Notes under the pieces: generated by a model | The model's database searches: none | Seen by the model: only the letters and a program-made list of their open reading frames with translations | What the model was told of the DNA's origin: nothing | Part shown: positions 1 to 64,000 of the stretch, piece by piece | Position numbering within the stretch: the stretch's first letter is position 1 | Layout: the number at the start of each line of letters is the position of its first letter | Position numbers and translations under genes: made by a program | Origin: an uncultured bacterium | Lineage (GTDB): Bacteria > Fidelibacterota > Marinisomatia > Marinisomatales > UBA1611 | Assembly (NCBI GenBank): GCA_943788175.1 | Contig: CALSPG010000002.1 | Span: forward strand, 1-64,000 | Direction: 5' to 3' | DNA length: 64,000 bases

Positions 1-856
1 GCTTTAAAGATGAAAATTGGTGAAATGCGCCTGGAATAATAATACAAAGAATTAGCCATGTAGAAATCATTTTTAAAGCTTGATCTGGACTTCCACTTCC
101 TGAAAAATTTATTATATAAAAAATAGTAAACCAAACTAACACATATATAAAAATCAATAATAACAGATTAAAAAAGCTAATTATTTCATTTTGAAAAACA
201 CCGGACAATAAACCATAAAATGACAGAAGACTAAATAACAAAATTATCAATAGAATGAAATAAAATAAAAAGCGAGCCATTAACCAGTTTCTCTTCGTTA
301 CATTACTTAGATAAATTAATTTATTAAAGTTCATATCTCTTTCTAAGCCACCAATATTAAATAACATAATAATTAACAAAATGGGTGTCAGGTATATAAG
401 AACAAAATTAAAATCTAAGGTCCCTATAGAAAGACGTTCTGGGTTTGCAATTTCTTGCGCAAGGTCGTTATCAAAAGTTGTACTCCAGTTTGATACTTTT
501 TTGTAATACCCATATTGCTCAGATTGGCCTAAACTAAATACCATCATTGGAGAAGGGTACTTAAAAGCGTACGATGGTGTATTCCAAATTGCCCAATATG
601 GAACACTAGGGTCTCTTCGCGGCTTTTTTACAGACCCTTTCTCAATTTCTTCATATTGAACTAACATTTTATCTATGTGGCTTTTGTAGCCAGATTTAAT
701 GGATATTATTTCATCATTATGTTTTTTAATTAAAGCATATCCATTTTGGCAACCATAGATAACGGCTAAAACATAAAATATTAGTGACGTAATTTTAAAG
801 GGGGATCTAGAAAAATGGGAAAATTCAATTAAAACTATTTTTAAGTATCTATTCAT
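1..856 (-). CDS. ABC transporter permease, DUF3526-like (partial, runs off window start)
   Basis: Read from the sequence: ATG at 856 overlaps the stop of the upstream ORF (ATGA); MNRYLKIVLIEFSHFSRSPFK...; resembles a paralogue of the adjacent permease. Confidence 0.7.
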   Translation of the reverse strand, partial: MNRYLKIVLIEFSHFSRSPFKITSLIFYVLAVIYGCQNGYALIKKHNDEIISIKSGYKSHIDKMLVQYEEIEKGSVKKPRRDPSVPYWAIWNTPSYAFKYPSPMMVFSLGQSEQYGYYKKVSNWSTTFDNDLAQEIANPERLSIGTLDFNFVLIYLTPILLIIMLFNIGGLERDMNFNKLIYLSNVTKRNWLMARFLFYFILLIILLFSLLSFYGLLSGVFQNEIISFFNLLLLIFIYVLVWFTIFYIINFSGSGSPDQALKMISTWLILCIIIPGAFHQFSSLK

Positions 857-2256
857 AATAAGTTGTTTTTATTTATATTAAACCTCAAAAGCAACGTAGT
901 GACAAACATCCACGTCATTAAAAAGAATATGTCCCTTATATAATGAACTATTTTCTCGTAAATACTCGGGCTTCTATAACTAAAACCTTCCACCGATTTA
1001 AAAAAGGTCTCGTCCACTGTCCATTTCCAATTTCCTGTTTTAGACCCACCGAAAGCGTGTTTATCGTTTAACTCTTTAATTAAGTATCTTCTATACTTTT
1101 CTGCTTTTTCTAAAAAATCTAAATGATGAACCATATCATTTCCACATAACCCCATGCTAAGACTTTGCAGCGACGCAAAGGGATTCAATATACCAGAAAG
1201 TTGATATAGTTTTTTTTGGCTTTTATAAATTGCATAGTTACTTCCAAAGTGTTTATCCCACACTAAATTTCCATATTCTTCGTCTTCCTGCATTACAATG
1301 CCATCGAAATTAATCGGAAGTTGTTTCAAGCTATCTACATTGTATTCTTTTAAGTATCTATTTTTTAATTTTTCACGCCTTTCATCAGTCGGATTATGGC
1401 CATCAATTCCTTTAGACCGATCTTCTTTCATAGTTGCTTTAAAATCTTGCCTACTTGGTAATGGGTAAAACTTTTCAACCGAATTTCCCCATATTCTAGG
1501 AAAGAAAATTGTCCAAATTATCCATGTAGCTAGAATTGATGATAATGCTGAAGTATTATCTTTCAAATGAGCTGAAAAATAAGTTGTCAAACAAGCAATG
1601 ACATAATAATAGCAAGCATAAGACAAGAATATGAGTGCTATACGATATAGAACTTCCTGATTAACTACGCCTAAGAAAGTTTGCGCGGAAATGGTAATCG
1701 TGAGCAAAAATAAGCCATAAAACCAGATACTAATTGATTTTGAGAAAATTAATTTGAAAAATGAGACTCCTTGGAATACTAAAAGTTTTAATCTACCACT
1801 TTCTTTTTCACTACTTATTGAACTGTAGGCCAGAAAAATAAGAAATAAAGGAATCATATATTGCAGGAGAAGAGAAGATTTAAGCTTACCAAACTTTGAT
1901 AGAGAAATAGCTTGTGAAGCTTCAGAATACACAATTTCATTTTGTACGTGGCCCTCAAGTTTTAGTACATTCCCTGTTATTGCACTTATGCCATCATCCA
2001 AACTATTTAATATGCTAATTGGTTTAAAAGCATATGATCCATAATGAGCTGCACGATGAGGATTCATCGGTTTTAAGTTGTCCCATTGACTGCGAATATG
2101 TTTCTGAGCAGATTGTTGAATTTCTTTTTGATTAATGTTTTGAACGACCCCCATCCATACAACAGATACTAAACTCAAAATAAAAAGAATTGTTATATAA
2201 ACTATTGCCTGGTTACGGACGAGGATTTTCCATTCATTTAAAATTATAGTAAGCAT
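853..2256 (-). CDS. ABC transporter permease, DUF3526-like
   Basis: NPHRAAHYG motif, EKESGRLKL ABC-2 permease motif, several TM segments; next to an ABC ATPase. Confidence 0.8.
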   Translation of the reverse strand: MLTIILNEWKILVRNQAIVYITILFILSLVSVVWMGVVQNINQKEIQQSAQKHIRSQWDNLKPMNPHRAAHYGSYAFKPISILNSLDDGISAITGNVLKLEGHVQNEIVYSEASQAISLSKFGKLKSSLLLQYMIPLFLIFLAYSSISSEKESGRLKLLVFQGVSFFKLIFSKSISIWFYGLFLLTITISAQTFLGVVNQEVLYRIALIFLSYACYYYVIACLTTYFSAHLKDNTSALSSILATWIIWTIFFPRIWGNSVEKFYPLPSRQDFKATMKEDRSKGIDGHNPTDERREKLKNRYLKEYNVDSLKQLPINFDGIVMQEDEEYGNLVWDKHFGSNYAIYKSQKKLYQLSGILNPFASLQSLSMGLCGNDMVHHLDFLEKAEKYRRYLIKELNDKHAFGGSKTGNWKWTVDETFFKSVEGFSYRSPSIYEKIVHYIRDIFFLMTWMFVTTLLLRFNINKNNLL

Positions 2257-2268
2257 AAAATAGTTCTC

Positions 2269-2985
2269 TTAAGTCTGCATGTATTCAATATAAATTTTTT
2301 CTAATTCTTCCGTTGAAACAATCGAAGTATCCATTTCTTTGACTAATTCACCACCTTTTAATATTCCAATGCGATTGCACGTTTCTCTAACACGAAAGAT
2401 ATCATGCGATGCCATTAAAACAGCTGCACCACGATTAGATATTTTTTTTAACATTGATGATAGTTCGGTGCTTGCAAGAGGATCTAAGCCACTTGCAGGC
2501 TCATCGAGAAGATAAACCTTCGCTTCTTTTGCAAGAGCAATGGCAATTCCAACCTTTTGCCTCATCCCTTTCGAGTACGTATTAACCTGTTTGTTCGTAG
2601 CAGAAAAATCCAACCCACATTCAATTAAAATTTCTGATAATTTTTTAGGAGAATAATTTTTTCCCGCAAGTTTACAAAAATAGTCTAAATTTTCGATGCC
2701 AGTTAAATAAGGATATAAATTAACATTTTCTGGAATATAGCCAATATTTTTGCGCGCATTATAGGTATCAGTAGAAGCATTAATTCCGTTCACAAATGAT
2801 TCTCCAGAATCAGGTTCTAAAAAACCAAGCAATATATTTATTGTAGTTGACTTTCCCGCTCCATTTGAACCCAGCAATCCATATATCTCCCCTTTAGGCA
2901 CCTCTAACGTGAGGTTTGAAAGAGCTTCAAAATCTTTAAATCTCTTAGTAATATTTTTCACATTAATCATAATATTTTTTTCCAT
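2269..2985 (-). CDS. ABC transporter ATP-binding protein
   Basis: Walker A GSNGAGKST, signature YSKGMRQK, Walker B LLDEP; start likely MEKNIM. Confidence 0.95.
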   Translation of the reverse strand: MEKNIMINVKNITKRFKDFEALSNLTLEVPKGEIYGLLGSNGAGKSTTINILLGFLEPDSGESFVNGINASTDTYNARKNIGYIPENVNLYPYLTGIENLDYFCKLAGKNYSPKKLSEILIECGLDFSATNKQVNTYSKGMRQKVGIAIALAKEAKVYLLDEPASGLDPLASTELSSMLKKISNRGAAVLMASHDIFRVRETCNRIGILKGGELVKEMDTSIVSTEELEKIYIEYMQT

Positions 2986-3124
2986 ACTTTTCAATAAAAA
3001 CGAACGTAAAACTTGCCTATAAAACAAGATTACAAATATATAATAGTTTCATAAAAATCTCTTTTTAATTAACTATAAATATCACACTCTTTGTACCAGA
3101 GTGTAGCTCTAACTATAAATTTAA

Positions 3125-3445
3125 TTAACTTAGATTCGGGGGAGGACGACTATGTAAATCATAAATTATTGATTTAACATAAATAATAGTGTTTGATGTA
3201 ATGCTAGCACTTATTTTTTCATCAATTGAAAGATCAAAGCTTGTCGAAATACAAATTCTCTGGATTTTATTCAAACATTTCTCACATTGATGTGAAAACG
3301 AATGATGGTTTTGACTATCACTATCTATATTACATAAACTGGACTCACTATTATGGTGGTGCAAATGTGCATCAATATGAACTGCTACTGATAAAAAGAG
3401 CATAGATATTATGCTCGTAATTAAAATTTGTAATACAATTTTCAC
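3125..3445 (-). CDS. His/Cys-rich small protein, possibly metal-binding (DUF2946-like)
   Basis: N-terminal TM, HLHHH, CEKC, terminal SRPPP; upstream of the ABC operon. Confidence 0.5.
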   Translation of the reverse strand: MKIVLQILITSIISMLFLSVAVHIDAHLHHHNSESSLCNIDSDSQNHHSFSHQCEKCLNKIQRICISTSFDLSIDEKISASITSNTIIYVKSIIYDLHSRPPPNLS

Positions 3446-3618
3446 AGATTAAAATTGCTTTAATATTTGTAAATAGTGCAATGATTTTTATCTATTTAAT
3501 ATAATTTATAAAATAATCTCCATTATGATTATTGATTTAAGTGTACAACAGATTTGTATTACTTTTTGATTCGCTCATTCTCTTGATTTTGATATCATAC
3601 AAATTAAGTCTGTAAACG

Positions 3619-3642
3619 AAAAAACCGCCATTTCAGACGGTT
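3619..3642 (-). terminator. Probable intrinsic terminator
   Basis: AACCG..CGGTT stem with an A-run on the + strand (U-tail on the - strand). Confidence 0.5.
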
Positions 3643-3791
3643 CTAATTATTTTTTTATTAAGGCGCATTTCCTTTCTTACAAGTAAAGAGACCACAACTT
3701 TAAGACCAGGTTGACGGGCACTAAGAATACCCCTTCCGGTGACATTAAAATTTTAATAAATAACCTAATCTAAAAATAGATTAGACATTTA

Positions 3792-3974
3792 TTATTTTTT
3801 CTTAATACTTAAGTTGACTGGTAAAGCTACGACTAGCCCTGCAAAAGCACCAACAACGGTAGAAGTACTCGCTGAAGATGAGATAAAACATGCAGAAGGG
3901 TCACAGCCAGCAAAAGATGCATATGCAAATCCTGCGAGGCTACCGATAGCTGTTAATATTATTGTTGTTTTCAT
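3792..3974 (-). CDS. Small membrane protein with Cys pair (DUF6132-like)
   Basis: Two TM helices flanking GCDPSACFISS. Confidence 0.55.
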   Translation of the reverse strand: MKTTIILTAIGSLAGFAYASFAGCDPSACFISSSASTSTVVGAFAGLVVALPVNLSIKKK

Positions 3975-4043
3975 ATTTTAATATACATAAAAGTTTATAA
4001 TAAATACTTTATTTTTTTAACTATGTTCATGCACTTATTTATT

Positions 4044-4259
4044 TTACGTTACATTAAATTCTCTTTTATACCACTTATAAGAAACAATAAATGTTATAAA
4101 CCCATTAACTAGTAAGAATACCGTATCATTAATTAAAAATGCATGTATCGTTAGCACTAAACTTGCCACAGCATTTATCGGAATAAATAATTTACCCCAC
4201 TTTGTCACTAATGTGATATAAGCAAGCGATAGCAAAGACAACCCAATCCATCCAATCAT
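4044..4259 (-). CDS. Small membrane protein
   Basis: Hydrophobic 71-aa ORF with GGAG RBS. Confidence 0.6.
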   Translation of the reverse strand: MIGWIGLSLLSLAYITLVTKWGKLFIPINAVASLVLTIHAFLINDTVFLLVNGFITFIVSYKWYKREFNVT

Positions 4260-4271
4260 ATAAGTATACTC

Positions 4272-5240
4272 CTAATTTATTGTTTTTAAATATTCTAAAG
4301 AACTAGGCTGCGCATGGAAGCCAAGGCTTTCATTTATTTTATACATTGGATTATTAAGTTCATTATCCGTTCGAACTTCTGATATACCCTTATCAAGCAA
4401 GTTTTGAATTGCTTTTATTTTTAAAGCTGTAGCAACCCCCTGTCTTCTAAATTTTTTTAAAACGCCAAGTGTTTCAGTCCAAGCTTTAAATGGCTCAGAT
4501 TTATAATAGATACTTAAACTTGTCATACCAATGTATTGATTATTTTTAATTGCTATGATTTCAGTGCCGTAATATTTTTCTTCAAAAAAATGTTTATCTT
4601 TCATATATCTTTCGAAGCTACGTCGTGTATGCCTTAACCCATTAGGGATTGGAATATCTTGATCAATGTTCCACTCAAGTTTTTCTAATTTTTGATAGTG
4701 ATTCGCATTATTTGAAAGACTATCTTTTGAATCAAGAAAACTTATACCCTCTTTTTCTAGCTTATCAATTAAATCTAAATAACTATCGATTTTAATATTA
4801 TTTATGTCACACGAATATTCCCTATTTTTTTGAACCACTTGGAATTGATTATTAATCAATAATTTTTCAAAATTACTATAATTGGAATGCTCATAAACTT
4901 CCGCTAATAATTTTTCGCATTTAAAAACTTTTATATTCTTAAGCATCGCTTGATAAAGAAGATCCTGATATTCAATTTTACTATATTTAGGATGGACCAT
5001 TATTTCAAAAAAAGTTGTTCTTTTATTTTCATTCTGCCCCTGATTATATGAACAAAAACCAATTAATGTATCGTTCAAATATAGAAGCAATCGATCGTGC
5101 AAAAGACTTTTGTCGCGGTGAAACCAACTTTCTTTATCATCTTCATAATGAGTGATACAATCATGTTCTACTAGATTACTAATTATAGCAATTTCCTTGA
5201 ATTCAGAATCCGTAGATGTAAACCTTTTAATATTAATCAT
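4272..5240 (-). CDS. Tandem GNAT N-acetyltransferase
   Basis: GVLKKFRRQGVATALK acetyl-CoA motif; NNPMYKINESLGF. Confidence 0.85.
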   Translation of the reverse strand: MINIKRFTSTDSEFKEIAIISNLVEHDCITHYEDDKESWFHRDKSLLHDRLLLYLNDTLIGFCSYNQGQNENKRTTFFEIMVHPKYSKIEYQDLLYQAMLKNIKVFKCEKLLAEVYEHSNYSNFEKLLINNQFQVVQKNREYSCDINNIKIDSYLDLIDKLEKEGISFLDSKDSLSNNANHYQKLEKLEWNIDQDIPIPNGLRHTRRSFERYMKDKHFFEEKYYGTEIIAIKNNQYIGMTSLSIYYKSEPFKAWTETLGVLKKFRRQGVATALKIKAIQNLLDKGISEVRTDNELNNPMYKINESLGFHAQPSSLEYLKTIN

Positions 5241-5292
5241 GAATAATGATTTTCATATAATTATGAAGATAAAAGCGAAAAAACAACGTAAC

Positions 5293-5397
5293 TTACTTTA
5301 AGCCCTCTTTCTTCATCCTCTTAGCTATTTTTTTTTCTTTGGCTGTTTTTAACGGCTTTTTCTTTTCACTTTTCTTTGCATCTTTTCCTTTTCCCAT
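5293..5397 (-). CDS. Small Lys-rich protein (34 aa)
   Basis: AAAGGAGA RBS before MGKGKDAKKSEKKKPLKTAKEKK. Confidence 0.6.
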   Translation of the reverse strand: MGKGKDAKKSEKKKPLKTAKEKKIAKRMKKEGLK

Positions 5398-5413
5398 TAT
5401 ATCTCCTTTTGGT

Positions 5414-5923
5414 TTATTTGTTTTTTTTAGAATAAGTCGTTTTTTTAGGCGCTTTATATACGAACCAGTCGTCACTCGTTATGCTATGGTAGTAATCAGC
5501 TTCATCAATTAATATTTTTGCAGTGTTTTCTTTTACCGCAGCTATCTCAACTCTCACACCTTCGGCTTTTAAATGGATAACAGTTTCAACAAAATCTGAA
5601 TCGCCAGACATAATAATAATTGTATCAACCTTTGAAGCTAATTGCGTTGCCTTAATAGTTAGTGGTATATCTGCTGATTTATGACAAGGAACCACAGATC
5701 CGTAATAATTCTCATGAAGTCTTTCTGCAAACTTTTCAGAAATTGCTCGACCTTCTCTAAAATAAATAAGTCGATTTAATCCTCGACCATTTAAAAGTTT
5801 AGGTATCAATTTATCGAAGTTTATCATTGCATTCTTTGTTTTAGACCTATCGTGTATACTACGCTCTATATTATTCCCATCGCATAAAATAGCGACAGAT
5901 TGATTTATAATTATTTCTGACAT
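5414..5923 (-). CDS. NYN domain (LabA/DUF88, PIN-like) protein
   Basis: DGNN, KSADI and SGDSDF motifs. Confidence 0.9.
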   Translation of the reverse strand: MSEIIINQSVAILCDGNNIERSIHDRSKTKNAMINFDKLIPKLLNGRGLNRLIYFREGRAISEKFAERLHENYYGSVVPCHKSADIPLTIKATQLASKVDTIIIMSGDSDFVETVIHLKAEGVRVEIAAVKENTAKILIDEADYYHSITSDDWFVYKAPKKTTYSKKNK

Positions 5924-6145
5924 GTTTTTCTCCTATTTACTTACTTGAAAAGTATTATAATTATTGCAAATAATTTCTTTTGATGTTTTAGATGATTATG
6001 AAACCGTAATTAGAGTCACTCAAATAACTTCAAATATTTTTAAACCGAAACGATTATTCAACTTAGTCCATTTTAATACTTACTGCTTCTAAAAAAAATC
6101 TATGTAATGCTATGATATAGCAAGGACTAGAAATAAATTTATAAA

Positions 6146-7255
6146 TTAGTTCGAATACTGGCGACGAACGCGAGGTTCATAGAAGTTTAATCCTAAAGTA
6201 CCTGCAAGTTTCATCACTGAAAGCAGAAAGTCCTCTCGCGCTTCTCTTTCTATCTTCCCTGAACTGATGTCCCAATACATGTTGATATTAACATCTATAC
6301 TCTGAGGACCTAAGGCCTCAACGCATGCCCAGGATGATTTTTCATTGGTGGTCTGCGAGTTATCTGTAATAATTTTAAAAATATCATTGCAAAATGTCTG
6401 AACTATGTCAGGACTACTGTCAATATCAAAATGAAAACTTGGCTGATATCTACGCCATCTACGTTTTCCATAATTTTCAACAGCTTGATTAACTAGATTA
6501 GCATTGGGTAGTGTAATGATTGTATCCACACTTGTTCGTAGTAAGGTCGTACGCAAGCCAATCTCCATTACCTCGCCTTCTACATTCTTTGTCAATATCC
6601 AATCACCAACTTTAAAAGGTCTATCGATCAGAACAGTTATTGCACCAAAAAAGTTAGAAATAGTATCTTTGGCAGCAAGAGCAAGAGCGAGACCTGAAAT
6701 ACCCATACCTGCAATAAGAGTCGCCAGATTAAAATCAAGAGCATTAGCAATCAACATCGCACCAAAAATAACAATTAAAAAGCGTAATACACTTTCAAGC
6801 GCGCTAATTAATGTTTTCTCCGTACCATCTAAGTCATCTTCATCAGCCCACCAGGCGACGACAGCACCAATCAACTCAACTTCTTTTAAAGCCCAGGCTA
6901 AAAGAGAACCTAGCATCAAAAGCTGCGATAGTGCAGGTAACCAGAAGGCAGCAATCTTTGGCATCATTACAATTGATGAACTTAAATTCATATCCATGGC
7001 AAGTTGTGTACTGAGCTGCCAAAATAAAGCCGCAGCTGCAGCAATACCGAAAAGTCCTCGACTTTCATTGATTGTTTTCGCAGCAAGCGGAGAAAGTTTT
7101 GTGAGATTACTAAAAAGACGACTAACCATTGTCATGGCTATTAATCTAAAAAGGATACTCAAAAAGAGAATGACCAAAAGAAGGCCCATCGTACCTTGAT
7201 TAAAACCCATGTACTCGTTTTCCCAACTAGGGATCAACTTTATGTATTGTTCCAT
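6146..7255 (-). CDS. Small-conductance mechanosensitive channel (MscS family)
   Basis: GLALALAAKDTISNFFGAITVLIDRPFKVGDWI. Confidence 0.95.
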   Translation of the reverse strand: MEQYIKLIPSWENEYMGFNQGTMGLLLVILFLSILFRLIAMTMVSRLFSNLTKLSPLAAKTINESRGLFGIAAAAALFWQLSTQLAMDMNLSSSIVMMPKIAAFWLPALSQLLMLGSLLAWALKEVELIGAVVAWWADEDDLDGTEKTLISALESVLRFLIVIFGAMLIANALDFNLATLIAGMGISGLALALAAKDTISNFFGAITVLIDRPFKVGDWILTKNVEGEVMEIGLRTTLLRTSVDTIITLPNANLVNQAVENYGKRRWRRYQPSFHFDIDSSPDIVQTFCNDIFKIITDNSQTTNEKSSWACVEALGPQSIDVNINMYWDISSGKIEREAREDFLLSVMKLAGTLGLNFYEPRVRRQYSN

Positions 7256-7446
7256 TAATTAAAATTCCTTACGGTAATGATGAAAAGATTTCAAACTTGT
7301 TTTTTATTTTTTATAATATCAAGCTCCCTTAAATGATAGTTATGCAATTATCATACCTAGCATATTTTTAACTATCTTTTAACTATTACAAAATTATAAA
7401 ATTTTTTAAGTATTAGCTTTTATTTAACTAAACAATGCAGCTCAGT

Positions 7447-8418
7447 TTAATATTTGTTAAAAATAGAATTTAAAAAATGCATATCCGAAACCTCAGAAAT
7501 ATTTTTAGCAACCTCAACCATTTCCCAATGCTGGCTTGCCATGCTTTCATTAGGTTCTTTGATATTGTATTTATTGAATCGCCAATAGGATAATGCTACT
7601 GCAGCATATTGGATAAATAACTGTAGACTTTCTTTTTCTTGATCAGCAAGGGGCCTTTCTCGCTGATAACCACGAACAAAAGCGCGTGCTTTATCAAGAT
7701 CGATTGTATTACTTTTTATGCAGCAACCTAATATTCCCATGCCCAATTCAAAAACGAGATAATAATTACAAGCTTCTTCAAAATCGATAAAAGCTTTGAA
7801 TGCTATCGAGTTGTTACTTGATGAAGTGAAAAGAATATTATCATAGAAAAGGTCACCGTGAATTAAGCCTTTTGGAAGACCTGAAATAATATGCCTTTTT
7901 AAATAAATCATTTCTTTTGACAGCCACGACTCGTATTCGATATCAATATTTAAACCTATAACGCTTGAAAAAAGTTCAAGCCCATAAGGATGACTAATTG
8001 GTAAATAGTCTGGTGAAGGTATTTTGTTTAGCCTAGCAACTTCGCTACCAATTTGAAATAACATAGTTTCATCTAGCTCTTTAATAACATGCCCCTCAAT
8101 GTGTCTTTTTAGCATGACAGGTTTGATTTTATTAGAAATCTTTAAGGTACTCATTCTATCATTATTTGATGTTAAAACTAAACGACTGCATGGCAAATTA
8201 TGAGATTCAAGAAACAATAGGAGTTCGCCCATTTTAGAAATTTCTTTTAAATTTTTATCATCACAAACTGTTAAAACATAGCTAGAATGGTTGTCCCTCA
8301 GTACGAAGCTAGAATTGCCGCTACCACCTTTAAGAGAATAAGATTCAACAATTTTTAAATCATATTCATCAGCTATTGATTGAATGATCTGAGGACTGAG
8401 TTTAGTGTACGTTGCCAT
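7447..8418 (-). CDS. thrB: Homoserine kinase type II / APH-family phosphotransferase
   Basis: MATYT N-terminus, LPKGLIHGDLFYDNILF, IDF. Confidence 0.75.
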   Translation of the reverse strand: MATYTKLSPQIIQSIADEYDLKIVESYSLKGGSGNSSFVLRDNHSSYVLTVCDDKNLKEISKMGELLLFLESHNLPCSRLVLTSNNDRMSTLKISNKIKPVMLKRHIEGHVIKELDETMLFQIGSEVARLNKIPSPDYLPISHPYGLELFSSVIGLNIDIEYESWLSKEMIYLKRHIISGLPKGLIHGDLFYDNILFTSSSNNSIAFKAFIDFEEACNYYLVFELGMGILGCCIKSNTIDLDKARAFVRGYQRERPLADQEKESLQLFIQYAAVALSYWRFNKYNIKEPNESMASQHWEMVEVAKNISEVSDMHFLNSIFNKY

Positions 8419-8615
8419 TGGTGTTATTTCATATTAGTTATAACAATTGAAGCTAACAATATACTTCATCAGTGTATCGTTGACATTTCGATTCAGTCAA
8501 TGCAAAGAAATATTTTTTAAAAAATGGGTATGGGTGATGAATAAAAGATGAAAAAGTGATAACTACCCTTTCCAAAGTATAAGGAGACAAGTTATTGTTA
8601 CAGTTATAAAACAGG

Positions 8616-9650
8616 TTAATTATTTAAATGAAATGATTGTAAAACTTTGCCATCCATATTTTTTAACATTAAAGAAAATGTATTTTTTACTCCATCAAAA
8701 TAAATAGCACCATAATTTTCTTCAGTAAAAGTGGCTCCAATTCTTAAGGGGCCGGCCTCCTCAGAGTTTGGATAAGATACATTAAGACTACTTGATGTCA
8801 TTTCTGAAATTAAATTTCCTTGTTTAGTTTTTAATTGATAAAACCCTCCTCTATGCCGGTCGCCTGAAAGTATAATCGTGTGCTCAGAATTCGAGTTATC
8901 AATAAGTTCAATCATTCGACCCCTCTCCAATGGCAGGTTATACCAAGATTCCCAACCGTGCCCAATAGGTAAGAACTGTATAGATGATATGATCACTCTA
9001 TAATCAACCGGATTCTCCATTTTTTTCCTAAGCCATCGCCACTGTTCAGATCCTAATATAGTAAGAGAGCTGTCTTTATTTGGTAGGTAACGCTCTTTAC
9101 CAGCAGCTCCTTTTTTATCAGTTGGTTTTAGAGCATCTCTAAATGTTCTAGTATCAAGAAAAATAAACTGAATTTTTTTTCCTTTAAAATCTCTCATTAC
9201 TTCATGATATAAACCGCTTCTATTTCGTCTCGGGTCATTCGATGGAATAGTCCAAAAGTCTAAGAACAACTCTTTTGATTTTTCTTTGTATAAATATTCC
9301 TTGCCACCATCATTTAACCCATAGTCATGATCATCCCAAATTGCTTCAAAAGGAAAGTCAATTTTCATCTTGTTAAAATTTTGTTTTTGGCGATGATAGG
9401 CTGATGCAAGCTCTTCAAGACCTTCCGCTTTACTATCCCCATAGACATTATCACCAATCATTAAGAAAAGATCAAAATCCTCAGATTTTATGGCATTAAA
9501 GATTGGCATTGGTTTGTCTTGACTCAAGCAAGACCCGAACCCAATTCTCATTTGATTTGGGTTATCAAACATATTGTTAATTTTAGTGGGTTTTTGTGAG
9601 GAGCAACCCCAAATATTGAATATTAAAAGAATAAATAAATATTTTTTCAT
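8616..9650 (-). CDS. PhoD-like alkaline phosphatase, lipoprotein
   Basis: FGSC, GDNVYGD, WDDHD, LDTR, SGDRH motifs; MKKYLFI signal peptide. Confidence 0.9.
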   Translation of the reverse strand: MKKYLFILLIFNIWGCSSQKPTKINNMFDNPNQMRIGFGSCLSQDKPMPIFNAIKSEDFDLFLMIGDNVYGDSKAEGLEELASAYHRQKQNFNKMKIDFPFEAIWDDHDYGLNDGGKEYLYKEKSKELFLDFWTIPSNDPRRNRSGLYHEVMRDFKGKKIQFIFLDTRTFRDALKPTDKKGAAGKERYLPNKDSSLTILGSEQWRWLRKKMENPVDYRVIISSIQFLPIGHGWESWYNLPLERGRMIELIDNSNSEHTIILSGDRHRGGFYQLKTKQGNLISEMTSSSLNVSYPNSEEAGPLRIGATFTEENYGAIYFDGVKNTFSLMLKNMDGKVLQSFHLNN

Positions 9651-9737
9651 AGTTTAAAAAATACCAACTATTTATAAAAAACAGTAATTAAATAATGCAA
9701 AAAGGCTAATTGCAGATACTAAAACAACTTCAATAAT

Positions 9738-10763
9738 TCAATTCAGATTATATGTTCTGCCCTCTAAAGTTCTTCGGAAAAATCGTTTGTTTTTAATAAT
9801 TAACAATTCTCCATATTTTCCTTTTTTAATACTTGAGTCTACACCAATGATTTTATTATCATATAACTGAACAACCTTTTTATTTGATGTATGCCCCACA
9901 ACAATATGATTGGCATCAACCAACTTTAATATATTTGAAATATCTGTGTCTATTAATACTCCTTCAAAATAACCACGATACCAAATCAAACTATTACTAC
10001 CAAAATACATATTATACAGATCTTTTAATTGCCCATTTTTTCTAAAATTTCTTAGTTCTTTAAGCCGCGGAATGGACTTTCTCATTGTATTATTTATTTT
10101 ATTGATATTAAAACCTTCCTGAGAAATAAAATCTTCGGATATACCTCCATGCGTAAAAAGGATATCGTTTATTTTAACAATCGTTGACTTTGAACGTAAC
10201 CATCTACCAATAATGGTATTATCACCATACAATTGATCATATTCTAAATTCAACAATTTTGAGACAATATTGTATTTTTCATGGATATATCGTAAGTCGT
10301 TATAAAGGACCATATACTCATGATTACCGAGCAGATAATGGACCCGTCCACCAGCATTTTTCGCTTGCATTTCAAGTTCATAAATAAACCAAAGTATCTC
10401 ATTGACTTTATCTCCTCTATCAAAAATGTCACCAACAATCACAAAATGACCTTTACCAAAGCTCCAATTAAGATTTTTGTCAATTATTTTATTATTTTGT
10501 AATAATTCAATCAACAAATCATATTGACCATGAATATCACTCAATGCAGCAATTTTTTTCACTCGGTTAAAAGAAGACTTTCCCGCGTCGTAAAGTGTGT
10601 CATACGAGCTTGCTTTTAAGTTTTTTAAAATGACCTTACTACTGATTATGTTTTTTTCAATAAGTTTATTTTTTTCGATAAAAATATAAGGTCCATCAGA
10701 AATAGTTTGTTCTTTTCCGAAACATAAACCAATAAATAAAAGAATGAATAGATATTTTTTCAT
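9738..10763 (-). CDS. Secreted calcineurin-like metallophosphoesterase
   Basis: DIHG, GDIFDRG, GNHE, HGG, GHT motifs; MKKYLFI signal peptide. Confidence 0.9.
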   Translation of the reverse strand: MKKYLFILLFIGLCFGKEQTISDGPYIFIEKNKLIEKNIISSKVILKNLKASSYDTLYDAGKSSFNRVKKIAALSDIHGQYDLLIELLQNNKIIDKNLNWSFGKGHFVIVGDIFDRGDKVNEILWFIYELEMQAKNAGGRVHYLLGNHEYMVLYNDLRYIHEKYNIVSKLLNLEYDQLYGDNTIIGRWLRSKSTIVKINDILFTHGGISEDFISQEGFNINKINNTMRKSIPRLKELRNFRKNGQLKDLYNMYFGSNSLIWYRGYFEGVLIDTDISNILKLVDANHIVVGHTSNKKVVQLYDNKIIGVDSSIKKGKYGELLIIKNKRFFRRTLEGRTYNLN

Positions 10764-10767
10764 AAAA

Positions 10768-11430
10768 CTAAAATTTATCGATTAACGATATCGCATTCTG
10801 TATTCTTTCAATTAGCTTATTAGCTCTGCCCTTCATAATACTTTTCGTTCCTCTATTTGCAGCTATATAGTTCCTTAATTCATTATTGCTTAGCATTTCC
10901 TTAATATTTGAATCTATACTCCAATCTAAATTCCAAGATTTGTTATCTGTTAGTAGAATAAAATTCTTTAAAATAATATCATCCATTTTTTGAATATGTA
11001 TTAAATCATAATCAATAACATTATGATACTTCTCGTACCAATTTTGATATAAATCTAATATATCAGTTCTTATAGAGTCGTTATCAATTTTATAAATAAT
11101 ACCTGATGCCTCCATAGCACTATAGACACTTAAACTAAGCTTTCCGCCTCGAGGAGTCGTAACAGCCTGCCAAGCTTTATCCAATACTATTTTATCAATA
11201 AAACTTGTTGAACTAAAATTCAAAATATAAGAAAAGTGTTTATCTGTACTATCAATATTTGCGATTAGTGATTTTAGGTTTCTTTAGTCACTATTTAATT
11301 CGGCTTTTAACGAGTGTAAGGATTTTTCAACCTGCCGATCAATTTCAATATTTTCTCTATGTTCATCCACTAAAAATGAAGCACTGATACCAACAAATAT
11401 AACTAATAGTTCAATTAATTATTTTTTCAT
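10768..11430 (-). pseudogene. DUF6090-like protein with two in-frame TAA stops
   Basis: Manual translation MKK*LIELLVIFVGISASFLVDEHRE...LKAELNSD*RNLK..., continuing in frame into ORF 10768..11223. Confidence 0.65.
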
Positions 11431-11605
11431 GGATAATCAATCTTATTCTTTATTTACAAAAATTTGTTTGTTATCAAAATATTTATTTTAAAAATCATAA
11501 ATAACTACCACTGCGGTTTTAAATAATGATGATAAAGCACTAGGGCGATTGAACCACTTTTGCATTTATTAAGTTACAAATAAATATGCGTTTATGTCCG
11601 TGTAT

Positions 11606-11929
11606 CTATTTTATGGTCGCAAATGAATTAACAAGCATGACTCCCACTACTATAAAACATAAACCTAACATGGATTGCCATTGTAATGCCTGGCCATAAA
11701 TAAGATACCCTAAAATCGATATTAAAAATATACCTAAGCCAGACCAAGTAGCATAAACAATAGCGATGTGAATACTATCCAGAGCAAAAGTGAGTAGATA
11801 AAAGGATGAAACATATGCTACTATTGATACAATTGATGGTAATGGCTTTGAAAAATTTTCTGATAAAGGCAATACCATAGTACCAATTACCTCAAAGAGT
11901 ATAGCTCCTGCTAAAAAAACATAAGGCAT
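11606..11929 (-). CDS. SMR family small multidrug efflux protein
   Basis: Conserved TM1 Glu (FEVIGT), YATWSGLG, 4 TMs. Confidence 0.9.
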   Translation of the reverse strand: MPYVFLAGAILFEVIGTMVLPLSENFSKPLPSIVSIVAYVSSFYLLTFALDSIHIAIVYATWSGLGIFLISILGYLIYGQALQWQSMLGLCFIVVGVMLVNSFATIK

Positions 11930-12016
11930 ATTGTTTATTGTTATTTCATTTTATAATTCATCTTTAAATCTACAAATAATTGTTATTAACTATTTTTCAG
12001 CTCTAGATTAAAAGAT

Positions 12017-13558
12017 TTAACACATTTTTGCACATTTCTCACCATCAATAGCGGCCGAGATAATTCCACCTGCGTAACCTGCACCTTCGCCGCAAGGGTA
12101 CAAACCTTTTATTTGGGGATGTTCAAGTGTGTCTCGATCTCTTGGTATACGAACTGGAGAAGAAGTCCTACTTTCAGGAGCATGAACAACTGCTTCATTT
12201 GTAAAATAACCTTTCATGTGCTCTCCAATTTGTCTTAATCCTACTTGTAAATTTTTTGAAATAAATTTAGGTAACACACTACTAATCTGAGCTGAGGTAT
12301 TTCCTGGCAAATATGAGGTTTTAGGAATATTATCTGATAATATATTATTCGTAAAATCAACCAACCTTTGAGCAGGAACTTTCTGGGTTCCGCCTGCCAG
12401 TTTCCATGATGCTTGTTCTATCTCTTTTTGAAATTGAACACCAGCTAGTGGACCATATTTTTCATATTTTGCGAAATCTTCAATTTTTAATTCTACCACA
12501 ATCCCTGAATTTGAGGTAGGATAATCTCTTTTAGACGGTGACCACCCATTCGTCACCACCTCTCCAGGACTAGTGGCGCATGGGGCAATTATTCCACCAG
12601 GACACATGCAAAATGAATACACACCTCGACCTCCAACTTGTTTAACAATTGAATAAGGAGCAGGCGGTAAAAACTCATCTCTAGTTTTACATTTATACTG
12701 AATTTGATCAATCAGTTCCTGTGAATGTTCTACTCGAACACCCACGGCGAAGGGCTTTGCTTCTATTACTATTTTTTTTCGATGCAATAATTCAAAAATA
12801 TCTCGTGCAGAATGCCCAGTCGCTAGTATAACTTTATTAGATTCAACTTTTATTCCATTTTGTAATACAACCCCTCTTACAGTATTATTTTTAATACTAA
12901 TATCTGTTAAACGGCAATTAAAAAGTATCTCTCCACCGTATTGTATAATCGTATCGCGAATAGATTGTATGATTTTCGGTAGTTTATTGGTGCCAATATG
13001 AGGATGTGCATCAACTCTAATTTCGGAAGAGGCACCATGCCTAACCAATACATCTAGCACCTTATTCACATCTCCTCTTTTTTTAGATCGTGTATATAAT
13101 TTTCCATCTGAAAAAGTCCCTGCGCCGCCTTCTCCAAAACAATAATTAGAGTCTTCATCAACTACGTGATTCTTTATAAGGTTAGCCAAATCTTTTCTTC
13201 GAGACCGAACATCTTTTCCTCTTTCAATAATTACAGGTTTTTTACCATTTTCAATTAATTTAAGACCAGCAAAAAGACCAGCTGGCCCCGCTCCAACAAT
13301 AATAACTTCGTCCTTACCCACAACATTCTGATATTCAGGAAAGTCTTCATCTTTCGGCACAAATTTTTGCTTGATATAAACAGAAATCTTGAGATTGATC
13401 TTTGTTGTTTTTTGCCTAGCGTCAATTGACCTTTTACAAATGTCAATATGTTTGATGTCCTGATGCGGAATAGCCATTTTTTTTGCTATGAATTCTTTTA
13501 GCAAATCTGGGTTTGATGCTACCTCAGGAATTACTTGTATCTGTAATGTATTAATCAC
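12017..13558 (-). CDS. NAD(P)/FAD-dependent oxidoreductase
   Basis: VGAGPAG, FGEGGAGTFSDGKL, SFCMCPGG, GEGAGYAGGI. Confidence 0.9.
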   Translation of the reverse strand: MINTLQIQVIPEVASNPDLLKEFIAKKMAIPHQDIKHIDICKRSIDARQKTTKINLKISVYIKQKFVPKDEDFPEYQNVVGKDEVIIVGAGPAGLFAGLKLIENGKKPVIIERGKDVRSRRKDLANLIKNHVVDEDSNYCFGEGGAGTFSDGKLYTRSKKRGDVNKVLDVLVRHGASSEIRVDAHPHIGTNKLPKIIQSIRDTIIQYGGEILFNCRLTDISIKNNTVRGVVLQNGIKVESNKVILATGHSARDIFELLHRKKIVIEAKPFAVGVRVEHSQELIDQIQYKCKTRDEFLPPAPYSIVKQVGGRGVYSFCMCPGGIIAPCATSPGEVVTNGWSPSKRDYPTSNSGIVVELKIEDFAKYEKYGPLAGVQFQKEIEQASWKLAGGTQKVPAQRLVDFTNNILSDNIPKTSYLPGNTSAQISSVLPKFISKNLQVGLRQIGEHMKGYFTNEAVVHAPESRTSSPVRIPRDRDTLEHPQIKGLYPCGEGAGYAGGIISAAIDGEKCAKMC

Positions 13559-13710
13559 AATTCAAAAATACAGACAACCTTTTGTCCTTAAAACTCATTT
13601 AAATAACTACCCAACATAAAATTCGTTTGTAATTATTGGGCTCAGTTTATTTTAATATATCAATACCTTATTTTCTATTAACTTGAAATAATAAAATAAG
13701 AGAAATTGAT

Positions 13711-14184
13711 ATGGAAAAAGTAAATCAAAGTATTATTTACCGAAATAAAGATAGTGATTTAGACTGTGAGATTGTTCGCGAACACTCGATTTTCCAATGG
13801 GATGAAAAAGAATTTAAATCTTTTAAATCATGCGTTGAAGATGCCTTAATTAATCATAAAATGCCTGAGGGATTAGATACCTCCAAAATAGAAGATATCA
13901 TCTTTAAACCACCAAATAAGCCTATTGAAGACATATCTAATCCAGTAAGAAAAGTTTTAGTTACTAAACAAAAAGTTGATAAAAACTTAAACGTGATTAA
14001 AGTCCTTGATAAATACACCATTGATGAAGGATCAAAGTTTCATTGCCTTGAAAAAAAAGAGAATTGTTCGATTACAGGTTTTCAACCATACGATTATGAT
14101 AATCATGACGAATTGGATGTTATTGTACAATATGATAACGGTGAGAAAGGCATAACATACATTGACTCACTACGCTCCATTTAA
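13711..14184 (+). CDS. Hypothetical protein
   Basis: 157-aa ORF, no recognised motif. Confidence 0.6.
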   Translation: MEKVNQSIIYRNKDSDLDCEIVREHSIFQWDEKEFKSFKSCVEDALINHKMPEGLDTSKIEDIIFKPPNKPIEDISNPVRKVLVTKQKVDKNLNVIKVLDKYTIDEGSKFHCLEKKENCSITGFQPYDYDNHDELDVIVQYDNGEKGITYIDSLRSI

Positions 14185-14279
14185 TTCTTTTTCAGACTTT
14201 CTTTTCCTTAGTATATAAAGTCAATTCGAACGGTAGAAGTCTTGCTTTTATCATCAATTGAATATTTAAAATAGCAAGA

Positions 14280-15449
14280 TTAGAACGATGAAAAAATGAT
14301 TCTATCAGAGAGTATAATTAAATCAAAAACATTCGTCTGACCGTCAGAGTTCAAATCTGAATAATAGCTATCAAAATTAAAATGATCATCGTTCATAATA
14401 ATGGATACTACATTCGATATATCACTAATATTCAAAAAACCATCATTATTTATATCTCCTAATTGATGCGGATATATGACCTCAAATAAAAATCCATATG
14501 CATCTTCTTTAATAAGGGTAAAGTATTCATTTGGACCATTAATCCAGGTCCCATTTGAAGTCCCCCAATATTCATGAGGCAAGTTTTCTTCATAATAAAA
14601 CGCATGATCAATACTTAAAGAATTAAGCCGATCATGGATGAGATTTGAACCATAAACAAATGGTAGAAAAATGTCAACGGTAAAAGGATAGCCTGAATTA
14701 AAAGGAACTACACCATCAGATGTCCCATGAAACATAATTAAAGGAGTATTATCCTCTTCATTAATCCAGTTTAAATCAGCTATTGCTCCCCAACAACTCA
14801 CAACAGCATTGGGTTTACTATAATGATCAAAATCATTTCCTTCACAGTCAATACAGCCCAAGTCTGGATCACTGCCTGCCCCATAGGTTGACTCAGGCCT
14901 TTCAGCTTCATCTGTATAGCTTAAATGAAGAGCAATAAAAGAACCGGCACTAGAACCCCAAACAAATATATTATCATAGTCTATACCGTAATCTTCATGG
15001 TACTCGCGTAGATACCTTATAGCAGCACTGGCATCTTGCACTCCTCGATAAGCAGCTCTTTCTGCACTATAACTACTCAATACATTTAACCCAAGCCTGT
15101 AGGTTAAACTAACAGCGACGTAACCCCTTTTTGCAGATGCGATGGATAGAGATACCATATCATCAACCTCATTATTACCTGTATAGAAAGCTCCTGGATG
15201 AAGAAAAATAATTACAGGCCTGTTAGTTGCTGTATCTTCAACAGCTTCATAAACGTCCATAGTCATATCCATGTCTATCGTGTTCCATTCAAAGCCAAAT
15301 ATAAAAGGTAAATCAGGCGCATTACCGTAGACTACATCTTCTGTCTTTCTTATTTCACTGAAAATCTCATTTTTGTAACGTGGTTGTGCTGTTATTTGAG
15401 AAAAGGTAAAAATAATTTGAATGAATATAATTGCACTATTCTTCTTCAT
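14280..15449 (-). CDS. Secreted alpha/beta-hydrolase (carboxylesterase) with C-terminal dockerin-like domain
   Basis: GSSAG nucleophile, HGTSD; GDINNDG..DLNSDG dockerin repeats. Confidence 0.85.
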   Translation of the reverse strand: MKKNSAIIFIQIIFTFSQITAQPRYKNEIFSEIRKTEDVVYGNAPDLPFIFGFEWNTIDMDMTMDVYEAVEDTATNRPVIIFLHPGAFYTGNNEVDDMVSLSIASAKRGYVAVSLTYRLGLNVLSSYSAERAAYRGVQDASAAIRYLREYHEDYGIDYDNIFVWGSSAGSFIALHLSYTDEAERPESTYGAGSDPDLGCIDCEGNDFDHYSKPNAVVSCWGAIADLNWINEEDNTPLIMFHGTSDGVVPFNSGYPFTVDIFLPFVYGSNLIHDRLNSLSIDHAFYYEENLPHEYWGTSNGTWINGPNEYFTLIKEDAYGFLFEVIYPHQLGDINNDGFLNISDISNVVSIIMNDDHFNFDSYYSDLNSDGQTNVFDLIILSDRIIFSSF

Positions 15450-16876
15450 TACTTTACCAAAACCATCTTTCTACTTTGTCTAAAACCACCTACTTGAATT
15501 GTATAAATATATAAACCCGCAGATACTGGCTGGCCTGTATTATTCGTTGCATCCCAAACTATTGACCTATTTCCTGCTTCCTGATTAGTATTGATTAATG
15601 ACTTTATAATAGTACCCTTAACATCATATATATTAATATTTACAAGCTCATCATATGGTAAGTTATAACGTATTATCGTGCTAGGATTAAATGGGTTGGG
15701 ATAGTTTTGATGCATCAAAAAACTAGTAGGTAATAATTCCTTATCATTACTTAATTGATAACTAAAGTTGTAAGAGTCTGATAATGTTGGGCAACCATTT
15801 GAAAAGAAAACCTCCACAGTATATTCACCGCTTACAATCGGAACATAGCTTATATTATTTGCGTTTGTTATAACGCTATCATTTAAATACCATTGATACC
15901 CTATACCAATAGCTGTTGCAATTAAAACGCCCTCATCATCCTCTATACTTGCTACGGGATTTTGCAGATGAAACTGATTGTATGCTATCCTATTTGAATT
16001 AACTAGCGAGTCTTGAAATAATGCTTGCTGCTCGCAATCATCCTTGAGAGTGAAATCAAGCCATGAATTTAGAAAATCAAAAGTGACCTGTTGTTGCTCA
16101 ACCCTCGATATTGAAATTCCATTTGATGATGCGCTTTCGCCAAGGTCACAAAAGAAGTTAGGATTTCCAAAATAACAATGCCCTCCACCTAAAATTGAAA
16201 TAAATGTTTTATAATTTGAGTTAAGATTGTTGTATATAGGCAATTGATGAACGCCTTGAGGCGTTACACCATCTTGACTCCCTGATATAATTAGAGCAGG
16301 AATAGTTACGTTTAGTGCAGAAGCAATTGACGAGACACCATTAGATGAAGACTCAGCCACGGCTAATCCAATAATTGTTTTAAGTTGATTATTATTATTT
16401 ACGCAAAGAGAATCTGCGGCTAAAAAGGAAGCTCCCCCACCCATAGAGTGTCCCATTAAAGCTGTATTATTATTAACTAAATTATAAATCGGCGATGAAT
16501 TGCTATCACCTTCTTCTTGAATTTTAGTCACCAAGAATTGCAAATCCCATCCAAACTGTTGATGATCTGTATTGAGACCGCTTTCTGTTCTTGGAAATAC
16601 CATTATATACCCCTTAGGAACGAATTCATCCCATAAGTTTTGGTACGTATCCCAATTAATTAGAAAACCGTGACCAAACAAAATAATTGGGAATTGACCA
16701 TCCAGAGATAGCATATCTTCGCCTTGCAAAGGAACAGGATAATAAATTTCCGTTAAGATATTTCTATTTGACCTGCTTGAGTCTTGAAATGTTTTACTGT
16801 AATTGTCGACACCATATTGGGCAGCAGCAAAAGTAAAAAAAAATGAAAATATGATTAATTTTATTAAATGATTCAA
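15449..16876 (-). CDS. Secreted chlorophyllase/cutinase-like alpha/beta-hydrolase with T9SS/FlgD-Ig tail
   Basis: GHGF, GHSMGGG, GGGH; C-terminal QNYPNPFNP...KMVLVK. Confidence 0.8.
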   Translation of the reverse strand: MNHLIKLIIFSFFFTFAAAQYGVDNYSKTFQDSSRSNRNILTEIYYPVPLQGEDMLSLDGQFPIILFGHGFLINWDTYQNLWDEFVPKGYIMVFPRTESGLNTDHQQFGWDLQFLVTKIQEEGDSNSSPIYNLVNNNTALMGHSMGGGASFLAADSLCVNNNNQLKTIIGLAVAESSSNGVSSIASALNVTIPALIISGSQDGVTPQGVHQLPIYNNLNSNYKTFISILGGGHCYFGNPNFFCDLGESASSNGISISRVEQQQVTFDFLNSWLDFTLKDDCEQQALFQDSLVNSNRIAYNQFHLQNPVASIEDDEGVLIATAIGIGYQWYLNDSVITNANNISYVPIVSGEYTVEVFFSNGCPTLSDSYNFSYQLSNDKELLPTSFLMHQNYPNPFNPSTIIRYNLPYDELVNINIYDVKGTIIKSLINTNQEAGNRSIVWDATNNTGQPVSAGLYIYTIQVGGFRQSRKMVLVK

Positions 16877-16941
16877 TTGCAGCTTACTTTTTCAAAATCC
16901 CAAGGGGCGACGAATAAAACGATGAATAAATATTTTTTCAT
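16873..16941 (-). repeat. Signal-peptide element, orphan stub (MKKYLFIVLFVAPWDFEKVSCN*)
   Basis: Nucleotide match to the element consensus; its stop overlaps the TTG start of the next gene. Confidence 0.85.
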
Positions 16942-17061
16942 TCATTCTGCCTCATCATTATTACTACTACGAAAAAAAATCTGAACTATTAGCTTGAATG
17001 GGATGTACCCCACAGCAATCACTATGACACCTATGAAGATTATAAATTCTTTAGTTTCCAT
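16942..17061 (-). CDS. Small single-TM protein (39 aa) ending NDEAE
   Basis: Manual translation METKEFIIFIGVIVIAVGYIPFKLIVQIFFRSSNNDEAE*. Confidence 0.45.
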   Translation of the reverse strand: METKEFIIFIGVIVIAVGYIPFKLIVQIFFRSSNNDEAE

Positions 17062-17165
17062 AGTTTATAATCTATAAAATAATGAAAAAATATTCTTCAC
17101 AACGCCAGTCTACATTCATTTAGGGATTAGTTCCGACTTTATAGTATAACATGATAAAAACTACA

Positions 17166-19040
17166 TCATCCAATATGCTTTTTTAGAAACTTTTCCATTT
17201 CTCTATAAAAATCAAACTGATTCTCTTCATTATAAAAGCCATGACCTTCATCCTCTTTTAACATATACGGTACTTCTACCCCCTTAGCTTTTAATGCTTC
17301 AACAATTTGATCAGACTCTGCTTGTTTTACTCTCGGGTCATTAGCGCCTTGAGCCACAAATAAAGGCACCCTTATACTATCTACATGAAAAATGGGTGAT
17401 GCTGCTTTGAGGATATCTTTTTCAGTGTCAGGATTCCCTATCATTTCATACATCATATGCCTACCTAATTCCCAGTACGGGGGAAGTGTTTCAAGTAGCG
17501 TGAATATATTTGATACTCCGACATAATCAACACCGCAAGCATAGAGATCAGGAGTGAAAGTCAATCCAGCCAATGTCGCATAACCTCCATAAGATGCACC
17601 GTATATTGCAATTCGATTTGGATCTGCAATACCTTCGTCAATAAGCCATTTGACACCATCAGTTATGTCATCCTGCATGGATTTACCCCATTGTTTAAAG
17701 CTGATCTCCCAAAACTCTCTTCCATATCCCGTGCTTCCTCTAAAATTCATTTGGAATACTCCAAACCCCCTATTCACTAAAAACTGAACTTGCGAGCTAT
17801 ATCCCCAACTGTCTCTGGCCCAAGGTCCACCATGGGGATTAACAACTATGGGTAAATTTTTACCAGTGCTTCCTTTTGGAAGAGTGAGGTAGCCATGGAT
17901 AGTGAGTCCATCTCTGGAAGTATATTTTACGGGTTTCATTTCAGCCATATGATCTTCATTTAGCCAAGGAGAAACTTTCCCTAGGTCTGTTAATTTATCC
18001 TCACTTATATCGTAATAATAATATGTGCCTCTCGACTTATCACTATAAGTAACAACTACAGCCTTAGTTTCATCTTTTGAAAAACTAGTAATACCTACTT
18101 CATAACCAGGTAGTTTTGTTTCTAATTTATTTTGGATATTTTCTCGCCAATCATCAAAAAATACTCGCTTAGTTTTTGCGACAGTATAGTTTACACCAGT
18201 AAGTATTTTCCTTTTTCTTGAAAACATCAAACTACTTACATCAACTTCTTCATGCTCAAATATCAGCTTATTTTCTTGAACTTGCTCAATGTTGAATTCA
18301 TAAATAGCTGATTTATCTCTCCCTCTATTAGATGAAACATAAAGATTTTTATTATCGAACGTAAAAAATAACGGTGATATACCCTCTTTAAAGTCGGTAG
18401 TTAGAATAGATTTAAATTCATCAGATTCTGATTTTCTGTAAAGCAAACTTGTATTCACACCATCGCTTGTAACCGCTATTCTTAGTTTACCATCATGATC
18501 TGTAAGCCATCCTGATATATTCCCAGGATTTTCTGCAATCATTTCCATTTTTCCAGTATTAATATTTACCCTATATGGATCAAAAATTTGTTGATTGCGT
18601 TTGTTCAAGCCAAGAATGACGTGATCTAAATCCTCTTCAAGATCATCTACAATAGTCGCTTTTACATTCTCGAATGGTGTTAAATCAATTTCATTAGAGC
18701 CGTCTTTATCAATCGCATAAAAGTGCATATTCTCATCACCACCATCATCTTTGACATATCCTATTCTATTATTGCCAAGCCACAAAAACCCATAGATACT
18801 GCGTTCACTTGACGAGGTTAATCTTTTTTCTACATCTGTTTTGATATCTACTACATATACGTTCATCCTTGATTTCCATGGTTTCATATATGCAATGTGA
18901 TTTCCATTAGGTGAAATTTTGAATGAAGATTTTTCAGGGTTACGAAAAAAATCTTCTAAGGGTATTAAAGGTGCTTTGTTTTCCATTTTATTACATCCTG
19001 CAAAAATTATTATTAAATAAATTATCTTTATAAAATTCAT
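17166..19040 (-). CDS. S9 family peptidase (prolyl oligopeptidase-like), lipoprotein
   Basis: PHGGPW, GASYGG, NDPRV, EGHGF. Confidence 0.95.
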   Translation of the reverse strand: MNFIKIIYLIIIFAGCNKMENKAPLIPLEDFFRNPEKSSFKISPNGNHIAYMKPWKSRMNVYVVDIKTDVEKRLTSSSERSIYGFLWLGNNRIGYVKDDGGDENMHFYAIDKDGSNEIDLTPFENVKATIVDDLEEDLDHVILGLNKRNQQIFDPYRVNINTGKMEMIAENPGNISGWLTDHDGKLRIAVTSDGVNTSLLYRKSESDEFKSILTTDFKEGISPLFFTFDNKNLYVSSNRGRDKSAIYEFNIEQVQENKLIFEHEEVDVSSLMFSRKRKILTGVNYTVAKTKRVFFDDWRENIQNKLETKLPGYEVGITSFSKDETKAVVVTYSDKSRGTYYYYDISEDKLTDLGKVSPWLNEDHMAEMKPVKYTSRDGLTIHGYLTLPKGSTGKNLPIVVNPHGGPWARDSWGYSSQVQFLVNRGFGVFQMNFRGSTGYGREFWEISFKQWGKSMQDDITDGVKWLIDEGIADPNRIAIYGASYGGYATLAGLTFTPDLYACGVDYVGVSNIFTLLETLPPYWELGRHMMYEMIGNPDTEKDILKAASPIFHVDSIRVPLFVAQGANDPRVKQAESDQIVEALKAKGVEVPYMLKEDEGHGFYNEENQFDFYREMEKFLKKHIG

Positions 19041-19115
19041 CTATTGTACATAATTGATAAAAATTTTATATAATTGATATAAAAATTTAGCTCTCAGAAG
19101 ACAAACAATAAACAC

Positions 19116-19146
19116 ACCAATAAAACGATGAATAGATATGTTTAAT
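19116..19146 (-). repeat. Signal-peptide element, degenerate orphan stub
   Basis: + strand accaataaaacgatgaatagatat, about 22 bp past the stop of a CTD gene. Confidence 0.8.
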
Positions 19147-19168
19147 CACGTGTTATACTTTCAAATCT

Positions 19169-22100
19169 CTATTTCAATAGCACCATTTTCTTGGCTTGCC
19201 TGAACTCCTCTGTCTGTATCGTATATAAATATAATCCTGCTGGTACGGGCTCGTTTTTATTGTTGGTAGCATTCCATTGGATTGTCTTAAACCCTGCGGT
19301 TTGCGAGCCATTTACAAGCGTTTTAACTATTCTGCCCATCATATCATAAATAGTAATATTAACTAAGCCATCATTTGGTAAATCATAACGCAACAAGGTG
19401 ATAGGATTAAAAGGGTTTGGATAGTTTTGATGAAGGCTGAATGCCATCGGCATATCAAGTTCTTGAGCAGATAAAACATCTTCTCCCAATAGTGACACTT
19501 GAAAAGTAAGAGTATCTCCAAAAATACAATATTCTGGCTGATTTTGACAATTTAATGCTTCAGCATAAGCTATGAATGTTACTAAAGTATCAAAGTTAAT
19601 CGTCGAGTCCGCAAGGATATCAAATGGTACCATATTACAACTATTACCAGGCATACCAAAAAACCAAAAATGGTCATTAGAGATTGATACTAAATTAGTA
19701 TCTGCTTCTAAGACTAAACCTGGATACCAACCATGAGCAATATCCGAATTATTACAAAAATCCATTTCTATTTGCAATGATTCACCGGGGTTCCAATCAT
19801 TATCATCTCCACTTATTTGAATAGATGGTTCGCTTATAGAAAAATTCCAAGAAGGGATACAAGCTAAGGTATCTTGCTCACCAATGTGATCTTCAATACA
19901 TGATGGATAAGGTGGGCAGAGTTGATTGTTTGAAATATCAAAAGTAACCCCTGGGATACTCATTGAACAAATATTTTCAGGGATTCCTCCTGAAAATTGA
20001 TTAAAGGACAAATCTAATATTTCTATATAATTTAATTGATCCCATAATTCTATGGGTATTAGCCCTGAGAGTTGATTAGAGTCCAACGCTAAACCCCAAA
20101 GATTATTTAGGTTACCAATTTCAGCTGGAATGGAACCAGTGAATTGATTTTGTGAAAAATTCATTGAAACAACATTTATTAAGTTGCCTATTCCAGAAGA
20201 AATTTCTCCGCTAAGTAGATTACGTGAGACATCTAAGCCATTAGTCCAACCAAGAGGTCCCGCTCCAGATGAATGCCCCCCTCTCAAATTAATCAAATTG
20301 TAAATTTCTGAAGGGAGCTCTCCAGATAAGCTATTCTCATTTAAATGAAGTATACTGAGGCTAGTTAGGTTTCCAATTTCAGGTGGAATTGCACCAGTGA
20401 GCTGATTAGAATGTAAAGTTAGACTCTCTAAATTCGACAGGTTTCCTATCTCTGAAGGAATAGAACCAGTTAATCCACTAAACACTATACTTAAACTTTT
20501 TAAATTTATTAAGTTTCCAATTTCGGGTGGTATTGAACCCGAGAATCCGCAAAATTGACATGACAATGTATCTAAATTTATTAAATTACCTATTTGCGCA
20601 GGAATTACGCCTAGATCTAAAATACCAGAAACGGGATTACCAGAAAGAGTTATGTTTGTTGTCTCGTCAATCGAATAACACTCACCCCATAATTCGACAC
20701 CAACAGTTCCATCATTTGCAATACAAGACTCTACTGAAATAAAAGCAGATTCAAAGGCGCCCATATCAGGTTTAATGCCAATATATGAATCAGGACTTAA
20801 ATTTACCAGAGTATCAGGCACAGGACCTGGGAGCATCTGATTCGATAGGTCAACAACCAAAAAATTTGTTCCTGCGTCAATACAAGGTGAACTGTCCGAA
20901 AGGTTGAAATTAGTATCACCTTCAACAAATAAAGGATCAGTGTATAAATTATTAATGCCAATGGGTATATCAATATTTGAATAATATGGAAAAATCATGC
21001 CATCTGCGTTTGTCGGTTGGTTATTCCAAAAAATTGAATTAACAACAATAGCGTAGTCGCCCATTGAACCTGCACTAATACCTCCTCCTCCATCAACTGC
21101 CGAATTATTAACAACAGTGACGTTCTTCATAATCGAAGATATAATAGCTCCTGATAACGAAATACCTCCGCCATAAGTCGTAGCGCTATTGTTCGAAATG
21201 ACAGAGTTTTCAATATTCAAAGTCGTTGGTATGGAAGAGGCTGAGCCTTCGCCTTCGATGTATATTCCTGCCCCATTACGAGCTTGATTATTATCTACTT
21301 TGATATTTTTTAACAAAATATCACCGACCATCTTTAAGCTTATTCCGCCACCTTTTCCAGTTGAATACCCATTCTGAATAGTAAGATTACTGATCTCAAT
21401 TGGGTGGGCGGTTTCGTCCGAATTATCAATTACTTTGCCTACTCCTTCTCCATCAATGACAGTTGAATCCATGTGCGAACCTATTAGTCTAATATTATTT
21501 GCCATAGACCAGTTAATATTTTCAAAATACAATCCTGCCGATACAAAAATAGTATCATTGTCATTTGCAGAGTCAACACCGTTCTGAATCGTAGCAAAAG
21601 GATTCTGTTCTGATCCATCGCCAGTATTATCTGAGCCATCAATAGATATATACCATGTAGATTTAGACTCTTCTTCAAACCATATTCTGCGGACAAGAGT
21701 TGAGTCTACAACATATGGATTTGGTTTATTTTCTTGATATCCAGCTATAGCCAGAGTACGATTTAATTCATTAGCATCTACTGGGTCTTGCCTATGCCAA
21801 TCATATAATGTTTCTTTTTGTATGTTAAAAAAGTTTGTATCAGCAACATCATTATACATTGTATAAAAATAAAACATGCTCCTAGCTATATTTCCTTTAA
21901 CATCCTCTCTTGGTTCAAATACTCCATTACCGTTATCTACTTCTGAAAACTCATCAATAAATTCATTTGGTATGCTAGTTTCATAATAGTCAAATCTCCA
22001 CCACTTATCGGTATCATTATCATCAATATCTGCAAAATGTTTGTTTCCTCGAGAAGAATTAACATTTCCTCGAGCTGGATAGAGATGATGTAAATCGCTC

Positions 22101-22429
22101 TTCTGAGGTTCAGATCCCGCTCCCATGCTTTGAGGCCAAGAATGCTCACAATTCATGTTAAAAGCATTTGTTTGCGGTCTAGGGTCTTGAGCGGGGTCGA
22201 TAAAAATTGTATAATTAGTATAAATGCCTTTAAGTGAGTTATCATCTTCTAAATCGATTATTGAATACATTACATCTCTTGCATTGTTGTATCCTAAAGT
22301 TGATGATGACTTATAATTTAAAATAACATAGTCTAAAAGTGGCTGACCTGCAGTACCAACTCCGATAATAATTTCTTGTGAAGAAGATATTGAGCAAAAG
22401 AATAAAATGCCGGATAAATAATTCTTCAT
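19169..22429 (-). CDS. Modular secreted protein: endonuclease I + beta-helix + leucine-rich repeats + T9SS/FlgD-Ig tail
   Basis: NCEHSWPQS..SDLHHL..NSSRGN..FEPRE.VKGNIAR (EndA-like); GDGSEQNPFATIQ; IPPEIGNLINL repeats; CTD. Confidence 0.85.
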   Translation of the reverse strand: MKNYLSGILFFCSISSSQEIIIGVGTAGQPLLDYVILNYKSSSTLGYNNARDVMYSIIDLEDDNSLKGIYTNYTIFIDPAQDPRPQTNAFNMNCEHSWPQSMGAGSEPQKSDLHHLYPARGNVNSSRGNKHFADIDDNDTDKWWRFDYYETSIPNEFIDEFSEVDNGNGVFEPREDVKGNIARSMFYFYTMYNDVADTNFFNIQKETLYDWHRQDPVDANELNRTLAIAGYQENKPNPYVVDSTLVRRIWFEEESKSTWYISIDGSDNTGDGSEQNPFATIQNGVDSANDNDTIFVSAGLYFENINWSMANNIRLIGSHMDSTVIDGEGVGKVIDNSDETAHPIEISNLTIQNGYSTGKGGGISLKMVGDILLKNIKVDNNQARNGAGIYIEGEGSASSIPTTLNIENSVISNNSATTYGGGISLSGAIISSIMKNVTVVNNSAVDGGGGISAGSMGDYAIVVNSIFWNNQPTNADGMIFPYYSNIDIPIGINNLYTDPLFVEGDTNFNLSDSSPCIDAGTNFLVVDLSNQMLPGPVPDTLVNLSPDSYIGIKPDMGAFESAFISVESCIANDGTVGVELWGECYSIDETTNITLSGNPVSGILDLGVIPAQIGNLINLDTLSCQFCGFSGSIPPEIGNLINLKSLSIVFSGLTGSIPSEIGNLSNLESLTLHSNQLTGAIPPEIGNLTSLSILHLNENSLSGELPSEIYNLINLRGGHSSGAGPLGWTNGLDVSRNLLSGEISSGIGNLINVVSMNFSQNQFTGSIPAEIGNLNNLWGLALDSNQLSGLIPIELWDQLNYIEILDLSFNQFSGGIPENICSMSIPGVTFDISNNQLCPPYPSCIEDHIGEQDTLACIPSWNFSISEPSIQISGDDNDWNPGESLQIEMDFCNNSDIAHGWYPGLVLEADTNLVSISNDHFWFFGMPGNSCNMVPFDILADSTINFDTLVTFIAYAEALNCQNQPEYCIFGDTLTFQVSLLGEDVLSAQELDMPMAFSLHQNYPNPFNPITLLRYDLPNDGLVNITIYDMMGRIVKTLVNGSQTAGFKTIQWNATNNKNEPVPAGLYLYTIQTEEFRQAKKMVLLK

Positions 22430-22726
22430 TTATTCTTCCTCATCATTACTTTTTCGATTATGAGTACTAAAATATTTTTTATAGTTTAATATCATCGTCT
22501 GCAATGTAGCCTTGCTCGCTAGTTGACAACAGTTTTTTTCTGTAAGATTTTATGCTTAAAGTATTTAGTTCTTCTGCAATAACTTTACTTTAAAAGTCGT
22601 TCATAAATAATTAAAGTAATACTTTAGATAAATATTTTTAAATAATATAATATTAAATCATAAGGATTTATAATTATTCCTGTTCGTACCTGTCTAAATT
22701 ATATATCAATATAATTCTAAGATTCA

Positions 22727-23974
22727 TTAAAGTTTCTTAACCCATCCTAATCTGGGAAGATTTGATTTTTCTCTTTTACTTTCATAATTATATATTTTTC
22801 TACCTAACTCAGATAAAAATGGAATAGAAATACTATCATAATCATACATATTATCGTTCATCACTTCATTACTATTGCTGTACAAAACGGCTGTCAAAAA
22901 AAACTCAATATTATTATCAATATCAACTATGTATGCATTATCTAAAGCAAAACCATAAGCTAAACCAATTTTATTAAAAATTTTAATGTGATTTGGCATT
23001 TCTTTCTTGGTATCACCGAACATAAAAAACTTGCAATATCCATCGTAATATTTATCATAATCTGCATAACGAGGATAATCACTTTGCCTTGGTAGAATAG
23101 ACATTTCTCTGCGAAGCAATGATAAATCATCATCACTTAAATTGAACCTTTCGTCAGTTTGGTATGTCTCTGGGAACATAACTTTTTTTATTAATTCATG
23201 TTGGTCATATAAATCCATAAAATTTTTATTTCTAAAGTTCGAAGGTCCTATTTTCTTTTTTTTACCTACATAATGGTTTTTCCCAATGAAGAGATTGTTA
23301 CTATTGACATCTAACGCTAGCTGAGCAAATCTACTTTGCTGATGGTACAAAATTGTAGAATCTTCATAAAAAGTTATTGGGCTTGTGACTTTATTTTCTT
23401 TTTCATTTAACTGTAGAGATAATCGATGTCTCATTCTTACACTTTTAAGCCCGATATCCCACAATCTCTTATTAATATAGTCTCGACCGAGGAAATCATA
23501 CATATAATTACTAGAATTATTATCAGAAACCACAAACATTTTCCTAATAGAGTGAGCAATGCTTGGATAACCACTCTTTGAATCCGGGCTAACCAAGACA
23601 CCCATTTTGTAAACGGACCCCGAATCGATCTCAAATCTATTATGTACATTAACTTCTTTTAATAAATTTGCTTTTTCGATAGCTAATACTGCAATTGGAA
23701 GTTTAATAGCACTAGCTGGATAAAAATAATCATTAGTATCTAGACCAAAAGAATAAGTCTTAAAAATTGGTTCATTCGCTCCCTCTCTATCTATTTGAGT
23801 ATATAAAATTTGAAGCTTATGTTTTTTTGGATTTCGAACTACATCAGAAAATTTAGATTCCATAGACGAAATTATTTTTGGTAAGGGATTATCACTTTGA
23901 TTAAAATGACAAGACATAAGACCAATGGAAATTAAATAAACTAGATAGTTTTTTTGAGACAACTCTTTAAACAA
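22727..23974 (-). CDS. Serine hydrolase, class A beta-lactamase-like fold
   Basis: PASAIK (SxxK), SDN, NKIG motifs. Confidence 0.8.
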   Translation of the reverse strand: MFKELSQKNYLVYLISIGLMSCHFNQSDNPLPKIISSMESKFSDVVRNPKKHKLQILYTQIDREGANEPIFKTYSFGLDTNDYFYPASAIKLPIAVLAIEKANLLKEVNVHNRFEIDSGSVYKMGVLVSPDSKSGYPSIAHSIRKMFVVSDNNSSNYMYDFLGRDYINKRLWDIGLKSVRMRHRLSLQLNEKENKVTSPITFYEDSTILYHQQSRFAQLALDVNSNNLFIGKNHYVGKKKKIGPSNFRNKNFMDLYDQHELIKKVMFPETYQTDERFNLSDDDLSLLRREMSILPRQSDYPRYADYDKYYDGYCKFFMFGDTKKEMPNHIKIFNKIGLAYGFALDNAYIVDIDNNIEFFLTAVLYSNSNEVMNDNMYDYDSISIPFLSELGRKIYNYESKREKSNLPRLGWVKKL

Positions 23975-24002
23975 CTATACCTTTGAACAAAAATAAAGAA
24001 CT

Positions 24003-24386
24003 TTAGAATAACGCTGCATAGTATGCTACAACAGTTAAGGCAAAAAGTAGAATCATCGGCGGAATTGGTAAGTCACCAAACCCTCTAATTTTTCCAGAGA
24101 TTAATGATAGATTAACAATCAGTATTCCTGTGCCAAGGGAAAGTAGCACTATGCTTGCATATTCAGAAGGTAGGTTTCTGCTATATATAGCAACCATTCC
24201 AAGGGCGAACCCAAATCCTCCATTAGCTGCTCTAAACATTGCAGCTACATTTACAGCATCGGACGGTAGGTCAGGAGAAGTCTTTTCATTCACGACCTTA
24301 GGTATAGCAATGAAAACCACTCCAATAAAAGTCAAAACAACACCAATAATAGTTAACGCAATGCTCGTATCCACGTTTTCCTCCAT
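24003..24386 (-). CDS. Membrane protein
   Basis: 4 TM segments; start uncertain. Confidence 0.65.
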   Translation of the reverse strand: MEENVDTSIALTIIGVVLTFIGVVFIAIPKVVNEKTSPDLPSDAVNVAAMFRAANGGFGFALGMVAIYSRNLPSEYASIVLLSLGTGILIVNLSLISGKIRGFGDLPIPPMILLFALTVVAYYAALF

Positions 24387-24542
24387 TTGTTTTTTTGTAA
24401 TTAGCACTTACAACATACAAAGACTTTTTCAATAATGTTATTAAGCAGTGGTTACTTCTTGCGAATTCATAGCATTATAGACACATAGCTATGATAGTAA
24501 TTTTTGTCATTTATTCTTTTTATGTGCTTAGAAACGCAATAA

Positions 24543-24735
24543 CTATTTTAGACGCACCATTTTTCTGGTATGTCTAAACTCTCCTGCTTGGATGGTTTAT
24601 TAATATAACCCTATAGAAACGAGCTCATTTCTTTCATTGGTGACAAAACATTAAACTGAGTTAAATCTTTAGGGTTAAGAGCCATTTACAAGCGTTTGAA
24701 CTATACTTCCCATCATAACGTAGACTGTTAATTAC
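24543..24735 (-). pseudogene. Decayed relic of the T9SS/FlgD-Ig C-terminal tail
   Basis: gcaccatttttctggtatgtctaaactctcctgcttggat...gagccatttacaagcgtttgaactat...cccatcat aligns by eye with intact tails; no open frame seen. Confidence 0.8.
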
Positions 24736-24764
24736 CAAATAATGTCTGTGAGTAATAACAAAGA

Positions 24765-26618
24765 CTAGTGAAAGTAGATCAACTTTTTTGTTTCCGTTAT
24801 TTCATTTTTCCATATTAGTGAATAAAAATAAATGCCAGAGGACACTCTTTCCCCCATAGTGTTTTTACCATTCCATTTAAAAACATGATATCCCGGAAAT
24901 AATTCATCATCTAATAATGTAATTATATTTTCACCGCTCAAAGACCAAACTATCAGTTTTACATCGCGCTTGAATGAAGAGGTTATCATAATCCTTGTGC
25001 CTTTTTTGAAAGGGTTAGGATAATTTTGAGATAACTGGAATATTTTTTCTGAATTGTTATTTTCAGGATTAAATACGACGATATTGGACATATCAGACTC
25101 TTTCCAAAAACGATTTGCTGACGTAGAGAAATAAAATTTCTTTTCAGATGTATCTATACTGCTCGTTTCCAACAGAATCACAAACGGATCTTTAGCAAAT
25201 TGAATATCAATTACCTCGGAGGTTTCTTGATTGGCAGTCGGGCTGTCAGAAGCGTAGGTAATGATCCATTGGGACTCAACTATATCTGTTGGAAATACAT
25301 CTAACTGGACAATACCATTTTCAGATGAAAGAACAATTACAGGTGGTGATTTTATTTCTGAATTAAATCCATGAGGGTTTATTTTAATTTTTGTTTTATT
25401 ATCGAAAAAAGTCTCCCCTGCTGACAGGAAGTAATCTTTGTCACGCCATGTGGCATAACTAAAGAATTGATAACCATCCACCCAGTCGATTCCCCTGACT
25501 GAGTTGATAATATCAGGATGATTATTCCAGACATCACTCGACTCTAAAATATAGGACCCAGGGCCAACTGTAAAACCCCTACCAGATTCAATACCTTCCC
25601 AAATGAATGGCTGCCAACAGTTTGGACAATCGTTTGATAGCATGCCTAAAAATCCCTGAGCAGTTGTCCAGTGATAACTCATTGGCATTAAATGATCTAA
25701 ATAGCCTTCGTTGTACCACAAAGCCGCATCTTGATAAACGGTTCCATACCCCTGCCACCCAGACCAATTATATTTACCTAAAACAGCAGCGCTTAACTTA
25801 ACATGTGGTTTTACACTCTGAATTGAATCATGTAAAGTCCTAACAAAAGTTGTAACGCTCCATCTCCACCACTCTTCCCAAGACGCGAATCCATCTGGCA
25901 CACCGGCTGAGTATGGATGTTGATAATCATAAAGATATCTATCAGACGCATTTGAGTTTAAATACTCAATTTCATTCTTATTGATTATCCCGTCTAATCG
26001 CTCTAACTCCTGATCAACAGTCAGATTGTTGCGTTGTGAATTTGTATGCTCATTCCACCTTACATAGTCTAAATGCAAACCATCGATATCATAATTACGT
26101 ACAATTTCCATCGCGACATTAATCGTATACTCTCTTACATCCTCAAGTCCAGGTGATATCGACCGATTTGAACTCATCGGAATCCCATTTTGGTCTCTAC
26201 ATATCCATTCTGGATGTTCTGCAGCGGGACTTCCATCATAGGTACTAGATGTTTGAAAAACATTAAACCAAGCATGCAATTCAAGACCTCGTGAGTGAGC
26301 CTCTTCAATAGCAAAAGCTAGAGGATCGTAGCCAGGATATTGATAGCCAGCATAATGCCCCCAAGGCTCATATGAAGACTCATAATATGCAGTTCCACCT
26401 TGACGTACCTGAAAAATAACTGCATTCATTTTGGCATCAACATGATCATCCATAATCTTTCTCAAGCGATACAGGTTCTGGCCACTATTTTCATATCGAT
26501 TAATATGATCCCAGGTAATTACCCAAGTGGAACGAAATTCAGTATTACTGGATGAACTCCACGCTAATGAATTTATAATTAAGAATAAGGACCATACTAT
26601 TCTATTAAAGTAATACAT
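24765..26618 (-). CDS. Glycosyl hydrolase-like 10 (GHL10) protein with divergent FlgD-Ig tail
   Basis: EFRSTWV, NAVIFQVR, YDPLAFAIEEAHSRGLELHAW, YDIDGLHLDY. Confidence 0.9.
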   Translation of the reverse strand: MYYFNRIVWSLFLIINSLAWSSSSNTEFRSTWVITWDHINRYENSGQNLYRLRKIMDDHVDAKMNAVIFQVRQGGTAYYESSYEPWGHYAGYQYPGYDPLAFAIEEAHSRGLELHAWFNVFQTSSTYDGSPAAEHPEWICRDQNGIPMSSNRSISPGLEDVREYTINVAMEIVRNYDIDGLHLDYVRWNEHTNSQRNNLTVDQELERLDGIINKNEIEYLNSNASDRYLYDYQHPYSAGVPDGFASWEEWWRWSVTTFVRTLHDSIQSVKPHVKLSAAVLGKYNWSGWQGYGTVYQDAALWYNEGYLDHLMPMSYHWTTAQGFLGMLSNDCPNCWQPFIWEGIESGRGFTVGPGSYILESSDVWNNHPDIINSVRGIDWVDGYQFFSYATWRDKDYFLSAGETFFDNKTKIKINPHGFNSEIKSPPVIVLSSENGIVQLDVFPTDIVESQWIITYASDSPTANQETSEVIDIQFAKDPFVILLETSSIDTSEKKFYFSTSANRFWKESDMSNIVVFNPENNNSEKIFQLSQNYPNPFKKGTRIMITSSFKRDVKLIVWSLSGENIITLLDDELFPGYHVFKWNGKNTMGERVSSGIYFYSLIWKNEITETKKLIYFH

Positions 26619-26681
26619 GATATATAATTTTTAACTAATTTAATCAATGGATTTAAAAATATATTTTTAAAAAAACTTTAA

Positions 26682-26720
26682 TTAACCAACGAACAAGATG
26701 ATGAATAGATATTTCTTCAT
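26682..26720 (-). repeat. Signal-peptide element, orphan stub (MKKYLFIILFVG*)
   Basis: Immediately follows the NDEEE* stop. Confidence 0.85.
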
Positions 26721-26906
26721 TTATTCTTCCTCATCATTAGCCTCTTTAGATTTAAAATTGTCACTACCAAACTCAAAATAAACTGCCAAAGAGCCTAAAG
26801 CTAAAAATATAGTAGCTGATGAAAATATCTCAGGATCTCTGTAATACTTTATAAAAGAGGTTAAAAGTAATACTGAGCCGATAGCTGATTTTTTAAATGG
26901 ATTCAT
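26721..26906 (-). CDS. Small membrane protein ending NDEEE
   Basis: Two hydrophobic segments. Confidence 0.5.
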   Translation of the reverse strand: MNPFKKSAIGSVLLLTSFIKYYRDPEIFSSATIFLALGSLAVYFEFGSDNFKSKEANDEEE

Positions 26907-27154
26907 TATCAAATCTACAAAAGATAGCGAAATAACTTTGTTGGCAATAACATAGATGCGCGACTAGGCATAACTTGATAATTTAAATTTTTAAAAGAAT
27001 AATTGATACAAAAAGATAGTAGATTATCCATCTAAATAACTTGTGATATAATAATACAATTAATATCCTGAAATATTTATTGTGTTTTTATTAACGAAAA
27101 AAATTACATCCAAAGTTTTATTACTAATTTTTAAAATAATAAAAAGTGAATTAA

Positions 27155-27502
27155 ATGTCCGTTTACATCATTACACTAGTAGAAATATTTAAAATCATAT
27201 TAAGTATATCCTTATTTTTTGTCTGGGTAGTCAGATACGAAAACATGGTTAAAGAATTTGAAGGATACACATTCCCATATTGGTTCCGTGATTTCATAGG
27301 CGTATTAATGTTGTCTTTTTCTGCAATGATTTTAAAAGATAGTAACGATTTAATCATTTTAGGTTGTTTAGGAATTATTGTCCTTATGGTCGGTGCTCTT
27401 TGGACCCATTATATGGTGAAAAACCCATTGCACAAAACAATTCCTGCATTTGCGGTTTTAGGACTATGTTTTTTTATTGTTTACTTTTCATTTAATATAT
27501 AA
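27155..27502 (+). CDS. DoxX-like membrane protein
   Basis: EFEGY..PYWFRDFIG..MVGALWTH pattern. Confidence 0.7.
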   Translation: MSVYIITLVEIFKIILSISLFFVWVVRYENMVKEFEGYTFPYWFRDFIGVLMLSFSAMILKDSNDLIILGCLGIIVLMVGALWTHYMVKNPLHKTIPAFAVLGLCFFIVYFSFNI

Positions 27503-27526
27503 TCTAAATCAAGAATTTATTTTTCA

Positions 27527-28327
27527 TTACTTTAGAAGTACCATCTTCCTTGTCTGCCTAAACTCGCCTGTTTGAATAGCGTAAAGATATAATCCTGCTG
27601 AAACGGGCTCATTTCTGTCATTGGTCGCATTCCATTGGCTCGTCTTATATCCTGCAGTTTGTGAGCTATTTAAAAGCGTTTTAATTAACCTTCCCCTCAT
27701 ATCATAGATAGTGATATTAACTAAACCATCATTTGGCAGATTATATCTTAAAGATGTGACTGGGTTAAATGGATTTGGATAGTTTTGGTGAAGAACGAAT
27801 GCTTCTGGTACTATCTTACCATCAATAGATAATGAAGTATTTTCAATAACGTTTGATTGTCCCGGGTTCGGGTTTGGGAAATATTCCCATATGGCTGAAC
27901 CATCTGGATTGCGCCCATAAGATAAATCATCTGTCTGAGAGCCAAAATCATAGCTAACTACTGGGCTTCCATCTGCGTCTGCTATGTAAATAGTTTCACC
28001 ATTTTTTGATAGCTTTTCATTCACCTCAGGAAAACCATTATTATCTCCGGTATACCAGAGAACGAGAAAATCACCCGGTGCTATACTTGTATCTGGAGCA
28101 ATCGTAGTTATTATTCCATCGGTATCGCTAAAACCCCAACCACTAATATTAACAGTATCAGCTCCGTTATTATAAAGCTCAACAAAGTCTTCAGCATTTC
28201 CATCAAATATCTCAGTGCCACAACAGGTCTCACTGCCAGCTAAAAATTCATTAATTAAAACATATGAACTGTCTAATTGCCCAAAGGCAACTCCAACCAA
28301 TAAAACGATAAATATATATATTTTCAT
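27527..28327 (-). CDS. Lamin-tail-domain secreted protein with T9SS/FlgD-Ig tail
   Basis: VLINEFLA, DFVELYN, SYGRNPDG; starts with the element (MKIYIFIVLLVGVAFG). Confidence 0.85.
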   Translation of the reverse strand: MKIYIFIVLLVGVAFGQLDSSYVLINEFLAGSETCCGTEIFDGNAEDFVELYNNGADTVNISGWGFSDTDGIITTIAPDTSIAPGDFLVLWYTGDNNGFPEVNEKLSKNGETIYIADADGSPVVSYDFGSQTDDLSYGRNPDGSAIWEYFPNPNPGQSNVIENTSLSIDGKIVPEAFVLHQNYPNPFNPVTSLRYNLPNDGLVNITIYDMRGRLIKTLLNSSQTAGYKTSQWNATNDRNEPVSAGLYLYAIQTGEFRQTRKMVLLK

Positions 28328-28514
28328 AGGCATAAAATTACATGATTTTAACACCTACTTTACATATTTAAGTACTTACCATTTCAATAGCATAGATACC
28401 CTACCCATTTAAAGACCATTCGGTGTGGTGTTCGTGTATTCAATTCGTAATTTTTGTAGTATTTTTGCGACTTACCACTTTTGTTTGAACGTCTTGACGA
28501 ATACACCTTTTTAG

Positions 28515-29282
28515 TCAAGCAAAAGGAACAAAGTCTAACAATAAAACATCTCGAAAACCTTCATTAATACCATCAAGTGATTCTATTGGAGAAACACTGT
28601 GCCAAACTGATTTATCAAAATAATATGAATCGAAAAAATCTTCTTGCAACCAACTTATCATCGCCATTTTAGACGGAACTTTACTTCTACCATAAAATAG
28701 ATTTTCACCCAATGCTACATTGTGTCGTTGAATAAGATGCTGTACTGTAAAAGCTTCATTATCTCGATGAATACCCTCAGGCGTCGGCAGACCTGGATTA
28801 CCAGGAAATGATCGAATCTTAATTTGATGTACTCCAATTTTCCAAGATGCATCCTTGCTAGTAATAGAATTAGGCAAATTTCTGAAATCCATCCGTATCA
28901 ATGCATGTAAAAAATGGTTTTCAATGGTTGTATCTAATAATTGGGCAAAGCCCCTTTTAAAACCACCATTAACAGGATTTGCTTCTAAACTTTGATAAAA
29001 TGTATTATCGGATTGATAGGTTAGGTTTAACGTCTTTTGATCTAAATTAAAAACGCCATATCTCCTTAACCGATAGCTGCCATTATCTGCCATATGAAGA
29101 TCTACCTCTAATGTGTTCCAATCATTTATAAAAATTTCACGGGAATCATTTTTAGATTTAGGGAATATAAAATGCTGCGATGGCACAAGAGCAAAACGAT
29201 CCTTAAGAATAATATTAGAGATATCTAATTTGGGTGATAAACTAATAGTGTCACCACGCACCTTAGATGAAATATTATTCAT
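28515..29282 (-). CDS. 2OG-Fe(II) dioxygenase family protein
   Basis: YRLRRY, VHQI, PTPEGIHRD, WHSVSPI, RDVL. Confidence 0.8.
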   Translation of the reverse strand: MNNISSKVRGDTISLSPKLDISNIILKDRFALVPSQHFIFPKSKNDSREIFINDWNTLEVDLHMADNGSYRLRRYGVFNLDQKTLNLTYQSDNTFYQSLEANPVNGGFKRGFAQLLDTTIENHFLHALIRMDFRNLPNSITSKDASWKIGVHQIKIRSFPGNPGLPTPEGIHRDNEAFTVQHLIQRHNVALGENLFYGRSKVPSKMAMISWLQEDFFDSYYFDKSVWHSVSPIESLDGINEGFRDVLLLDFVPFA

Positions 29283-29489
29283 TAGAACCTTAAAGTTAGT
29301 AACTGTTAAATAGCGATATTTTTAATACATACCCTTCATCAATATTTTTAGGCAATTTTATAGGACTGAATTATGAAATGTAAAATTGAAGATATAAATA
29401 AACGATACTAAAGCAATATTTGAACTTACGGACATTATTTCATTCTTTACACTAAGATAAAAAAATATAGTGAAAATAACTTAGATGCC

Positions 29490-30395
29490 TTACCGTTTTA
29501 TAAGATTATTGGAAAAGAACTGCCATATAACCTGATCAATATTTTTACCATTAACACTCAAATTAAACCAGTCGTGTCCTCCATTTATGATTTTATAATG
29601 CTCTAAATACGAAAGATCATTTAAACCAAAATATTCATAGTGATCAATATTATTATTATTACCATCTACAAAATTTTCAATATTAGTGGAATCAGATTGA
29701 TGGTGATTTGACCAATAATGCAGAGTGCTATCGACTGATAAATAATAGTCATTTATTCCATTGTAAGGCCGTGAATTATCAGCAGTTCCATTTATTAAAA
29801 AAATTCCAGTGTTTTCTTGTGGTTGACATAAGCTATCAGACTCCAGAGACATTAATCCAGATACTGGAGCTGCAGCGGAGATTTTACTACTCAAATAACA
29901 AGCTAACGAAATTGATAGATCTCCACCATTTGAATAGCCGCAAGCATATACCTTTTCTAGATCAATATTATAGTTTGAAGAAATATCATCGATTAAAAGA
30001 GATATAAAACCAATATCATCAGCGGTGCCCTTGCTTCCCTCAGTTGCGATCATTGAATTCCAATATGAAGTGCCGTTTAGGTACGAACCTTGCGGATATG
30101 CAACAATAAACCCAGCGGTATCAGCTACCTGATCCATTTTAGAGAGGTACCTCTGACCTGTAGCTGTTCCACTACCACCATGAAAATTAAATACCAACGG
30201 AACAGGAAGATTGCCACTGTAAGAGCTTGGGACATGTAATATATATTCCCTATCAAGCCCATCATGTTCGATTATGATTGCATTTTCATTGCTGACTATA
30301 CCTTTATCCAAATTGTCTTTTTCTTTACTGAATTCTAGCGAGCAAGAGACAAGAATTAATAAAGATAATATGGTTAGTATATATGCTTTTTTCAT
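29490..30395 (-). CDS. PHB-depolymerase/LpqC-like esterase, lipoprotein
   Basis: PLVFNFHG, VAYPQG, GYSNGG, GGHDW. Confidence 0.85.
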   Translation of the reverse strand: MKKAYILTILSLLILVSCSLEFSKEKDNLDKGIVSNENAIIIEHDGLDREYILHVPSSYSGNLPVPLVFNFHGGSGTATGQRYLSKMDQVADTAGFIVAYPQGSYLNGTSYWNSMIATEGSKGTADDIGFISLLIDDISSNYNIDLEKVYACGYSNGGDLSISLACYLSSKISAAAPVSGLMSLESDSLCQPQENTGIFLINGTADNSRPYNGINDYYLSVDSTLHYWSNHHQSDSTNIENFVDGNNNNIDHYEYFGLNDLSYLEHYKIINGGHDWFNLSVNGKNIDQVIWQFFSNNLIKR

Positions 30396-30540
30396 AGATA
30401 TAAAATTACATTAATCATTTAAAAATACGTATGAGTTTTTAGAGGGTAGTGTGTATTGGTTTGAATCTCAAAGTCTTAATAGGAAAGTCTTTAGTAAAAA
30501 AAATTAATATACCAAAGAATGTCATCGAGATTATATCTTA

Positions 30541-30578
30541 AACCCGATCCAATGAAACGATTAATAGATTTTTTTCAT
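30541..30578 (-). repeat. Signal-peptide element, degenerate stub overlapping a CTD stop (TAATG)
   Basis: + strand ccaatgaaacgattaatagatttttttcatta. Confidence 0.75.
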
Positions 30579-32461
30579 TACTTTAACAGCACCATCTTCT
30601 TAGTCTGTCTAAACTCACCTGCTTGAATTGTATAAAGATATAGACCTGCAGATACTGGTTCATTTCTATAATTTGTGGCATTCCACTGGACTGATTTAAA
30701 TCCTGCGGTTTGAGAGCTATTTACAAGTGTTTTAACTATCCTGCCCATCATATCATAAATGGTAATATTTACTAAACCGTGTTCTGGCAGGTCATACCTT
30801 AATGATGTGATTGGATTGAATGGATTTGGGTGGTTTTGATATAACTTAAAAACTGTTGGATTTATTTCATTCTCATTACCAAGAGTTGAAGCACTGATAC
30901 AATCAAATAAAGAGCTGTAAATGAAATCAGAGTAATTCACATCATCTATTATGAACCCACACCCACTAATTAAGCTGCAATGGTTATTTCTCCAGCCATA
31001 TCCTAATACCATTTCACATAATCCAAAATCTACATTAGTTAAATCATTCATACTTCCAGGATTTTCACAAATAAACAGCTCGTCTTCGTAAAAATAATCA
31101 GCGTAGCACCCACCACAATAATTATCATAACATTCAGCATTATCACTTGACGTACAATTTGAAACTGTACAAGGTCCAACAAAACAGCTAACAGGTTGTT
31201 CACACTCATTAGATAGAAAAATTGAGTTTATATTTACAGCACTACATTCCACACATTGAACTGTGTCTCCTTCAATTTCCACAAACCTGTCTAAAAAGTA
31301 TTCAAAGTTTGGGATATTATTCTGATTTGAAACATTGTAAAGAAACTCTCCATTTTCAGATTCTAAATGATACATGCCACAATCATCCATGCAGAAAGAA
31401 GCCTCAGTTTGTCGCAAATAACCAATGTTTGTACTAGGTGGTGGTGGCGGAGGTCCTTGTTCACAATCTAAAGTAGTAACGAACTGAGAGGCATTTTCTG
31501 GGGCAATAAGTAGCGAATCACAATAATCTTCTTCATTTTTAATAAAATAGTTAAGCCAATGTAATGATAATTTCCCAGGATTACCTTCAGACGCACCTGG
31601 CCATTCAGAAGAGCTATGACCTCCGCTACCAATTTCGTACAACATTTTAGTAGTAGTTTCAGGCGTGTTATAATATTGATCTTGACCTAAAAGTCCATCA
31701 TAACTAGGAAGTTCATTTAGCTCATTTTGTCCAGCAATAATTAAAGTAGGAACCGAGTGATCTAAAAATGCAGGTACTAAACATATACAATATTCAGAAT
31801 CAGCGCATAGATCGCAATCTTCAACAATAATCGTTGGGTTTAATGCTATTACAGCAGAAAGTGAAGAATCTAAAACAGCAGATAATTGAACAGCTCCACC
31901 GCTTAATGAATAACCCACAACAGCAAATTCATTTGTATCCAAAGCATTGTATAACTGAGAATTTGTTCTATCATTCTCCATTTTAATGGAACTTATAAGT
32001 TCTAATATTGCCTCTGCTCTATAACCATGACTATCATTTTCAGGATCATTATATTGAATTGTAACAGATACAAATCCATAAGATGTAAAGTAATAAGCCC
32101 AGTTTTCCATGGTTTCCTGATCGCCACCAAATCCAGGGCCTAGAACAATACTTCCAAGATAACCGCTGTATTCTAAGGGATAGTAAATAGTTGCATCAGC
32201 ATATAGATTACCTGATTGCATTCCATCAATCTGGGAGTAAGTGGAGACTTCATAAGGACCATAATTAATATTACCACCACCGCCGCCGCCGATTTCTTGA
32301 CAAATACTTTGTTCAGAATCCCATGTGCAATAATCAGGATACGCGGCACATTCAGTTTGAGTTAAATCACTGCATTCAGAAGAAGCGAAACCAGAAATAA
32401 AAAACAATGTTATAAGATAATATCTTGCATAGCTCAAACAAAATTTCCTTAAATAAAACAT
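30578..32461 (-). CDS. Cutinase/polyester-hydrolase-like alpha/beta-hydrolase + Cys-rich domains + T9SS/FlgD-Ig tail
   Basis: PGF, SYGFV, GYSLSGG, VPTLIIAG, GGH; poly-Pro linker; CTD. Confidence 0.75.
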   Translation of the reverse strand: MFYLRKFCLSYARYYLITLFFISGFASSECSDLTQTECAAYPDYCTWDSEQSICQEIGGGGGGNINYGPYEVSTYSQIDGMQSGNLYADATIYYPLEYSGYLGSIVLGPGFGGDQETMENWAYYFTSYGFVSVTIQYNDPENDSHGYRAEAILELISSIKMENDRTNSQLYNALDTNEFAVVGYSLSGGAVQLSAVLDSSLSAVIALNPTIIVEDCDLCADSEYCICLVPAFLDHSVPTLIIAGQNELNELPSYDGLLGQDQYYNTPETTTKMLYEIGSGGHSSSEWPGASEGNPGKLSLHWLNYFIKNEEDYCDSLLIAPENASQFVTTLDCEQGPPPPPPSTNIGYLRQTEASFCMDDCGMYHLESENGEFLYNVSNQNNIPNFEYFLDRFVEIEGDTVQCVECSAVNINSIFLSNECEQPVSCFVGPCTVSNCTSSDNAECYDNYCGGCYADYFYEDELFICENPGSMNDLTNVDFGLCEMVLGYGWRNNHCSLISGCGFIIDDVNYSDFIYSSLFDCISASTLGNENEINPTVFKLYQNHPNPFNPITSLRYDLPEHGLVNITIYDMMGRIVKTLVNSSQTAGFKSVQWNATNYRNEPVSAGLYLYTIQAGEFRQTKKMVLLK

Positions 32462-32775
32462 TTATTTTCCCTTATTAGAAAAGACTAAAACAATAATCAA
32501 TTTGATGATATTTCTATAATGAATTAATGGAATTTTTAAATATTGAGACATACGTGTTAAAGAATTGTTAGCTTAGTGAAGTTTTTTTATAATAACGGTG
32601 TTTTAAATTGTATTGTTTCTCCAAACTTTAAATGCGTATCCACACTCCTCTGCATGCATAAAACCAAATATCGTAAGAGGTAAAAATAAAAGTATTCTAT
32701 TCATTCACCAACCTACAAATAATTACGCTACGATGTTTAGAAAGCTATAAACAAAAAACCAAAATTCAAATAATC

Positions 32776-32814
32776 AACCCCTATCAATAAAACAGAGAAT
32801 AGATATTTTTTCAT
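32776..32814 (-). repeat. Signal-peptide element, orphan stub (MKKYLFSVLLIGV...)
   Basis: Matches the consensus; short ORF only. Confidence 0.85.
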
Positions 32815-32832
32815 ATTCTTTTTTAAGAAGTT

Positions 32833-33576
32833 TTAATACCTATTGAATTTGTCTATAACGAATAATAGTGATGAGTTGTGTCCCATTCTTAGACCATTAT
32901 AGTCTTTCGGTAATAATATACGCTTGCCATTAATAATTTCAACTTTTTGCGGATCTTGCTTTAAATGTTTAAAAATTCCATCTTGATGCTTTATTGTTTG
33001 CCATTGAATATATTTAACATTTGGTGCAATAGTATATTTATCCTTTTTAGGGTTCTGACAATCTTTATATTTTAAATTATTATTTATCCTTGCTAACCCT
33101 GTTGCAATCGCATGTGTTTTTATTGGGAATTCACTATCCCAACTTTCAGATAAAAGTGTTGTAATTAATCCGCCAAAACTATGACCAATAATTTCTACAG
33201 ATTTTAGACCTTCATTTGATTTTATAAATGTTTTTAACATTTTTAACATACTATCATGGATAGTTAACGGACACTCATTCCAATCATACCTATAAAACCA
33301 TATCGGTACGCCACTTTTTGATAAATTTAAAATTGGTTCAACCCATTCAAAACCTTTAGTGTCCCATTTTTCAGGATAGTAGCCGTGAACTAATATTATT
33401 CCAATTGTAGAATCAATATAATCAAAACCTTTAATTTTATGAATACCTACTGATCTATTTATTAAATATTCATCATAATTGGATTTGTCTGTAGTTAACT
33501 TTGACAATAAAATCGTTTTTTGATCATGCCCAAAACCAACCCCAACCAATAAAACGATAAATATATATTTTTTCAT
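32833..33576 (-). CDS. Secreted alpha/beta-hydrolase (copy A)
   Basis: LVHGY, GHSFGG; starts with the element. Confidence 0.8.
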   Translation of the reverse strand: MKKYIFIVLLVGVGFGHDQKTILLSKLTTDKSNYDEYLINRSVGIHKIKGFDYIDSTIGIILVHGYYPEKWDTKGFEWVEPILNLSKSGVPIWFYRYDWNECPLTIHDSMLKMLKTFIKSNEGLKSVEIIGHSFGGLITTLLSESWDSEFPIKTHAIATGLARINNNLKYKDCQNPKKDKYTIAPNVKYIQWQTIKHQDGIFKHLKQDPQKVEIINGKRILLPKDYNGLRMGHNSSLLFVIDKFNRY

Positions 33577-33632
33577 TAGTTCAAAATAACCATTCTCTTA
33601 CTTTGTGTAAACACACATGATTGAATGATATA

Positions 33633-34100
33633 TTAACAACTGTCTTTTTCCATTATATGACCTTCTGCATCATATTTTTCATTGCCAGACAGCTTACCTT
33701 TTTTTGTTTTAATTATTGAAAACCCCTCCTTTTCATAAAGATTGAATGCTCGGTGATTGTTTGATAATAATGAAACTTTAATAGGATAGTCCATTCTCTC
33801 AAGTGCAAAACGAAGTAATTTTCTACCAATACCTTTCCTTTGATAACTTGGATGAACATAAAGCCAATTAACATAATCCTTTTCAAATGCTATAAATCCA
33901 ACGACAATATCCAATTCTGCTACCCATACTTCATCATCAAATAATCCCTCATTTTCTGCACATTTTCTAAGTGGAATAAATGCGTTCAAAGGTACATTCC
34001 CTTCAAGTTCGCCAGGTCTTGACTCATCGTGAATATTGCACAGTGATCCCCAATCATCATTTCTATAAAGTCTTATTTTAATAGTTTGTAAATCCATCAA
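33633..34100 (-). CDS. GNAT N-acetyltransferase
   Basis: LYVHPSYQRKGIGRKLL, NHRAFNLYEKEGF. Confidence 0.9.
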   Translation of the reverse strand: MMDLQTIKIRLYRNDDWGSLCNIHDESRPGELEGNVPLNAFIPLRKCAENEGLFDDEVWVAELDIVVGFIAFEKDYVNWLYVHPSYQRKGIGRKLLRFALERMDYPIKVSLLSNNHRAFNLYEKEGFSIIKTKKGKLSGNEKYDAEGHIMEKDSC

Positions 34101-34128
34101 TAACTCATTTTTTCTGGAAAAACTCCCC

Positions 34129-34176
34129 TTAAACTACCCCAACCAATAGAATTATGAATAAATATTTTTTCATAAT
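34129..34176 (-). repeat. Signal-peptide element, orphan stub (MKKYLFIILLVGVV*) with 26-bp near-perfect palindrome
   Basis: attatgaataaat|attttttcataat at 34151-34176. Confidence 0.9.
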
Positions 34177-34571
34177 CTCTCCAATGTCATTAAATCCTTG
34201 TAAGTTGGTAGAGGTTCGCCATTTTCATTTGTCCATATTATTTGACTAATCATAGTTAATTCATCGCCACTTAATTCATATTCCCAATTAACTAAATCTC
34301 TTATGAATATTGAATCATTTGTTGAATTATATGAGAAATCATCTCCACTTATAGAAACTGAATCTTTACTAAAACGAATTATTAAACCTATTCTACTTTG
34401 ATGCGATAACTCTTTGGTTGAATCAAGTATATTTAACAAATCATTATCTAACATTTCTGAAATATTATACTCAGTGTATAAATAGCCCCAATTACCTATA
34501 ATAGTATTTTCACTTCTTTCATCACAACTCCAAACCCCAACCAATAAAACGATGAATAGATATTTTTTCAT
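34170..34571 (-). CDS. Putative lipoprotein (lipocalin-like)
   Basis: Element-derived signal peptide with VWSC lipobox; IIGNW motif. Confidence 0.65.
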   Translation of the reverse strand: MKKYLFIVLLVGVWSCDERSENTIIGNWGYLYTEYNISEMLDNDLLNILDSTKELSHQSRIGLIIRFSKDSVSISGDDFSYNSTNDSIFIRDLVNWEYELSGDELTMISQIIWTNENGEPLPTYKDLMTLERL

Positions 34572-34589
34572 ATTTTTTTTTAAGAAGTT

Positions 34590-35334
34590 TTAATACCTAG
34601 TTAAGTTATCTATAACGAATAATAGTGATGAGTTGTGACCCACTCTTATACCATTATAGTCTTTTGGGAGTAATATACGTTTACCATTAATAATTTCAAC
34701 TTTTTGCGGATCTTGCTTTAAATGTTTAAAAATTCCATCTTGATGCTTTATTGTTGCCCATTGAATATATTTAACATTTGGTGCAATAGTATATTTATCC
34801 TTTTTAGGGTTCCGACAATCTTTATGATTTAAATTATCATTTATCCTTGCTAATCCTGTTGCAATCGCATGTGTTTTTATTGGGAATTCACTATCCCAAC
34901 TTTCAGATAAAAGCGTTGTAATTAATCCGCCAAAGCTATGACCGATAATTACTACGGATTTAAGATCTTCATTTAATTTTATCAATGTTTTTAACTTTTT
35001 TAACATACTATCATGGATAGTTAACGGACACTCATTCCAATCATACCTATAAAACCATATAGGTACGCCACTTTTTGATAAATTTAAAATTGGTTCAACC
35101 CATTCAAAACCTTTAGTGTCCCATTTTTCAGGATAGTAGCCGTGAACTAATATTATTCCAATTGTAGAATCAATATAATCAAAACCTTTAATTTTATGAA
35201 TGCCTACTGATCTATTTATTAAATATTCATCATAATTGGATTTGTTTGTAGATAACTTTGACAATAAAATCGTTTTTTTGATCATGCCCAAAACAAACCC
35301 CAACCAATAAAATGATGAATAGAGATTTTTTCAT
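34590..35334 (-). pseudogene. Secreted alpha/beta-hydrolase (copy B), +1 frameshift in an A-run after the signal peptide
   Basis: Near-identical to 32833..33576; T7 versus T6 run at about 35273-35279. Confidence 0.85.
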
Positions 35335-37787
35335 TACTTCAATAACACCATCTTCTTTGTCTGCCTGAACTCCCCTGCTTGTATCGTATATAGATATAAT
35401 CCAGCTGATAGTGGCTCATTCCTATCATTGGTGGCATTCCATTGGACTGACTTAAAACCCGCACTTTGAGAGCCATTTACAAGCGTTTTAACTGCCCTTC
35501 CAATCATATCATAGATAGTGATATTGACTAACCCATCTTCTGGTAAATCATATCGTAAAGATGTGACTGGGTTGAATGGGTTGGGGTAGTTTTGATGAAG
35601 TGTAAATAACTCAGGTATTAATTTTTCATTTATTATTGATACTTGAGTCTGATCATCTTTAATACACCTAACGCAATTTCCATCGGCACGTTCACGTGTT
35701 CCCATTTGCGCATTATTGATTCCGATGCCCATCACACGAGATGCGTCTCCATCCACAGTACTTGTACGGTATCCTGCAAATGTACCCACATTTCCTATTT
35801 GTCCACTCATACGAGATCTTGCACCAGTTAGCGTCAATTTTAATGGTGAATTAAATGCGCCATCAGAATCATTAGAACTCCAGGTTAACCTTTCTTCTTC
35901 AAATTCATTTTCTGTGGGTAATCTAAAACCTTCAGGGCAAGGATTATTAATACCGAACAAGCCCTGCCATAAACTATCGTTTGGTGGAAATCGCCAATCT
36001 GAATCCGCTAAAATAAAATATGAATGACCAGCTGTATCTGAACTTGATGTAGTATTTATGGTTGATGAAGTTCTTTCTTCATGTCCATCTGAAGACCTAC
36101 CCCATTGATATAAGCTACCAAAAGAAGCTGTATCAGTAGTTGAAGTAGCTACTTGAATAGCTCCTAAATTTCTATCCATCCATGTTCTACCAGTTATAGG
36201 ATTATATACTGTCTGTATTAAAGAATTACAATTAGTGGTGTCTTGCTCCCCTATAATTTCTTCAATGCATTCTAAGTATGGTGGACAAAATTGATTATTA
36301 CCCAATATCAAATATCCACTAAGAAAAGGATTCCAATTACAAATATCCTCAGGCATTCCAGATAATTGATTACCACCTAAAAAAAACAAATTTAGATTTG
36401 TTATATTCCCCATTGAGGTTGGAATATCTCCACTCAATTGATTGGAACTAAGAAATAAACTGCTTACATTAATTAGGTTTCCTATTTCAGAAGGGATTTC
36501 ACCAGTTAATTGATTATACTCAAGAGATAAATATGTAAGGTTTATTAGGTTCCCTATAGACGATGGAATCTCACCTGATAACTGATTTATACCTAATGAT
36601 AATGTATTTAAATTAGTTAGATTACCTATTTCTGGTGGAATCACACCTGTAATTTCATTTGTGTGTAAGTACAAGGATGTAAGATTAATTAGTTGACCAA
36701 TTTCTGGACTTATTTCACCTTCTACAACCTGCCCACTGCTCATATCTTCCAAACCTATATGAGTAGTCTCATCAATTGAATAACATCCAGATGGCATACA
36801 ACCATTACTGTGATAAATATTAACCCAATCATTACAATCTCCCCAGCCCAAATCAACTTCACCTTCATCACAAACAATTGCATCAAAAATACTTGATAAG
36901 GGGTATCTAAAAACTCCACTTGAATGTGTAGCCGCGATTATATAGTTCTCACTTATTTCAAGATCAAAAATGGTAAGGTCTGACAGTCCACTATTCAAAT
37001 CTGTCCAACTATCTCCATTGTCCATGGTATAGTACACACCAGACCCTGTTGATCCTGCAACCAATAAATCATCATTGTAACCAAACCCTCTAAAAGCAGC
37101 ACTGGCAATACCATTATCTAACAACTCCCAGTTTGCTCCAAAATTTGTTGATCTAAAAACTCCAGTACCTATCTCACCACCAGCAAAAAGAATATTACCA
37201 TAGCTTTGAATAGCTCTGAAAGTTGAAGATGAGACTCCATTCGTTAGTAAAGTCCAATTCTCTCCCCAGTCTATGCTCTTATATAAACCATTTCCATTAG
37301 TCCCAACAAAAAGTGTGTCTCCGATATTTGTCACACACCTAACATCTGTCCCTGTAAGTCCTGCGGGATCCCAATTCTCCGCCATATCAGATGAAATAGA
37401 GACACCAAATGGACCAACATGAACCAAACGTTCATTAACACTTAAAATCCCATGAGATAATAAACTCCCTAACCCATTACTCTTGGATAACCATGTCTCT
37501 CCATTATCTTCTGTTCTAAAAACACCTTGAGAAGTACAATTATATATATACAAACTGTCATGGGTAAATCCTCTTGTCGGACCACTAGAGTCGTTACCAT
37601 TGTTTGATAAAGTATAGGTCATACCTTCATCAATAGAAACATAAGCACCCGTTTCTCCTCCCGCAAAATGATATTCTCCTTTTGACCCAAGGGATTGCAT
37701 ATCAAGGTTCTCAGTTCCTGATGCCTGTTCCCATTGCCCAAAAAGTTGAGTAATAAATATTAAGATTATCGTTAAAATAAATTTCAT
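35334..37787 (-). CDS. Modular secreted protein: BNR/Asp-box propeller + LRR + FISUMP (Fib_succ_major-like) + T9SS/FlgD-Ig tail
   Basis: SxDxGxxW repeats; IPSEIGNL repeats; TWMDRNL..GSLYQW..CPEGFRLPT..VRCIKD; CTD. Confidence 0.85.
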   Translation of the reverse strand: MKFILTIILIFITQLFGQWEQASGTENLDMQSLGSKGEYHFAGGETGAYVSIDEGMTYTLSNNGNDSSGPTRGFTHDSLYIYNCTSQGVFRTEDNGETWLSKSNGLGSLLSHGILSVNERLVHVGPFGVSISSDMAENWDPAGLTGTDVRCVTNIGDTLFVGTNGNGLYKSIDWGENWTLLTNGVSSSTFRAIQSYGNILFAGGEIGTGVFRSTNFGANWELLDNGIASAAFRGFGYNDDLLVAGSTGSGVYYTMDNGDSWTDLNSGLSDLTIFDLEISENYIIAATHSSGVFRYPLSSIFDAIVCDEGEVDLGWGDCNDWVNIYHSNGCMPSGCYSIDETTHIGLEDMSSGQVVEGEISPEIGQLINLTSLYLHTNEITGVIPPEIGNLTNLNTLSLGINQLSGEIPSSIGNLINLTYLSLEYNQLTGEIPSEIGNLINVSSLFLSSNQLSGDIPTSMGNITNLNLFFLGGNQLSGMPEDICNWNPFLSGYLILGNNQFCPPYLECIEEIIGEQDTTNCNSLIQTVYNPITGRTWMDRNLGAIQVATSTTDTASFGSLYQWGRSSDGHEERTSSTINTTSSSDTAGHSYFILADSDWRFPPNDSLWQGLFGINNPCPEGFRLPTENEFEEERLTWSSNDSDGAFNSPLKLTLTGARSRMSGQIGNVGTFAGYRTSTVDGDASRVMGIGINNAQMGTRERADGNCVRCIKDDQTQVSIINEKLIPELFTLHQNYPNPFNPVTSLRYDLPEDGLVNITIYDMIGRAVKTLVNGSQSAGFKSVQWNATNDRNEPLSAGLYLYTIQAGEFRQTKKMVLLK

Positions 37788-37894
37788 ACTTTAAAGCCTC
37801 GTAGAATAGAAATTATAATGTTGGGAAAGGGGTAAAATTATTAAACTAATAGTAATTCTCTCTTCTCTAATTCTTTTTCATAATCATATCCAAA

Positions 37895-37945
37895 TCTACC
37901 CATCATATCGTAAATAGTGATATTAATTAAACCATCTTCTGGTAG
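37895..37945 (-). pseudogene. Internal fragment of the T9SS/FlgD-Ig tail (PEDGLINITIYDMMGR)
   Basis: ctacccatcatatcgtaaatagtgatattaattaaaccatcttctggta matches intact copies. Confidence 0.75.
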
Positions 37946-37966
37946 TATGAATGATAATATTTGAAT

Positions 37967-37999
37967 AAAAGAAAACCTCTCCTTTTAAAGAGAGGTTTC
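37967..37999 (-). terminator. Hairpin/terminator downstream of a tRNA 3' fragment
   Basis: aaacctctc...gagaggttt with A-run. Confidence 0.65.
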
Positions 38000-38025
38000 T
38001 GAGAAGTAACTGGTATTATTCTCGA

Positions 38026-38040
38026 GTACGCCCGACAGGA
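38026..38040 (-). repeat. Short tRNA-Arg 3' end fragment (att remnant 3)
   Basis: gtacgcccgacagga, preceded by ggtattattctc as at 40081. Confidence 0.7.
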
Positions 38041-38068
38041 ATTTTATCAAATACCTTTGGTATACTTG

Positions 38069-39808
38069 TTAAAATGAAACATTATATGTAACTGGAGAAT
38101 TACCAGTGAATTTTATTTCCCCAGTTAAGCCCTTAACCAATGCAAGTTGTGTATTATCGTCTGTCTGATAGCAATTTATTCGACACCAAATACGCGGCAT
38201 ATAGATCAGATTTTTGTAGGGATCTCCAAATCCGATACTAATTACTTTACTTAATGGAAGTTTATTAGCAGTCCACATAGTTAAGGCTTTTGAGTTATTT
38301 AGATTTAATGTCCCCCAAGGATTTCCAGGATTACTATAAAATGCAAAAATAAACTTATCGTATTTAGAGCTTAGATGTTCTAAGCTACTTTCTAACTCAA
38401 AATAAGATAAATCATCTCTAATATCCACCTTATACCCTCTTTTGGATAGTTCTTTCTTCATTATGCTAAAACTTTCGGTTCCTTTTTTCTCTGAAACTGA
38501 TACTATTAAAAGCCTCCTTGTTTTTGTAGTGTCTAATGGCAATTGTTTGTTTTTATCTGCTAACAGCGTGATCGATTTTTCGGAAATCTGGTATGCATGC
38601 TTTTTATTTTCATCGAATTCTTTATCTGATACAGACTTAATTGATGAGTAGTTTCCGTTAAATAATCCAAGCTGTTTTTTCAAATTCCAAACACGGTTTA
38701 CAGCATCGTTAAGCCTTTCCATTGGTATTTCTTCTCTTAAGATACGCGCCTCAAGGGAATCAATAATTTCAATCCTTGGCCACAACAAAATGTCTGCTCC
38801 CGCCTTAAAGCATTCAATTTCGGTCTCTAATTGGTTTTCATAGTAACCTGCTATACCGGCCATGTCAAGTGCATCTGATACCACAACTCCCTTAAATCCC
38901 ATTTCTTTTTTCAGCAGGTTAGTCATTAGTTCCTTAGACAAAGTAGCAGGCAAATATTCTCCATTTAGTTTTTCTTTCTGATAGGCAGGAAATGTAATAT
39001 GACCAGCCATTATTACGGCTACTCCATTATCTATAAGGGTTTGAAATACTTTGCCATTTTTTTGTTTCCAGTTATGATAGCTAATCTGTAAGGTAGATGT
39101 ACTAAAATGCTGATTAATAAAATCTGTGCCATCGCCTGGAAAATGTTTTGCCGTTGCTGCTACTCCGTTTTTTTGCATTGCTTTTACTTGATTTGGTAAT
39201 AAGCGAGTAGCAATGTTTTCATCGTCACTTATGGCTCTTACGTTGGTAAGAAAATTACCCGGGTTATTGTTCAGGTCTGCTACTGGATGCAGCAACCAGT
39301 TGATTCCAATTCCTCTTGCTTCCTTAGATATAATGTTACCCATTGAATATGCCGCTTCCTCAGAATTGGTTGCCCCTACTCCCATCTCACTTGTAGTTCG
39401 TGTAAAGCCCTTTATCTCTGAGCCAATTCCCGCCTCAAAATCTTCTACATAAAGCATAGGATATTTTGATGCCTTACTGAATTGCTGAACAGTGTTTTGG
39501 TAATGTTTCCATAAAGAATCACTTGGTGCCTCCGGTTTCATGTTCCAATTTGCCAAAAAAACAGAACCTATTGGATATCTGTTTACCAGCGTATATATCG
39601 ATCCATTGCCATGTTTGGCAATCAGGCCTTTGTCATATTTGAAACAAACAAGCTGTCCTATTTTTTCGCGTATAGATAATTTTTCCCAACCTCTATCATT
39701 ATCGAAAGCCTTTTCTTTATCCATAACTGATTCCTTATTTTCTTTTTTTGTTCCACAACACACTATAAATAAACATATAGTAAGTAGAATAATGTTCCTT
39801 TTAATCAT
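38069..39808 (-). CDS. GH3 beta-N-acetylhexosaminidase-like glycosidase
   Basis: EKIGQL, KHFPGDG, MAGH, GFKGVVVSDALDM. Confidence 0.9.
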   Translation of the reverse strand: MIKRNIILLTICLFIVCCGTKKENKESVMDKEKAFDNDRGWEKLSIREKIGQLVCFKYDKGLIAKHGNGSIYTLVNRYPIGSVFLANWNMKPEAPSDSLWKHYQNTVQQFSKASKYPMLYVEDFEAGIGSEIKGFTRTTSEMGVGATNSEEAAYSMGNIISKEARGIGINWLLHPVADLNNNPGNFLTNVRAISDDENIATRLLPNQVKAMQKNGVAATAKHFPGDGTDFINQHFSTSTLQISYHNWKQKNGKVFQTLIDNGVAVIMAGHITFPAYQKEKLNGEYLPATLSKELMTNLLKKEMGFKGVVVSDALDMAGIAGYYENQLETEIECFKAGADILLWPRIEIIDSLEARILREEIPMERLNDAVNRVWNLKKQLGLFNGNYSSIKSVSDKEFDENKKHAYQISEKSITLLADKNKQLPLDTTKTRRLLIVSVSEKKGTESFSIMKKELSKRGYKVDIRDDLSYFELESSLEHLSSKYDKFIFAFYSNPGNPWGTLNLNNSKALTMWTANKLPLSKVISIGFGDPYKNLIYMPRIWCRINCYQTDDNTQLALVKGLTGEIKFTGNSPVTYNVSF

Positions 39809-39900
39809 TGTATCTTCCTGCTTCCTGGTTTTTGAATTGGTATATCTTTTAATCTGTCTGGCAATTTATCTGGTTCAATACTTACCGCATCAATTTAAAT

Positions 39901-39928
39901 AATAGAAAACTGATAGATATTTTTTCAT
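39901..39928 (-). repeat. Signal-peptide element, degenerate stub
   Basis: + strand gatagatattttttcat. Confidence 0.55.
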
Positions 39929-40034
39929 ATCAAAAATTTAACAAATAATGTTGAATCTGTGTCCCTTAAAAGTGTGTCCATCATTTTTGTGTCCATCATT
40001 TGCTAAATATTGATTAAGGATGACAAAGGATGAC

Positions 40035-40066
40035 AAAAGAAAACCCCCCGAATAACCGAGGGGTTT
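40035..40066 (-). terminator. Hairpin/terminator downstream of a tRNA 3' fragment
   Basis: aaacccc...ggggttt with A-run. Confidence 0.7.
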
Positions 40067-40095
40067 AATGAGAGATGTGTGGTATTATTCTCTAT

Positions 40096-40137
40096 TACGC
40101 CCTACAAGTTTCTAACTTGTATGCTTATGCTCCGGAG
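40096..40137 (-). repeat. Degenerate tRNA-Arg(CCG) 3' fragment (att site 2)
   Basis: tacgccctacaagtttctaacttgtatgcttatgctccggag aligns with 51439-51480. Confidence 0.8.
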
Positions 40138-40167
40138 TTATAATACTAATCGCTGTAAGTGCAATTA

Positions 40168-41275
40168 TTATGCGCGATAGTCACTAACCATACTTACCGT
40201 GTCCCGGAAAGCAGTGTCCCGAATTGATAATTTAGTAGAATATTGATATTGTTTTGCTAATAAAGGAAAATCTTGAGCAACCCTTTTAAGATTCATATTA
40301 GCATAAACTTCAGTGGTAGTTACAGAACTATGCCCCATGATAAGCTTCAAATCATAGATAGGCATGCCCTTAATTAAGCTTCTAACGGCAAATGTGTGTC
40401 TAAGCGAGTGAAAGTGCTTCTTTGAATTAATACCGATCGATTTAAGAGCATTTTTTAAACATCTTTGATAAATGATTGCCTTGATCTTTAATCGTAGAGC
40501 CATACCCTTCAATTAACCACTCTTTATAATTGATAAATATTTTTCTTAAAGAACTGTCCAATTCAATATTTCTACTAGATCCTCCTTTAGACTCCTCGCT
40601 TATATCTATCCAGTCTCCTTCAATGACAGATATAAAAGGTTCTCTTAAACGCATACCAGTTTCAAGGTATAGTCTAAATACATCCTTATAAAATGGATCT
40701 AGCCAATCAAGAGCCATAATTTCTTCAAATTCTTTCTCCGTGATGTATATTGGATCTTTCTTTCGGACTTTTAATTGTTCTATAAAAGGTATTTTATTTA
40801 TTCGGTCATTTTTCAATAAATAACCAAACATAGTTTTTATAGTACGGAGATGAATATTGATGGTATTAATACTTAAACCTTTAGATTTTAAAAAATCTAT
40901 AAATCCTATTATATTGCTAGTTACAATTTCATTAACTGCTTTATTTCCACTTAGATATTTTATTAAATAGTCTGTACCTTGTTTGTTTAAAGTGAGTGTA
41001 TTTTTAGTAGTATTTCTACTAGCTAACCACTCATCTGAGGCTTCTTTTAACGTATATTTTTTTACTTTGATCTTGATTTGATTTGATAGCCAGGGAAAAG
41101 AGAATGCTACACCTGATTTAATACCATCCTCAACTGCGTTAACTTCTGTTAGTCTTTCATAGGCAACCGCCATAGATGAGGTTCTTAGAGGTATTAACTT
41201 TTCTTTTTCATCGCCTTTTATTTGCCACCTTACTCGTGCATAAAACTTTCCTTTTCGATCTCTTAACCTAGCCAT
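40168..41275 (-). pseudogene. Phage-type tyrosine integrase split by a 1-nt frameshift near 40450
   Basis: SINTINIHLRTIK, TGMRLRE, then HSLRHTFA, MGHSSVTTTEVY in the next frame. Confidence 0.9.
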
Positions 41276-41321
41276 ATTAATTATACTTCCGATGTCTACA
41301 TTTGTTCATTAAAATTAGTTT

Positions 41322-41537
41322 ATGAATGATAAACAAAAATGGTTTATAGTAATATTAGTTGGATGTATAGTCACCCTTTTAACTGCATTAACAGAGACTG
41401 ATTGGAGATTTCTGATTGATGTAACATTATTAGATGGAGGAAGTGAATATCACTACTCAATTAATTGGGTAGGTTGTTTATTAGTGGGTATTTCATTCTC
41501 ATCCATTACTGGATTCTTTCTTTTTAAAGATAAATAA
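41322..41537 (+). CDS. Small membrane protein
   Basis: Two TM segments. Confidence 0.55.
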   Translation: MNDKQKWFIVILVGCIVTLLTALTETDWRFLIDVTLLDGGSEYHYSINWVGCLLVGISFSSITGFFLFKDK

Positions 41538-41636
41538 TTAGACATGGACAGACGCTCTTTCATTACTATAAATGGTAACTAATAAGATACCCTAGTTTGT
41601 AAGGGACTAAATAACTAAAGATAGCCATTTACACCC

Positions 41637-42179
41637 TTAATTTTTAGGGAGGTTGTTTAATATAGGGTTTAATCCATTAGGGGGCTTAGTACTATTAGGA
41701 CTATCTTTTGTAAGGGTGTTATTTTTCTTTTTAAAACGAGTTCCCCTCCCAACTATATAATCTTTTATCTTTGGAATCTCATGCTTCCAATTTTCCTTTG
41801 GAAACCTTTTCCAGCGACATTCACTTTCTCTAACTCCTTCAATCCATAGAAGTTTGTACTTATTCATGTCTCCTCTTGCCATACCACCGCGATAAGTAAC
41901 TTTAATGAGTCCTGCCTCAATTAGCTCATTTCTAGCCCTTATATACGTTGCAGAAGCTCCTAATCCATTTGCTTTGAACTCTCTTTCGGTGAATGAGACT
42001 TTTCCATTGTTCGTGTAAGAAAAATTCTTCTTCTTCCTTGATCCAGTAAACTTTAACTCAGAATAAAAGCACCACATCAAATTTTTAGCTGCCGGCGACA
42101 ATGCTTGGTAAGCCTTAGACCAGTATAGCCTATTTGTTAACATAAACGTAAACCGTTTGTCAGGTACTGGTTTCATCAT
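41637..42179 (-). CDS. Putative HTH replication-initiator-like protein
   Basis: SKAYQALSPAAK..NNG..GASATYIRARNELIEAGLIKVT pattern; directly after the xis-like gene. Confidence 0.5.
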   Translation of the reverse strand: MMKPVPDKRFTFMLTNRLYWSKAYQALSPAAKNLMWCFYSELKFTGSRKKKNFSYTNNGKVSFTEREFKANGLGASATYIRARNELIEAGLIKVTYRGGMARGDMNKYKLLWIEGVRESECRWKRFPKENWKHEIPKIKDYIVGRGTRFKKKNNTLTKDSPNSTKPPNGLNPILNNLPKN

Positions 42180-42191
42180 GAAATTATAACC

Positions 42192-42380
42192 TTACCCGTT
42201 GAGCCACTCATCAACTCTAGATCTTTTGATAAGAATACGACCAGTCTCTTTAGATGCTTTAAGATTACCTCTATCAATATATCTACGGATTGTTGCAGTT
42301 GATAACTTAGAGTATTTGACCACTTCACCTATAGTCATCCATTCATCATTATGAATGTTATTTAGTATGTTTTTCATCAT
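42192..42380 (-). CDS. Excisionase-like HTH (HTH_17/MerR-like) protein
   Basis: WMTIGEVVKYSKLSTATIRRYIDRGNLKASK..GRILIKRS.VDEWL. Confidence 0.85.
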   Translation of the reverse strand: MMKNILNNIHNDEWMTIGEVVKYSKLSTATIRRYIDRGNLKASKETGRILIKRSRVDEWLNG

Positions 42381-42490
42381 TTTCTCCTATATGAATTAAT
42401 ATGATAGGAGAAAACTATATATGAGCACCTGCTTGTTATTAGGGTGGGCTAATGGAGCTTACTTTGAAATTATACGACCGTATGAACTAT

Positions 42491-43123
42491 CTATCCCCAG
42501 CCTAAATGCTTGCCAAAGTTCTCAAAATACCTCACTGCTCTTAATTGAAATTGCTTTCTAATTAAATCTTTTTGTTCGTCTTCACCGTTGTATGATTTAC
42601 CACTTTCTAGAGTTTTACCATAATGATCCAATTTATATTCAACGAAAAGATCATATGCCATATCTATCTGCCTAGCTGGAATAAGACCATATTCTTTCAT
42701 TTGCCAGAAGAAAGGACACAAAGCTAAACGTAACATTATATTGTGACCTGCTCTTGGGATTTTTTCTAGTTTTATTTTATCAATAAGAACTTTATATAAA
42801 CCTCTAAAAAATATCTTATCATCAACAGTTATTTTCTCTAATGTTTTTTTTTGACCTAAAATAGTTTCTAACTGTTTTATTTCTAGTCTTTTATTGTGTC
42901 TGAGGTGGTTGATTGTTTCTATTTCAAGTTCAGATCTATCGTGCAAGTTCATTTTCATATAAAATATTGCTTTATTTAAGCTATGGGATAACTTCTTGCT
43001 TTGCTCAATATCGAAGCCATGCTCAACAAAAAATCTCATTAGGTTTTCTTTTTCTAATTTGTATTCCTCATTCACTTTTGAGCGAAGAATCTCCATGAAG
43101 TCTCTTGATTGTGTCTTCTTCAT
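42491..43123 (-). CDS. Hypothetical protein
   Basis: 210-aa ORF. Confidence 0.65.
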   Translation of the reverse strand: MKKTQSRDFMEILRSKVNEEYKLEKENLMRFFVEHGFDIEQSKKLSHSLNKAIFYMKMNLHDRSELEIETINHLRHNKRLEIKQLETILGQKKTLEKITVDDKIFFRGLYKVLIDKIKLEKIPRAGHNIMLRLALCPFFWQMKEYGLIPARQIDMAYDLFVEYKLDHYGKTLESGKSYNGEDEQKDLIRKQFQLRAVRYFENFGKHLGWG

Positions 43124-43506
43124 ATATAGATTATCTAGATATACACATTAGTAATACACCTAGAGCAATTCTAATTAGGAGGGTAAAATTCAAACTTGAT
43201 CCCTCCGCTATATCGATTTATCCAGCTTCTCGGAGTATTTTTTCTAACGTCATTGTTTTGATTTTTAGTAGTATGACTAGACGCTTGAAGGTCAGTATCC
43301 CCAGGGATTTGTAAGCTTACAGATTTAAATAAAAATGATATCAAAAGGATACTCAAAAACATTATAGTAACATGTGATTCTTTTATTTGCATACAACTAG
43401 TACTTCAACAAACTGATAAGTGTTCCAAAATCATTTTTGTAACTACATGATGTATTGTATTTCAACTCAATTGTATAAATTGGAGCAATTAATAAAGGAG
43501 TTAATT

Positions 43507-43770
43507 ATGAAATCTTATATACAAGGAATGATAACAGGTGGTGTTTTAGTTTTTGCTGCGATTGTTTTTATGGGAGCAAGAGGTGGTAACAATGGTAAAT
43601 ATCAAGTAGCAATCTCGGGAGAAGATATAATCATACTAGATACGAGTAATGGAATTGGTTTTAGGAGATTTGAGTATGGAAACGATTTGGCTCACGAAAA
43701 ATTTACTTATGAAAGTTTTAATGCCTATTTTTTGAAGCAGTTGGATGAAGCTAGAAAGAAAGGTTATTAA
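43507..43770 (+). CDS. Hypothetical exported protein
   Basis: AAGGAG RBS before MKSYIQGMITGG. Confidence 0.65.
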   Translation: MKSYIQGMITGGVLVFAAIVFMGARGGNNGKYQVAISGEDIIILDTSNGIGFRRFEYGNDLAHEKFTYESFNAYFLKQLDEARKKGY

Positions 43771-43821
43771 TTAATACTGCAGAACTAAATAGGTATCCAA
43801 CCTAGCATAAGGAAAAAATAA

Positions 43822-44367
43822 ATGGGCATTTTAAAAAATTTATTTTCATCTGATCCAAAACAAGCAAAAACAGTTGCTAAGAAAATAAATATAATTTTTA
43901 ATCATTTTTCTTATTTACTGAGAAAAGAGAAACCAGATACAATTAAAAAATTTCTTTTTGAACCCGTTAACCTTTCTATAATAAATACTCTAGTTTCAAT
44001 TGGGTATAACCAGATTGATGGAAATAATAACATGAATTCATTTTGGACTGAGAATGAGATGACAAAAAAAGATGCATCAGGCAGACACACTCCTTATGGG
44101 TTCACAAACTTAGTTTTTAGTAGATTAAAAATTAAGAGGATTAGTGTGGATGCTATGTGGAGGGAGTACTGTTATTGGAGAGTTGATAATGAAAGGGATA
44201 AGTTTCTACATAATTGGGGTGTTGGCTTAGGCATGATAATTTATGAAATTGAGGTAGCAGATTATGGTTGGGATTCTGATTATCTAGATGGTTTATTTAA
44301 TAGACATTTAGAGTTTATTAATAGCGAAGGTTACATAAATTATAAAATTAGAGTACTATCAATTTAA
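43822..44367 (+). CDS. Hypothetical protein
   Basis: 181-aa ORF, AAGGA RBS. Confidence 0.65.
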   Translation: MGILKNLFSSDPKQAKTVAKKINIIFNHFSYLLRKEKPDTIKKFLFEPVNLSIINTLVSIGYNQIDGNNNMNSFWTENEMTKKDASGRHTPYGFTNLVFSRLKIKRISVDAMWREYCYWRVDNERDKFLHNWGVGLGMIIYEIEVADYGWDSDYLDGLFNRHLEFINSEGYINYKIRVLSI

Positions 44368-45146
44368 TTTGTCATCAAATTTCCATTGATGTCATATTCA
44401 AGCCTATATACAGTTTCAGAACCTTTTCTTATGAAGCTAAGTTGTTTATTTCCATTTTTATAAAATTGATCAAGCTGTGTATGATTGAAATCATAGGACA
44501 TTAACATTTCAATTTCTTTTTCTCCTGTTTCATAATAACTTATTGTTTTAAAATATTTTTGGTCTGGTATAGTATGAGCCGTGATCTCTGTTACCCCATA
44601 TTCGGTAATCTTTTTAAGCATACCGCTTTCATACCAATCATAATGTAATCCAATATTTTCATATTCTCTTTCATCATTAGATGGTTTTTTTAATAATATT
44701 TCACCACCATATTTACTAGGCTCACCGTTATCATGAAACTCAAGCTTAACATAATAATAAGAAGCTCTAGAAAACTGAGGATCATTTTTCTCAAATTTTT
44801 TAGAGAAGATGTAATTTCCATGGTTTGACTTTATTTCATGCGGTTTATAAACTATCCAAGATTCATCTGTCGGCTTTCCATTAATGTAATCACCTCTAAT
44901 TAAAAGTTTATTTCCTTCTAAATAAAAAAGATATTCACCATTTCTAACATTATCATTGTATCTGGTTTTTGACCTTAAATCACCATTAGAGTAATAAGTT
45001 TTAACACCTACTAAAACCTCATCAAATCCCTTTCCATCATAATAATTAATTTTTTTTGGTGTACCATCCTCCCATCTTGTAATGATCTTTTCTGTTTGCC
45101 CAAAACAAACTCCGACCAATAAAACGATTAATAGATATTTTTTCAT
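44364..45146 (-). CDS. Secreted MORN-variant/YwqK-like repeat protein
   Basis: YYSNG, WYESG, YYETG, FYKNG repeats; element-derived signal peptide. Confidence 0.75.
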   Translation of the reverse strand: MKKYLLIVLLVGVCFGQTEKIITRWEDGTPKKINYYDGKGFDEVLVGVKTYYSNGDLRSKTRYNDNVRNGEYLFYLEGNKLLIRGDYINGKPTDESWIVYKPHEIKSNHGNYIFSKKFEKNDPQFSRASYYYVKLEFHDNGEPSKYGGEILLKKPSNDEREYENIGLHYDWYESGMLKKITEYGVTEITAHTIPDQKYFKTISYYETGEKEIEMLMSYDFNHTQLDQFYKNGNKQLSFIRKGSETVYRLEYDINGNLMTN

Positions 45147-46465
45147 TATCCTATCTTTGCACTTTTAGTTCTATTACACGATTCACACAGTAATTGAATA
45201 TTTCTAACAGTGTCTGCTCCACCTTTAGAATGAGGAATTATATGATCATATTCTAATTTTTCATTAATTCCACATTCAATACATTTACCTTCATCTCTTC
45301 TCCAAACTTCTCTCTGCACTGTTTTAGGTATTGGTTTTCTTTTAGATTGATTGTCACTTTTTTTTCTTTCATCTGCAAAAACGCAAATGTAGTTATCTTC
45401 AATATTTGTTATTTCATGCCCAGGATAATAAAAAACATTTTTAGGATCATAATTTTTAGGATCAAGTTGATGCCTCAAAGCATCTTTTTTTAATATTCCA
45501 GTCTCATCATACCTTTCGTCGTATTCAATAATTTTTTTAATATAATGATTAAGATCTTTGTAATGATAAATATCATAATATTCATTTTCTGCATTGTAAT
45601 ATTCAGTAGAAAGGGAAATTCCTTGTTCTAAGATTTCGAAATATCTGATTATACTGTCATGGATTTCATCTTTATCTGATAAATCTAGAGTACTTATTTT
45701 TGACCAAGATTTTTTCATACATTTAGTACATTGGATTTCTATTCCTGTGCCAGAAGAATTAGTATCTAGTAAATTAAAATATTCCGTGTTGCATTTTTTG
45801 CAATTATCAAATTTATAATTTTCTTGGATTAGACTTTTTATTTTTGGCTCAAGTATTTCAATCTCTGTTATAAATGCTTTCATTTTAGAAGAATAACTAA
45901 AAACGATATCATTGCTTTTTAACCAATTATCATAATATTCTTTTCTCTCCTCCAAAATATTTTTATAATAAAGAAGATATTCATTATTTTTCTCATCCTG
46001 ATCAAATTTTTGTTTCGGTTTACTAAAAGGATTAATCCTTTCAAAATCATTATGATTAAAGACAGCAAGTAAAATAAACCAAATAGATGAAAAAATTAGT
46101 ACCCCAGCAATCCTAAACGATTTTAATTGAATACCTATGCTAGTGTCAAATGCCCCTTCGCCAGAATAATACCAAAAATTTAAATATATAATACTAAAGC
46201 AAGCTGAAAGAGCTAAAAACAAAAATGTTATATAAAAAGAAGTATTAAGACTATGATACTTGCTTACAACCTTATCTTCACTATCACCATTACTAATAGA
46301 GTTAAATTTTTCTATAATTATATATGACAAAAATATAATTAATGCTGGAATCGATATCGAGATTAAACCAGAAAGAAACCAGTCTGATATATTAGCTCCT
46401 TTAAACCATCCATAATATGGATACATTAAAAAGATTATTATAATAATAATTAAAGCTTCTCTCAT
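45146..46465 (-). CDS. Membrane-anchored protein with Zn-ribbon and C-terminal HNH endonuclease
   Basis: VWRRDEGKCIECG..LEYDHIIPHSKGG..NIQLLCESCNRTK; 4 N-terminal TMs. Confidence 0.85.
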   Translation of the reverse strand: MREALIIIIIIFLMYPYYGWFKGANISDWFLSGLISISIPALIIFLSYIIIEKFNSISNGDSEDKVVSKYHSLNTSFYITFLFLALSACFSIIYLNFWYYSGEGAFDTSIGIQLKSFRIAGVLIFSSIWFILLAVFNHNDFERINPFSKPKQKFDQDEKNNEYLLYYKNILEERKEYYDNWLKSNDIVFSYSSKMKAFITEIEILEPKIKSLIQENYKFDNCKKCNTEYFNLLDTNSSGTGIEIQCTKCMKKSWSKISTLDLSDKDEIHDSIIRYFEILEQGISLSTEYYNAENEYYDIYHYKDLNHYIKKIIEYDERYDETGILKKDALRHQLDPKNYDPKNVFYYPGHEITNIEDNYICVFADERKKSDNQSKRKPIPKTVQREVWRRDEGKCIECGINEKLEYDHIIPHSKGGADTVRNIQLLCESCNRTKSAKIG

Positions 46466-46627
46466 ATCGAATCATTTAATTTATATAATCGTTACAGGAA
46501 TTGGTTGCACATTGCTGAGATTATTAGACCACTTTTATATAAACAAATCTACAAAAAATTACCAAATAATGCGTGAATGGCTTATTTTAACAAGCCCCAC
46601 CCCCATAAAAGCTATTTCAGTTGCATT

Positions 46628-46650
46628 TATTAAGTTGAAAAATTGGAATT
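46628..46650. repeat. 23-bp direct repeat, copy 1
   Basis: tattaagttgaaaaattggaatt, identical at 51281-51303. Confidence 0.85.
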
Positions 46651-46660
46651 GATTTAAAAC

Positions 46661-46685
46661 AAAAAACCCCACTACTGTGGGGCTT
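46661..46685 (-). terminator. Intrinsic terminator of the giant secreted protein gene
   Basis: aaaaaaccccac..gtgggg. Confidence 0.7.
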
Positions 46686-46712
46686 AATGTGATTATTATT
46701 TTTAAGTAGAAA

Positions 46713-49700
46713 CTACTTAAGCAGTACCATCTTTCTAGTCTGTCTGAACTCTCCTGCTTGGATTGTATAGATATACATTCCAGCTGAAACAGGTTGACCT
46801 AGATTATTTGTAGCATTCCACTGAATAGATCTAAATCCTGCAACTTGATTCTTATTAACCAATGTTTTCACCTCTCTACCCATCAAATCAAATACATTGA
46901 TACTTACAAACTCATTTGCTGGGAGGTCATAGCTAATGCTTGTTGTAGGGTTAAATGGATTCGGATAGTTCTGGTGCAATGCAAATACCTGAGGTATTGT
47001 CGCATCAATATCGTTTGATAGTGTTCCAGCTTGAGTAATGGATACTGTTCCAATTTGACCATCAGTAACAGTTACTACTGTTTGTGGATTCGTTGTCAAA
47101 TCATACGATGTTTCACCAATATGTAGAGAGACTATTAAAGAATCAGGAACATTATAATGCTCGGCATTAATCTGATAATCTCCTGTACCGAAGAATTTCA
47201 CTGAATATTCTTCAATATTATCTTCACCAATTGAGTTTCTAATGTCCGTTAAATAACTATTACCTAATGGACTATTCCAATCCTCATGAGTAATCCTCAT
47301 GTACACATCTGTTCCTGGCGGTGTAGGTGGCGAGACAACATCAAAACCATCATATTCATTGGAGGCTAATTCGCTAAAACCAAACGCAAGATTATTTAAA
47401 GTAAAACCCCAATCATAATCTAGATCAGTTACCTCTCTACCGCCAGTTTGCTGAATGAAATGCCTTGGGAATTCAAATCCAATAGTGTGCGTTCCTACAT
47501 AAGAACTTCCAACTACGCCAATCCACATACCTTGAATAATATTTGTGGCACTGCTCAATGCGTAATAACCATTAGCAGTCCTATTGTAGATGATAATTTC
47601 ATTTTGAGTTAAACCCATACTAGCAGCCTCGCTCCATGAATAAGCAACTGTATCTCCATCAATTTCATTCAAGAAGACTATTATACTATCTTTTTCTACA
47701 GGTCTAGCTCCTGCTCCTGCCATAATCCAGCCAGGAATAGCATTATGCTCTATATACATTCTACCATCCGTATTAACATTTTCATCATAAAGGTCAGGGT
47801 GTTCTCCACCAAAAAAGAGCAGTTCATTTTCAGCTTCATTGCCAATCCAGAAAGAACTTCCACTTTGAGCAACTTTATCTGTGTTATTTATTAACTCATA
47901 TGACTGATTATCGTGATTCCAATCATATGCAACATATGCTCCGTTTAAATCACCAGCAATAACATCATCAATTACATCACCAGAATAATATGGATGTACA
48001 AGACTCCAACCAGGTTGAATCATACTTAAACCAACAGTGTCGCCAATTACCGTTGCTTGAGCAGTGTGATCTGAGCCAAGAGTTATTCCGTCTTCACTGA
48101 ACCCTTTCACGGAAAAAGTGATATTTGGAATATGAGATGCTTGGACTAAAAGTAATAATTCAGTTAAATCAATATTAAGCGTATCATAACCAGATGAATC
48201 ATAGGCTATGTTCTCAATTATTGGAAATTCAGTCGAATTAGATAAGCTATAGACTAAGTCATAATCATATACTTCCGAGGTAAATGCTACATTTAGATCA
48301 AGTGTAGTATCTCCTGGAAATACAGATATTTCATCCAAACCGTTTACGGAGATGAAACCATCTGAACCCTCAGGATTACCAGCAACCAAGGTCACATAAG
48401 TAATGGCTGAGTTAGAGACAGGCATTTCAAAAGAACCACCATAAATTCCATTCATTTGATCTGTCATTAGTACATCATTAACATAAACAGCAAAGTTTTG
48501 AAGTGCAGTAAGGTTTCCAAATGGTAGAACCTCTACGGAAACAGTCCCATTTATGTCAGAATGAACTTCAAGATCAACTGAACGATTAAAGTTCATAAAA
48601 TCTACATTTCCAATTGAAATGTAAGAGTAATCATCACCCAAAATATTTTCCCATGAAGGATTGTGCGATACCATCCTTACTCCCTGATTAGGAGCTGCTG
48701 GTGGAGCAGGAAGATCGTATCCAGAGTCATAGCCCATACTAGCCTCATCATTTCCAGCAAAATAAAATGTACTATTCCCAGCATTCTCTACTTGCGTTGT
48801 AAGCTGAAAGTACCATTCAGGTGCGTTTACATTTCTAGATACATTTCTGCTCTCATTTCCATTTTCATCAATGTGAATGATATCATAATTATAACTTTCA
48901 CCTGGAGCTAAGGATTCATCTACGAACTGATTGAAAGACGATCCCGATGCTAATACCTCTCCATTCCTTCTTACCTCAGTGTAAGAATAATCCTCATCCA
49001 AAGGAGCATCCCATGAAAGTGTAGTTGTATAGGTAAATGTAGCAAAACTCACATTGACTGGTTCAACTGGTGCGATATTATCTACTGAATATCCATCCAT
49101 TGGGCTAGATACAAAGAAAACATCATCGTCATCTGTATGAGCTACCACTAAAAAGTTTGAAGTAAACATCCCAATATGATTTGAATCAGCAATAGTTGGT
49201 GCTGTGTAACCATAATTATCAAATTCTTGTGCAGGAGTATCGCCAATATATTCCCAGGCGTTTGTATTTCGTGTATTTAAGCGGAAATACATACCATCTG
49301 GTGTAGGTTGTGCCTCAATAGAACTAGAGCCATCTGTGTCCAATTCACGCCAAATTGAATAGTGCGTTATATCATAAACATCACTGCTGCCATCATAGTG
49401 ACTACCTGAGAATTGAATTCCGACAAACCCGCCTTGATCTTGAGGCATATCTTCAACAACTGTAATACTTGGTTCTCCGCCACCAAGGTTAGATTCTTGA
49501 GCACCACAATTATTCATGCCTCCATACATGCCCATGTCAGCTGCTAGAGTACCTTTACCGGGAGGCAAACAATTATCATAATCATCAGGGTGTGCAGAAT
49601 CTATTGCCGGACTAAAATTCGCTAATACTCCAAACTCATTTTCAAATATTGGATTAGCATTTGTTATATTATTTACACCATTAATGTTCAGACCATTTAA

Positions 49701-51162
49701 AATTGAATATTGAGAATTAAATGCAGGATTGCTCGGATAGCTTACATTATTAGCAAAATTGATAATGCTGTTAAGAAAAACAATACTCGAATTTTCTATG
49801 CTAATTGAAGCTTGATTTTGAACCTGCTCAAGAACTATGTGATTAAACAGAGGGTTTGAATTTTTTAGATAAAATATATTGCCCTTCGTTTCATAAACCA
49901 TTGAGTTTGAAAAATCTAAAGTTGAATTTATAATTTCTAGACTTGCTGAAGGCTCTAAAACCGCAGAATTAATATAGTTATTCTGATCATTTTTTATCCT
50001 CAAAGCATATAAACGATTCCAAGCACCATACCTGCTATAATATTGTAAACGATACTGATAGATACCACCTGATGGTAGAGATGCAGAATAGGTGTGATTT
50101 CCGCTTTGAAAATAATTTGAATTACTTGAATTGGAACTATTGTATATAGTAACAACACTACTCCATCCTTCATTCCAATCCTCTTCTGGATCAAAATCTC
50201 GATATTGAATGCTAAAGTCGCAATTTGAATTTCCGTTGCTAGAAAAATAAAAATCAAATTCAAGTTGTAGCCCACCATCAATGTTATCAATAAAAGGAGT
50301 CTCAAAATAAAAATAACCATAGCTTGCACTCATGCGTAAACCGTAATCTCCATCTGAGTTATCAAGATAAATTTGAGGACTATCCATATCATTATGCATT
50401 TTAAAAAGAAAAGGCTCATATGGCTGAATATTTAAAAGGTTTTGTCCATTTCCTCCAGCAGCCGGATAATTAAAGTCTTCATTGAAAATTTCTTGATAAG
50501 ACGCATTTTGATTTAGACTATTTACTGTAGAGATATTTATGTCTGATAAATATGAATATGACATTATTGAACTATCAGAGTTCAAAAAAGACAAACCAAG
50601 CCATTCATCATTTTCATGACCTATCAATTTAATTAAACTGTCTGGTTTACCCTCTGCTATCAATCTTCCTAATACAGAAAATTGCGTATTATCCTTAAAT
50701 TTTAACTCTACTCCCGGCTTTAATTCTAATATATTGCCCTCTTCAACATAAATATCTCCATCAATATCATAAGGTGAATAATCTGCTGATATGACACCAG
50801 ACAAACTTCCAGTTAAACTATTTACTACTTCAGCGTTTAACATAACAGCTGCTGTCCCAAAGGTGCTTCCTGCTAGCACTACTCTGGCTATCAAAATTTC
50901 CTACTTGAGGAGGATCAAAAGTCACAACCACTTGTTGGGTTTGACCATCAGTCATAGCAATCTCAGTTATGTCAACACTATAAAAACTTGGTGGTGTTAT
51001 TGTTATTGTCTGATCAAGATTACAAGTAAGCGTAAAAGTTTGCGTTGGGGTATTCCCCATTAAAACATTTCCAAAGTCTAAAGTGGATGGCGATACTACA
51101 ATTGCATCCTGTGAAAATGTTAAAGAAAATAAAAGAATAAATGACGAAAGCATCTTTTTCAT
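46713..51162 (-). CDS. Giant secreted multidomain protein with T9SS/FlgD-Ig tail; 1-nt frameshift near 50882
   Basis: Signal peptide and Ig-like domain in 50830..51162 join ...GNFDSQ/VVLAGSTFG of 46713..50894; CTD at the end. Confidence 0.8.
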
Positions 51163-51280
51163 TGATATAGTTCCTCTTGTGTTGAAAAAATATAAACAAA
51201 TTAAATAAAATATGTTAGGATTCGATTTAACGGCTTATTATACAAATATCCCACTCCCTCTCACTTATATCAATTTCATA

Positions 51281-51303
51281 TATTAAGTTGAAAAATTGGA
51301 ATT
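51281..51303. repeat. 23-bp direct repeat, copy 2
   Basis: Identical to 46628-46650. Confidence 0.85.
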
Positions 51304-51437
51304 ACATCAAAATAAATCGTGTCCCGGAAATTAGTGTCCCGTTTTAAGTGTTTTATGATAATTGGTGATAATGTATGATAAAAGAAAACCAACGATTTTA
51401 TAGAGGGCTTGTCGTTAATAAATGGCGTTTATTCTCA

Positions 51438-51485
51438 GTGCGCCCGACAGGATTCGAACCTGTGACCTTATGCTCCGGAGGCATA
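51438..51485 (-). tRNA. 3' 48-nt fragment of tRNA-Arg(CCG) (att site 1; not a complete tRNA)
   Basis: Minus strand TATGC-CTCCGGA-GCATA anticodon arm, ACAGG-TTCGAAT-CCTGT T-arm, acceptor 3' strand; no D-arm or 5' acceptor strand upstream. Confidence 0.85.
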
Positions 51486-51559
51486 GGCTTACATCTATTA
51501 AATGACTAATTTGATTTGATAGATTTCAAAACATCTTTCCTTAATTTATATCAAGCTAT

Positions 51560-52087
51560 ATGATTAATTATCCTTATTTAAGACTATTAAAAGCCTACTA
51601 CGACTCCAAATCAAAGGAACCTTTAAAAATTGAGGGTGAATCCATTCTTAGGTTCCGTGCAGGTATTTTTGATATCGATCCCTATATGGAAATCAATAAT
51701 GGCCGATATCACACTTTAGGAGATATTGGAAGATTTAACCATGGGTTTCGTACGGGGTTCTATAAAAAATCGAGAAAGCACAACTTAATATTTACCTTAG
51801 CAGGAGCAACCGCAAAGTACCGACACCGAATTCCTTTTTGGAAAAAGTTTGAAATGAGAACCAAACTCGTATTTACAGATGACAGATGGGTTTACTATAA
51901 AACAGATTTTCATTCCGAAGGCAGGTTAAGCTCTAGCATTTTAGCAAGAACAGGCACTGTCAAAAACAGAAAACTTATAACAACAAAAGAAGCGGCTAAC
52001 TATTTCGAATTAGACGTTCCAGATTACGATCTACCAGATTGGGTATCTCTCTGGATTAAATCAGATTCAAAATATCCAGGTTTTTAA
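51560..52087 (+). CDS. Thioesterase-like (hotdog fold) protein
   Basis: DIDPYMEINNGRY..DIGR. Confidence 0.8.
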   Translation: MINYPYLRLLKAYYDSKSKEPLKIEGESILRFRAGIFDIDPYMEINNGRYHTLGDIGRFNHGFRTGFYKKSRKHNLIFTLAGATAKYRHRIPFWKKFEMRTKLVFTDDRWVYYKTDFHSEGRLSSSILARTGTVKNRKLITTKEAANYFELDVPDYDLPDWVSLWIKSDSKYPGF

Positions 52088-52096
52088 TATCTTTTT

Positions 52097-52594
52097 TCAA
52101 TCTTTATCGGAAAGATTAAAATGAATAACTGGCATTTGAACCTCTTGCTTTGCTAAGGTAGCTTCTATTTTATAATCGCCATACATACGATTTAGCATAT
52201 CTGCCGCTTTAAGCCTTGCTCCAATGATTTGAGAAGTATCCTCAAAAACGCTAGTAAGAAAGGCTGCTCTTTCTTGCCTGGAGCTGACCCTATTACCTCT
52301 TTCATCTATTTTTCTAGCCTCTACAATTGCATCAGACTGGATAAGTCCACAATCTTTGTAGCCCTGCCTTTCTAGCTCTAAACGAATGAGCGGTTTTTTG
52401 AGGTTTTCGCATGCTATTGTGTGTATGGATTGTCGACTTTTTGTCTTATACCCTGCTGCAATGACTGCTTGAGCACCATCACCGCCACTTTGAATATATG
52501 CGTCAACAAAACGCTGTTGTTTTAGCGTAAGCCGCTTATCAAAAGATAGAGCTCTACTCGATGATTGATTTGTCTGTTGATTTTTCATAATCAA
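52097..52594 (-). CDS. Phage terminase small subunit-like protein
   Basis: LTLKQQRFVDAYI..AVIAAGY..ACENLKKPLI..RLKAADML. Confidence 0.75.
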   Translation of the reverse strand: MIMKNQQTNQSSSRALSFDKRLTLKQQRFVDAYIQSGGDGAQAVIAAGYKTKSRQSIHTIACENLKKPLIRLELERQGYKDCGLIQSDAIVEARKIDERGNRVSSRQERAAFLTSVFEDTSQIIGARLKAADMLNRMYGDYKIEATLAKQEVQMPVIHFNLSDKD

Positions 52595-52722
52595 ACTCCT
52601 TTTTATTTGGGAAATAGGACTCCCGGTTTTTTAATAAGAGTGTGATTATGTTTTATAAAAACCCCATATCATATTATAACAAGACTAACTAAAATCAAAT
52701 AGTTTTTACGTTATTTTAATTT

Positions 52723-54945
52723 TTACAGGTTTAATTCCCAGAAGCTTAGCATTTTAGTATAGAGATGAATTCTTGCTTCATCATCTGCAATTCCATGCTT
52801 GCGCATGGGATAGAACATCATCTCAAACTGAATATTTTCTTTGACAAGCTCATCGATAAAATGCCAAGAGTTTTGTGGATGAACATTGTCATCGTATGTA
52901 CCATGAACAAGAAGCAATGACCCATGTAAATTTTTAGCAGTCTTGATAAAAGAAGTACTTTCATACCCTTCTGGGTTGTCTAAAGGGCGTTTCATACCAA
53001 ACTCCGCCCATTTTGTATCATAATAATGCCAATCCGTAACCGGCGCAACAGATACACCTGCTTGAAACTCTTTTGTATTGGTCATCATATTGAGCGTGAA
53101 GCTCCCTCCACCACTCCAACCCCAAACGCCAAACCTACTAGGGTCGGTATAGGATTGTGCTTTAAGCCATTTTATTCCATCAACCAGGTCTTCTCTTTCA
53201 ATAGGGCCTGACATCGCCCTTAGAACGTGATTTTCAAGCTTCTTACTGATTGCGGTACTCGCACGATGATCGAACTTAACAATCAAATATCCTTTGTTAA
53301 GGAGCATGTTATCAAAGAATAGAGATTGACCTTGCCAGCGATCAAATACAGTTGGCGCGGAAGGTCCTCCATATACATGAAAAATGACCGGATACTTTTT
53401 AGAAGGATTAAAATCTTTTGGTTTTAAGATCTGCGCAGGCATCATAAAATTATCTCTGGTCGGAATCGTAAACAGTTCTGGGGTCTGCAGGTCATACTCT
53501 GCCAAAATCTCTGGCCGATCTCCAATAAGTGTATGCGCAGCTTTACCATCCTTGTTATGAAGGATAAGCGTTGGCGGAGAGGTTCTATCAGAAAACACAT
53601 CTAAGTAGTAACTACCGCCCTCATTAAAATATATTTTATGAACGCCAGCGGGTCCAGATAGTTTCTCCATTGTCTTGCCATCCAGGCTAGACCTATAAAG
53701 ATGCCTCTCCACAGAAGATTCTTTCATTGCCGTGTAATAAATTTGGTTATTTTTCTCATCTATATTGACCACAGATTGTCTCATCCAGAAGGTTCCACCT
53801 GATGATCTTAAAGCCCAATTTCCATCTGTAATCTGGTTAATAAGTTTGCCCTCATAGGAGAACTGATAAAGGTGCGCATACCCATTTCGCTCGGACTGCC
53901 AGATAAAGCTTTTATCTAAGAAATATAAATCATCCGTGATATTGACCCAGCCGCTATCGGTTTCTGTTAATATTTTTTTAACATTTTTCCCGGTGGCTCT
54001 ATCAACAAAGAAAAGGTCTAATTTATCTTGAGCTCTGTTCATGGTCTGAACGCTCAAACGCTCGTTTCCAGGAAGCCACTTTACCCTACATAAATATTCA
54101 AAAGGATCTAGGTCTACCCATTTCAGTTTTGAATTGCTTAATTCAATAATCCCAAGTTTGACAACTGGATTCTTTGTCCCCGCTTTTGGGTATCGCTGAG
54201 TAATAAGCTCAGATTCTGCTGGCTTCCAATGCACATAATGCATCTTCGTCACCTCAGACTCATCAGTGTTTAGGAACGCAATCGCTTTGGAATCATCTGA
54301 CCACCAGTACCCAAGATCTTTTCTCCCAAATATTTCTTCCCAATAGACCCAAGAAACCGTTCCATTCAAATTGGTTTCTGAACCACTAAAGGTGATTCTT
54401 TTTTCTTTTTGTGTTCGTATATCATAGATATACATATCATTATCTCTTACAAACGAAATTTTCTTGCCGTCTGGTGAAAACCTGGCTCCTTTTTCTTCTG
54501 ATTTTGAATTCGTTACTCTGCGATAGCTTTCATTTGGTACGTCTAAAATGTAAATATCATCTTCAAAGAAGTAGATACCGTGATTACCCGTTGAACTAAA
54601 GGAACTTGGCCATTCTAAATACATAGAGGTATCGGTTCTTCCTACTGCACTTAAAATAGATTTAGAAATTTTTTCACTATCAACAACAGGAACCATTTTC
54701 ATCGATGAGCTTGGATTCATTTTAAGTAGTGTGCGCTCCTCCTTTGGTTTGCGCATATCCATCAAATACAATGTATTATCATTAATCCAAGCGGTTTTGT
54801 AACTAGCGCCTACCATCCTGCCTTCATCTGAATAAATCCAATCAATATCAAATTTTTCTTCTTTTATTTCATCACTACAGGCTTGAAAAAGAAATAACGG
54901 TAACAGTGTGTATTTTAAGATAGCTCTCATTTGGTTTCCTTTCAA
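52723..54945 (-). CDS. Dipeptidyl peptidase IV (S9B)
   Basis: WVYWEE, YPKAG, GWSGGG, DDNVH, RKHGI. Confidence 0.95.
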   Translation of the reverse strand: MKGNQMRAILKYTLLPLFLFQACSDEIKEEKFDIDWIYSDEGRMVGASYKTAWINDNTLYLMDMRKPKEERTLLKMNPSSSMKMVPVVDSEKISKSILSAVGRTDTSMYLEWPSSFSSTGNHGIYFFEDDIYILDVPNESYRRVTNSKSEEKGARFSPDGKKISFVRDNDMYIYDIRTQKEKRITFSGSETNLNGTVSWVYWEEIFGRKDLGYWWSDDSKAIAFLNTDESEVTKMHYVHWKPAESELITQRYPKAGTKNPVVKLGIIELSNSKLKWVDLDPFEYLCRVKWLPGNERLSVQTMNRAQDKLDLFFVDRATGKNVKKILTETDSGWVNITDDLYFLDKSFIWQSERNGYAHLYQFSYEGKLINQITDGNWALRSSGGTFWMRQSVVNIDEKNNQIYYTAMKESSVERHLYRSSLDGKTMEKLSGPAGVHKIYFNEGGSYYLDVFSDRTSPPTLILHNKDGKAAHTLIGDRPEILAEYDLQTPELFTIPTRDNFMMPAQILKPKDFNPSKKYPVIFHVYGGPSAPTVFDRWQGQSLFFDNMLLNKGYLIVKFDHRASTAISKKLENHVLRAMSGPIEREDLVDGIKWLKAQSYTDPSRFGVWGWSGGGSFTLNMMTNTKEFQAGVSVAPVTDWHYYDTKWAEFGMKRPLDNPEGYESTSFIKTAKNLHGSLLLVHGTYDDNVHPQNSWHFIDELVKENIQFEMMFYPMRKHGIADDEARIHLYTKMLSFWELNL

Positions 54946-55057
54946 ATTCTAACAGACGTTAACAACAAAATATAACTAATATGATTTAACGTAGTTTAAT
55001 TAAAAACAAGAAAACTGGTTATTTATTCGTTATCAAAACTTGAAGTAATATATACCC

Positions 55058-55207
55058 ATGAAATTCTTTCGAGATGTGTTTAAAACAAGGGATATAACAG
55101 ATTCAAAAAAAATAGATTTTACTCCTTATAACATTATGGTCATTGTTGTAAGACTGTTTATTATTGCTTTTATCTTTTTAACGGTTAGCAGATACGTAGG
55201 TATTTAA
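55058..55207 (+). CDS. Small single-TM protein (49 aa)
   Basis: Manual translation MKFFRDVFK...FIIAFIFLTVSRYVGI*; ends 2 bp before pxpB. Confidence 0.45.
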   Translation: MKFFRDVFKTRDITDSKKIDFTPYNIMVIVVRLFIIAFIFLTVSRYVGI

Positions 55208-55209
55208 TC

Positions 55210-55911
55210 ATGGATCAAGAAACCTTTAGACCACCAACTATTTTGCCTGCTTCTGATCGGTCGATTATGATTCAGTTTAATCAAGAGATATCCGAATACA
55301 TTCACCAGCAAGTTCATTTTTATAGCACTCTTTTATTAGAAACCCACGAAGATAAAATCAGCAACCTCTCACCTGCTTACAGTTCCATATTAATTCGGTT
55401 AAAGGAAGGAATCTCTATATGGCGAACCATCGCAAAACTAAAACAATTTTTTAACGAGAATCATGAAATAAAAGTCACCGATAGAACGAGAATCAAAATA
55501 CCGGTTTGTTATGAAGGCGGATTTGCACCTGACCTTGCACGCGTTTCCGCCCATACAGGATTAAGCATTAAGCAAATCATTCATAAGCACACAACTGGGA
55601 AATATTTAATTTACTTTTTAGGTTTCTCTCCTGGATTCCCCTATGTCGGAGGTATGGACCCAAACCTTGAAACACCGAGGTTAGAATCTCCGAGAACCAG
55701 TGTCCCTGCGGGGTCTGTTGCTATTGGAGGAAAACAAACAGGCATATACCCAATTCAAAGCCCTGGAGGCTGGAATATCATTGGCAGAACGCCTCTTAAT
55801 TTATTTAGTTGGAATCAAGCGAAAACGCCTGCGTTACCCATGGGAGCATCCATTGAGTTCTATTCAATTACAGACCAAGAATTTCACGACAACCAGGAAT
55901 CACTATTTTGA
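55210..55911 (+). CDS. pxpB: 5-oxoprolinase subunit B
   Basis: IPVCY, GFSPGFPY, VPAGSVAIGG.QTGIYP..SPGGWNIIGRT. Confidence 0.92.
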   Translation: MDQETFRPPTILPASDRSIMIQFNQEISEYIHQQVHFYSTLLLETHEDKISNLSPAYSSILIRLKEGISIWRTIAKLKQFFNENHEIKVTDRTRIKIPVCYEGGFAPDLARVSAHTGLSIKQIIHKHTTGKYLIYFLGFSPGFPYVGGMDPNLETPRLESPRTSVPAGSVAIGGKQTGIYPIQSPGGWNIIGRTPLNLFSWNQAKTPALPMGASIEFYSITDQEFHDNQESLF

Positions 55912-56816
55912 AGATGACGGTGATCAAACAAGGGTTTCAAGACCTGGTACAAGACCTTGGTCGAAATGGCTATACTCATGTTGGCATTTCACCTACGGGA
56001 GCTGCAGATAAAGTATCGATGAGAATTGCAAATCTTTTCTTGGGCAATCAGGTTAATGATGCTGTTTTGGAGATTACGCTGTTTGGCGGGACGTATCTTT
56101 TTGATATGCCAACGACAATCTGCCTTTCTGGAAGCCATTTTACTGCAACAATTCGAGGAGATGACGTTCCTTTTAACAAGCCTGTAACTATCCAAAAAAG
56201 AGATATACTTTCTATTGGAGGCTCTACATCAGGCGCAAGGTGCTATCTTGCAATTCAAAATGGTTTTAGTGTTACAGACTTACTTGGCAGCAGCTCAACC
56301 CATTTAATGTCCAAAACGGGAGGATTCAGAGGAAGAAACCTTCAAAAAGAAGACCAACTAGCTTATAATGAGCCGGAAAAAAGATATTTCCCAATCGATC
56401 GAAAGTTTCCAATTGACCATAACCGTTCTATCATTAGGGCAACACCTGGCTTGCAACATTCTCTTTTTGACAAACCTACTCAAGAATTATTTTTCAGTAA
56501 AGAATACACTGTATCTCATCAATCTAATCGCATGGGAATTCGTATCCATGGGCCTAAAATACAAAAACGAACACCTGAGGACATCATAACCGAGGGTTTA
56601 CCGCTTGGAGCAGTACAGGTTACAGGTAACGGTGATAGCATTATTACGTTTGTTGACCACCAAACAACAGGTGGATATCCAAAAATTGCAAACGTAATTG
56701 CTGCTGACATGCATAAAGTTGGTCAATTAAGGCCCGGAGATGTCTTTACATTTGAACTCATTACCATGGACAAAGCAGAAACGTATTATCTCGCTCAGGA
56801 GCAAATACTTAAATAA
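55908..56816 (+). CDS. pxpC: 5-oxoprolinase subunit C
   Basis: VQDLGR, GARCYLA, SNRMG, QTTGGYPKIA. Confidence 0.92.
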   Translation: MKMTVIKQGFQDLVQDLGRNGYTHVGISPTGAADKVSMRIANLFLGNQVNDAVLEITLFGGTYLFDMPTTICLSGSHFTATIRGDDVPFNKPVTIQKRDILSIGGSTSGARCYLAIQNGFSVTDLLGSSSTHLMSKTGGFRGRNLQKEDQLAYNEPEKRYFPIDRKFPIDHNRSIIRATPGLQHSLFDKPTQELFFSKEYTVSHQSNRMGIRIHGPKIQKRTPEDIITEGLPLGAVQVTGNGDSIITFVDHQTTGGYPKIANVIAADMHKVGQLRPGDVFTFELITMDKAETYYLAQEQILK

Positions 56817-57547
56817 TGATCGATATCAATTGCGACATGGGAGAACTAACTACGCTTTTAGAAGACGGAACGTATGAAGCTTTAATGAACCATGTCACCT
56901 CAATTAATATAGCTTGCGGCGGTCATGCTGGCGATGAAAAAATGATACGAGTCATGGTTGAGACTGCTAAGGAGAAAAACGTCAAGATAGGCGCACACCC
57001 GAGCTACCCAGACCGTAAGAACTTTGGTCGATATGAAATGGACATTAGCGATAAAAAGCTGTCTACTTCAATCCTGGAACAAATTACCAAAGTTATAAAT
57101 ATTGCGGAGGAGCATAATTATTCAATTAGTCATATGAAACCTCATGGTGCTCTTTACAACAAAGCGGCAAACGATGAAAGCTTAGCAACCTTAATCGGTG
57201 AGACCATTAAATCTATCAACCCCTCTCTCCCGGTTATGTGTTTGGCCGGTTCTAAAATGGTTTCAACATTGAAAGATATGGGATTAAATGTATTACGTGA
57301 ATCCTTTGCTGATAGAACCTATGAAGCAGATGGTAGCCTACGGAAAAGAGTATTAAGTGATGCTTTAATATTAAACCCTCAAATTGCAGCAATGCAGGCA
57401 TATAATATATCTAAAAATAATAAATTAGTTGCTCATGACGGGACAGAAATCACCCTTCAATCGGAGACGATGTGCATTCACAGTGATACACCAGAAGCCT
57501 TAAAAATTGCAATTGCTGTAAACAATAAACTAAATAGGAGTCAATGA
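56816..57547 (+). CDS. pxpA: 5-oxoprolinase subunit A (LamB/YcsF)
   Basis: DINCDMGE, NIACGGHAG, GAHPSYPD, KPHGALYN. Confidence 0.95.
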   Translation: MIDINCDMGELTTLLEDGTYEALMNHVTSINIACGGHAGDEKMIRVMVETAKEKNVKIGAHPSYPDRKNFGRYEMDISDKKLSTSILEQITKVINIAEEHNYSISHMKPHGALYNKAANDESLATLIGETIKSINPSLPVMCLAGSKMVSTLKDMGLNVLRESFADRTYEADGSLRKRVLSDALILNPQIAAMQAYNISKNNKLVAHDGTEITLQSETMCIHSDTPEALKIAIAVNNKLNRSQ

Positions 57548-57816
57548 TGCGTTCATATTTCCAAGGCCTTATAACAGGCGCCATACTGGTATTTTCTTTA
57601 TTCATTTTCATGGGACAGCAAGACCTTCAAAAAGCGGAAGAACGTGCTAACAATAGGTTTGATGAAATTGTAAAAGCGATAGAAATTATTTACACCGAGA
57701 TTGGTTCTACATCAGATCATCATTTTGTGAAGTTAAATGAAGTAGAAAAAAAGGTTGATCACATGGAGACGCTTGTTGTCGAGATGTTCAACTACGGCAT
57801 TAAATGCAAATTGTAA
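57544..57816 (+). CDS. Hypothetical exported protein
   Basis: N-terminus resembles that of ORF 43507. Confidence 0.6.
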   Translation: MMRSYFQGLITGAILVFSLFIFMGQQDLQKAEERANNRFDEIVKAIEIIYTEIGSTSDHHFVKLNEVEKKVDHMETLVVEMFNYGIKCKL

Positions 57817-57820
57817 TCGA

Positions 57821-58190
57821 CTAACTGCTAATAATTGCCGCTGCGACAAGAAGCCCTGCGCAATTTGCAATCATATCTTTCACGCTAAAAAATCCGTTTT
57901 TTTCCCCTCGAGTCATTTAATTCTTTCGAAAGGCCTGCAACAAAACTTAATGCCGTAGAAACAGGCAAAGACTCTGACTCCGTATTTTTAGATTTATTGA
58001 CCAGAACGTACTGACAACCCAGCGATATCAAACAGCTGTAGGTAAAATGCTGCGCTTTATCTACAGCAAACCATTTGTCTACCCTTTTTACTTTTTGTTT
58101 TTGTTCTGACTTCGTGTCAATAGGGTTGTTATCCTGAGCGCTTATAATACAGAAACATAGGACTAATAGTATCACAATATACTTTTTCAT
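57821..58190 (-). pseudogene. YfiM/DUF2279-like protein, +1 frameshift in an A-run
   Basis: DKAQHF..KELND, then FSVKDMIANCAG in a shifted frame. Confidence 0.65.
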
Positions 58191-58195
58191 TTTTA

Positions 58196-58690
58196 CTATT
58201 GATTATAATTCTTGAGATCGTTTGTGTGGTCTAAAGTCATTTTCCAAGACCCACCTACTTTAATATTATGAGTAGACCAATGCCCCTCTCGCTCCGTCGT
58301 TACGCCTTCTTTTGATGTACTTTTTACTTTCCACTTACCATAAGCAAAGGCTCTGCTACCAAATACTTGCGCTGATATTACTTCTGCACTATGATTAATT
58401 GACTCTGAACTTCCGTACCAATCAATAAAGTCTTGTTTTATCTTATCAAGGCCTTGAATTGGAGCAAGTCCATTCCCATTCACAATCGCATCCTCAGCGT
58501 ATAAAGAAAGACTCCCAACCACATCCATTGTGTTTGCATACATTGAATATTTATCACAAATCGCTTTTTGGTATTCTGCTTTAAAATCACCATCTGCACT
58601 GCTTATGTCAACCTCTACACAATTAACCAGCAGAGCTAAGCTCAACACTATTATGGATTGTTTCATTGGAATCTCCTTTGTTTTCTGCAT
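58196..58690 (-). CDS. SnoaL/NTF2-like (DUF4440) exported protein
   Basis: LYAEDA, PIQG, GSWKMTLDH. Confidence 0.75.
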   Translation of the reverse strand: MQKTKEIPMKQSIIVLSLALLVNCVEVDISSADGDFKAEYQKAICDKYSMYANTMDVVGSLSLYAEDAIVNGNGLAPIQGLDKIKQDFIDWYGSSESINHSAEVISAQVFGSRAFAYGKWKVKSTSKEGVTTEREGHWSTHNIKVGGSWKMTLDHTNDLKNYNQ

Positions 58691-58840
58691 TCAATCTAAT
58701 GAAGCAGATGACAAAAGATTAGAGCTTTAAGTAGTTTTTTATATAACCGAAAAAGAAGATATGATAAGGTTTACAACTAGCATGCATACTATAAAGTAAT
58801 ACATTATATAAAATATTATAAATATTTATATTATTTGTTT

Positions 58841-59926
58841 TTAAAAATTAAACCTTAACTGAAAACTGACCTCTTCTTTTTCATTATTTTCTTTAGAATA
58901 CAAATTAGAAATAGCAATTCCAAGAAGCCGAACAGAGCGCTCAATTTTTTTTTGATAGATTAATTCTTCGATTATCGGAAAGAATTCGTGTTTCTTTGAT
59001 ATATGACGTTCTATCGTCTTGCTTCTCGTTTGAGTTGTAAAATCATTATATTTCAATTTTACGGTAATAGTCCTACCTTTATTTTTTGATTTAATCATTC
59101 GTTTTTCCAGCTCGTCAGCAATACTGTCAAGTTCATCGAGCATAAACGCCTCAGACTTAATATCTTTCGAGAACGTTCTTTCTGCTCCTACCGACTTGCG
59201 TATGCGGCTAGGGTTTACAGGGCTATCTTGAATACTTCGGACTATTTTGTAGTAATGACTTCCTGCTTTTCCAAAATAAGCGATTAGTTTATCTTTATCT
59301 AGTTTGCGTAAATCAGCACCATAATAAATACCGAGATCGTTCATCTTTTTTGCGGTAACCTTACCGACACCAAAGAATTTTTTCACCTCGAGTGTATCAA
59401 TAAACTCATCTACCTGAGATGGATGAATCGTCTTCTGTCCATTAGGCTTATTGACCTCTGTCGCAACTTTTGCCAAAAACTTATTAATCGAAATACCGGC
59501 GGATGCTGTTAGGCCTGTTTCCGATGTAATCCTGGCTCGTATCTCTTTTGCGATATCGGCTGCAAGTTCTACATTTTTTTTATTTTCGGTAACATCCAAA
59601 AAAGCCTCATCAAGTGAAAGCGGCTCAATGATATCTGTATAATCGGAGAAAATAGCTCTTATTTGACCTGATATCTCTTTGTATCTATCAAACCTTGGCC
59701 TTGCAAAGATAAGGTCCTTACATCTCTTTTTTGCAAGAACAGAGGGCATCGCAGACCTTACGCCAAATACTCTGGCTTCATAGGATGCTGCAGCGACCAC
59801 ACCTCTTTCTTTGCTTCCACCAACAGCTACTGGCTTACCCCTCAGAATCGGATTGTCTAATTGTTCAACTGAGGCAAAAAAGGCATCCATATCAATGTGG
59901 ATGATTTTTCGTATGACCTTTTTCAA
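58841..59926 (-). CDS. dinB: DNA polymerase IV
   Basis: HIDMDAFFASVEQ, ASYEAR, SLDEAFLD, VRLLGI. Confidence 0.97.
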   Translation of the reverse strand: MKKVIRKIIHIDMDAFFASVEQLDNPILRGKPVAVGGSKERGVVAAASYEARVFGVRSAMPSVLAKKRCKDLIFARPRFDRYKEISGQIRAIFSDYTDIIEPLSLDEAFLDVTENKKNVELAADIAKEIRARITSETGLTASAGISINKFLAKVATEVNKPNGQKTIHPSQVDEFIDTLEVKKFFGVGKVTAKKMNDLGIYYGADLRKLDKDKLIAYFGKAGSHYYKIVRSIQDSPVNPSRIRKSVGAERTFSKDIKSEAFMLDELDSIADELEKRMIKSKNKGRTITVKLKYNDFTTQTRSKTIERHISKKHEFFPIIEELIYQKKIERSVRLLGIAISNLYSKENNEKEEVSFQLRFNF

Positions 59927-59985
59927 AAGGGAAACGTAAAAATGTGAGGATTACAATAAGCTGAGATCAACTTAATGAAAAGGTC

Positions 59986-61956
59986 CTACTGGTTCCAGTA
60001 AAGCTTTCTTTTTAGCTTATTGGATAAGCTTTGCACTTCGGTATGCCTGAGCTTGACACCTAAAAGTGCTTTTGATTCTTTCACAAACTCATGAAAGGGA
60101 ATACGCAGAACGGATGTTTCTCCTGACGTTAATGATTTTTTTCCGTCTGGAGTAACAATGATAATCATACCCGTATGTGCTTTAAGTTTTTCAATGTCTT
60201 CTTTAGGCTCTTGTTCATGGTAACCAAGCCTAGTTTCAATTATTTTGTCCCAAAAATAAAACTCCGGAACGGTACTTTTAATCTGCTGTTTACAAGAGAA
60301 CTGATTTTCTTTGGTTACTCTTTTTGGATTTTTCAGTTCAGTAAAGTTGTATTTTTTGAGCAACGCATGGAAGAAGGTATGAAATGCATTTTGCATACTT
60401 TCTCTTGTTTTAAGCTGATTCGTAAATGCTTTAAGGTCCACGCCTACTTTAAGAAGTCCTGCTGTCCAGTATCCATACTTTGCACAAATGGCGTGGTAAA
60501 GTCCTTTTTCATGGGTTGTGGCATACTTGCCAAGGAGTCTATTCTCCCCGGTATTTAGTGATTCTTCTACGAGCCTTCTAACGTTTTCATATATGACCTC
60601 AATCTTCCATGGGTCATCTAGCTCATCATGATATAATGAGTCTAGATCCTTAACAGGAAGTCCAAGATTTTCCATAAAATTAATATAGCTTCCTTTTCCT
60701 AGTTCTGTCATTTGATCTAGTACTTCAGCTTCATTTTCGTCATTTTCTAAATACTTTCGCGTAATTCTCTGTCCGTTCGAATATCTTCTAAATACGCCCT
60801 GAAGCATATCGTCGAAGGTCGAAGCATCGCGCAAATCGCCGTCCACATAAATATCACGAAAAACTCTCTCAATATGATCTATATAGTACTGATGAGGAGC
60901 GCAGGGTTCCTTATCTCTGTAGAAGTAGGCTTCTATCAAACTGCCTAAAAGAAAATCATCATCGTGCATGAACTCTCTAAATTTAGAATCTGCCCACGTT
61001 TTTCTTAACCCTCTATAGAAATAAGCGATGTAATCGTATTTTGGCTTTGTTAAATGCTCTTGTTTAAATACAAATTTTTGTTCGATCAAATAATCCAGAA
61101 ACATAAGGACAAACCGTTTTCTGTTTGCAGCTGCAATCTTTTGTTTGATCTCCATATAATCAAATCCGGCTGCTTCTACGGCTGCTTTCCAACATAGTTC
61201 ATGCGTAGCCAAATCTTTTGTGCCAAACATGCGCACACCTTCTTGCATTATGGACACTAATGAAATTCTCAATTCAGGTGTTTTTTCGGCCTGCGACAAT
61301 GGAAAGTCTGAACCAGGGTAGCGAATGAAATCAGGAATACGAATGAACTTCCTATCATCCTTATCTTTTGGATTCATATATTCAGCTGCGAGCACTCTAT
61401 CACCAAAGATGCCAGCAACTATTTTTAAGGTTTCAGACCAGTTTTTCTTTTCTTCCTCCTCATTAGTACCATAAACTGGCGGAAGGTGACAATTGGGATT
61501 AATACCTGCATGCGCATATGCATCTTGAACAGTAATAAACAATTTGTTCTTCCCTAAATTTTGAAGCTGAGCTAAAAGTGGTTTGTTGAACTGATTAAAA
61601 AATCCGCGTACCGACAAATCAAATGTTTTTTTATTCTGATGCCTTTTGGCCCATTTATCGTGGGCACTTCGAAGCTCGTGAACCATTCGCTGTTTTGACC
61701 ATCTATCATGCATCGCCGTTAGATAGTCTGTTGGGTTTGCATGATAACGCTTCATCGTATAGCGTATCTGCTTCTCCGTTAAATTTGGAATAATATACGA
61801 AATTTCTTGGACGGTCTTCTTCTTCCAGATACTTAGAACGATAGCCAGCGCTTTCTGCTGGACATCTTCTAGTTCATGCACCATCAGCTTCTCTAACAGG
61901 ATTACCTGTTTTTCTGTGGGAACTCTACCTGTTTGTTTTTCTTTTTTTTCTGCCAT
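59986..61956 (-). CDS. Hypothetical protein with probable N-terminal HTH and helical repeats
   Basis: 656-aa ORF; repeated W/Y..A...AG(I/F/V) units. Confidence 0.7.
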   Translation of the reverse strand: MAEKKEKQTGRVPTEKQVILLEKLMVHELEDVQQKALAIVLSIWKKKTVQEISYIIPNLTEKQIRYTMKRYHANPTDYLTAMHDRWSKQRMVHELRSAHDKWAKRHQNKKTFDLSVRGFFNQFNKPLLAQLQNLGKNKLFITVQDAYAHAGINPNCHLPPVYGTNEEEEKKNWSETLKIVAGIFGDRVLAAEYMNPKDKDDRKFIRIPDFIRYPGSDFPLSQAEKTPELRISLVSIMQEGVRMFGTKDLATHELCWKAAVEAAGFDYMEIKQKIAAANRKRFVLMFLDYLIEQKFVFKQEHLTKPKYDYIAYFYRGLRKTWADSKFREFMHDDDFLLGSLIEAYFYRDKEPCAPHQYYIDHIERVFRDIYVDGDLRDASTFDDMLQGVFRRYSNGQRITRKYLENDENEAEVLDQMTELGKGSYINFMENLGLPVKDLDSLYHDELDDPWKIEVIYENVRRLVEESLNTGENRLLGKYATTHEKGLYHAICAKYGYWTAGLLKVGVDLKAFTNQLKTRESMQNAFHTFFHALLKKYNFTELKNPKRVTKENQFSCKQQIKSTVPEFYFWDKIIETRLGYHEQEPKEDIEKLKAHTGMIIIVTPDGKKSLTSGETSVLRIPFHEFVKESKALLGVKLRHTEVQSLSNKLKRKLYWNQ

Positions 61957-62000
61957 AATTCAAATTCGATAGGATAAGATAAATTTTTCCGCAGTCCTAT

Positions 62001-64000
62001 TTAGCCTATTTTAAGATGAAGTCGGAAATATTCGAAGAGTTTCTTGTAAACATGTTTTCCTGCATTATTACCATAAATGCCATGATTTCTTGTTGGATAA
62101 TACATGACATCAATCGGTTTATCTGCTTGAATACATGCTTCAATAAATTTTGTAGTGTTCTGAGCATGAACATTATCATCGTGGGTACCATGCATTAGAA
62201 GCAGCTTCCCTTTTAACTTATCAACATAGGTTATTGTTGAGGTCGAATCGTATCCAATCGCGTTTTCTTGGGGCAGGCCCATATATCTTTCTGTATAGGC
62301 TGTATCATAAAGTCTAAAATCTGTTACCGGCGCAACAGCGACACCAACATTGAATAGATCCGAATGTTTGGTAAGCATCAGACACGTGAAGTAACCACCT
62401 CCACTCCAACCCCATGCTCCGATACGATCTTTATCCACATAACCTTGATCAATTAAATAGTTTACTCCGGTAGCATGATCTCTTGAAAGATAATGCGCCA
62501 TATCACCATAGCTTAAGTTTTTAAAATCTCTACCTCTTCCTGACATTCCTCGCGCATCCATAGAAAAAATAATATACCCCTCCTTGGCTAAGAATTGCTG
62601 AAAGCCACCCTGCCAACGATTTTGTACAATTTGAGTCCCAGGCATTCCGTAGCCATGAACAATCATAGGATACTGTTTGCCTTCTTCATAATTATGGGGA
62701 AGCGTAACAATTCCATTTAGAATGGTTTCATTATCATCGGCTAGAAATCGAACAATAGAAGGCTTTGATAAATTAGTTTGATCAAAATTTGAGAGGTCCG
62801 TTGTTCCTAAGGTTCGTAATAAGGTTCCATCGCTACTACGAAGCCTAATTGTTCTGGGCTGATCAATCGAGGAGTAGGTATCAATAAATGTTTTGCCATT
62901 GGGGTTCATCGAAACAGAGTGAGTCCCTGGTTCAGGTGTTAATAGTTTTAGTGCAGTACCATCAAAACGAACAGAATAAAAATGTTTTTCAAGAACGGAT
63001 TTTTTATTGGACATAAAAAATATAGTTTCATTTTTTTCATCTACATGCACGATCTCTTTTACTTCCCACTGCCCGCTAGTCACCGGAACCGTAAAACGAC
63101 CATCTGTTCTTTCAAGGTACATGTGTTGGTAACCATCTCGTTCTGAGATATGTAAGAATAATCCATTTTTGAGAATTTGGTTTGTCTCATGAAGTTCAAC
63201 CCATCCATCAATATCTGTCTCCGTGAGACCTTTCATCGTCCTACCACTTGAGATATCGGCGTAGATCATTTGCCACTTTTTTTGGAGTCTCTCAAGCTTC
63301 ATCACCCAAAGATTATCATTGTCATACCACTCAAACCAAGGATAATAGACACTGGTATCTTGATCAAGACTAATAAATTTCTTTCCACCTCCTTGAACAT
63401 TAACAACCGCAATTTTTATAGATGGGTTTCGTCGTCCTGCTTTTGGATAATACACTTTTTGAATATCTGGATAAAGTTGAAGATCATCTATCATACTAAA
63501 CTGACTTACTTCAGACTGATTTTCTTCAACAAAAGCAATAAAGCGACTATCAGGTGACCACCTGTAGCCATCATAACCACTTAATTCTTCTTCATAAACC
63601 CAACCATAATGTCCATTCAAAACAGTTTCCGAACCCGTTCTGGTTAGCTTTTTTTCTCGGTCACGGTTAATGTCGTAAACATATAGGTTATTATCATCAC
63701 GGACATAAGACACCCATCTATTATCAGGAGAAATCTTCACGTTTCGTAGATTTTTATTTTTTTTACTTACTTTTATTAAGGATCTATCACTGATACGTAA
63801 TATGTAATAACTGCCTTTATTAGAGTGCCGCCATATTCTATTTCGCTCAGACTGAATCAGCATCAGTCCTTTATCTTTAGAAAAACTCCAGCGCAGGATT
63901 GGGATATCTTTATTTTTGTATCTAAAAACGCTACTATCTAAATAAACTACGGTATCCCCAAGCGCAGGATCCACAGTGTAAAAAGAACGTCTATTCTCTG
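62001..64000 (-). CDS. Dipeptidyl peptidase IV (S9B), 5' end probably outside the window
   Basis: GWVYEEE, YPKAG, GWSGGG, DDNVH. Confidence 0.93.
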   Translation of the reverse strand, partial: ENRRSFYTVDPALGDTVVYLDSSVFRYKNKDIPILRWSFSKDKGLMLIQSERNRIWRHSNKGSYYILRISDRSLIKVSKKNKNLRNVKISPDNRWVSYVRDDNNLYVYDINRDREKKLTRTGSETVLNGHYGWVYEEELSGYDGYRWSPDSRFIAFVEENQSEVSQFSMIDDLQLYPDIQKVYYPKAGRRNPSIKIAVVNVQGGGKKFISLDQDTSVYYPWFEWYDNDNLWVMKLERLQKKWQMIYADISSGRTMKGLTETDIDGWVELHETNQILKNGLFLHISERDGYQHMYLERTDGRFTVPVTSGQWEVKEIVHVDEKNETIFFMSNKKSVLEKHFYSVRFDGTALKLLTPEPGTHSVSMNPNGKTFIDTYSSIDQPRTIRLRSSDGTLLRTLGTTDLSNFDQTNLSKPSIVRFLADDNETILNGIVTLPHNYEEGKQYPMIVHGYGMPGTQIVQNRWQGGFQQFLAKEGYIIFSMDARGMSGRGRDFKNLSYGDMAHYLSRDHATGVNYLIDQGYVDKDRIGAWGWSGGGYFTCLMLTKHSDLFNVGVAVAPVTDFRLYDTAYTERYMGLPQENAIGYDSTSTITYVDKLKGKLLLMHGTHDDNVHAQNTTKFIEACIQADKPIDVMYYPTRNHGIYGNNAGKHVYKKLFEYFRLHLKIG

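Follow-up and report, generated by a model that had tools for sequence, protein, structure and literature searches.

A predicted signal-peptide element recurs at gene junctions and rearrangement breakpoints in flexible islands of one genus of Candidatus Marinimicrobia

On the minus strand of the window, by which we mean the whole stretch of 64,000 nucleotides that was analysed, a short element recurs at the start of unrelated genes and of short orphan reading frames. Its 39-bp core consists of ATG followed by MKKYLFIVLLVGV, and a CFGQ or WSC tail extends it to about 51 bp. The element is predicted from its sequence to be a start codon plus a Sec signal peptide, with an MKK n-region, a YLFIVLLVGV h-region and a c-region of either SPase-I type (CFG-Q) or lipobox type (WS-C). 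The 38-mer quoted in a first-pass annotation of this DNA matches at 33576, 34571, 35334 and 45146 with up to three mismatches, all on the minus strand, and had no match in 100 shuffles. A nucleotide profile built from 15 copies (threshold E<0.1) gave 21 matches in the 2.27-Mb genome, confined to three places: 13 on the window contig, all on the minus strand (9650, 10763, 16941, 19146, 26720, 28327, 30578, 32814, 33576, 34173, 34571, 35334 and 45146), six at C8:160-10112 and two on C7. The claimed recurrence thus holds for these 13 window copies; of the other listed positions, 39928 retains the first 16 nt alone (E 3.6), and 11430, 22429 and 27527 have no profile match at E<=10. The junction at 22429 (22395..22459, minus strand) is a weak relative that shares 65 bp at 81.5% with the 26720 junction (26688-26752) and forms the start of a 1086-aa endonuclease I-LRR-CTD gene (MKNYLS...).

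Several copies are fused in frame to a complete protein. The reference copy (34518..34571, minus strand; E 2.6e-14, no mismatch to the 38-mer) carries the WSC lipobox tail and heads a predicted lipoprotein of 133 aa (34170-34571), the mature part of which matches no Pfam family; 49 bp of this copy are 100% identical to C8:2141-2189. The other intact heads, all on the minus strand as well, are at 33521..33576 (E 1e-13; 247-aa lipase-like protein, 32833-33576), 28273..28327 (E 1.8e-11; 266-aa lamin-tail-domain protein with a T9SS CTD, 27527-28327), 45092..45146 (E 2.4e-14; 260-aa MORN-like protein, the copy overlapping the stop of an HNH-endonuclease gene), the diverged 10709..10763 (E 2.3e-8; 341-aa metallophosphatase) and the weak relative 9596..9650 (E 0.099; 344-aa PhoD-like phosphatase). 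The 27527-28327 protein matches both LTD and Por_Secre_tail in Pfam, and TIGR04183 with 46.3 bits (cut-off 23). Pfam likewise recovered PhoD, Metallophos, a weak PGAP1/lipase-like and a weak MORN_2 match, in agreement with the unrelated domains that had been proposed, except for a 'lipocalin-like' one, which has no family match. The 111 mature proteins of at least 100 aa fall into 52 clusters, and their Pfam folds are unrelated.

Orphan stubs of 3-34 aa, as first described, follow the start at nine positions (11430, 16941, 26720, 27527, 30578, 32814, 34173, 35334 and 39928). The copy at 35279..35334 (minus strand, E 1.2e-14), which overlaps the stop of the LRR-CTD gene 35334-37787 by TAATG, heads a frameshifted lipase-like paralogue: its A-run is one base longer than that of the 33576 copy, leaving a 34-aa stub and the remainder in ORF 34590-35303. 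On the same strand, the stub at 34123..34173 (14 aa) has an ATGA overlap with the preceding stop and lies upstream of a cytoplasmic GNAT acetyltransferase gene (33633-34100) and then a 56-bp CTD remnant (33577-33632). Further minus-strand stubs are 32766..32814 (25 aa, E 8.7e-9) after the lipase-like gene, 30533..30578 (5 aa, E 1.2e-3) at the CTD end of the PETase-like gene 30578-32461, whose stop it overlaps, 26669..26720 (12 aa, E 2e-4) with 'GATGAGGAAGAATAA' as left context, and 16888..16941 (22 aa, E 1.1e-9) ahead of the PETase-like CTD ORF 15449-16876. A degenerate copy without ATG (19096..19146, minus strand, E 4e-5) lies just past the stop that ends the CTD of gene 19169-22429. As claimed, stop and start overlap as TAATG, ATGA and TAAATG. 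Exactly one gene indeed separates successive copies from 35334 to 30578, a regularity due in part to a tandem duplication of 859 bp (32776-33633 and 34533-35391, 92.5%).

The left half of the commonest junction is the coding end of a T9SS type A CTD (Por_Secre_tail), as at 35334..35600 (minus strand), which ends in QTKKMVLLK and the stop. Paralogous CTD ends at 27527-27790, 30578-30840, 19169-19435 and 15449-15712 are 77-82% identical to each other, genes upstream of many junctions carry Por_Secre_tail/TIGR04183 at the C-terminus, and 41 of 211 element copies follow a CTD end. What comes next is variable: the right side takes 26 different forms in the 31 copies behind a CTD end, and 21 in the 23 copies behind a promoter-like motif. 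Orphan CTD remnants are found at 24543..24739 (minus strand, downstream of a GHL10 gene, 70-74% to the CTD ends 19169-19343, 30589-30766 and 35346-35515) and at 37893-37945, in addition to the one at 33577-33632. The signal peptide itself is rare among T9SS cargo, being present on one of the 77 T9SS-CTD ORFs of the genome, the 28327 gene (MKIYIFIVLLVGV), which was recognised by reading the ORF list (a regular expression flagged 0 of 77); the other 76 use other signal peptides. Furthermore, among 378 signal-peptide-like ORFs the element is the sole nucleotide cluster with more than two members, so that it is not spread over ordinary secreted genes.

An integrase island occupies 40031..51490 (minus strand) between two fragments resembling tRNA 3' halves (40031-40188 and 51365-51490); no intact tRNA was found there. 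It contains a split tyrosine integrase (40168-41275, Phage_int_SAM_5 and Phage_integrase), a 180-aa protein, the element-headed MORN gene, the HNH gene and a 1393-aa CTD protein. This integrase is the sole recombinase in the window and adjoins the tRNA-like att fragments, not the element; contigs of 96-99% identity diverge at these fragments. The pattern of CIME-like tRNA accretion is present here and at C8:8351-12500, and neither att fragments nor such accretion were found at the junctions at 9.6-39.9 kb. Of 135 loci that carry the element, 5 also have an integrase homologue, and one, L136, repeats the window's arrangement of integrase, att-like fragment and element gene.

The boundaries of the element are sharp on one side. 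The 211 unique contexts include 191 copies that span the full element, in which similarity is 93-100% from +0 to +38 versus 45-56% at -1; it begins at the A of the ATG, between unrelated left flanks, and fades after about +51. A MITE or small mobile repeat is not supported, since there are no inverted arms and similarity starts exactly at the ATG. A shufflon or invertible segment is not supported either, with 13 of 13 window copies on the minus strand and no inverted copies; within the C8, G004 and G001 arrays the copies likewise all share one orientation.

The consensus codons CTA, TTC, ATC, TTG and GGG each account for 12-16% of their own synonymous set genome-wide; of the 83 copies that fall outside the scan pattern, 71-84% retain them. 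Since the same rare codon stands at each place in so many copies, convergence cannot account for the element, and the codon pattern supports its interpretation as copied DNA instead of a convergent signal peptide. Between species, 25/27, 7/7 and 8/8 fourfold sites of the core match, compared with 62/154, 68/163 and 128/355 (saturated) in orthologues of the same species. Synonymous conservation is thus far above the codon-bias expectation, as the first-pass annotation had anticipated. Recombination within genomes cannot by itself explain this agreement across species; gene flow or selection on DNA or RNA would be needed. Near-identical cargo common to different species was looked for and none was found.

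The profile scan also covered relatives. The element is present in five of eight other congeners and in none of 32 other relatives; it is confined to a single genus of Ca. Marinimicrobia (SAR406), uncultured ocean bacteria. The same architecture is repeated in the genomes of five other species and in 116 metagenome stretches, and no copy turned up in viral contigs.

Alignment across strains and species placed indel breakpoints inside the element, as had been predicted. Contig L135, 99.5-99.8% identical to the window, is without 5,249 bp present there; the absent segment (28328..33526, minus strand) contains the second lipase-like copy, stub 32814, the PETase-like CTD gene, stub 30578, an esterase and a 2OG-Fe dioxygenase. 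The crossover, the one event mapped at base level, falls between +8 and +35 of the 33576 and 28327 copies, where 27 bp are identical, and contigs of four runs terminate within both of these flanking elements. A 4.29-kb indel relative to a congener has the 26720 stub and the 22429 junction as its arms, and a 37-bp stretch of the congener (L015 10825-10861) matches both window 26738-26702 and window 22447-22411. Homology to 99%-identical contigs stops at the 35334 copy (at 35285 in L118 and at 35335 in L123), that to L091 (98.7% identical) ends at 30579, at the 30578 stub, and that to the congener L016 begins 1 bp before the ATG of the 10763 copy. At the 34173 site, an intact CTD protein of 417 aa is encoded in contig L084, whose homology to the window ends 43 nt into the element. 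Metagenome contigs might be chimeric at repeats.

In the window comparison, 7 of 14 internal block ends lie inside or within 1 bp of an element (3.1% expected), and all-against-all 23 of 67 breakpoints, which are not independent events, lie at the element (2.3% expected, about 15-fold enrichment). Breakpoints at gene boundaries are partly expected anyway, since events that break genes are purged. The alignments show that whole genes are lost, duplicated and reordered by recombination between copies, which leaves start and signal intact. They do not bear out the proposal that a junction already in place supplies start and signal to the next gene inserted: each intact gene comes with a copy of its own, and the mapped crossover falls within two copies. 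Breakpoints unrelated to the element, its even scatter over ordinary secreted genes and unremarkable synonymous-site conservation had been named as observations that would speak against it; all three were examined and none did so.

We favour, as the probable explanation, a portable signal-peptide module that anchors recombination by homology in flexible islands linked to tRNAs, without the need for a dedicated recombinase. The identity of 27-50 bp among copies, often together with a preceding conserved T9SS CTD of about 260 bp, suggests that the copies would serve as such anchors. Recombination would be of RecA type or by slippage between direct repeats; for RecA-type exchange, 27-50 bp of homology comes close to the minimum. 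What keeps the copies alike may be gene conversion between them, together with transfer of island genes inside the genus. The stubs and orphan CTD remnants would be scars of replacement and decay, not working sites. The stubs do look like scars, since orphan CTD remnants lie beside them and one belongs to a frameshifted paralogue. Their conservation (0.937 versus 0.955 for intact copies, p = 0.19), in a collection that was made by nucleotide similarity and misses decayed copies, fits a DNA-level role as well as young scars.

It is also conceivable, albeit unlikely, that ordinary biology preserves the element, through selection on the peptide, slow rare codons for Sec targeting or a shared regulatory target in the 5' mRNA, with mosaic breakpoints falling between genes and the element uninvolved in recombination. 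The element is indeed an exact functional unit from ATG to cleavage site in which the rare codons cluster, it differs between lipase-like orthologues at about 6 of 51 positions (counted by eye) where the gene is 88.5% identical, and 44 of the 67 breakpoints lie away from it. However, convergence cannot yield identical rare codons at the observed frequency, the L135 crossover and the 37-bp junction fall inside copies and not between genes, and breakpoints are enriched at the element. In addition, stubs, which encode nothing useful, retain the sequence, and nearly all T9SS cargo manages with other signal peptides.

We consider it very unlikely that the locus is a dedicated cassette system, in which the core is the site of a site-specific recombinase, perhaps the island's tyrosine integrase, and units of gene plus core are excised and inserted so that they land behind a ready start and export signal. 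Such a system would fit the sharp left edge, the very high nucleotide conservation, stubs and saturated species pairs included, the crossover within the core, the co-orientation and the integrase homologues with the shared order in L136. But both strands of two copies fold at only -2.0 to -3.1 kcal/mol (z = -0.36 to +0.48 against 200 shuffles), with no attC-type hairpin or inverted repeat, and the integrase borders att fragments, where contigs diverge, which they do not do at the core there. Moreover, 130 of the 135 loci, which are short, are without a homologue of this integrase, the element did not turn up in viral contigs, and breakpoints of the CTD remnants, like those of the replacement at 34173-33577, lie outside the core. 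Circular junctions were not observed either, although contigs are unable to reveal them. The integron analogy of the first-pass annotation is not supported, given the missing hairpin and the position of the sole recombinase.

That assemblers mis-joined at a short repeat and so created false fusions, stubs and indels is scarcely credible: Logan contigs of all four runs do break inside elements and the genome is a 12-contig draft in which the C7 end duplicates C8:8351-10595, but contigs from four studies cover the window arrangement piecewise at >=99% (including a 7.9-kb piece, 20376-28319, and one spanning the 28327 start, from 28290 to 30579), the architecture recurs in other species, and the stub after the lipase-like gene recurs behind the orthologue of a congener (L015 9937).

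Several known systems share features with the locus. As in integron cassettes, co-oriented single-gene units are separated by a short repeated junction at which content varies between strains. AttC sites are non-coding imperfect palindromes that IntI recombines as folded single strands, whereas the element is coding, shows no fold and came with no identified IntI-like partner. As in additive flexible islands with tandem tRNA accretion, arrays adjoin tRNA-3'-half-like att fragments and tyrosine integrases, and island content varies between strains of 96-99% identity; accretion accounts for the C8 repeats and for the island at 40-51.5 kb, but not for the 9.6-39.9 kb junctions, which break in the core. 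Behind cdiA/rhs, short conserved stretches precede displaced modules of orphan toxin/immunity cassettes and allow them to be swapped in by homologous recombination. The conserved piece there lies upstream of the variable C-terminal tip of one large protein, while the piece conserved here is an export signal at the N-terminus of separately encoded proteins.

The Hop/Hom paralogues of Helicobacter pylori (babA/babB, sabA/sabB, homA/homB) are described, in the passages concerned, as having conserved ends and undergoing RecA-dependent intragenomic recombination and gene conversion, which yields chimeric genes and concerted evolution (PMC3960876). They are one family with a variable middle, whereas here the signal peptide alone is shared by at least 52 clusters of unrelated mature parts. 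In phytoplasmas, the SVM motif (PF12113) heads unrelated effectors such as SAP11 and SAP54 in potential mobile units or sequence-variable mosaics, according to passages of PMC8026896 and PMC3743221, which resembles our element as a conserved signal-peptide motif on unrelated secreted proteins in repeat-rich regions linked to mobile elements. Lineage and sequence differ, PF12113 was absent from Pfam scans of element-bearing proteins and of the 30-aa peptide alone, and the left neighbour here is often a T9SS sorting domain; the passages on SVM mention no codon-level identity, stubs or breakpoints within the motif. What is new here is a variant of known conserved-end recombination.

A further, rather improbable reading is that the core is kept by selection for recombination itself, and that a genus-wide pool of exported genes is exchanged as cassettes with core and T9SS tail as the joining site, through a site-specific enzyme or selected homology. 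If this were true, an incoming gene would be translated and exported immediately, and the element would be a coding counterpart of the integron attC.

The 38-mer quoted in the first-pass annotation is present in the window, with four matches at up to 3 mismatches and none in 100 shuffles. A nucleotide profile built from 15 copies and run over the 2.27-Mb, 12-contig genome detected 21 copies at E<0.1, of which 13 lie on the contig of the window (9650 to 45146, all on the minus strand), six on contig C8 (160-10112) and two on contig C7. These 13 had all been claimed; of the other claimed copies, 39928 was matched over 16 nt only (E 3.6), and 11430, 22429 and 27527 went undetected, although a 65-bp junction is common to 22429 and 26720.

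The pooled copies from this genome, its congeners and metagenome contigs numbered 231, representing 211 unique contexts, 191 of them with full flanks. Conservation rises from 45-56% (background) at position -1 to 93-100% from the A of the ATG and holds to +38, through the GT-rich core; beyond, the tails diverge and conservation is gone by about +51. One tail type encodes CFG-Q, GFG-Q or VFG-Q, which resembles a signal peptidase I site, and the other encodes WS-C or WG-C, a lipobox. The sharp edge at the ATG together with these two tails argues that the unit is exactly a start codon plus a predicted signal peptide. The encoded peptide matched no model in Pfam or NCBIfam. The left side is variable: in 41 of the 211 contexts a T9SS type A sorting domain finishes with QTKKMVLLK and a stop that overlaps the start as TAATG, 24 contexts carry the conserved motif TTGTAGATTTG ending 6-8 nt upstream of the ATG (for example L041 6397, L055 1281 and L096 535), nine carry a GATGAGGAAGAATAA stretch and 137 have miscellaneous other sequences. 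We take TTGTAGATTTG to be similar to the Bacteroidota -7 promoter box TAnnTTTG; if it is a promoter box, the genes behind it would have nearly leaderless mRNAs.

By its codon usage, the element is copied DNA and not a product of convergence. The consensus codons CTA, TTC, ATC, TTG and GGG each make up 12-16% of their synonymous set in the long ORFs of the genome, and in the 83 copies outside the scan pattern the same five codons recur in 71-84% of the instances with an unchanged residue. When the 378 signal-peptide-like ORFs of the genome were compared over their first 54 nt, only the element formed a group of more than two that were at least 80% alike. An attC-like or MITE-like structure was rejected, as the element shows no fold of its own, and a tRNA or known RNA as the junction feature was likewise dismissed, since the window contains neither a whole tRNA (ARAGORN) nor an Rfam family. 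The element is also not a general signal for T9SS cargo: only one of 77 ORFs with a T9SS tail carries it (the 28327 gene, which was picked out by reading the list; the regular expression flagged none).

Fusion to unrelated domains, as described before, was borne out. Seven claimed copies open ORFs of 133-1086 aa, and the remaining ones are stubs of 3-34 aa. According to Pfam, the cargo includes PhoD, Metallophos and a lamin-tail domain with a T9SS tail, with weak matches to PGAP1/lipase-like and MORN families, and the 133-aa lipoprotein has no Pfam family. The stop/start overlaps agree with the earlier description, and so does the run of one gene per interval from 35334 to 30578, the regularity of which is in part due to an 859-bp tandem duplication (92.5% identity). 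An inorganic pyrophosphatase, usually a cytoplasmic enzyme, bears the lipoprotein form of the element on C8 (L148 10112-10729), and relatives of the element are found on a PhoD-like phosphatase (8616-9650) and a metallophosphatase (9738-10763) in the window; the three would make up a predicted set of exported phosphorus-scavenging enzymes. Also encoded in the island are two alpha/beta hydrolases of the PET-hydrolase-like type (PF12740), each ending in a T9SS sorting tail (15449-16876 and 30578-32461), near which an S9 peptidase, BD-FAE esterases, GHL10 and GH3 are located.

Breakpoints between strains and species are enriched at the element. The clearest case is a contig 99.5-99.8% identical to the window (L135), which passes directly from the 33576 side to the 28327 side. 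Its crossover lies between +8 and +35, within a 27-bp tract identical between these two window copies, and the deletion relative to the window comprises 5,249 bp with five genes or stubs. Recombination between element copies does occur. A second contig (L091, 98.7%) shares with the window exactly 30579-33577, from one ATG to the next, and three contigs at 99% diverge from it at 35285 (L118), 35335 (L123) and 39928 (L112). In the comparison with the closest congener, a single 37-bp stretch that matches both junctions marks the two edges of a 4.29-kb block (26720-22429). When internal block ends of contigs at least 95% identical to the window were counted without selection, 7/14 fell inside the element or at most 1 bp from it (expected 3.1%). 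An equally unselected all-against-all comparison at 97% identity or more placed 23 of 67 distinct breakpoints inside the element or at most 5 bp from it (expected 2.3%), the counted breakpoints being non-independent events. The other 44 lie away from the element, several of them in a second hot spot at 37.9-38.0 kb that adjoins a truncated T9SS tail. Left and right sides of the element re-assort freely.

Logan contigs from four studies reproduce the window arrangement in pieces at 99% or more and stop inside elements, as branch points would give; joints within them have short sides (20-36 letters), all in repeats, and were given no weight. Over 28396-33043 of the window the word depth of these contigs was about half that of neighbouring ones in 4/4 runs from the four studies, a weak measure because contig depth cannot rank parts; the halved depth over about 28.4-33.0 kb would be in keeping with the 5.2-kb indel as a polymorphism common in nature.

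Remnants accompany the junctions. The downstream length could be assessed for 197 copies, and in 72 of these fewer than 60 codons follow the element; some of the products near this limit may be real small lipoproteins. In another contig, an intact T9SS protein of 417 aa occupies the place that in the window is taken by stub 34173, a GNAT gene and a tail remnant of 56 bp. Copy 35334 heads a paralogue disrupted by one extra A. Orphan T9SS sorting-domain remnants with no gene attached lie beside signal-peptide stubs at 24543-24739, 33577-33632 and 37893-37945. At the LRR gene (35334-37787), the core and the greater part of the upstream tail are gone in this species, and another signal (MKFILT...) is used instead; the congener orthologue keeps tail plus core, and homology restarts at TTTTGGGCAA. 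Closeness to the consensus was about equal in stubs and intact copies (0.937 versus 0.955, p = 0.19).

The arrays belong to a flexible island. The genes at 58.8-64 kb have orthologues in one congener (L016) whose immediate neighbour there is the 10763 orthologue, therefore about 47 kb of the window (about 10.8-57.9 kb) are an island relative to that species. Within it, 40031-51490 is an integrase island between two fragments of about 120-160 bp that resemble tRNA 3' halves (40031-40188 and 51365-51490), with the T-arm GGTTCGAATCC in one and degenerate in the other; GGGACAC repeats occur nearby. The tyrosine integrase is split into overlapping ORFs (40168-40512 and 40442-41275), and its homologues were found in few of the element-bearing loci, which are short (5/135). 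A similar island on C8 (L148) contains, after its integrase, three copies (8351-8522, 9922-10080 and 12333-12500) of a repeat of about 160 bp that starts inside tRNA-Pro; they separate units of one to three genes. The end of C7 (L150) carries tRNA-His, tRNA-Pro and then the same genes, 99.5% identical to C8:8351-10595, which points to a single integration site being present in the bin in both the occupied and the empty state, or to tandem accretion.

Within the genus, five of the eight other species have the 38-mer (up to 3 mismatches); all 32 genomes examined from further genera in the family and order lack it. A shorter pattern has one copy in a sixth congener, and two congeners (95% and 81% complete) have no match. 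Public records with the pattern are titled Ca. Marinimicrobia or Neomarinimicrobiota. A 3.6-kb contig with an exact match (L022) is filed under an Alphaproteobacteria MAG, probably a binning error. The pattern occurs in 116 marine metagenome stretches and in no contig of the viral collection searched. Other species likewise have co-oriented arrays, which in one consist mostly of intact genes with signal, cargo and T9SS tail, linked by TAATG.

Orthologous genes of G000, the genome of the window, and of three congeners are identical at only 36-42% of 4-fold sites (62/154 for G004, 68/163 for G005 and 128/355 for G007), whereas core copies agree almost completely with the G000 consensus (25/27, 7/7 and 8/8, respectively), these shares being upper bounds because the search for core copies itself relied on similarity. 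Recent interspecies transfer of complete cassettes was rejected as the cause of the identical cores, since the loci compared, a small sample, contained no near-identical cargo. Within-genome recombination alone does not explain this synonymous-site conservation, which leaves room for selection on DNA or RNA and also for a dedicated cassette system. The latter is the bolder reading and fits the conservation across species, beyond what within-genome recombination gives, but we consider it improbable.

Best supported is the account in which the portable signal-peptide module would act as a homology anchor, jointly with the conserved T9SS tail where present. Recombination between copies would be of RecA type or by slippage, the copies could be kept alike by gene conversion and by exchange among members of the genus, and the stubs would be scars. 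The closest knowns are the SVM signal motif of phytoplasmas (PMC8026896, PMC3743221) and the gene conversion at conserved ends of outer-membrane protein genes in H. pylori (PMC3960876). A literature search, largely below full-text level, returned no description of the element or of a conserved Marinimicrobia signal peptide.

The element accounts for the poor assembly of such islands, and the 39-mer can be used as bait to draw the genus's variable pool of exported genes from metagenomes. It might also serve as a natural 'universal' signal peptide in expression work. The finding addresses the question whether short coding repeats can persist because selection favours recombination and not the protein. 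SAR406/Marinimicrobia are uncultured and abundant in the ocean, and their secreted hydrolases attack organic matter. A shared, codon-identical export module at which genes are swapped between strains offers a concrete path to fast secretome turnover in streamlined genomes.

What the first reader, a model, noticed from the sequence alone, without database searches (positions are those of the whole stretch)
32776..35334. A gene duplicated exactly from element to element, with two other genes between the copies
Seen: hydrolase copies A (33576-32833) and B (35334-34590) are near-identical. Similarity starts at the element ATG, continues through the same short spacer (aaacttcttaaaaaa) and ends in the next element near GGGGTT. 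Element-to-element distances are 762 and 763 bp, matching the 1-bp insertion in B. After that point A's trailing element is a stub, while B's is fused to a lipoprotein. This is the best internal evidence that element-bounded units move as cassettes.
Basis: seen in the sequence. Interest (0 to 1): 0.78.

Follow-up and report, generated by a model that had tools for sequence, protein, structure and literature searches.

The report
Hydrolase gene duplicated between leader repeats
A marine SAR406-type bacterium carries two 95%-identical copies of a secreted esterase-like gene whose duplication ends inside a short, DNA-conserved signal-peptide sequence shared by many unrelated neighbouring genes, which suggests these leader sequences act as recombination handles that reshuffle the cell's secreted enzymes.

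Summary
Hydrolase A (32833-33576, minus strand) and B (34590-35334, minus strand) differ at 33 of 681 body positions (95.2% identity). The unit lengths are 762 and 763 bp. High identity starts inside one "element" and ends inside the next.

The element is a coding sequence. It is the first 39-57 nt of a signal peptide (MKKYLFIVLLVGV, followed by CFGQ or the lipobox WSC). There are 13 copies, all on the minus strand between 9.6 and 45.2 kb, and 6 of them are orphan stubs. Rare codons are shared among copies and across four related Neomarinimicrobiota MAGs, so the copies share descent at the DNA level.

About 60 nt upstream of hydrolase A is a decayed tail of the type IX secretion C-terminal domain (CTD). 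The real repeat is therefore the junction [CTD tail-stop/ATG-leader].

A syntenic relative (L001) has entirely different genes at this position. Its ortholog of the upstream leucine-rich-repeat (LRR) gene carries the element leader, while the window's copy carries another leader.

Most likely, homologous recombination between leader repeats moved the hydrolase unit, inside a tRNA-Arg-linked variable island. I found no attC-like structure and no dedicated recombinase, so this is cassette-like shuffling but not an integron. Copy B is frameshifted (A7 against A6). Mis-assembly could not be excluded without reads.

The parts
35287..35339 (-). Leader element E5, the start of hydrolase B. Its ATG at 35334 overlaps the TAA stop of the upstream LRR/CTD gene (TAATG).
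   Evidence: E 2.5e-15; for ORF coordinates.
34590..35334 (-). Hydrolase copy B. It is frameshifted by one extra A in the run at about 35273-35279. From its ATG only 34 codons stay open, and the body reads in the +1 frame (ORF 34590-35303).
   Evidence: The intact B-type reading exists in metagenome protein P0001.
34572..34589 (-). 18-nt spacer after hydrolase B, which is part of the duplicated unit.
34170..34571 (-). 133-aa lipoprotein of no known family. It is led by element E4 (34526-34575), which runs MKKYLFIVLLVGVWSC.
   Evidence: no family; relatives of >=81% identity keep the leader.
34130..34178 (-). Orphan leader stub E3 (14 codons, then a stop), 5 mismatches of 39 to the consensus.
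   Evidence: E 1.7e-11.
33633..34097 (-). GNAT N-acetyltransferase with no signal peptide. Its stop codon abuts the CTD-tail remnant.
   Evidence: Acetyltransf_7, 2.6e-16.
33577..33636 (-). Decayed remnant of the last ~20 codons of a type IX secretion C-terminal domain, directly upstream of hydrolase A's ATG.
   Evidence: searches (D6; blastn hits run to 33633), (shuffle test).
32833..33576 (-). Hydrolase copy A, an intact 247-aa secreted alpha/beta serine hydrolase (GHSFGG motif). It is led by element E2 (33530-33581).
32815..32832 (-). 18-nt spacer after hydrolase A.
32772..32819 (-). Orphan leader stub E1 (25 codons, then a stop). Its first 18 nt are identical to E4. It is followed by 315 nt of unique non-coding DNA.
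   Evidence: E 5.9e-11.
35334..37787 (-). Upstream neighbour: an 817-aa BNR/LRR protein with a T9SS C-terminal domain. Its CTD plus E5 form the intact junction repeat.
   Evidence: (D1).
30540..30581 (-). Decayed leader stub directly after the stop of the 627-aa PETase-like CTD gene (30578-32461). It lies 34 nt from the right border of the segment that differs from relative L001.
   Evidence: E 1.8e-6.

Best explanation
The window comes from a Candidatus Neomarinimicrobiota (SAR406, Marinimicrobia) genome. It covers a variable island of secreted-enzyme genes downstream of a tRNA-Arg locus.

Many genes in the island begin with the same 39-57 nt leader (MKKYLFIVLLVGV followed by CFGQ or WSC). 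Many end with the same ~300-nt type IX secretion C-terminal domain. The stop codon of one gene often overlaps the ATG of the next (TAATG). These [CTD tail-stop/ATG-leader] junctions are direct repeats.

The hydrolase unit [3' half of the leader - hydrolase - 18-nt spacer - 5' half of the next leader] was copied to a second leader position by homologous recombination between leader repeats. Two routes fit:
- Excision of a circle by leader-by-leader exchange and re-insertion into the lipoprotein gene's leader on a sister chromosome.
- Unequal exchange giving a 1.76-kb tandem duplication, followed by a leader-by-leader deletion.
The second copy could equally have been imported from another strain by the same homology.

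Shown: the repeat family, its shared descent at the DNA level, the breakpoints inside it, the stubs, a leader swap between orthologs, and replacement of gene content in a relative.
Inferred: that general (RecA-type) recombination is the agent, the order of events, and that orphan stubs are scars of such events.
For: 1. Breakpoints. The leading elements differ at positions 11, 13, 18 and 22 and are then identical at 23-39. The trailing elements are identical at 1-18 and then differ at 19-21, 31 and 33. Both junctions therefore map to the same ~5-nt interval, as expected for a reciprocal exchange within the repeat. Two random breakpoints both landing in ~40 nt of a 760-nt unit would have a chance of about 0.003 (my arithmetic).

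2. Shared descent at the DNA level. 22 leader copies were chosen by peptide only. They use rare codons: CTA 15/20 (12% use in the window's genes), TTC 17/21 (20.5%), ATC 17/20 (14%), TTG 19/20 (15%) and GGG 15/19 (12%).

3. Leader swap. L001's ortholog of the LRR gene (87% nt identity) starts MMKKYLFIVLLVGVCFGQWEQ, while the window's starts MKFILTIILIFITQLFGQWEQ. Homology begins at TTTTGGGCAA.

4. Content replacement. Between the LRR gene and the 301-aa esterase, L001 has 2.1 kb of other genes where the window has 4.8 kb. The left border lies at the end of the leader.

5. The leader spreads to genes that lacked it. Hydrolase relatives of 83-94% identity carry the leader, and those of 44-57% identity have unrelated signal peptides. 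The same holds for the lipoprotein. P0049 is only 31% identical in its body but has the exact leader.

6. Stubs. 6 of 13 copies in the window and 3 of 13 in other MAG loci are stubs.

7. Copy histories. A and B have dS 0.112 and dN/dS 0.32 with mosaic identity (98%, 88% and 85% blocks). Metagenome protein P0001 is a B/A mosaic (13 B-type and 4 A-type states at 17 diagnostic sites), showing continuing exchange.

8. No hairpin, attC-like repeat or RNA structure lies at the element.
Against: - The leader repeat is short (39-57 nt, with mismatches), near the lower limit for efficient RecA-type exchange (limit recalled, not tested).
- Only one duplication is available, and each junction has only 4-5 informative sites.
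- The right border of the segment that differs from L001 is intergenic and not inside a leader.
- Recombination alone does not explain why the leader is 38-39 of 39 nt identical in MAGs whose other shared genes are 72-87% identical. Some constraint at the nucleotide level, or lateral spread, is also needed. The loci were fetched by a nucleotide pattern, which biases this comparison.
- B's frameshift sits in a homopolymer and may be a sequencing error.
- No reads were available, so both copies lying on one molecule is not proven.
Confidence: 0.6

Rival explanations
1. Assembly artefact. A and B are alleles of one gene from two co-occurring strains, joined into one contig.
For: The copies are 4.8% apart, similar to between-strain divergence. 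Several allelic variants exist in metagenomes (P0001-P0005, 83-94% identity). B has a homopolymer frameshift. The relatives found are all MAGs, so the window may be one as well.
Against: Two unique genes and unique flanks lie between and around the copies. Exact repeats shared by the different leaders are only about 18-20 nt, too short to mislead an assembler at usual k (inference). The long shared stretch (140 nt) lies inside the gene and would give one chimeric copy, not two. Even if two strains were merged, the hydrolase would then sit behind LRR-CTD in one strain and behind GNAT in the other. That still means the leader-bounded unit occupies two positions.
Confidence: 0.1
2. A dedicated site-specific system, integron-like or shufflon-like, uses the leader as its recombination site and moves single-gene cassettes.
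For: All copies are in one orientation and the units are single genes. Both junctions map to one small interval of the element. The leader's nucleotide sequence is conserved across species beyond what the peptide needs. The arrays sit next to tRNA genes in 3 contexts. Stubs lie directly upstream of genes that have their own leaders.
Against: There is no inverted repeat or hairpin at the element. No intact recombinase was found in 64 kb: the only tyrosine recombinase is split into two ORFs and sits beside tRNA-derived repeats, not beside a leader. Stubs carry more mismatches (5-9 of 39) than most translated copies (0-4), as expected for scars and not for maintained sites. The other homology breaks fall at the end of the leader, not at positions 18-23.
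Confidence: 0.08
3. An ordinary gene duplication by some other route (for example replication slippage or illegitimate recombination). It only looks element-bounded because every gene here starts with the element.
For: Genes are packed with 0-60 nt between them, so any whole-gene copy ends near a leader. Only one case is available.
Against: Both ends fall within the 39-nt leader itself, and high identity stops in mid-leader at the same position on both sides. The copies are not adjacent (1757 nt apart with two other genes between them, D5). Independent breakpoints in L001 also coincide with the leader.
Confidence: 0.1

Closest known systems
Non-allelic homologous recombination in surface-protein and secreted-protein multigene families with conserved 5' leader and 3' ends (for example Helicobacter bab/hop genes, Mycoplasma vlp/vsa genes; recalled, not checked in a call)
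   Same: Paralogous genes share leader-coding and C-terminal coding DNA. Exchange within these blocks duplicates, swaps or deletes the variable middle.
   Different: Here the middles are unrelated enzyme folds (alpha/beta hydrolase, LRR, metallophosphatase, PhoD-like, MORN, lamin-tail) and not variants of one antigen. The host is a free-living marine oligotroph, and half of the leaders are empty stubs.
Orphan modules of Rhs/CDI toxins and sequential displacement of T6SS effector genes (PMC3967940 and PMC5361080; only the search listing and abstract starts were seen)
   Same: A short conserved coding block serves as the homology handle. Displaced partial copies accumulate downstream, and recombination between handle copies changes which module is expressed.
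   Different: In those systems the handle is at the junction to a C-terminal toxin domain and the modules are toxin-immunity pairs. Here the handle is the N-terminal signal peptide (plus the previous gene's CTD), and the cargo is ordinary secreted enzymes.
Integron gene cassettes
   Same: Co-oriented single-gene units lie between short repeats, the array varies between relatives, and a circle-insertion model fits the junctions.
   Different: There is no IntI, no attI, and no attC inverted repeat. The repeat is translated as part of the gene.
tRNA-linked additive genomic islands (concept recalled; no paper read)
   Same: The array starts next to tRNA-Arg(CCG) in MED-G177. In the window it starts next to three tRNA-Arg 3'-end repeats with a broken integrase. 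Content differs between relatives.
   Different: The hydrolase duplication lies beyond the last att repeat (38000) and is bounded by leaders, not by att sites.

Membership tests
Integron cassette array | IntI-type tyrosine recombinase with attI and Pc next to the array | tested here: not met
   Pfam on 42 ORFs. The only Phage_integrase hit is split into two ORFs (40168-40512 and 40442-41275), lies 5 kb from the hydrolases and sits beside tRNA-derived repeats. No IntI-specific model was run.
Integron cassette array | attC sites: imperfect inverted repeats at each cassette boundary | tested here: not met
   The inverted-repeat scan of 32400-35500 found 6 pairs. None recurs at the elements. RNA folds of 5 element contexts gave z from -1.1 to +0.9.
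Integron cassette array | Co-oriented, mostly single-ORF units | tested here: met
   All 13 elements and their genes are on the minus strand.
Repeat-mediated (non-allelic homologous) duplication | Direct repeats flank the duplicated segment, and homology ends inside them | tested here: met
Repeat-mediated (non-allelic homologous) duplication | Hybrid repeats at the new junctions | tested here: inconclusive
   The pattern fits (5' half differs and 3' half is identical at the leading junction, with the mirror image at the trailing junction), but it rests on 4-5 informative sites each.
Repeat-mediated (non-allelic homologous) duplication | Dependence on the RecA pathway | not testable with these tools
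   Needs an experiment.
Sec signal peptide (SPase I or lipoprotein type) | Positively charged n-region, hydrophobic h-region, and a c-region with small residues or a lipobox Cys | tested here: inconclusive
   By eye: MKK / YLFIVLLVGV / CFG-Q or WS-C. No signal-peptide predictor was available. AF2 gives pLDDT <50 for residues 1-18 of hydrolase A, as is usual for leaders.
Alpha/beta serine hydrolase (esterase or lipase) | Alpha/beta-hydrolase fold with a nucleophile elbow G-x-S-x-G | tested here: met
   GHSFGG, with S133 invariant in 20 of 20 aligned sequences. AF2 pLDDT is 83.9. Foldseek gave 479 PDB hits at E <= 0.001: esterases, lipases and thioesterases, top TM about 0.5. Pfam and NCBIfam hits are all below their cut-offs.
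T9SS cargo | C-terminal sorting domain (Por_Secre_tail) | tested here: not met
   The hydrolases end ...VIDKFNRY with no CTD hit. The neighbours at 35334-37787 and 30578-32461 do have one (TIGR04183, 4.6e-10 and 2.9e-9).

The most novel reading that the evidence does not exclude
The leader, together with the preceding CTD tail, is more than a signal peptide that happens to recombine. It may be a maintained exchange platform, a 'leader trap'. Genes inserted behind it gain a start codon, translational coupling and export in one step. Its nucleotide sequence would be held identical across SAR406 species so that secretome genes can be swapped between genomes by homology, and integrative elements at tRNA-Arg that carry leader-led genes (such as 45146 in the window) would deliver them. 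That would be a recombinase-free functional analogue of an integron for the secretome of an abundant uncultured ocean bacterium.
Probability: 0.15. Interest if true: 0.85.

Novelty: new variant of a known kind. Interest (0 to 1): 0.55.

Why it matters
SAR406/Marinimicrobia are abundant, mostly uncultured ocean bacteria thought to live on polymers, and their secreted enzymes define their niche. A DNA-conserved leader shared by unrelated enzymes would give a concrete mechanism for how streamlined genomes vary their secretome between strains. The supporting signs are recombination scars, a leader swap between orthologs, and complete replacement of gene content between relatives.

The idea is directly testable by read recruitment across leader junctions in existing ocean metagenomes. 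It also gives annotators a practical warning: short MKKYLF... ORFs in these genomes are scars, not genes. It also identifies a natural, portable export leader.

Tried and rejected
- Integron/attC reading. Rejected: there are no inverted repeats at the elements and no structure signal.
- Non-coding RNA or tRNA. Rfam gave 0 hits and ARAGORN gave 0 genes in the window.
- The 315-nt stretch after stub E1 as a decayed copy of the lipoprotein or GNAT, which a tandem-duplication-plus-decay history would leave. blastn (word size 7) and tblastx found nothing beyond short chance matches.
- Promoter and terminator scan of 30000-38500. Promoter-like sites were at the shuffle level (45 against 45.6). The only minus-strand terminator is the one after the tRNA remnant (37999-37972). 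It shows no terminator between the LRR gene and hydrolase A but does not define transcription units.
- Convergent peptide-level selection as the cause of leader similarity. Rejected on rare-codon sharing in peptide-ascertained copies. The earlier nucleotide-ascertained count was circular and is not used.
- Sequence-based naming of the hydrolase. Pfam, NCBIfam and PDB sequence hits were all weak or below cut-off. Only the fold search was informative.
- Literature. Six full-text searches (one search failed on term syntax) listed no paper describing this leader repeat or leader-bounded rearrangement in Marinimicrobia. I read only the listings and abstract starts.
- Hydrolase context in relatives. 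None of the 7 fetched loci contains a hydrolase homolog. The hydrolase-bearing metagenome contigs (up to 5756 nt) could not be viewed.
Full report
OBSERVATION

The region was read on both strands and the two copies were aligned (resolved per column). Hydrolase A (32833-33576, minus strand, 247 aa) and hydrolase B (34590-35334, minus strand) align from the ATG through the stop codon, an 18-nt spacer, and into the next copy of a repeated "element". Similarity falls to background after GGGG (32778 / 34535).

The gene bodies differ at 33 of 681 nt (95.2%), and the longest exact run is 140 nt. The element-to-element distances are 762 and 763 bp (family D3). The extra base is one A in a homopolymer (A6 in A, A7 in B). 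It puts B's body out of frame with its own ATG: 34 codons stay open from 35334, and the body is ORF 34590-35303.

A's trailing element opens a 25-codon stub. B's trailing element opens a 133-aa lipoprotein.

The element is far beyond chance. There are 4 matches with at most 3 mismatches, against 0.00 expected in 100 shuffles. A profile scan gave 13 hits at E <= 4e-4, all on the minus strand and all between 9.6 and 45.2 kb, plus one marginal hit at 39929-39913 with E 0.016.

WHAT THE ELEMENT IS

Every copy begins with ATG and reads MKKYLFIVLLVGV. This is followed either by CFG-Q/H, which looks like a signal-peptidase I site, or by WSC, which looks like a lipobox. It is the n- and h-region of a Sec signal peptide. 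I judged this by eye, because no signal-peptide predictor was available.

The 13 copies in the window fall into three groups:
- Six lead intact genes of unrelated families:
  - 9650: PhoD-like.
  - 10763: metallophosphatase.
  - 28327: lamin-tail protein with a CTD.
  - 33576: hydrolase A.
  - 34571: lipoprotein.
  - 45146: MORN-repeat protein.
- One leads the frameshifted hydrolase B.
- Six are orphan stubs (16941, 19143, 26720, 30579, 32814, 34173). These mostly lie directly upstream of genes that have their own, different leaders.

Stubs are not peculiar to this assembly. In the related loci, 3 of 13 distinct copies open ORFs of 55 codons or fewer.

The copies share descent at the DNA level and not only at the peptide level. 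I first counted codons in copies found by nucleotide similarity, recognised this as circular, and repeated the count on 22 distinct copies chosen by peptide only, with at most 3 amino-acid changes. The dominant codons are rare ones in the window's long ORFs:

| Codon | Leader copies using it | Use in the window's long ORFs |
|---|---|---|
| CTA | 15 of 20 | 12% |
| TTC | 17 of 21 | 20.5% |
| ATC | 17 of 20 | 14% |
| TTG | 19 of 20 | 15% |
| GGG | 15 of 19 | 12% |

There is a caveat. Seven of these copies sit in loci that were fetched by a nucleotide pattern.

A SECOND REPEAT AND THE REAL UNIT

Many genes in the window end with a ~300-nt type IX secretion C-terminal domain (CTD). There are 6 copies at 63-79% nt identity plus orphan fragments at 24538-24722 and 37893-37945. 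The Pfam and NCBIfam models Por_Secre_tail / TIGR04183 match them.

The CTD stop overlaps the ATG of the leader (TAATG or TGATG) at 35334 in the window, in two cases in L001, and in two cases in L006 (ORF coordinates). The junction alignment shows the same arrangement at 30579 and L007 8865.

The ~60 nt upstream of hydrolase A's ATG are a decayed CTD tail:
- 38-42 of 64 nt are identical to 8 different CTD tails.
- 0-1 of 500 shuffles reach the observed score.
- Four control upstream regions score 1-6, against 12-21 for the CTD tails (see also D6).

The stop codon of the GNAT gene abuts this remnant. The repeated unit is therefore the junction [CTD tail-stop/ATG-leader]. Homology does extend beyond the element on A's upstream side, but only as an older copy of the same junction.

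WHERE EXACTLY THE DUPLICATION ENDS

The two leading elements differ at positions 11, 13, 18 and 22 and are identical at positions 23-39. The two trailing elements are identical at positions 1-18 and differ at 19-21, 31 and 33. The high-identity tract therefore runs from mid-leader to mid-leader, and both junctions map to the same ~5-nt interval.

A reciprocal exchange within the repeat predicts this pattern. Such an exchange could be the insertion of a circle [leader-hydrolase-spacer] into the lipoprotein's leader. It could also be an unequal exchange followed by a leader-by-leader deletion. Each junction has only 4-5 informative sites, so I hold this as consistent and not as proven.

HISTORY OF THE COPIES

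A and B have dS 0.112, dN 0.036 and dN/dS 0.32. Both copies evolved under purifying selection for most of their separation.

Identity is mosaic:
- About 98% over 33555-33240.
- About 88% over 33239-33157.
- About 85% over the last 90 nt.

At 17 diagnostic amino-acid sites, metagenome protein P0001 is B-type at 13 and A-type at 4, including the C-terminal KFN. This points to exchange between the two types in the population. Most relatives share B's states, so A carries the derived changes. B's frameshift is either recent or a homopolymer error. P0001 shows the intact B-type reading.

RELATIVES AND CONTEXT

One assembly is titled Candidatus Neomarinimicrobiota. The other three are titled only as uncultured bacterium or bacterium.

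L001 is syntenic with the window:
- L001 3394-5831 matches window 37743-35285 at 87% (the LRR/CTD gene plus leader).
- L001 7966-8390 matches window 30507-30082 at 95% (the 301-aa esterase).

Between these two anchors L001 has 2.1 kb: a leader followed by a 55-codon ORF, a 169-aa CTD protein and a 455-aa protein. The window has 4.8 kb there: hydrolase B, the lipoprotein, a stub plus GNAT, hydrolase A, a stub, and a PETase-like CTD gene followed by a stub.

The left border of this difference is the end of the leader. The right border is intergenic, 34 nt past a decayed stub.

L001's LRR ortholog starts with the element leader, while the window's starts MKFILTIILIFITQLFGQ. Homology begins at TTTTGGGCAA, which encodes the FGQ cleavage region. 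This is a leader swap between orthologs.

The protein searches show the same pattern:
- Hydrolase relatives of 83-94% identity carry the leader. Those of 44-57% identity have unrelated signal peptides.
- Lipoprotein relatives of 81% identity or more carry it, and those of 67% identity do not. P0049 is only 31% identical in its body but has the exact leader.

The leader is 38-39 of 39 nt identical in MAGs whose other shared genes are 72-87% identical to the window. This comparison is biased by how the loci were found.

In MED-G177 the array begins directly after an intact tRNA-Arg(CCG). The window holds three partial copies of that tRNA's 3' end (51441-51490, 40098-40142, 38000-38037) and a split tyrosine integrase (40168-41275). 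Window 38040-37946 is 97% identical to the tRNA 3' end plus terminator of MED-G177.

The whole array therefore lies in a tRNA-Arg-linked variable island, with two decayed integrative elements stacked between 51.4 and 38.0 kb. One of them carries a leader-led gene (45146) and a CTD gene.

WHAT THE GENES ARE

The hydrolase family is small: 22 hits among 407 candidates, from metagenome and MAG sources (jgi, ena, lgn, ncbi, tara), none with a functional name. Pfam, NCBIfam and PDB sequence hits are weak or below their cut-offs.

An AlphaFold2 model built from 20 sequences has pLDDT 83.9. It matches esterases, lipases and acyl-protein thioesterases, with 479 PDB hits at E <= 0.001 and a top TM of about 0.5. 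S133 in GHSFGG and H233 are invariant, and D199 and D208 are invariant candidates for the acid residue. The assignment of the triad is an inference. The hydrolase has no CTD, so it is exported by Sec but is not T9SS cargo.

The gene at 33633-34097 is a GNAT acetyltransferase without a leader. Its nearest relatives are 99% and 95% identical metagenome proteins, then 64%, then about 50% cyanobacterial MAG proteins. This is a weak hint of foreign origin.

MECHANISM AND RIVALS

My best reading, at confidence 0.6, is homologous recombination between leader (and CTD|leader) repeats. It would duplicate, delete, swap and import units, with stubs left as scars.

Against a dedicated site-specific system (0.08):
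- No inverted repeats at the elements.
- No structure signal.
- No intact recombinase in 42 ORFs scanned.
- Stubs decay: 5-9 mismatches, against 0-4 in most translated copies.

Against coincidence (0.1): both ends lie inside a 39-nt repeat at the same position, and the copies are not adjacent.

Mis-assembly (0.1) cannot be excluded without reads. Even a two-strain chimera would place the unit behind two different upstream genes.

What recombination alone leaves unexplained is the cross-species identity of the leader at synonymous sites. That needs either a nucleotide-level constraint or lateral spread, for instance on the tRNA-Arg elements.

KNOWN PARALLELS AND NOVELTY

This works like repeat-mediated shuffling in multigene families with conserved leaders (recalled). 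It also resembles orphan-module displacement in Rhs/CDI and T6SS effector loci (PMC3967940 and PMC5361080; only the listing and abstract starts were seen). It fails two of the three integron features I tested.

Six full-text searches listed no description of this leader repeat in Marinimicrobia. I read only the listings.

I rate it a new variant of a known kind.

NOT CHECKED

- Only one genome scan was allowed, so the hydrolase's position in other strains was not seen.
- No reads were available.

Noticed in passing
window 51441-51520, 40098-40142, 38000-38037; integrase ORFs 40168-40512 and 40442-41275: Three partial copies of a tRNA-Arg(CCG) 3' end lie in direct orientation with a split tyrosine integrase. 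This looks like two stacked, decayed integrative elements (about 11.3 kb and 2.1 kb). ARAGORN finds no intact tRNA in the window, and the copy at 51.4-51.5 kb seems to have a decayed 5' half. MED-G177 has the intact tRNA at the equivalent place.
   Followed up: partly
window 37787 (start of the 817-aa LRR gene) against L001 3350-3410: Orthologous genes (87% nt identity) have different signal peptides. Homology starts exactly at the FGQ cleavage-region codons. Upstream of the window's copy lies an orphan CTD fragment (37893-37945).
   Followed up: yes
window 24538-24722 and 37893-37945: Orphan fragments of the T9SS C-terminal domain with no gene attached. They are further recombination or deletion scars.
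   Followed up: no
window 16879-16960, 22367-22448, 26658-26739: A third repeated junction (...TAATGATGAGG[A/C]AGAAT[A/G]A ATG...) lies upstream of two leader stubs and of the 1086-aa endonuclease/LRR gene. It may be a shared ribosome-binding or 5' region.
   Followed up: no
window 35273-35279: An A7 run (A6 in copy A and, by translation, in P0001) frameshifts hydrolase B just after its signal peptide. An in-frame ATG (MIKKTILL...) would give a leaderless protein. It could be a sequencing error, a recent pseudogene or a slippage-prone tract.
   Followed up: partly
window 45146-46465: A 439-aa protein has N-terminal membrane-like segments and a C-terminal HNH nuclease domain. Its stop overlaps the ATG of a leader-led MORN gene inside the integrative element.
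   Followed up: no
window 30578-32461 and 15449-16876: Two PET-hydrolase-like (dienelactone/cutinase-type) enzymes with T9SS tails sit in the same island, which is rich in secreted esterases, S9 peptidases and glycosidases.
   Followed up: no
window 52097-52594: An ORF matches the small terminase subunit (Terminase_2, 1e-10), just beyond the tRNA-Arg remnant. It may be a phage remnant.
   Followed up: no
window 46576-46663 and 51229-51316: An 88-nt direct repeat (72% identity) has one copy just downstream of the tRNA remnant and the other just downstream of the 1393-aa CTD gene. It may be another element boundary.
   Followed up: no
L004 5038-6289 (TMED217): Two leader-led genes lie directly downstream of a tRNA-Asp(GTC). 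Leader arrays next to tRNA genes may be a general feature of this lineage.
   Followed up: no
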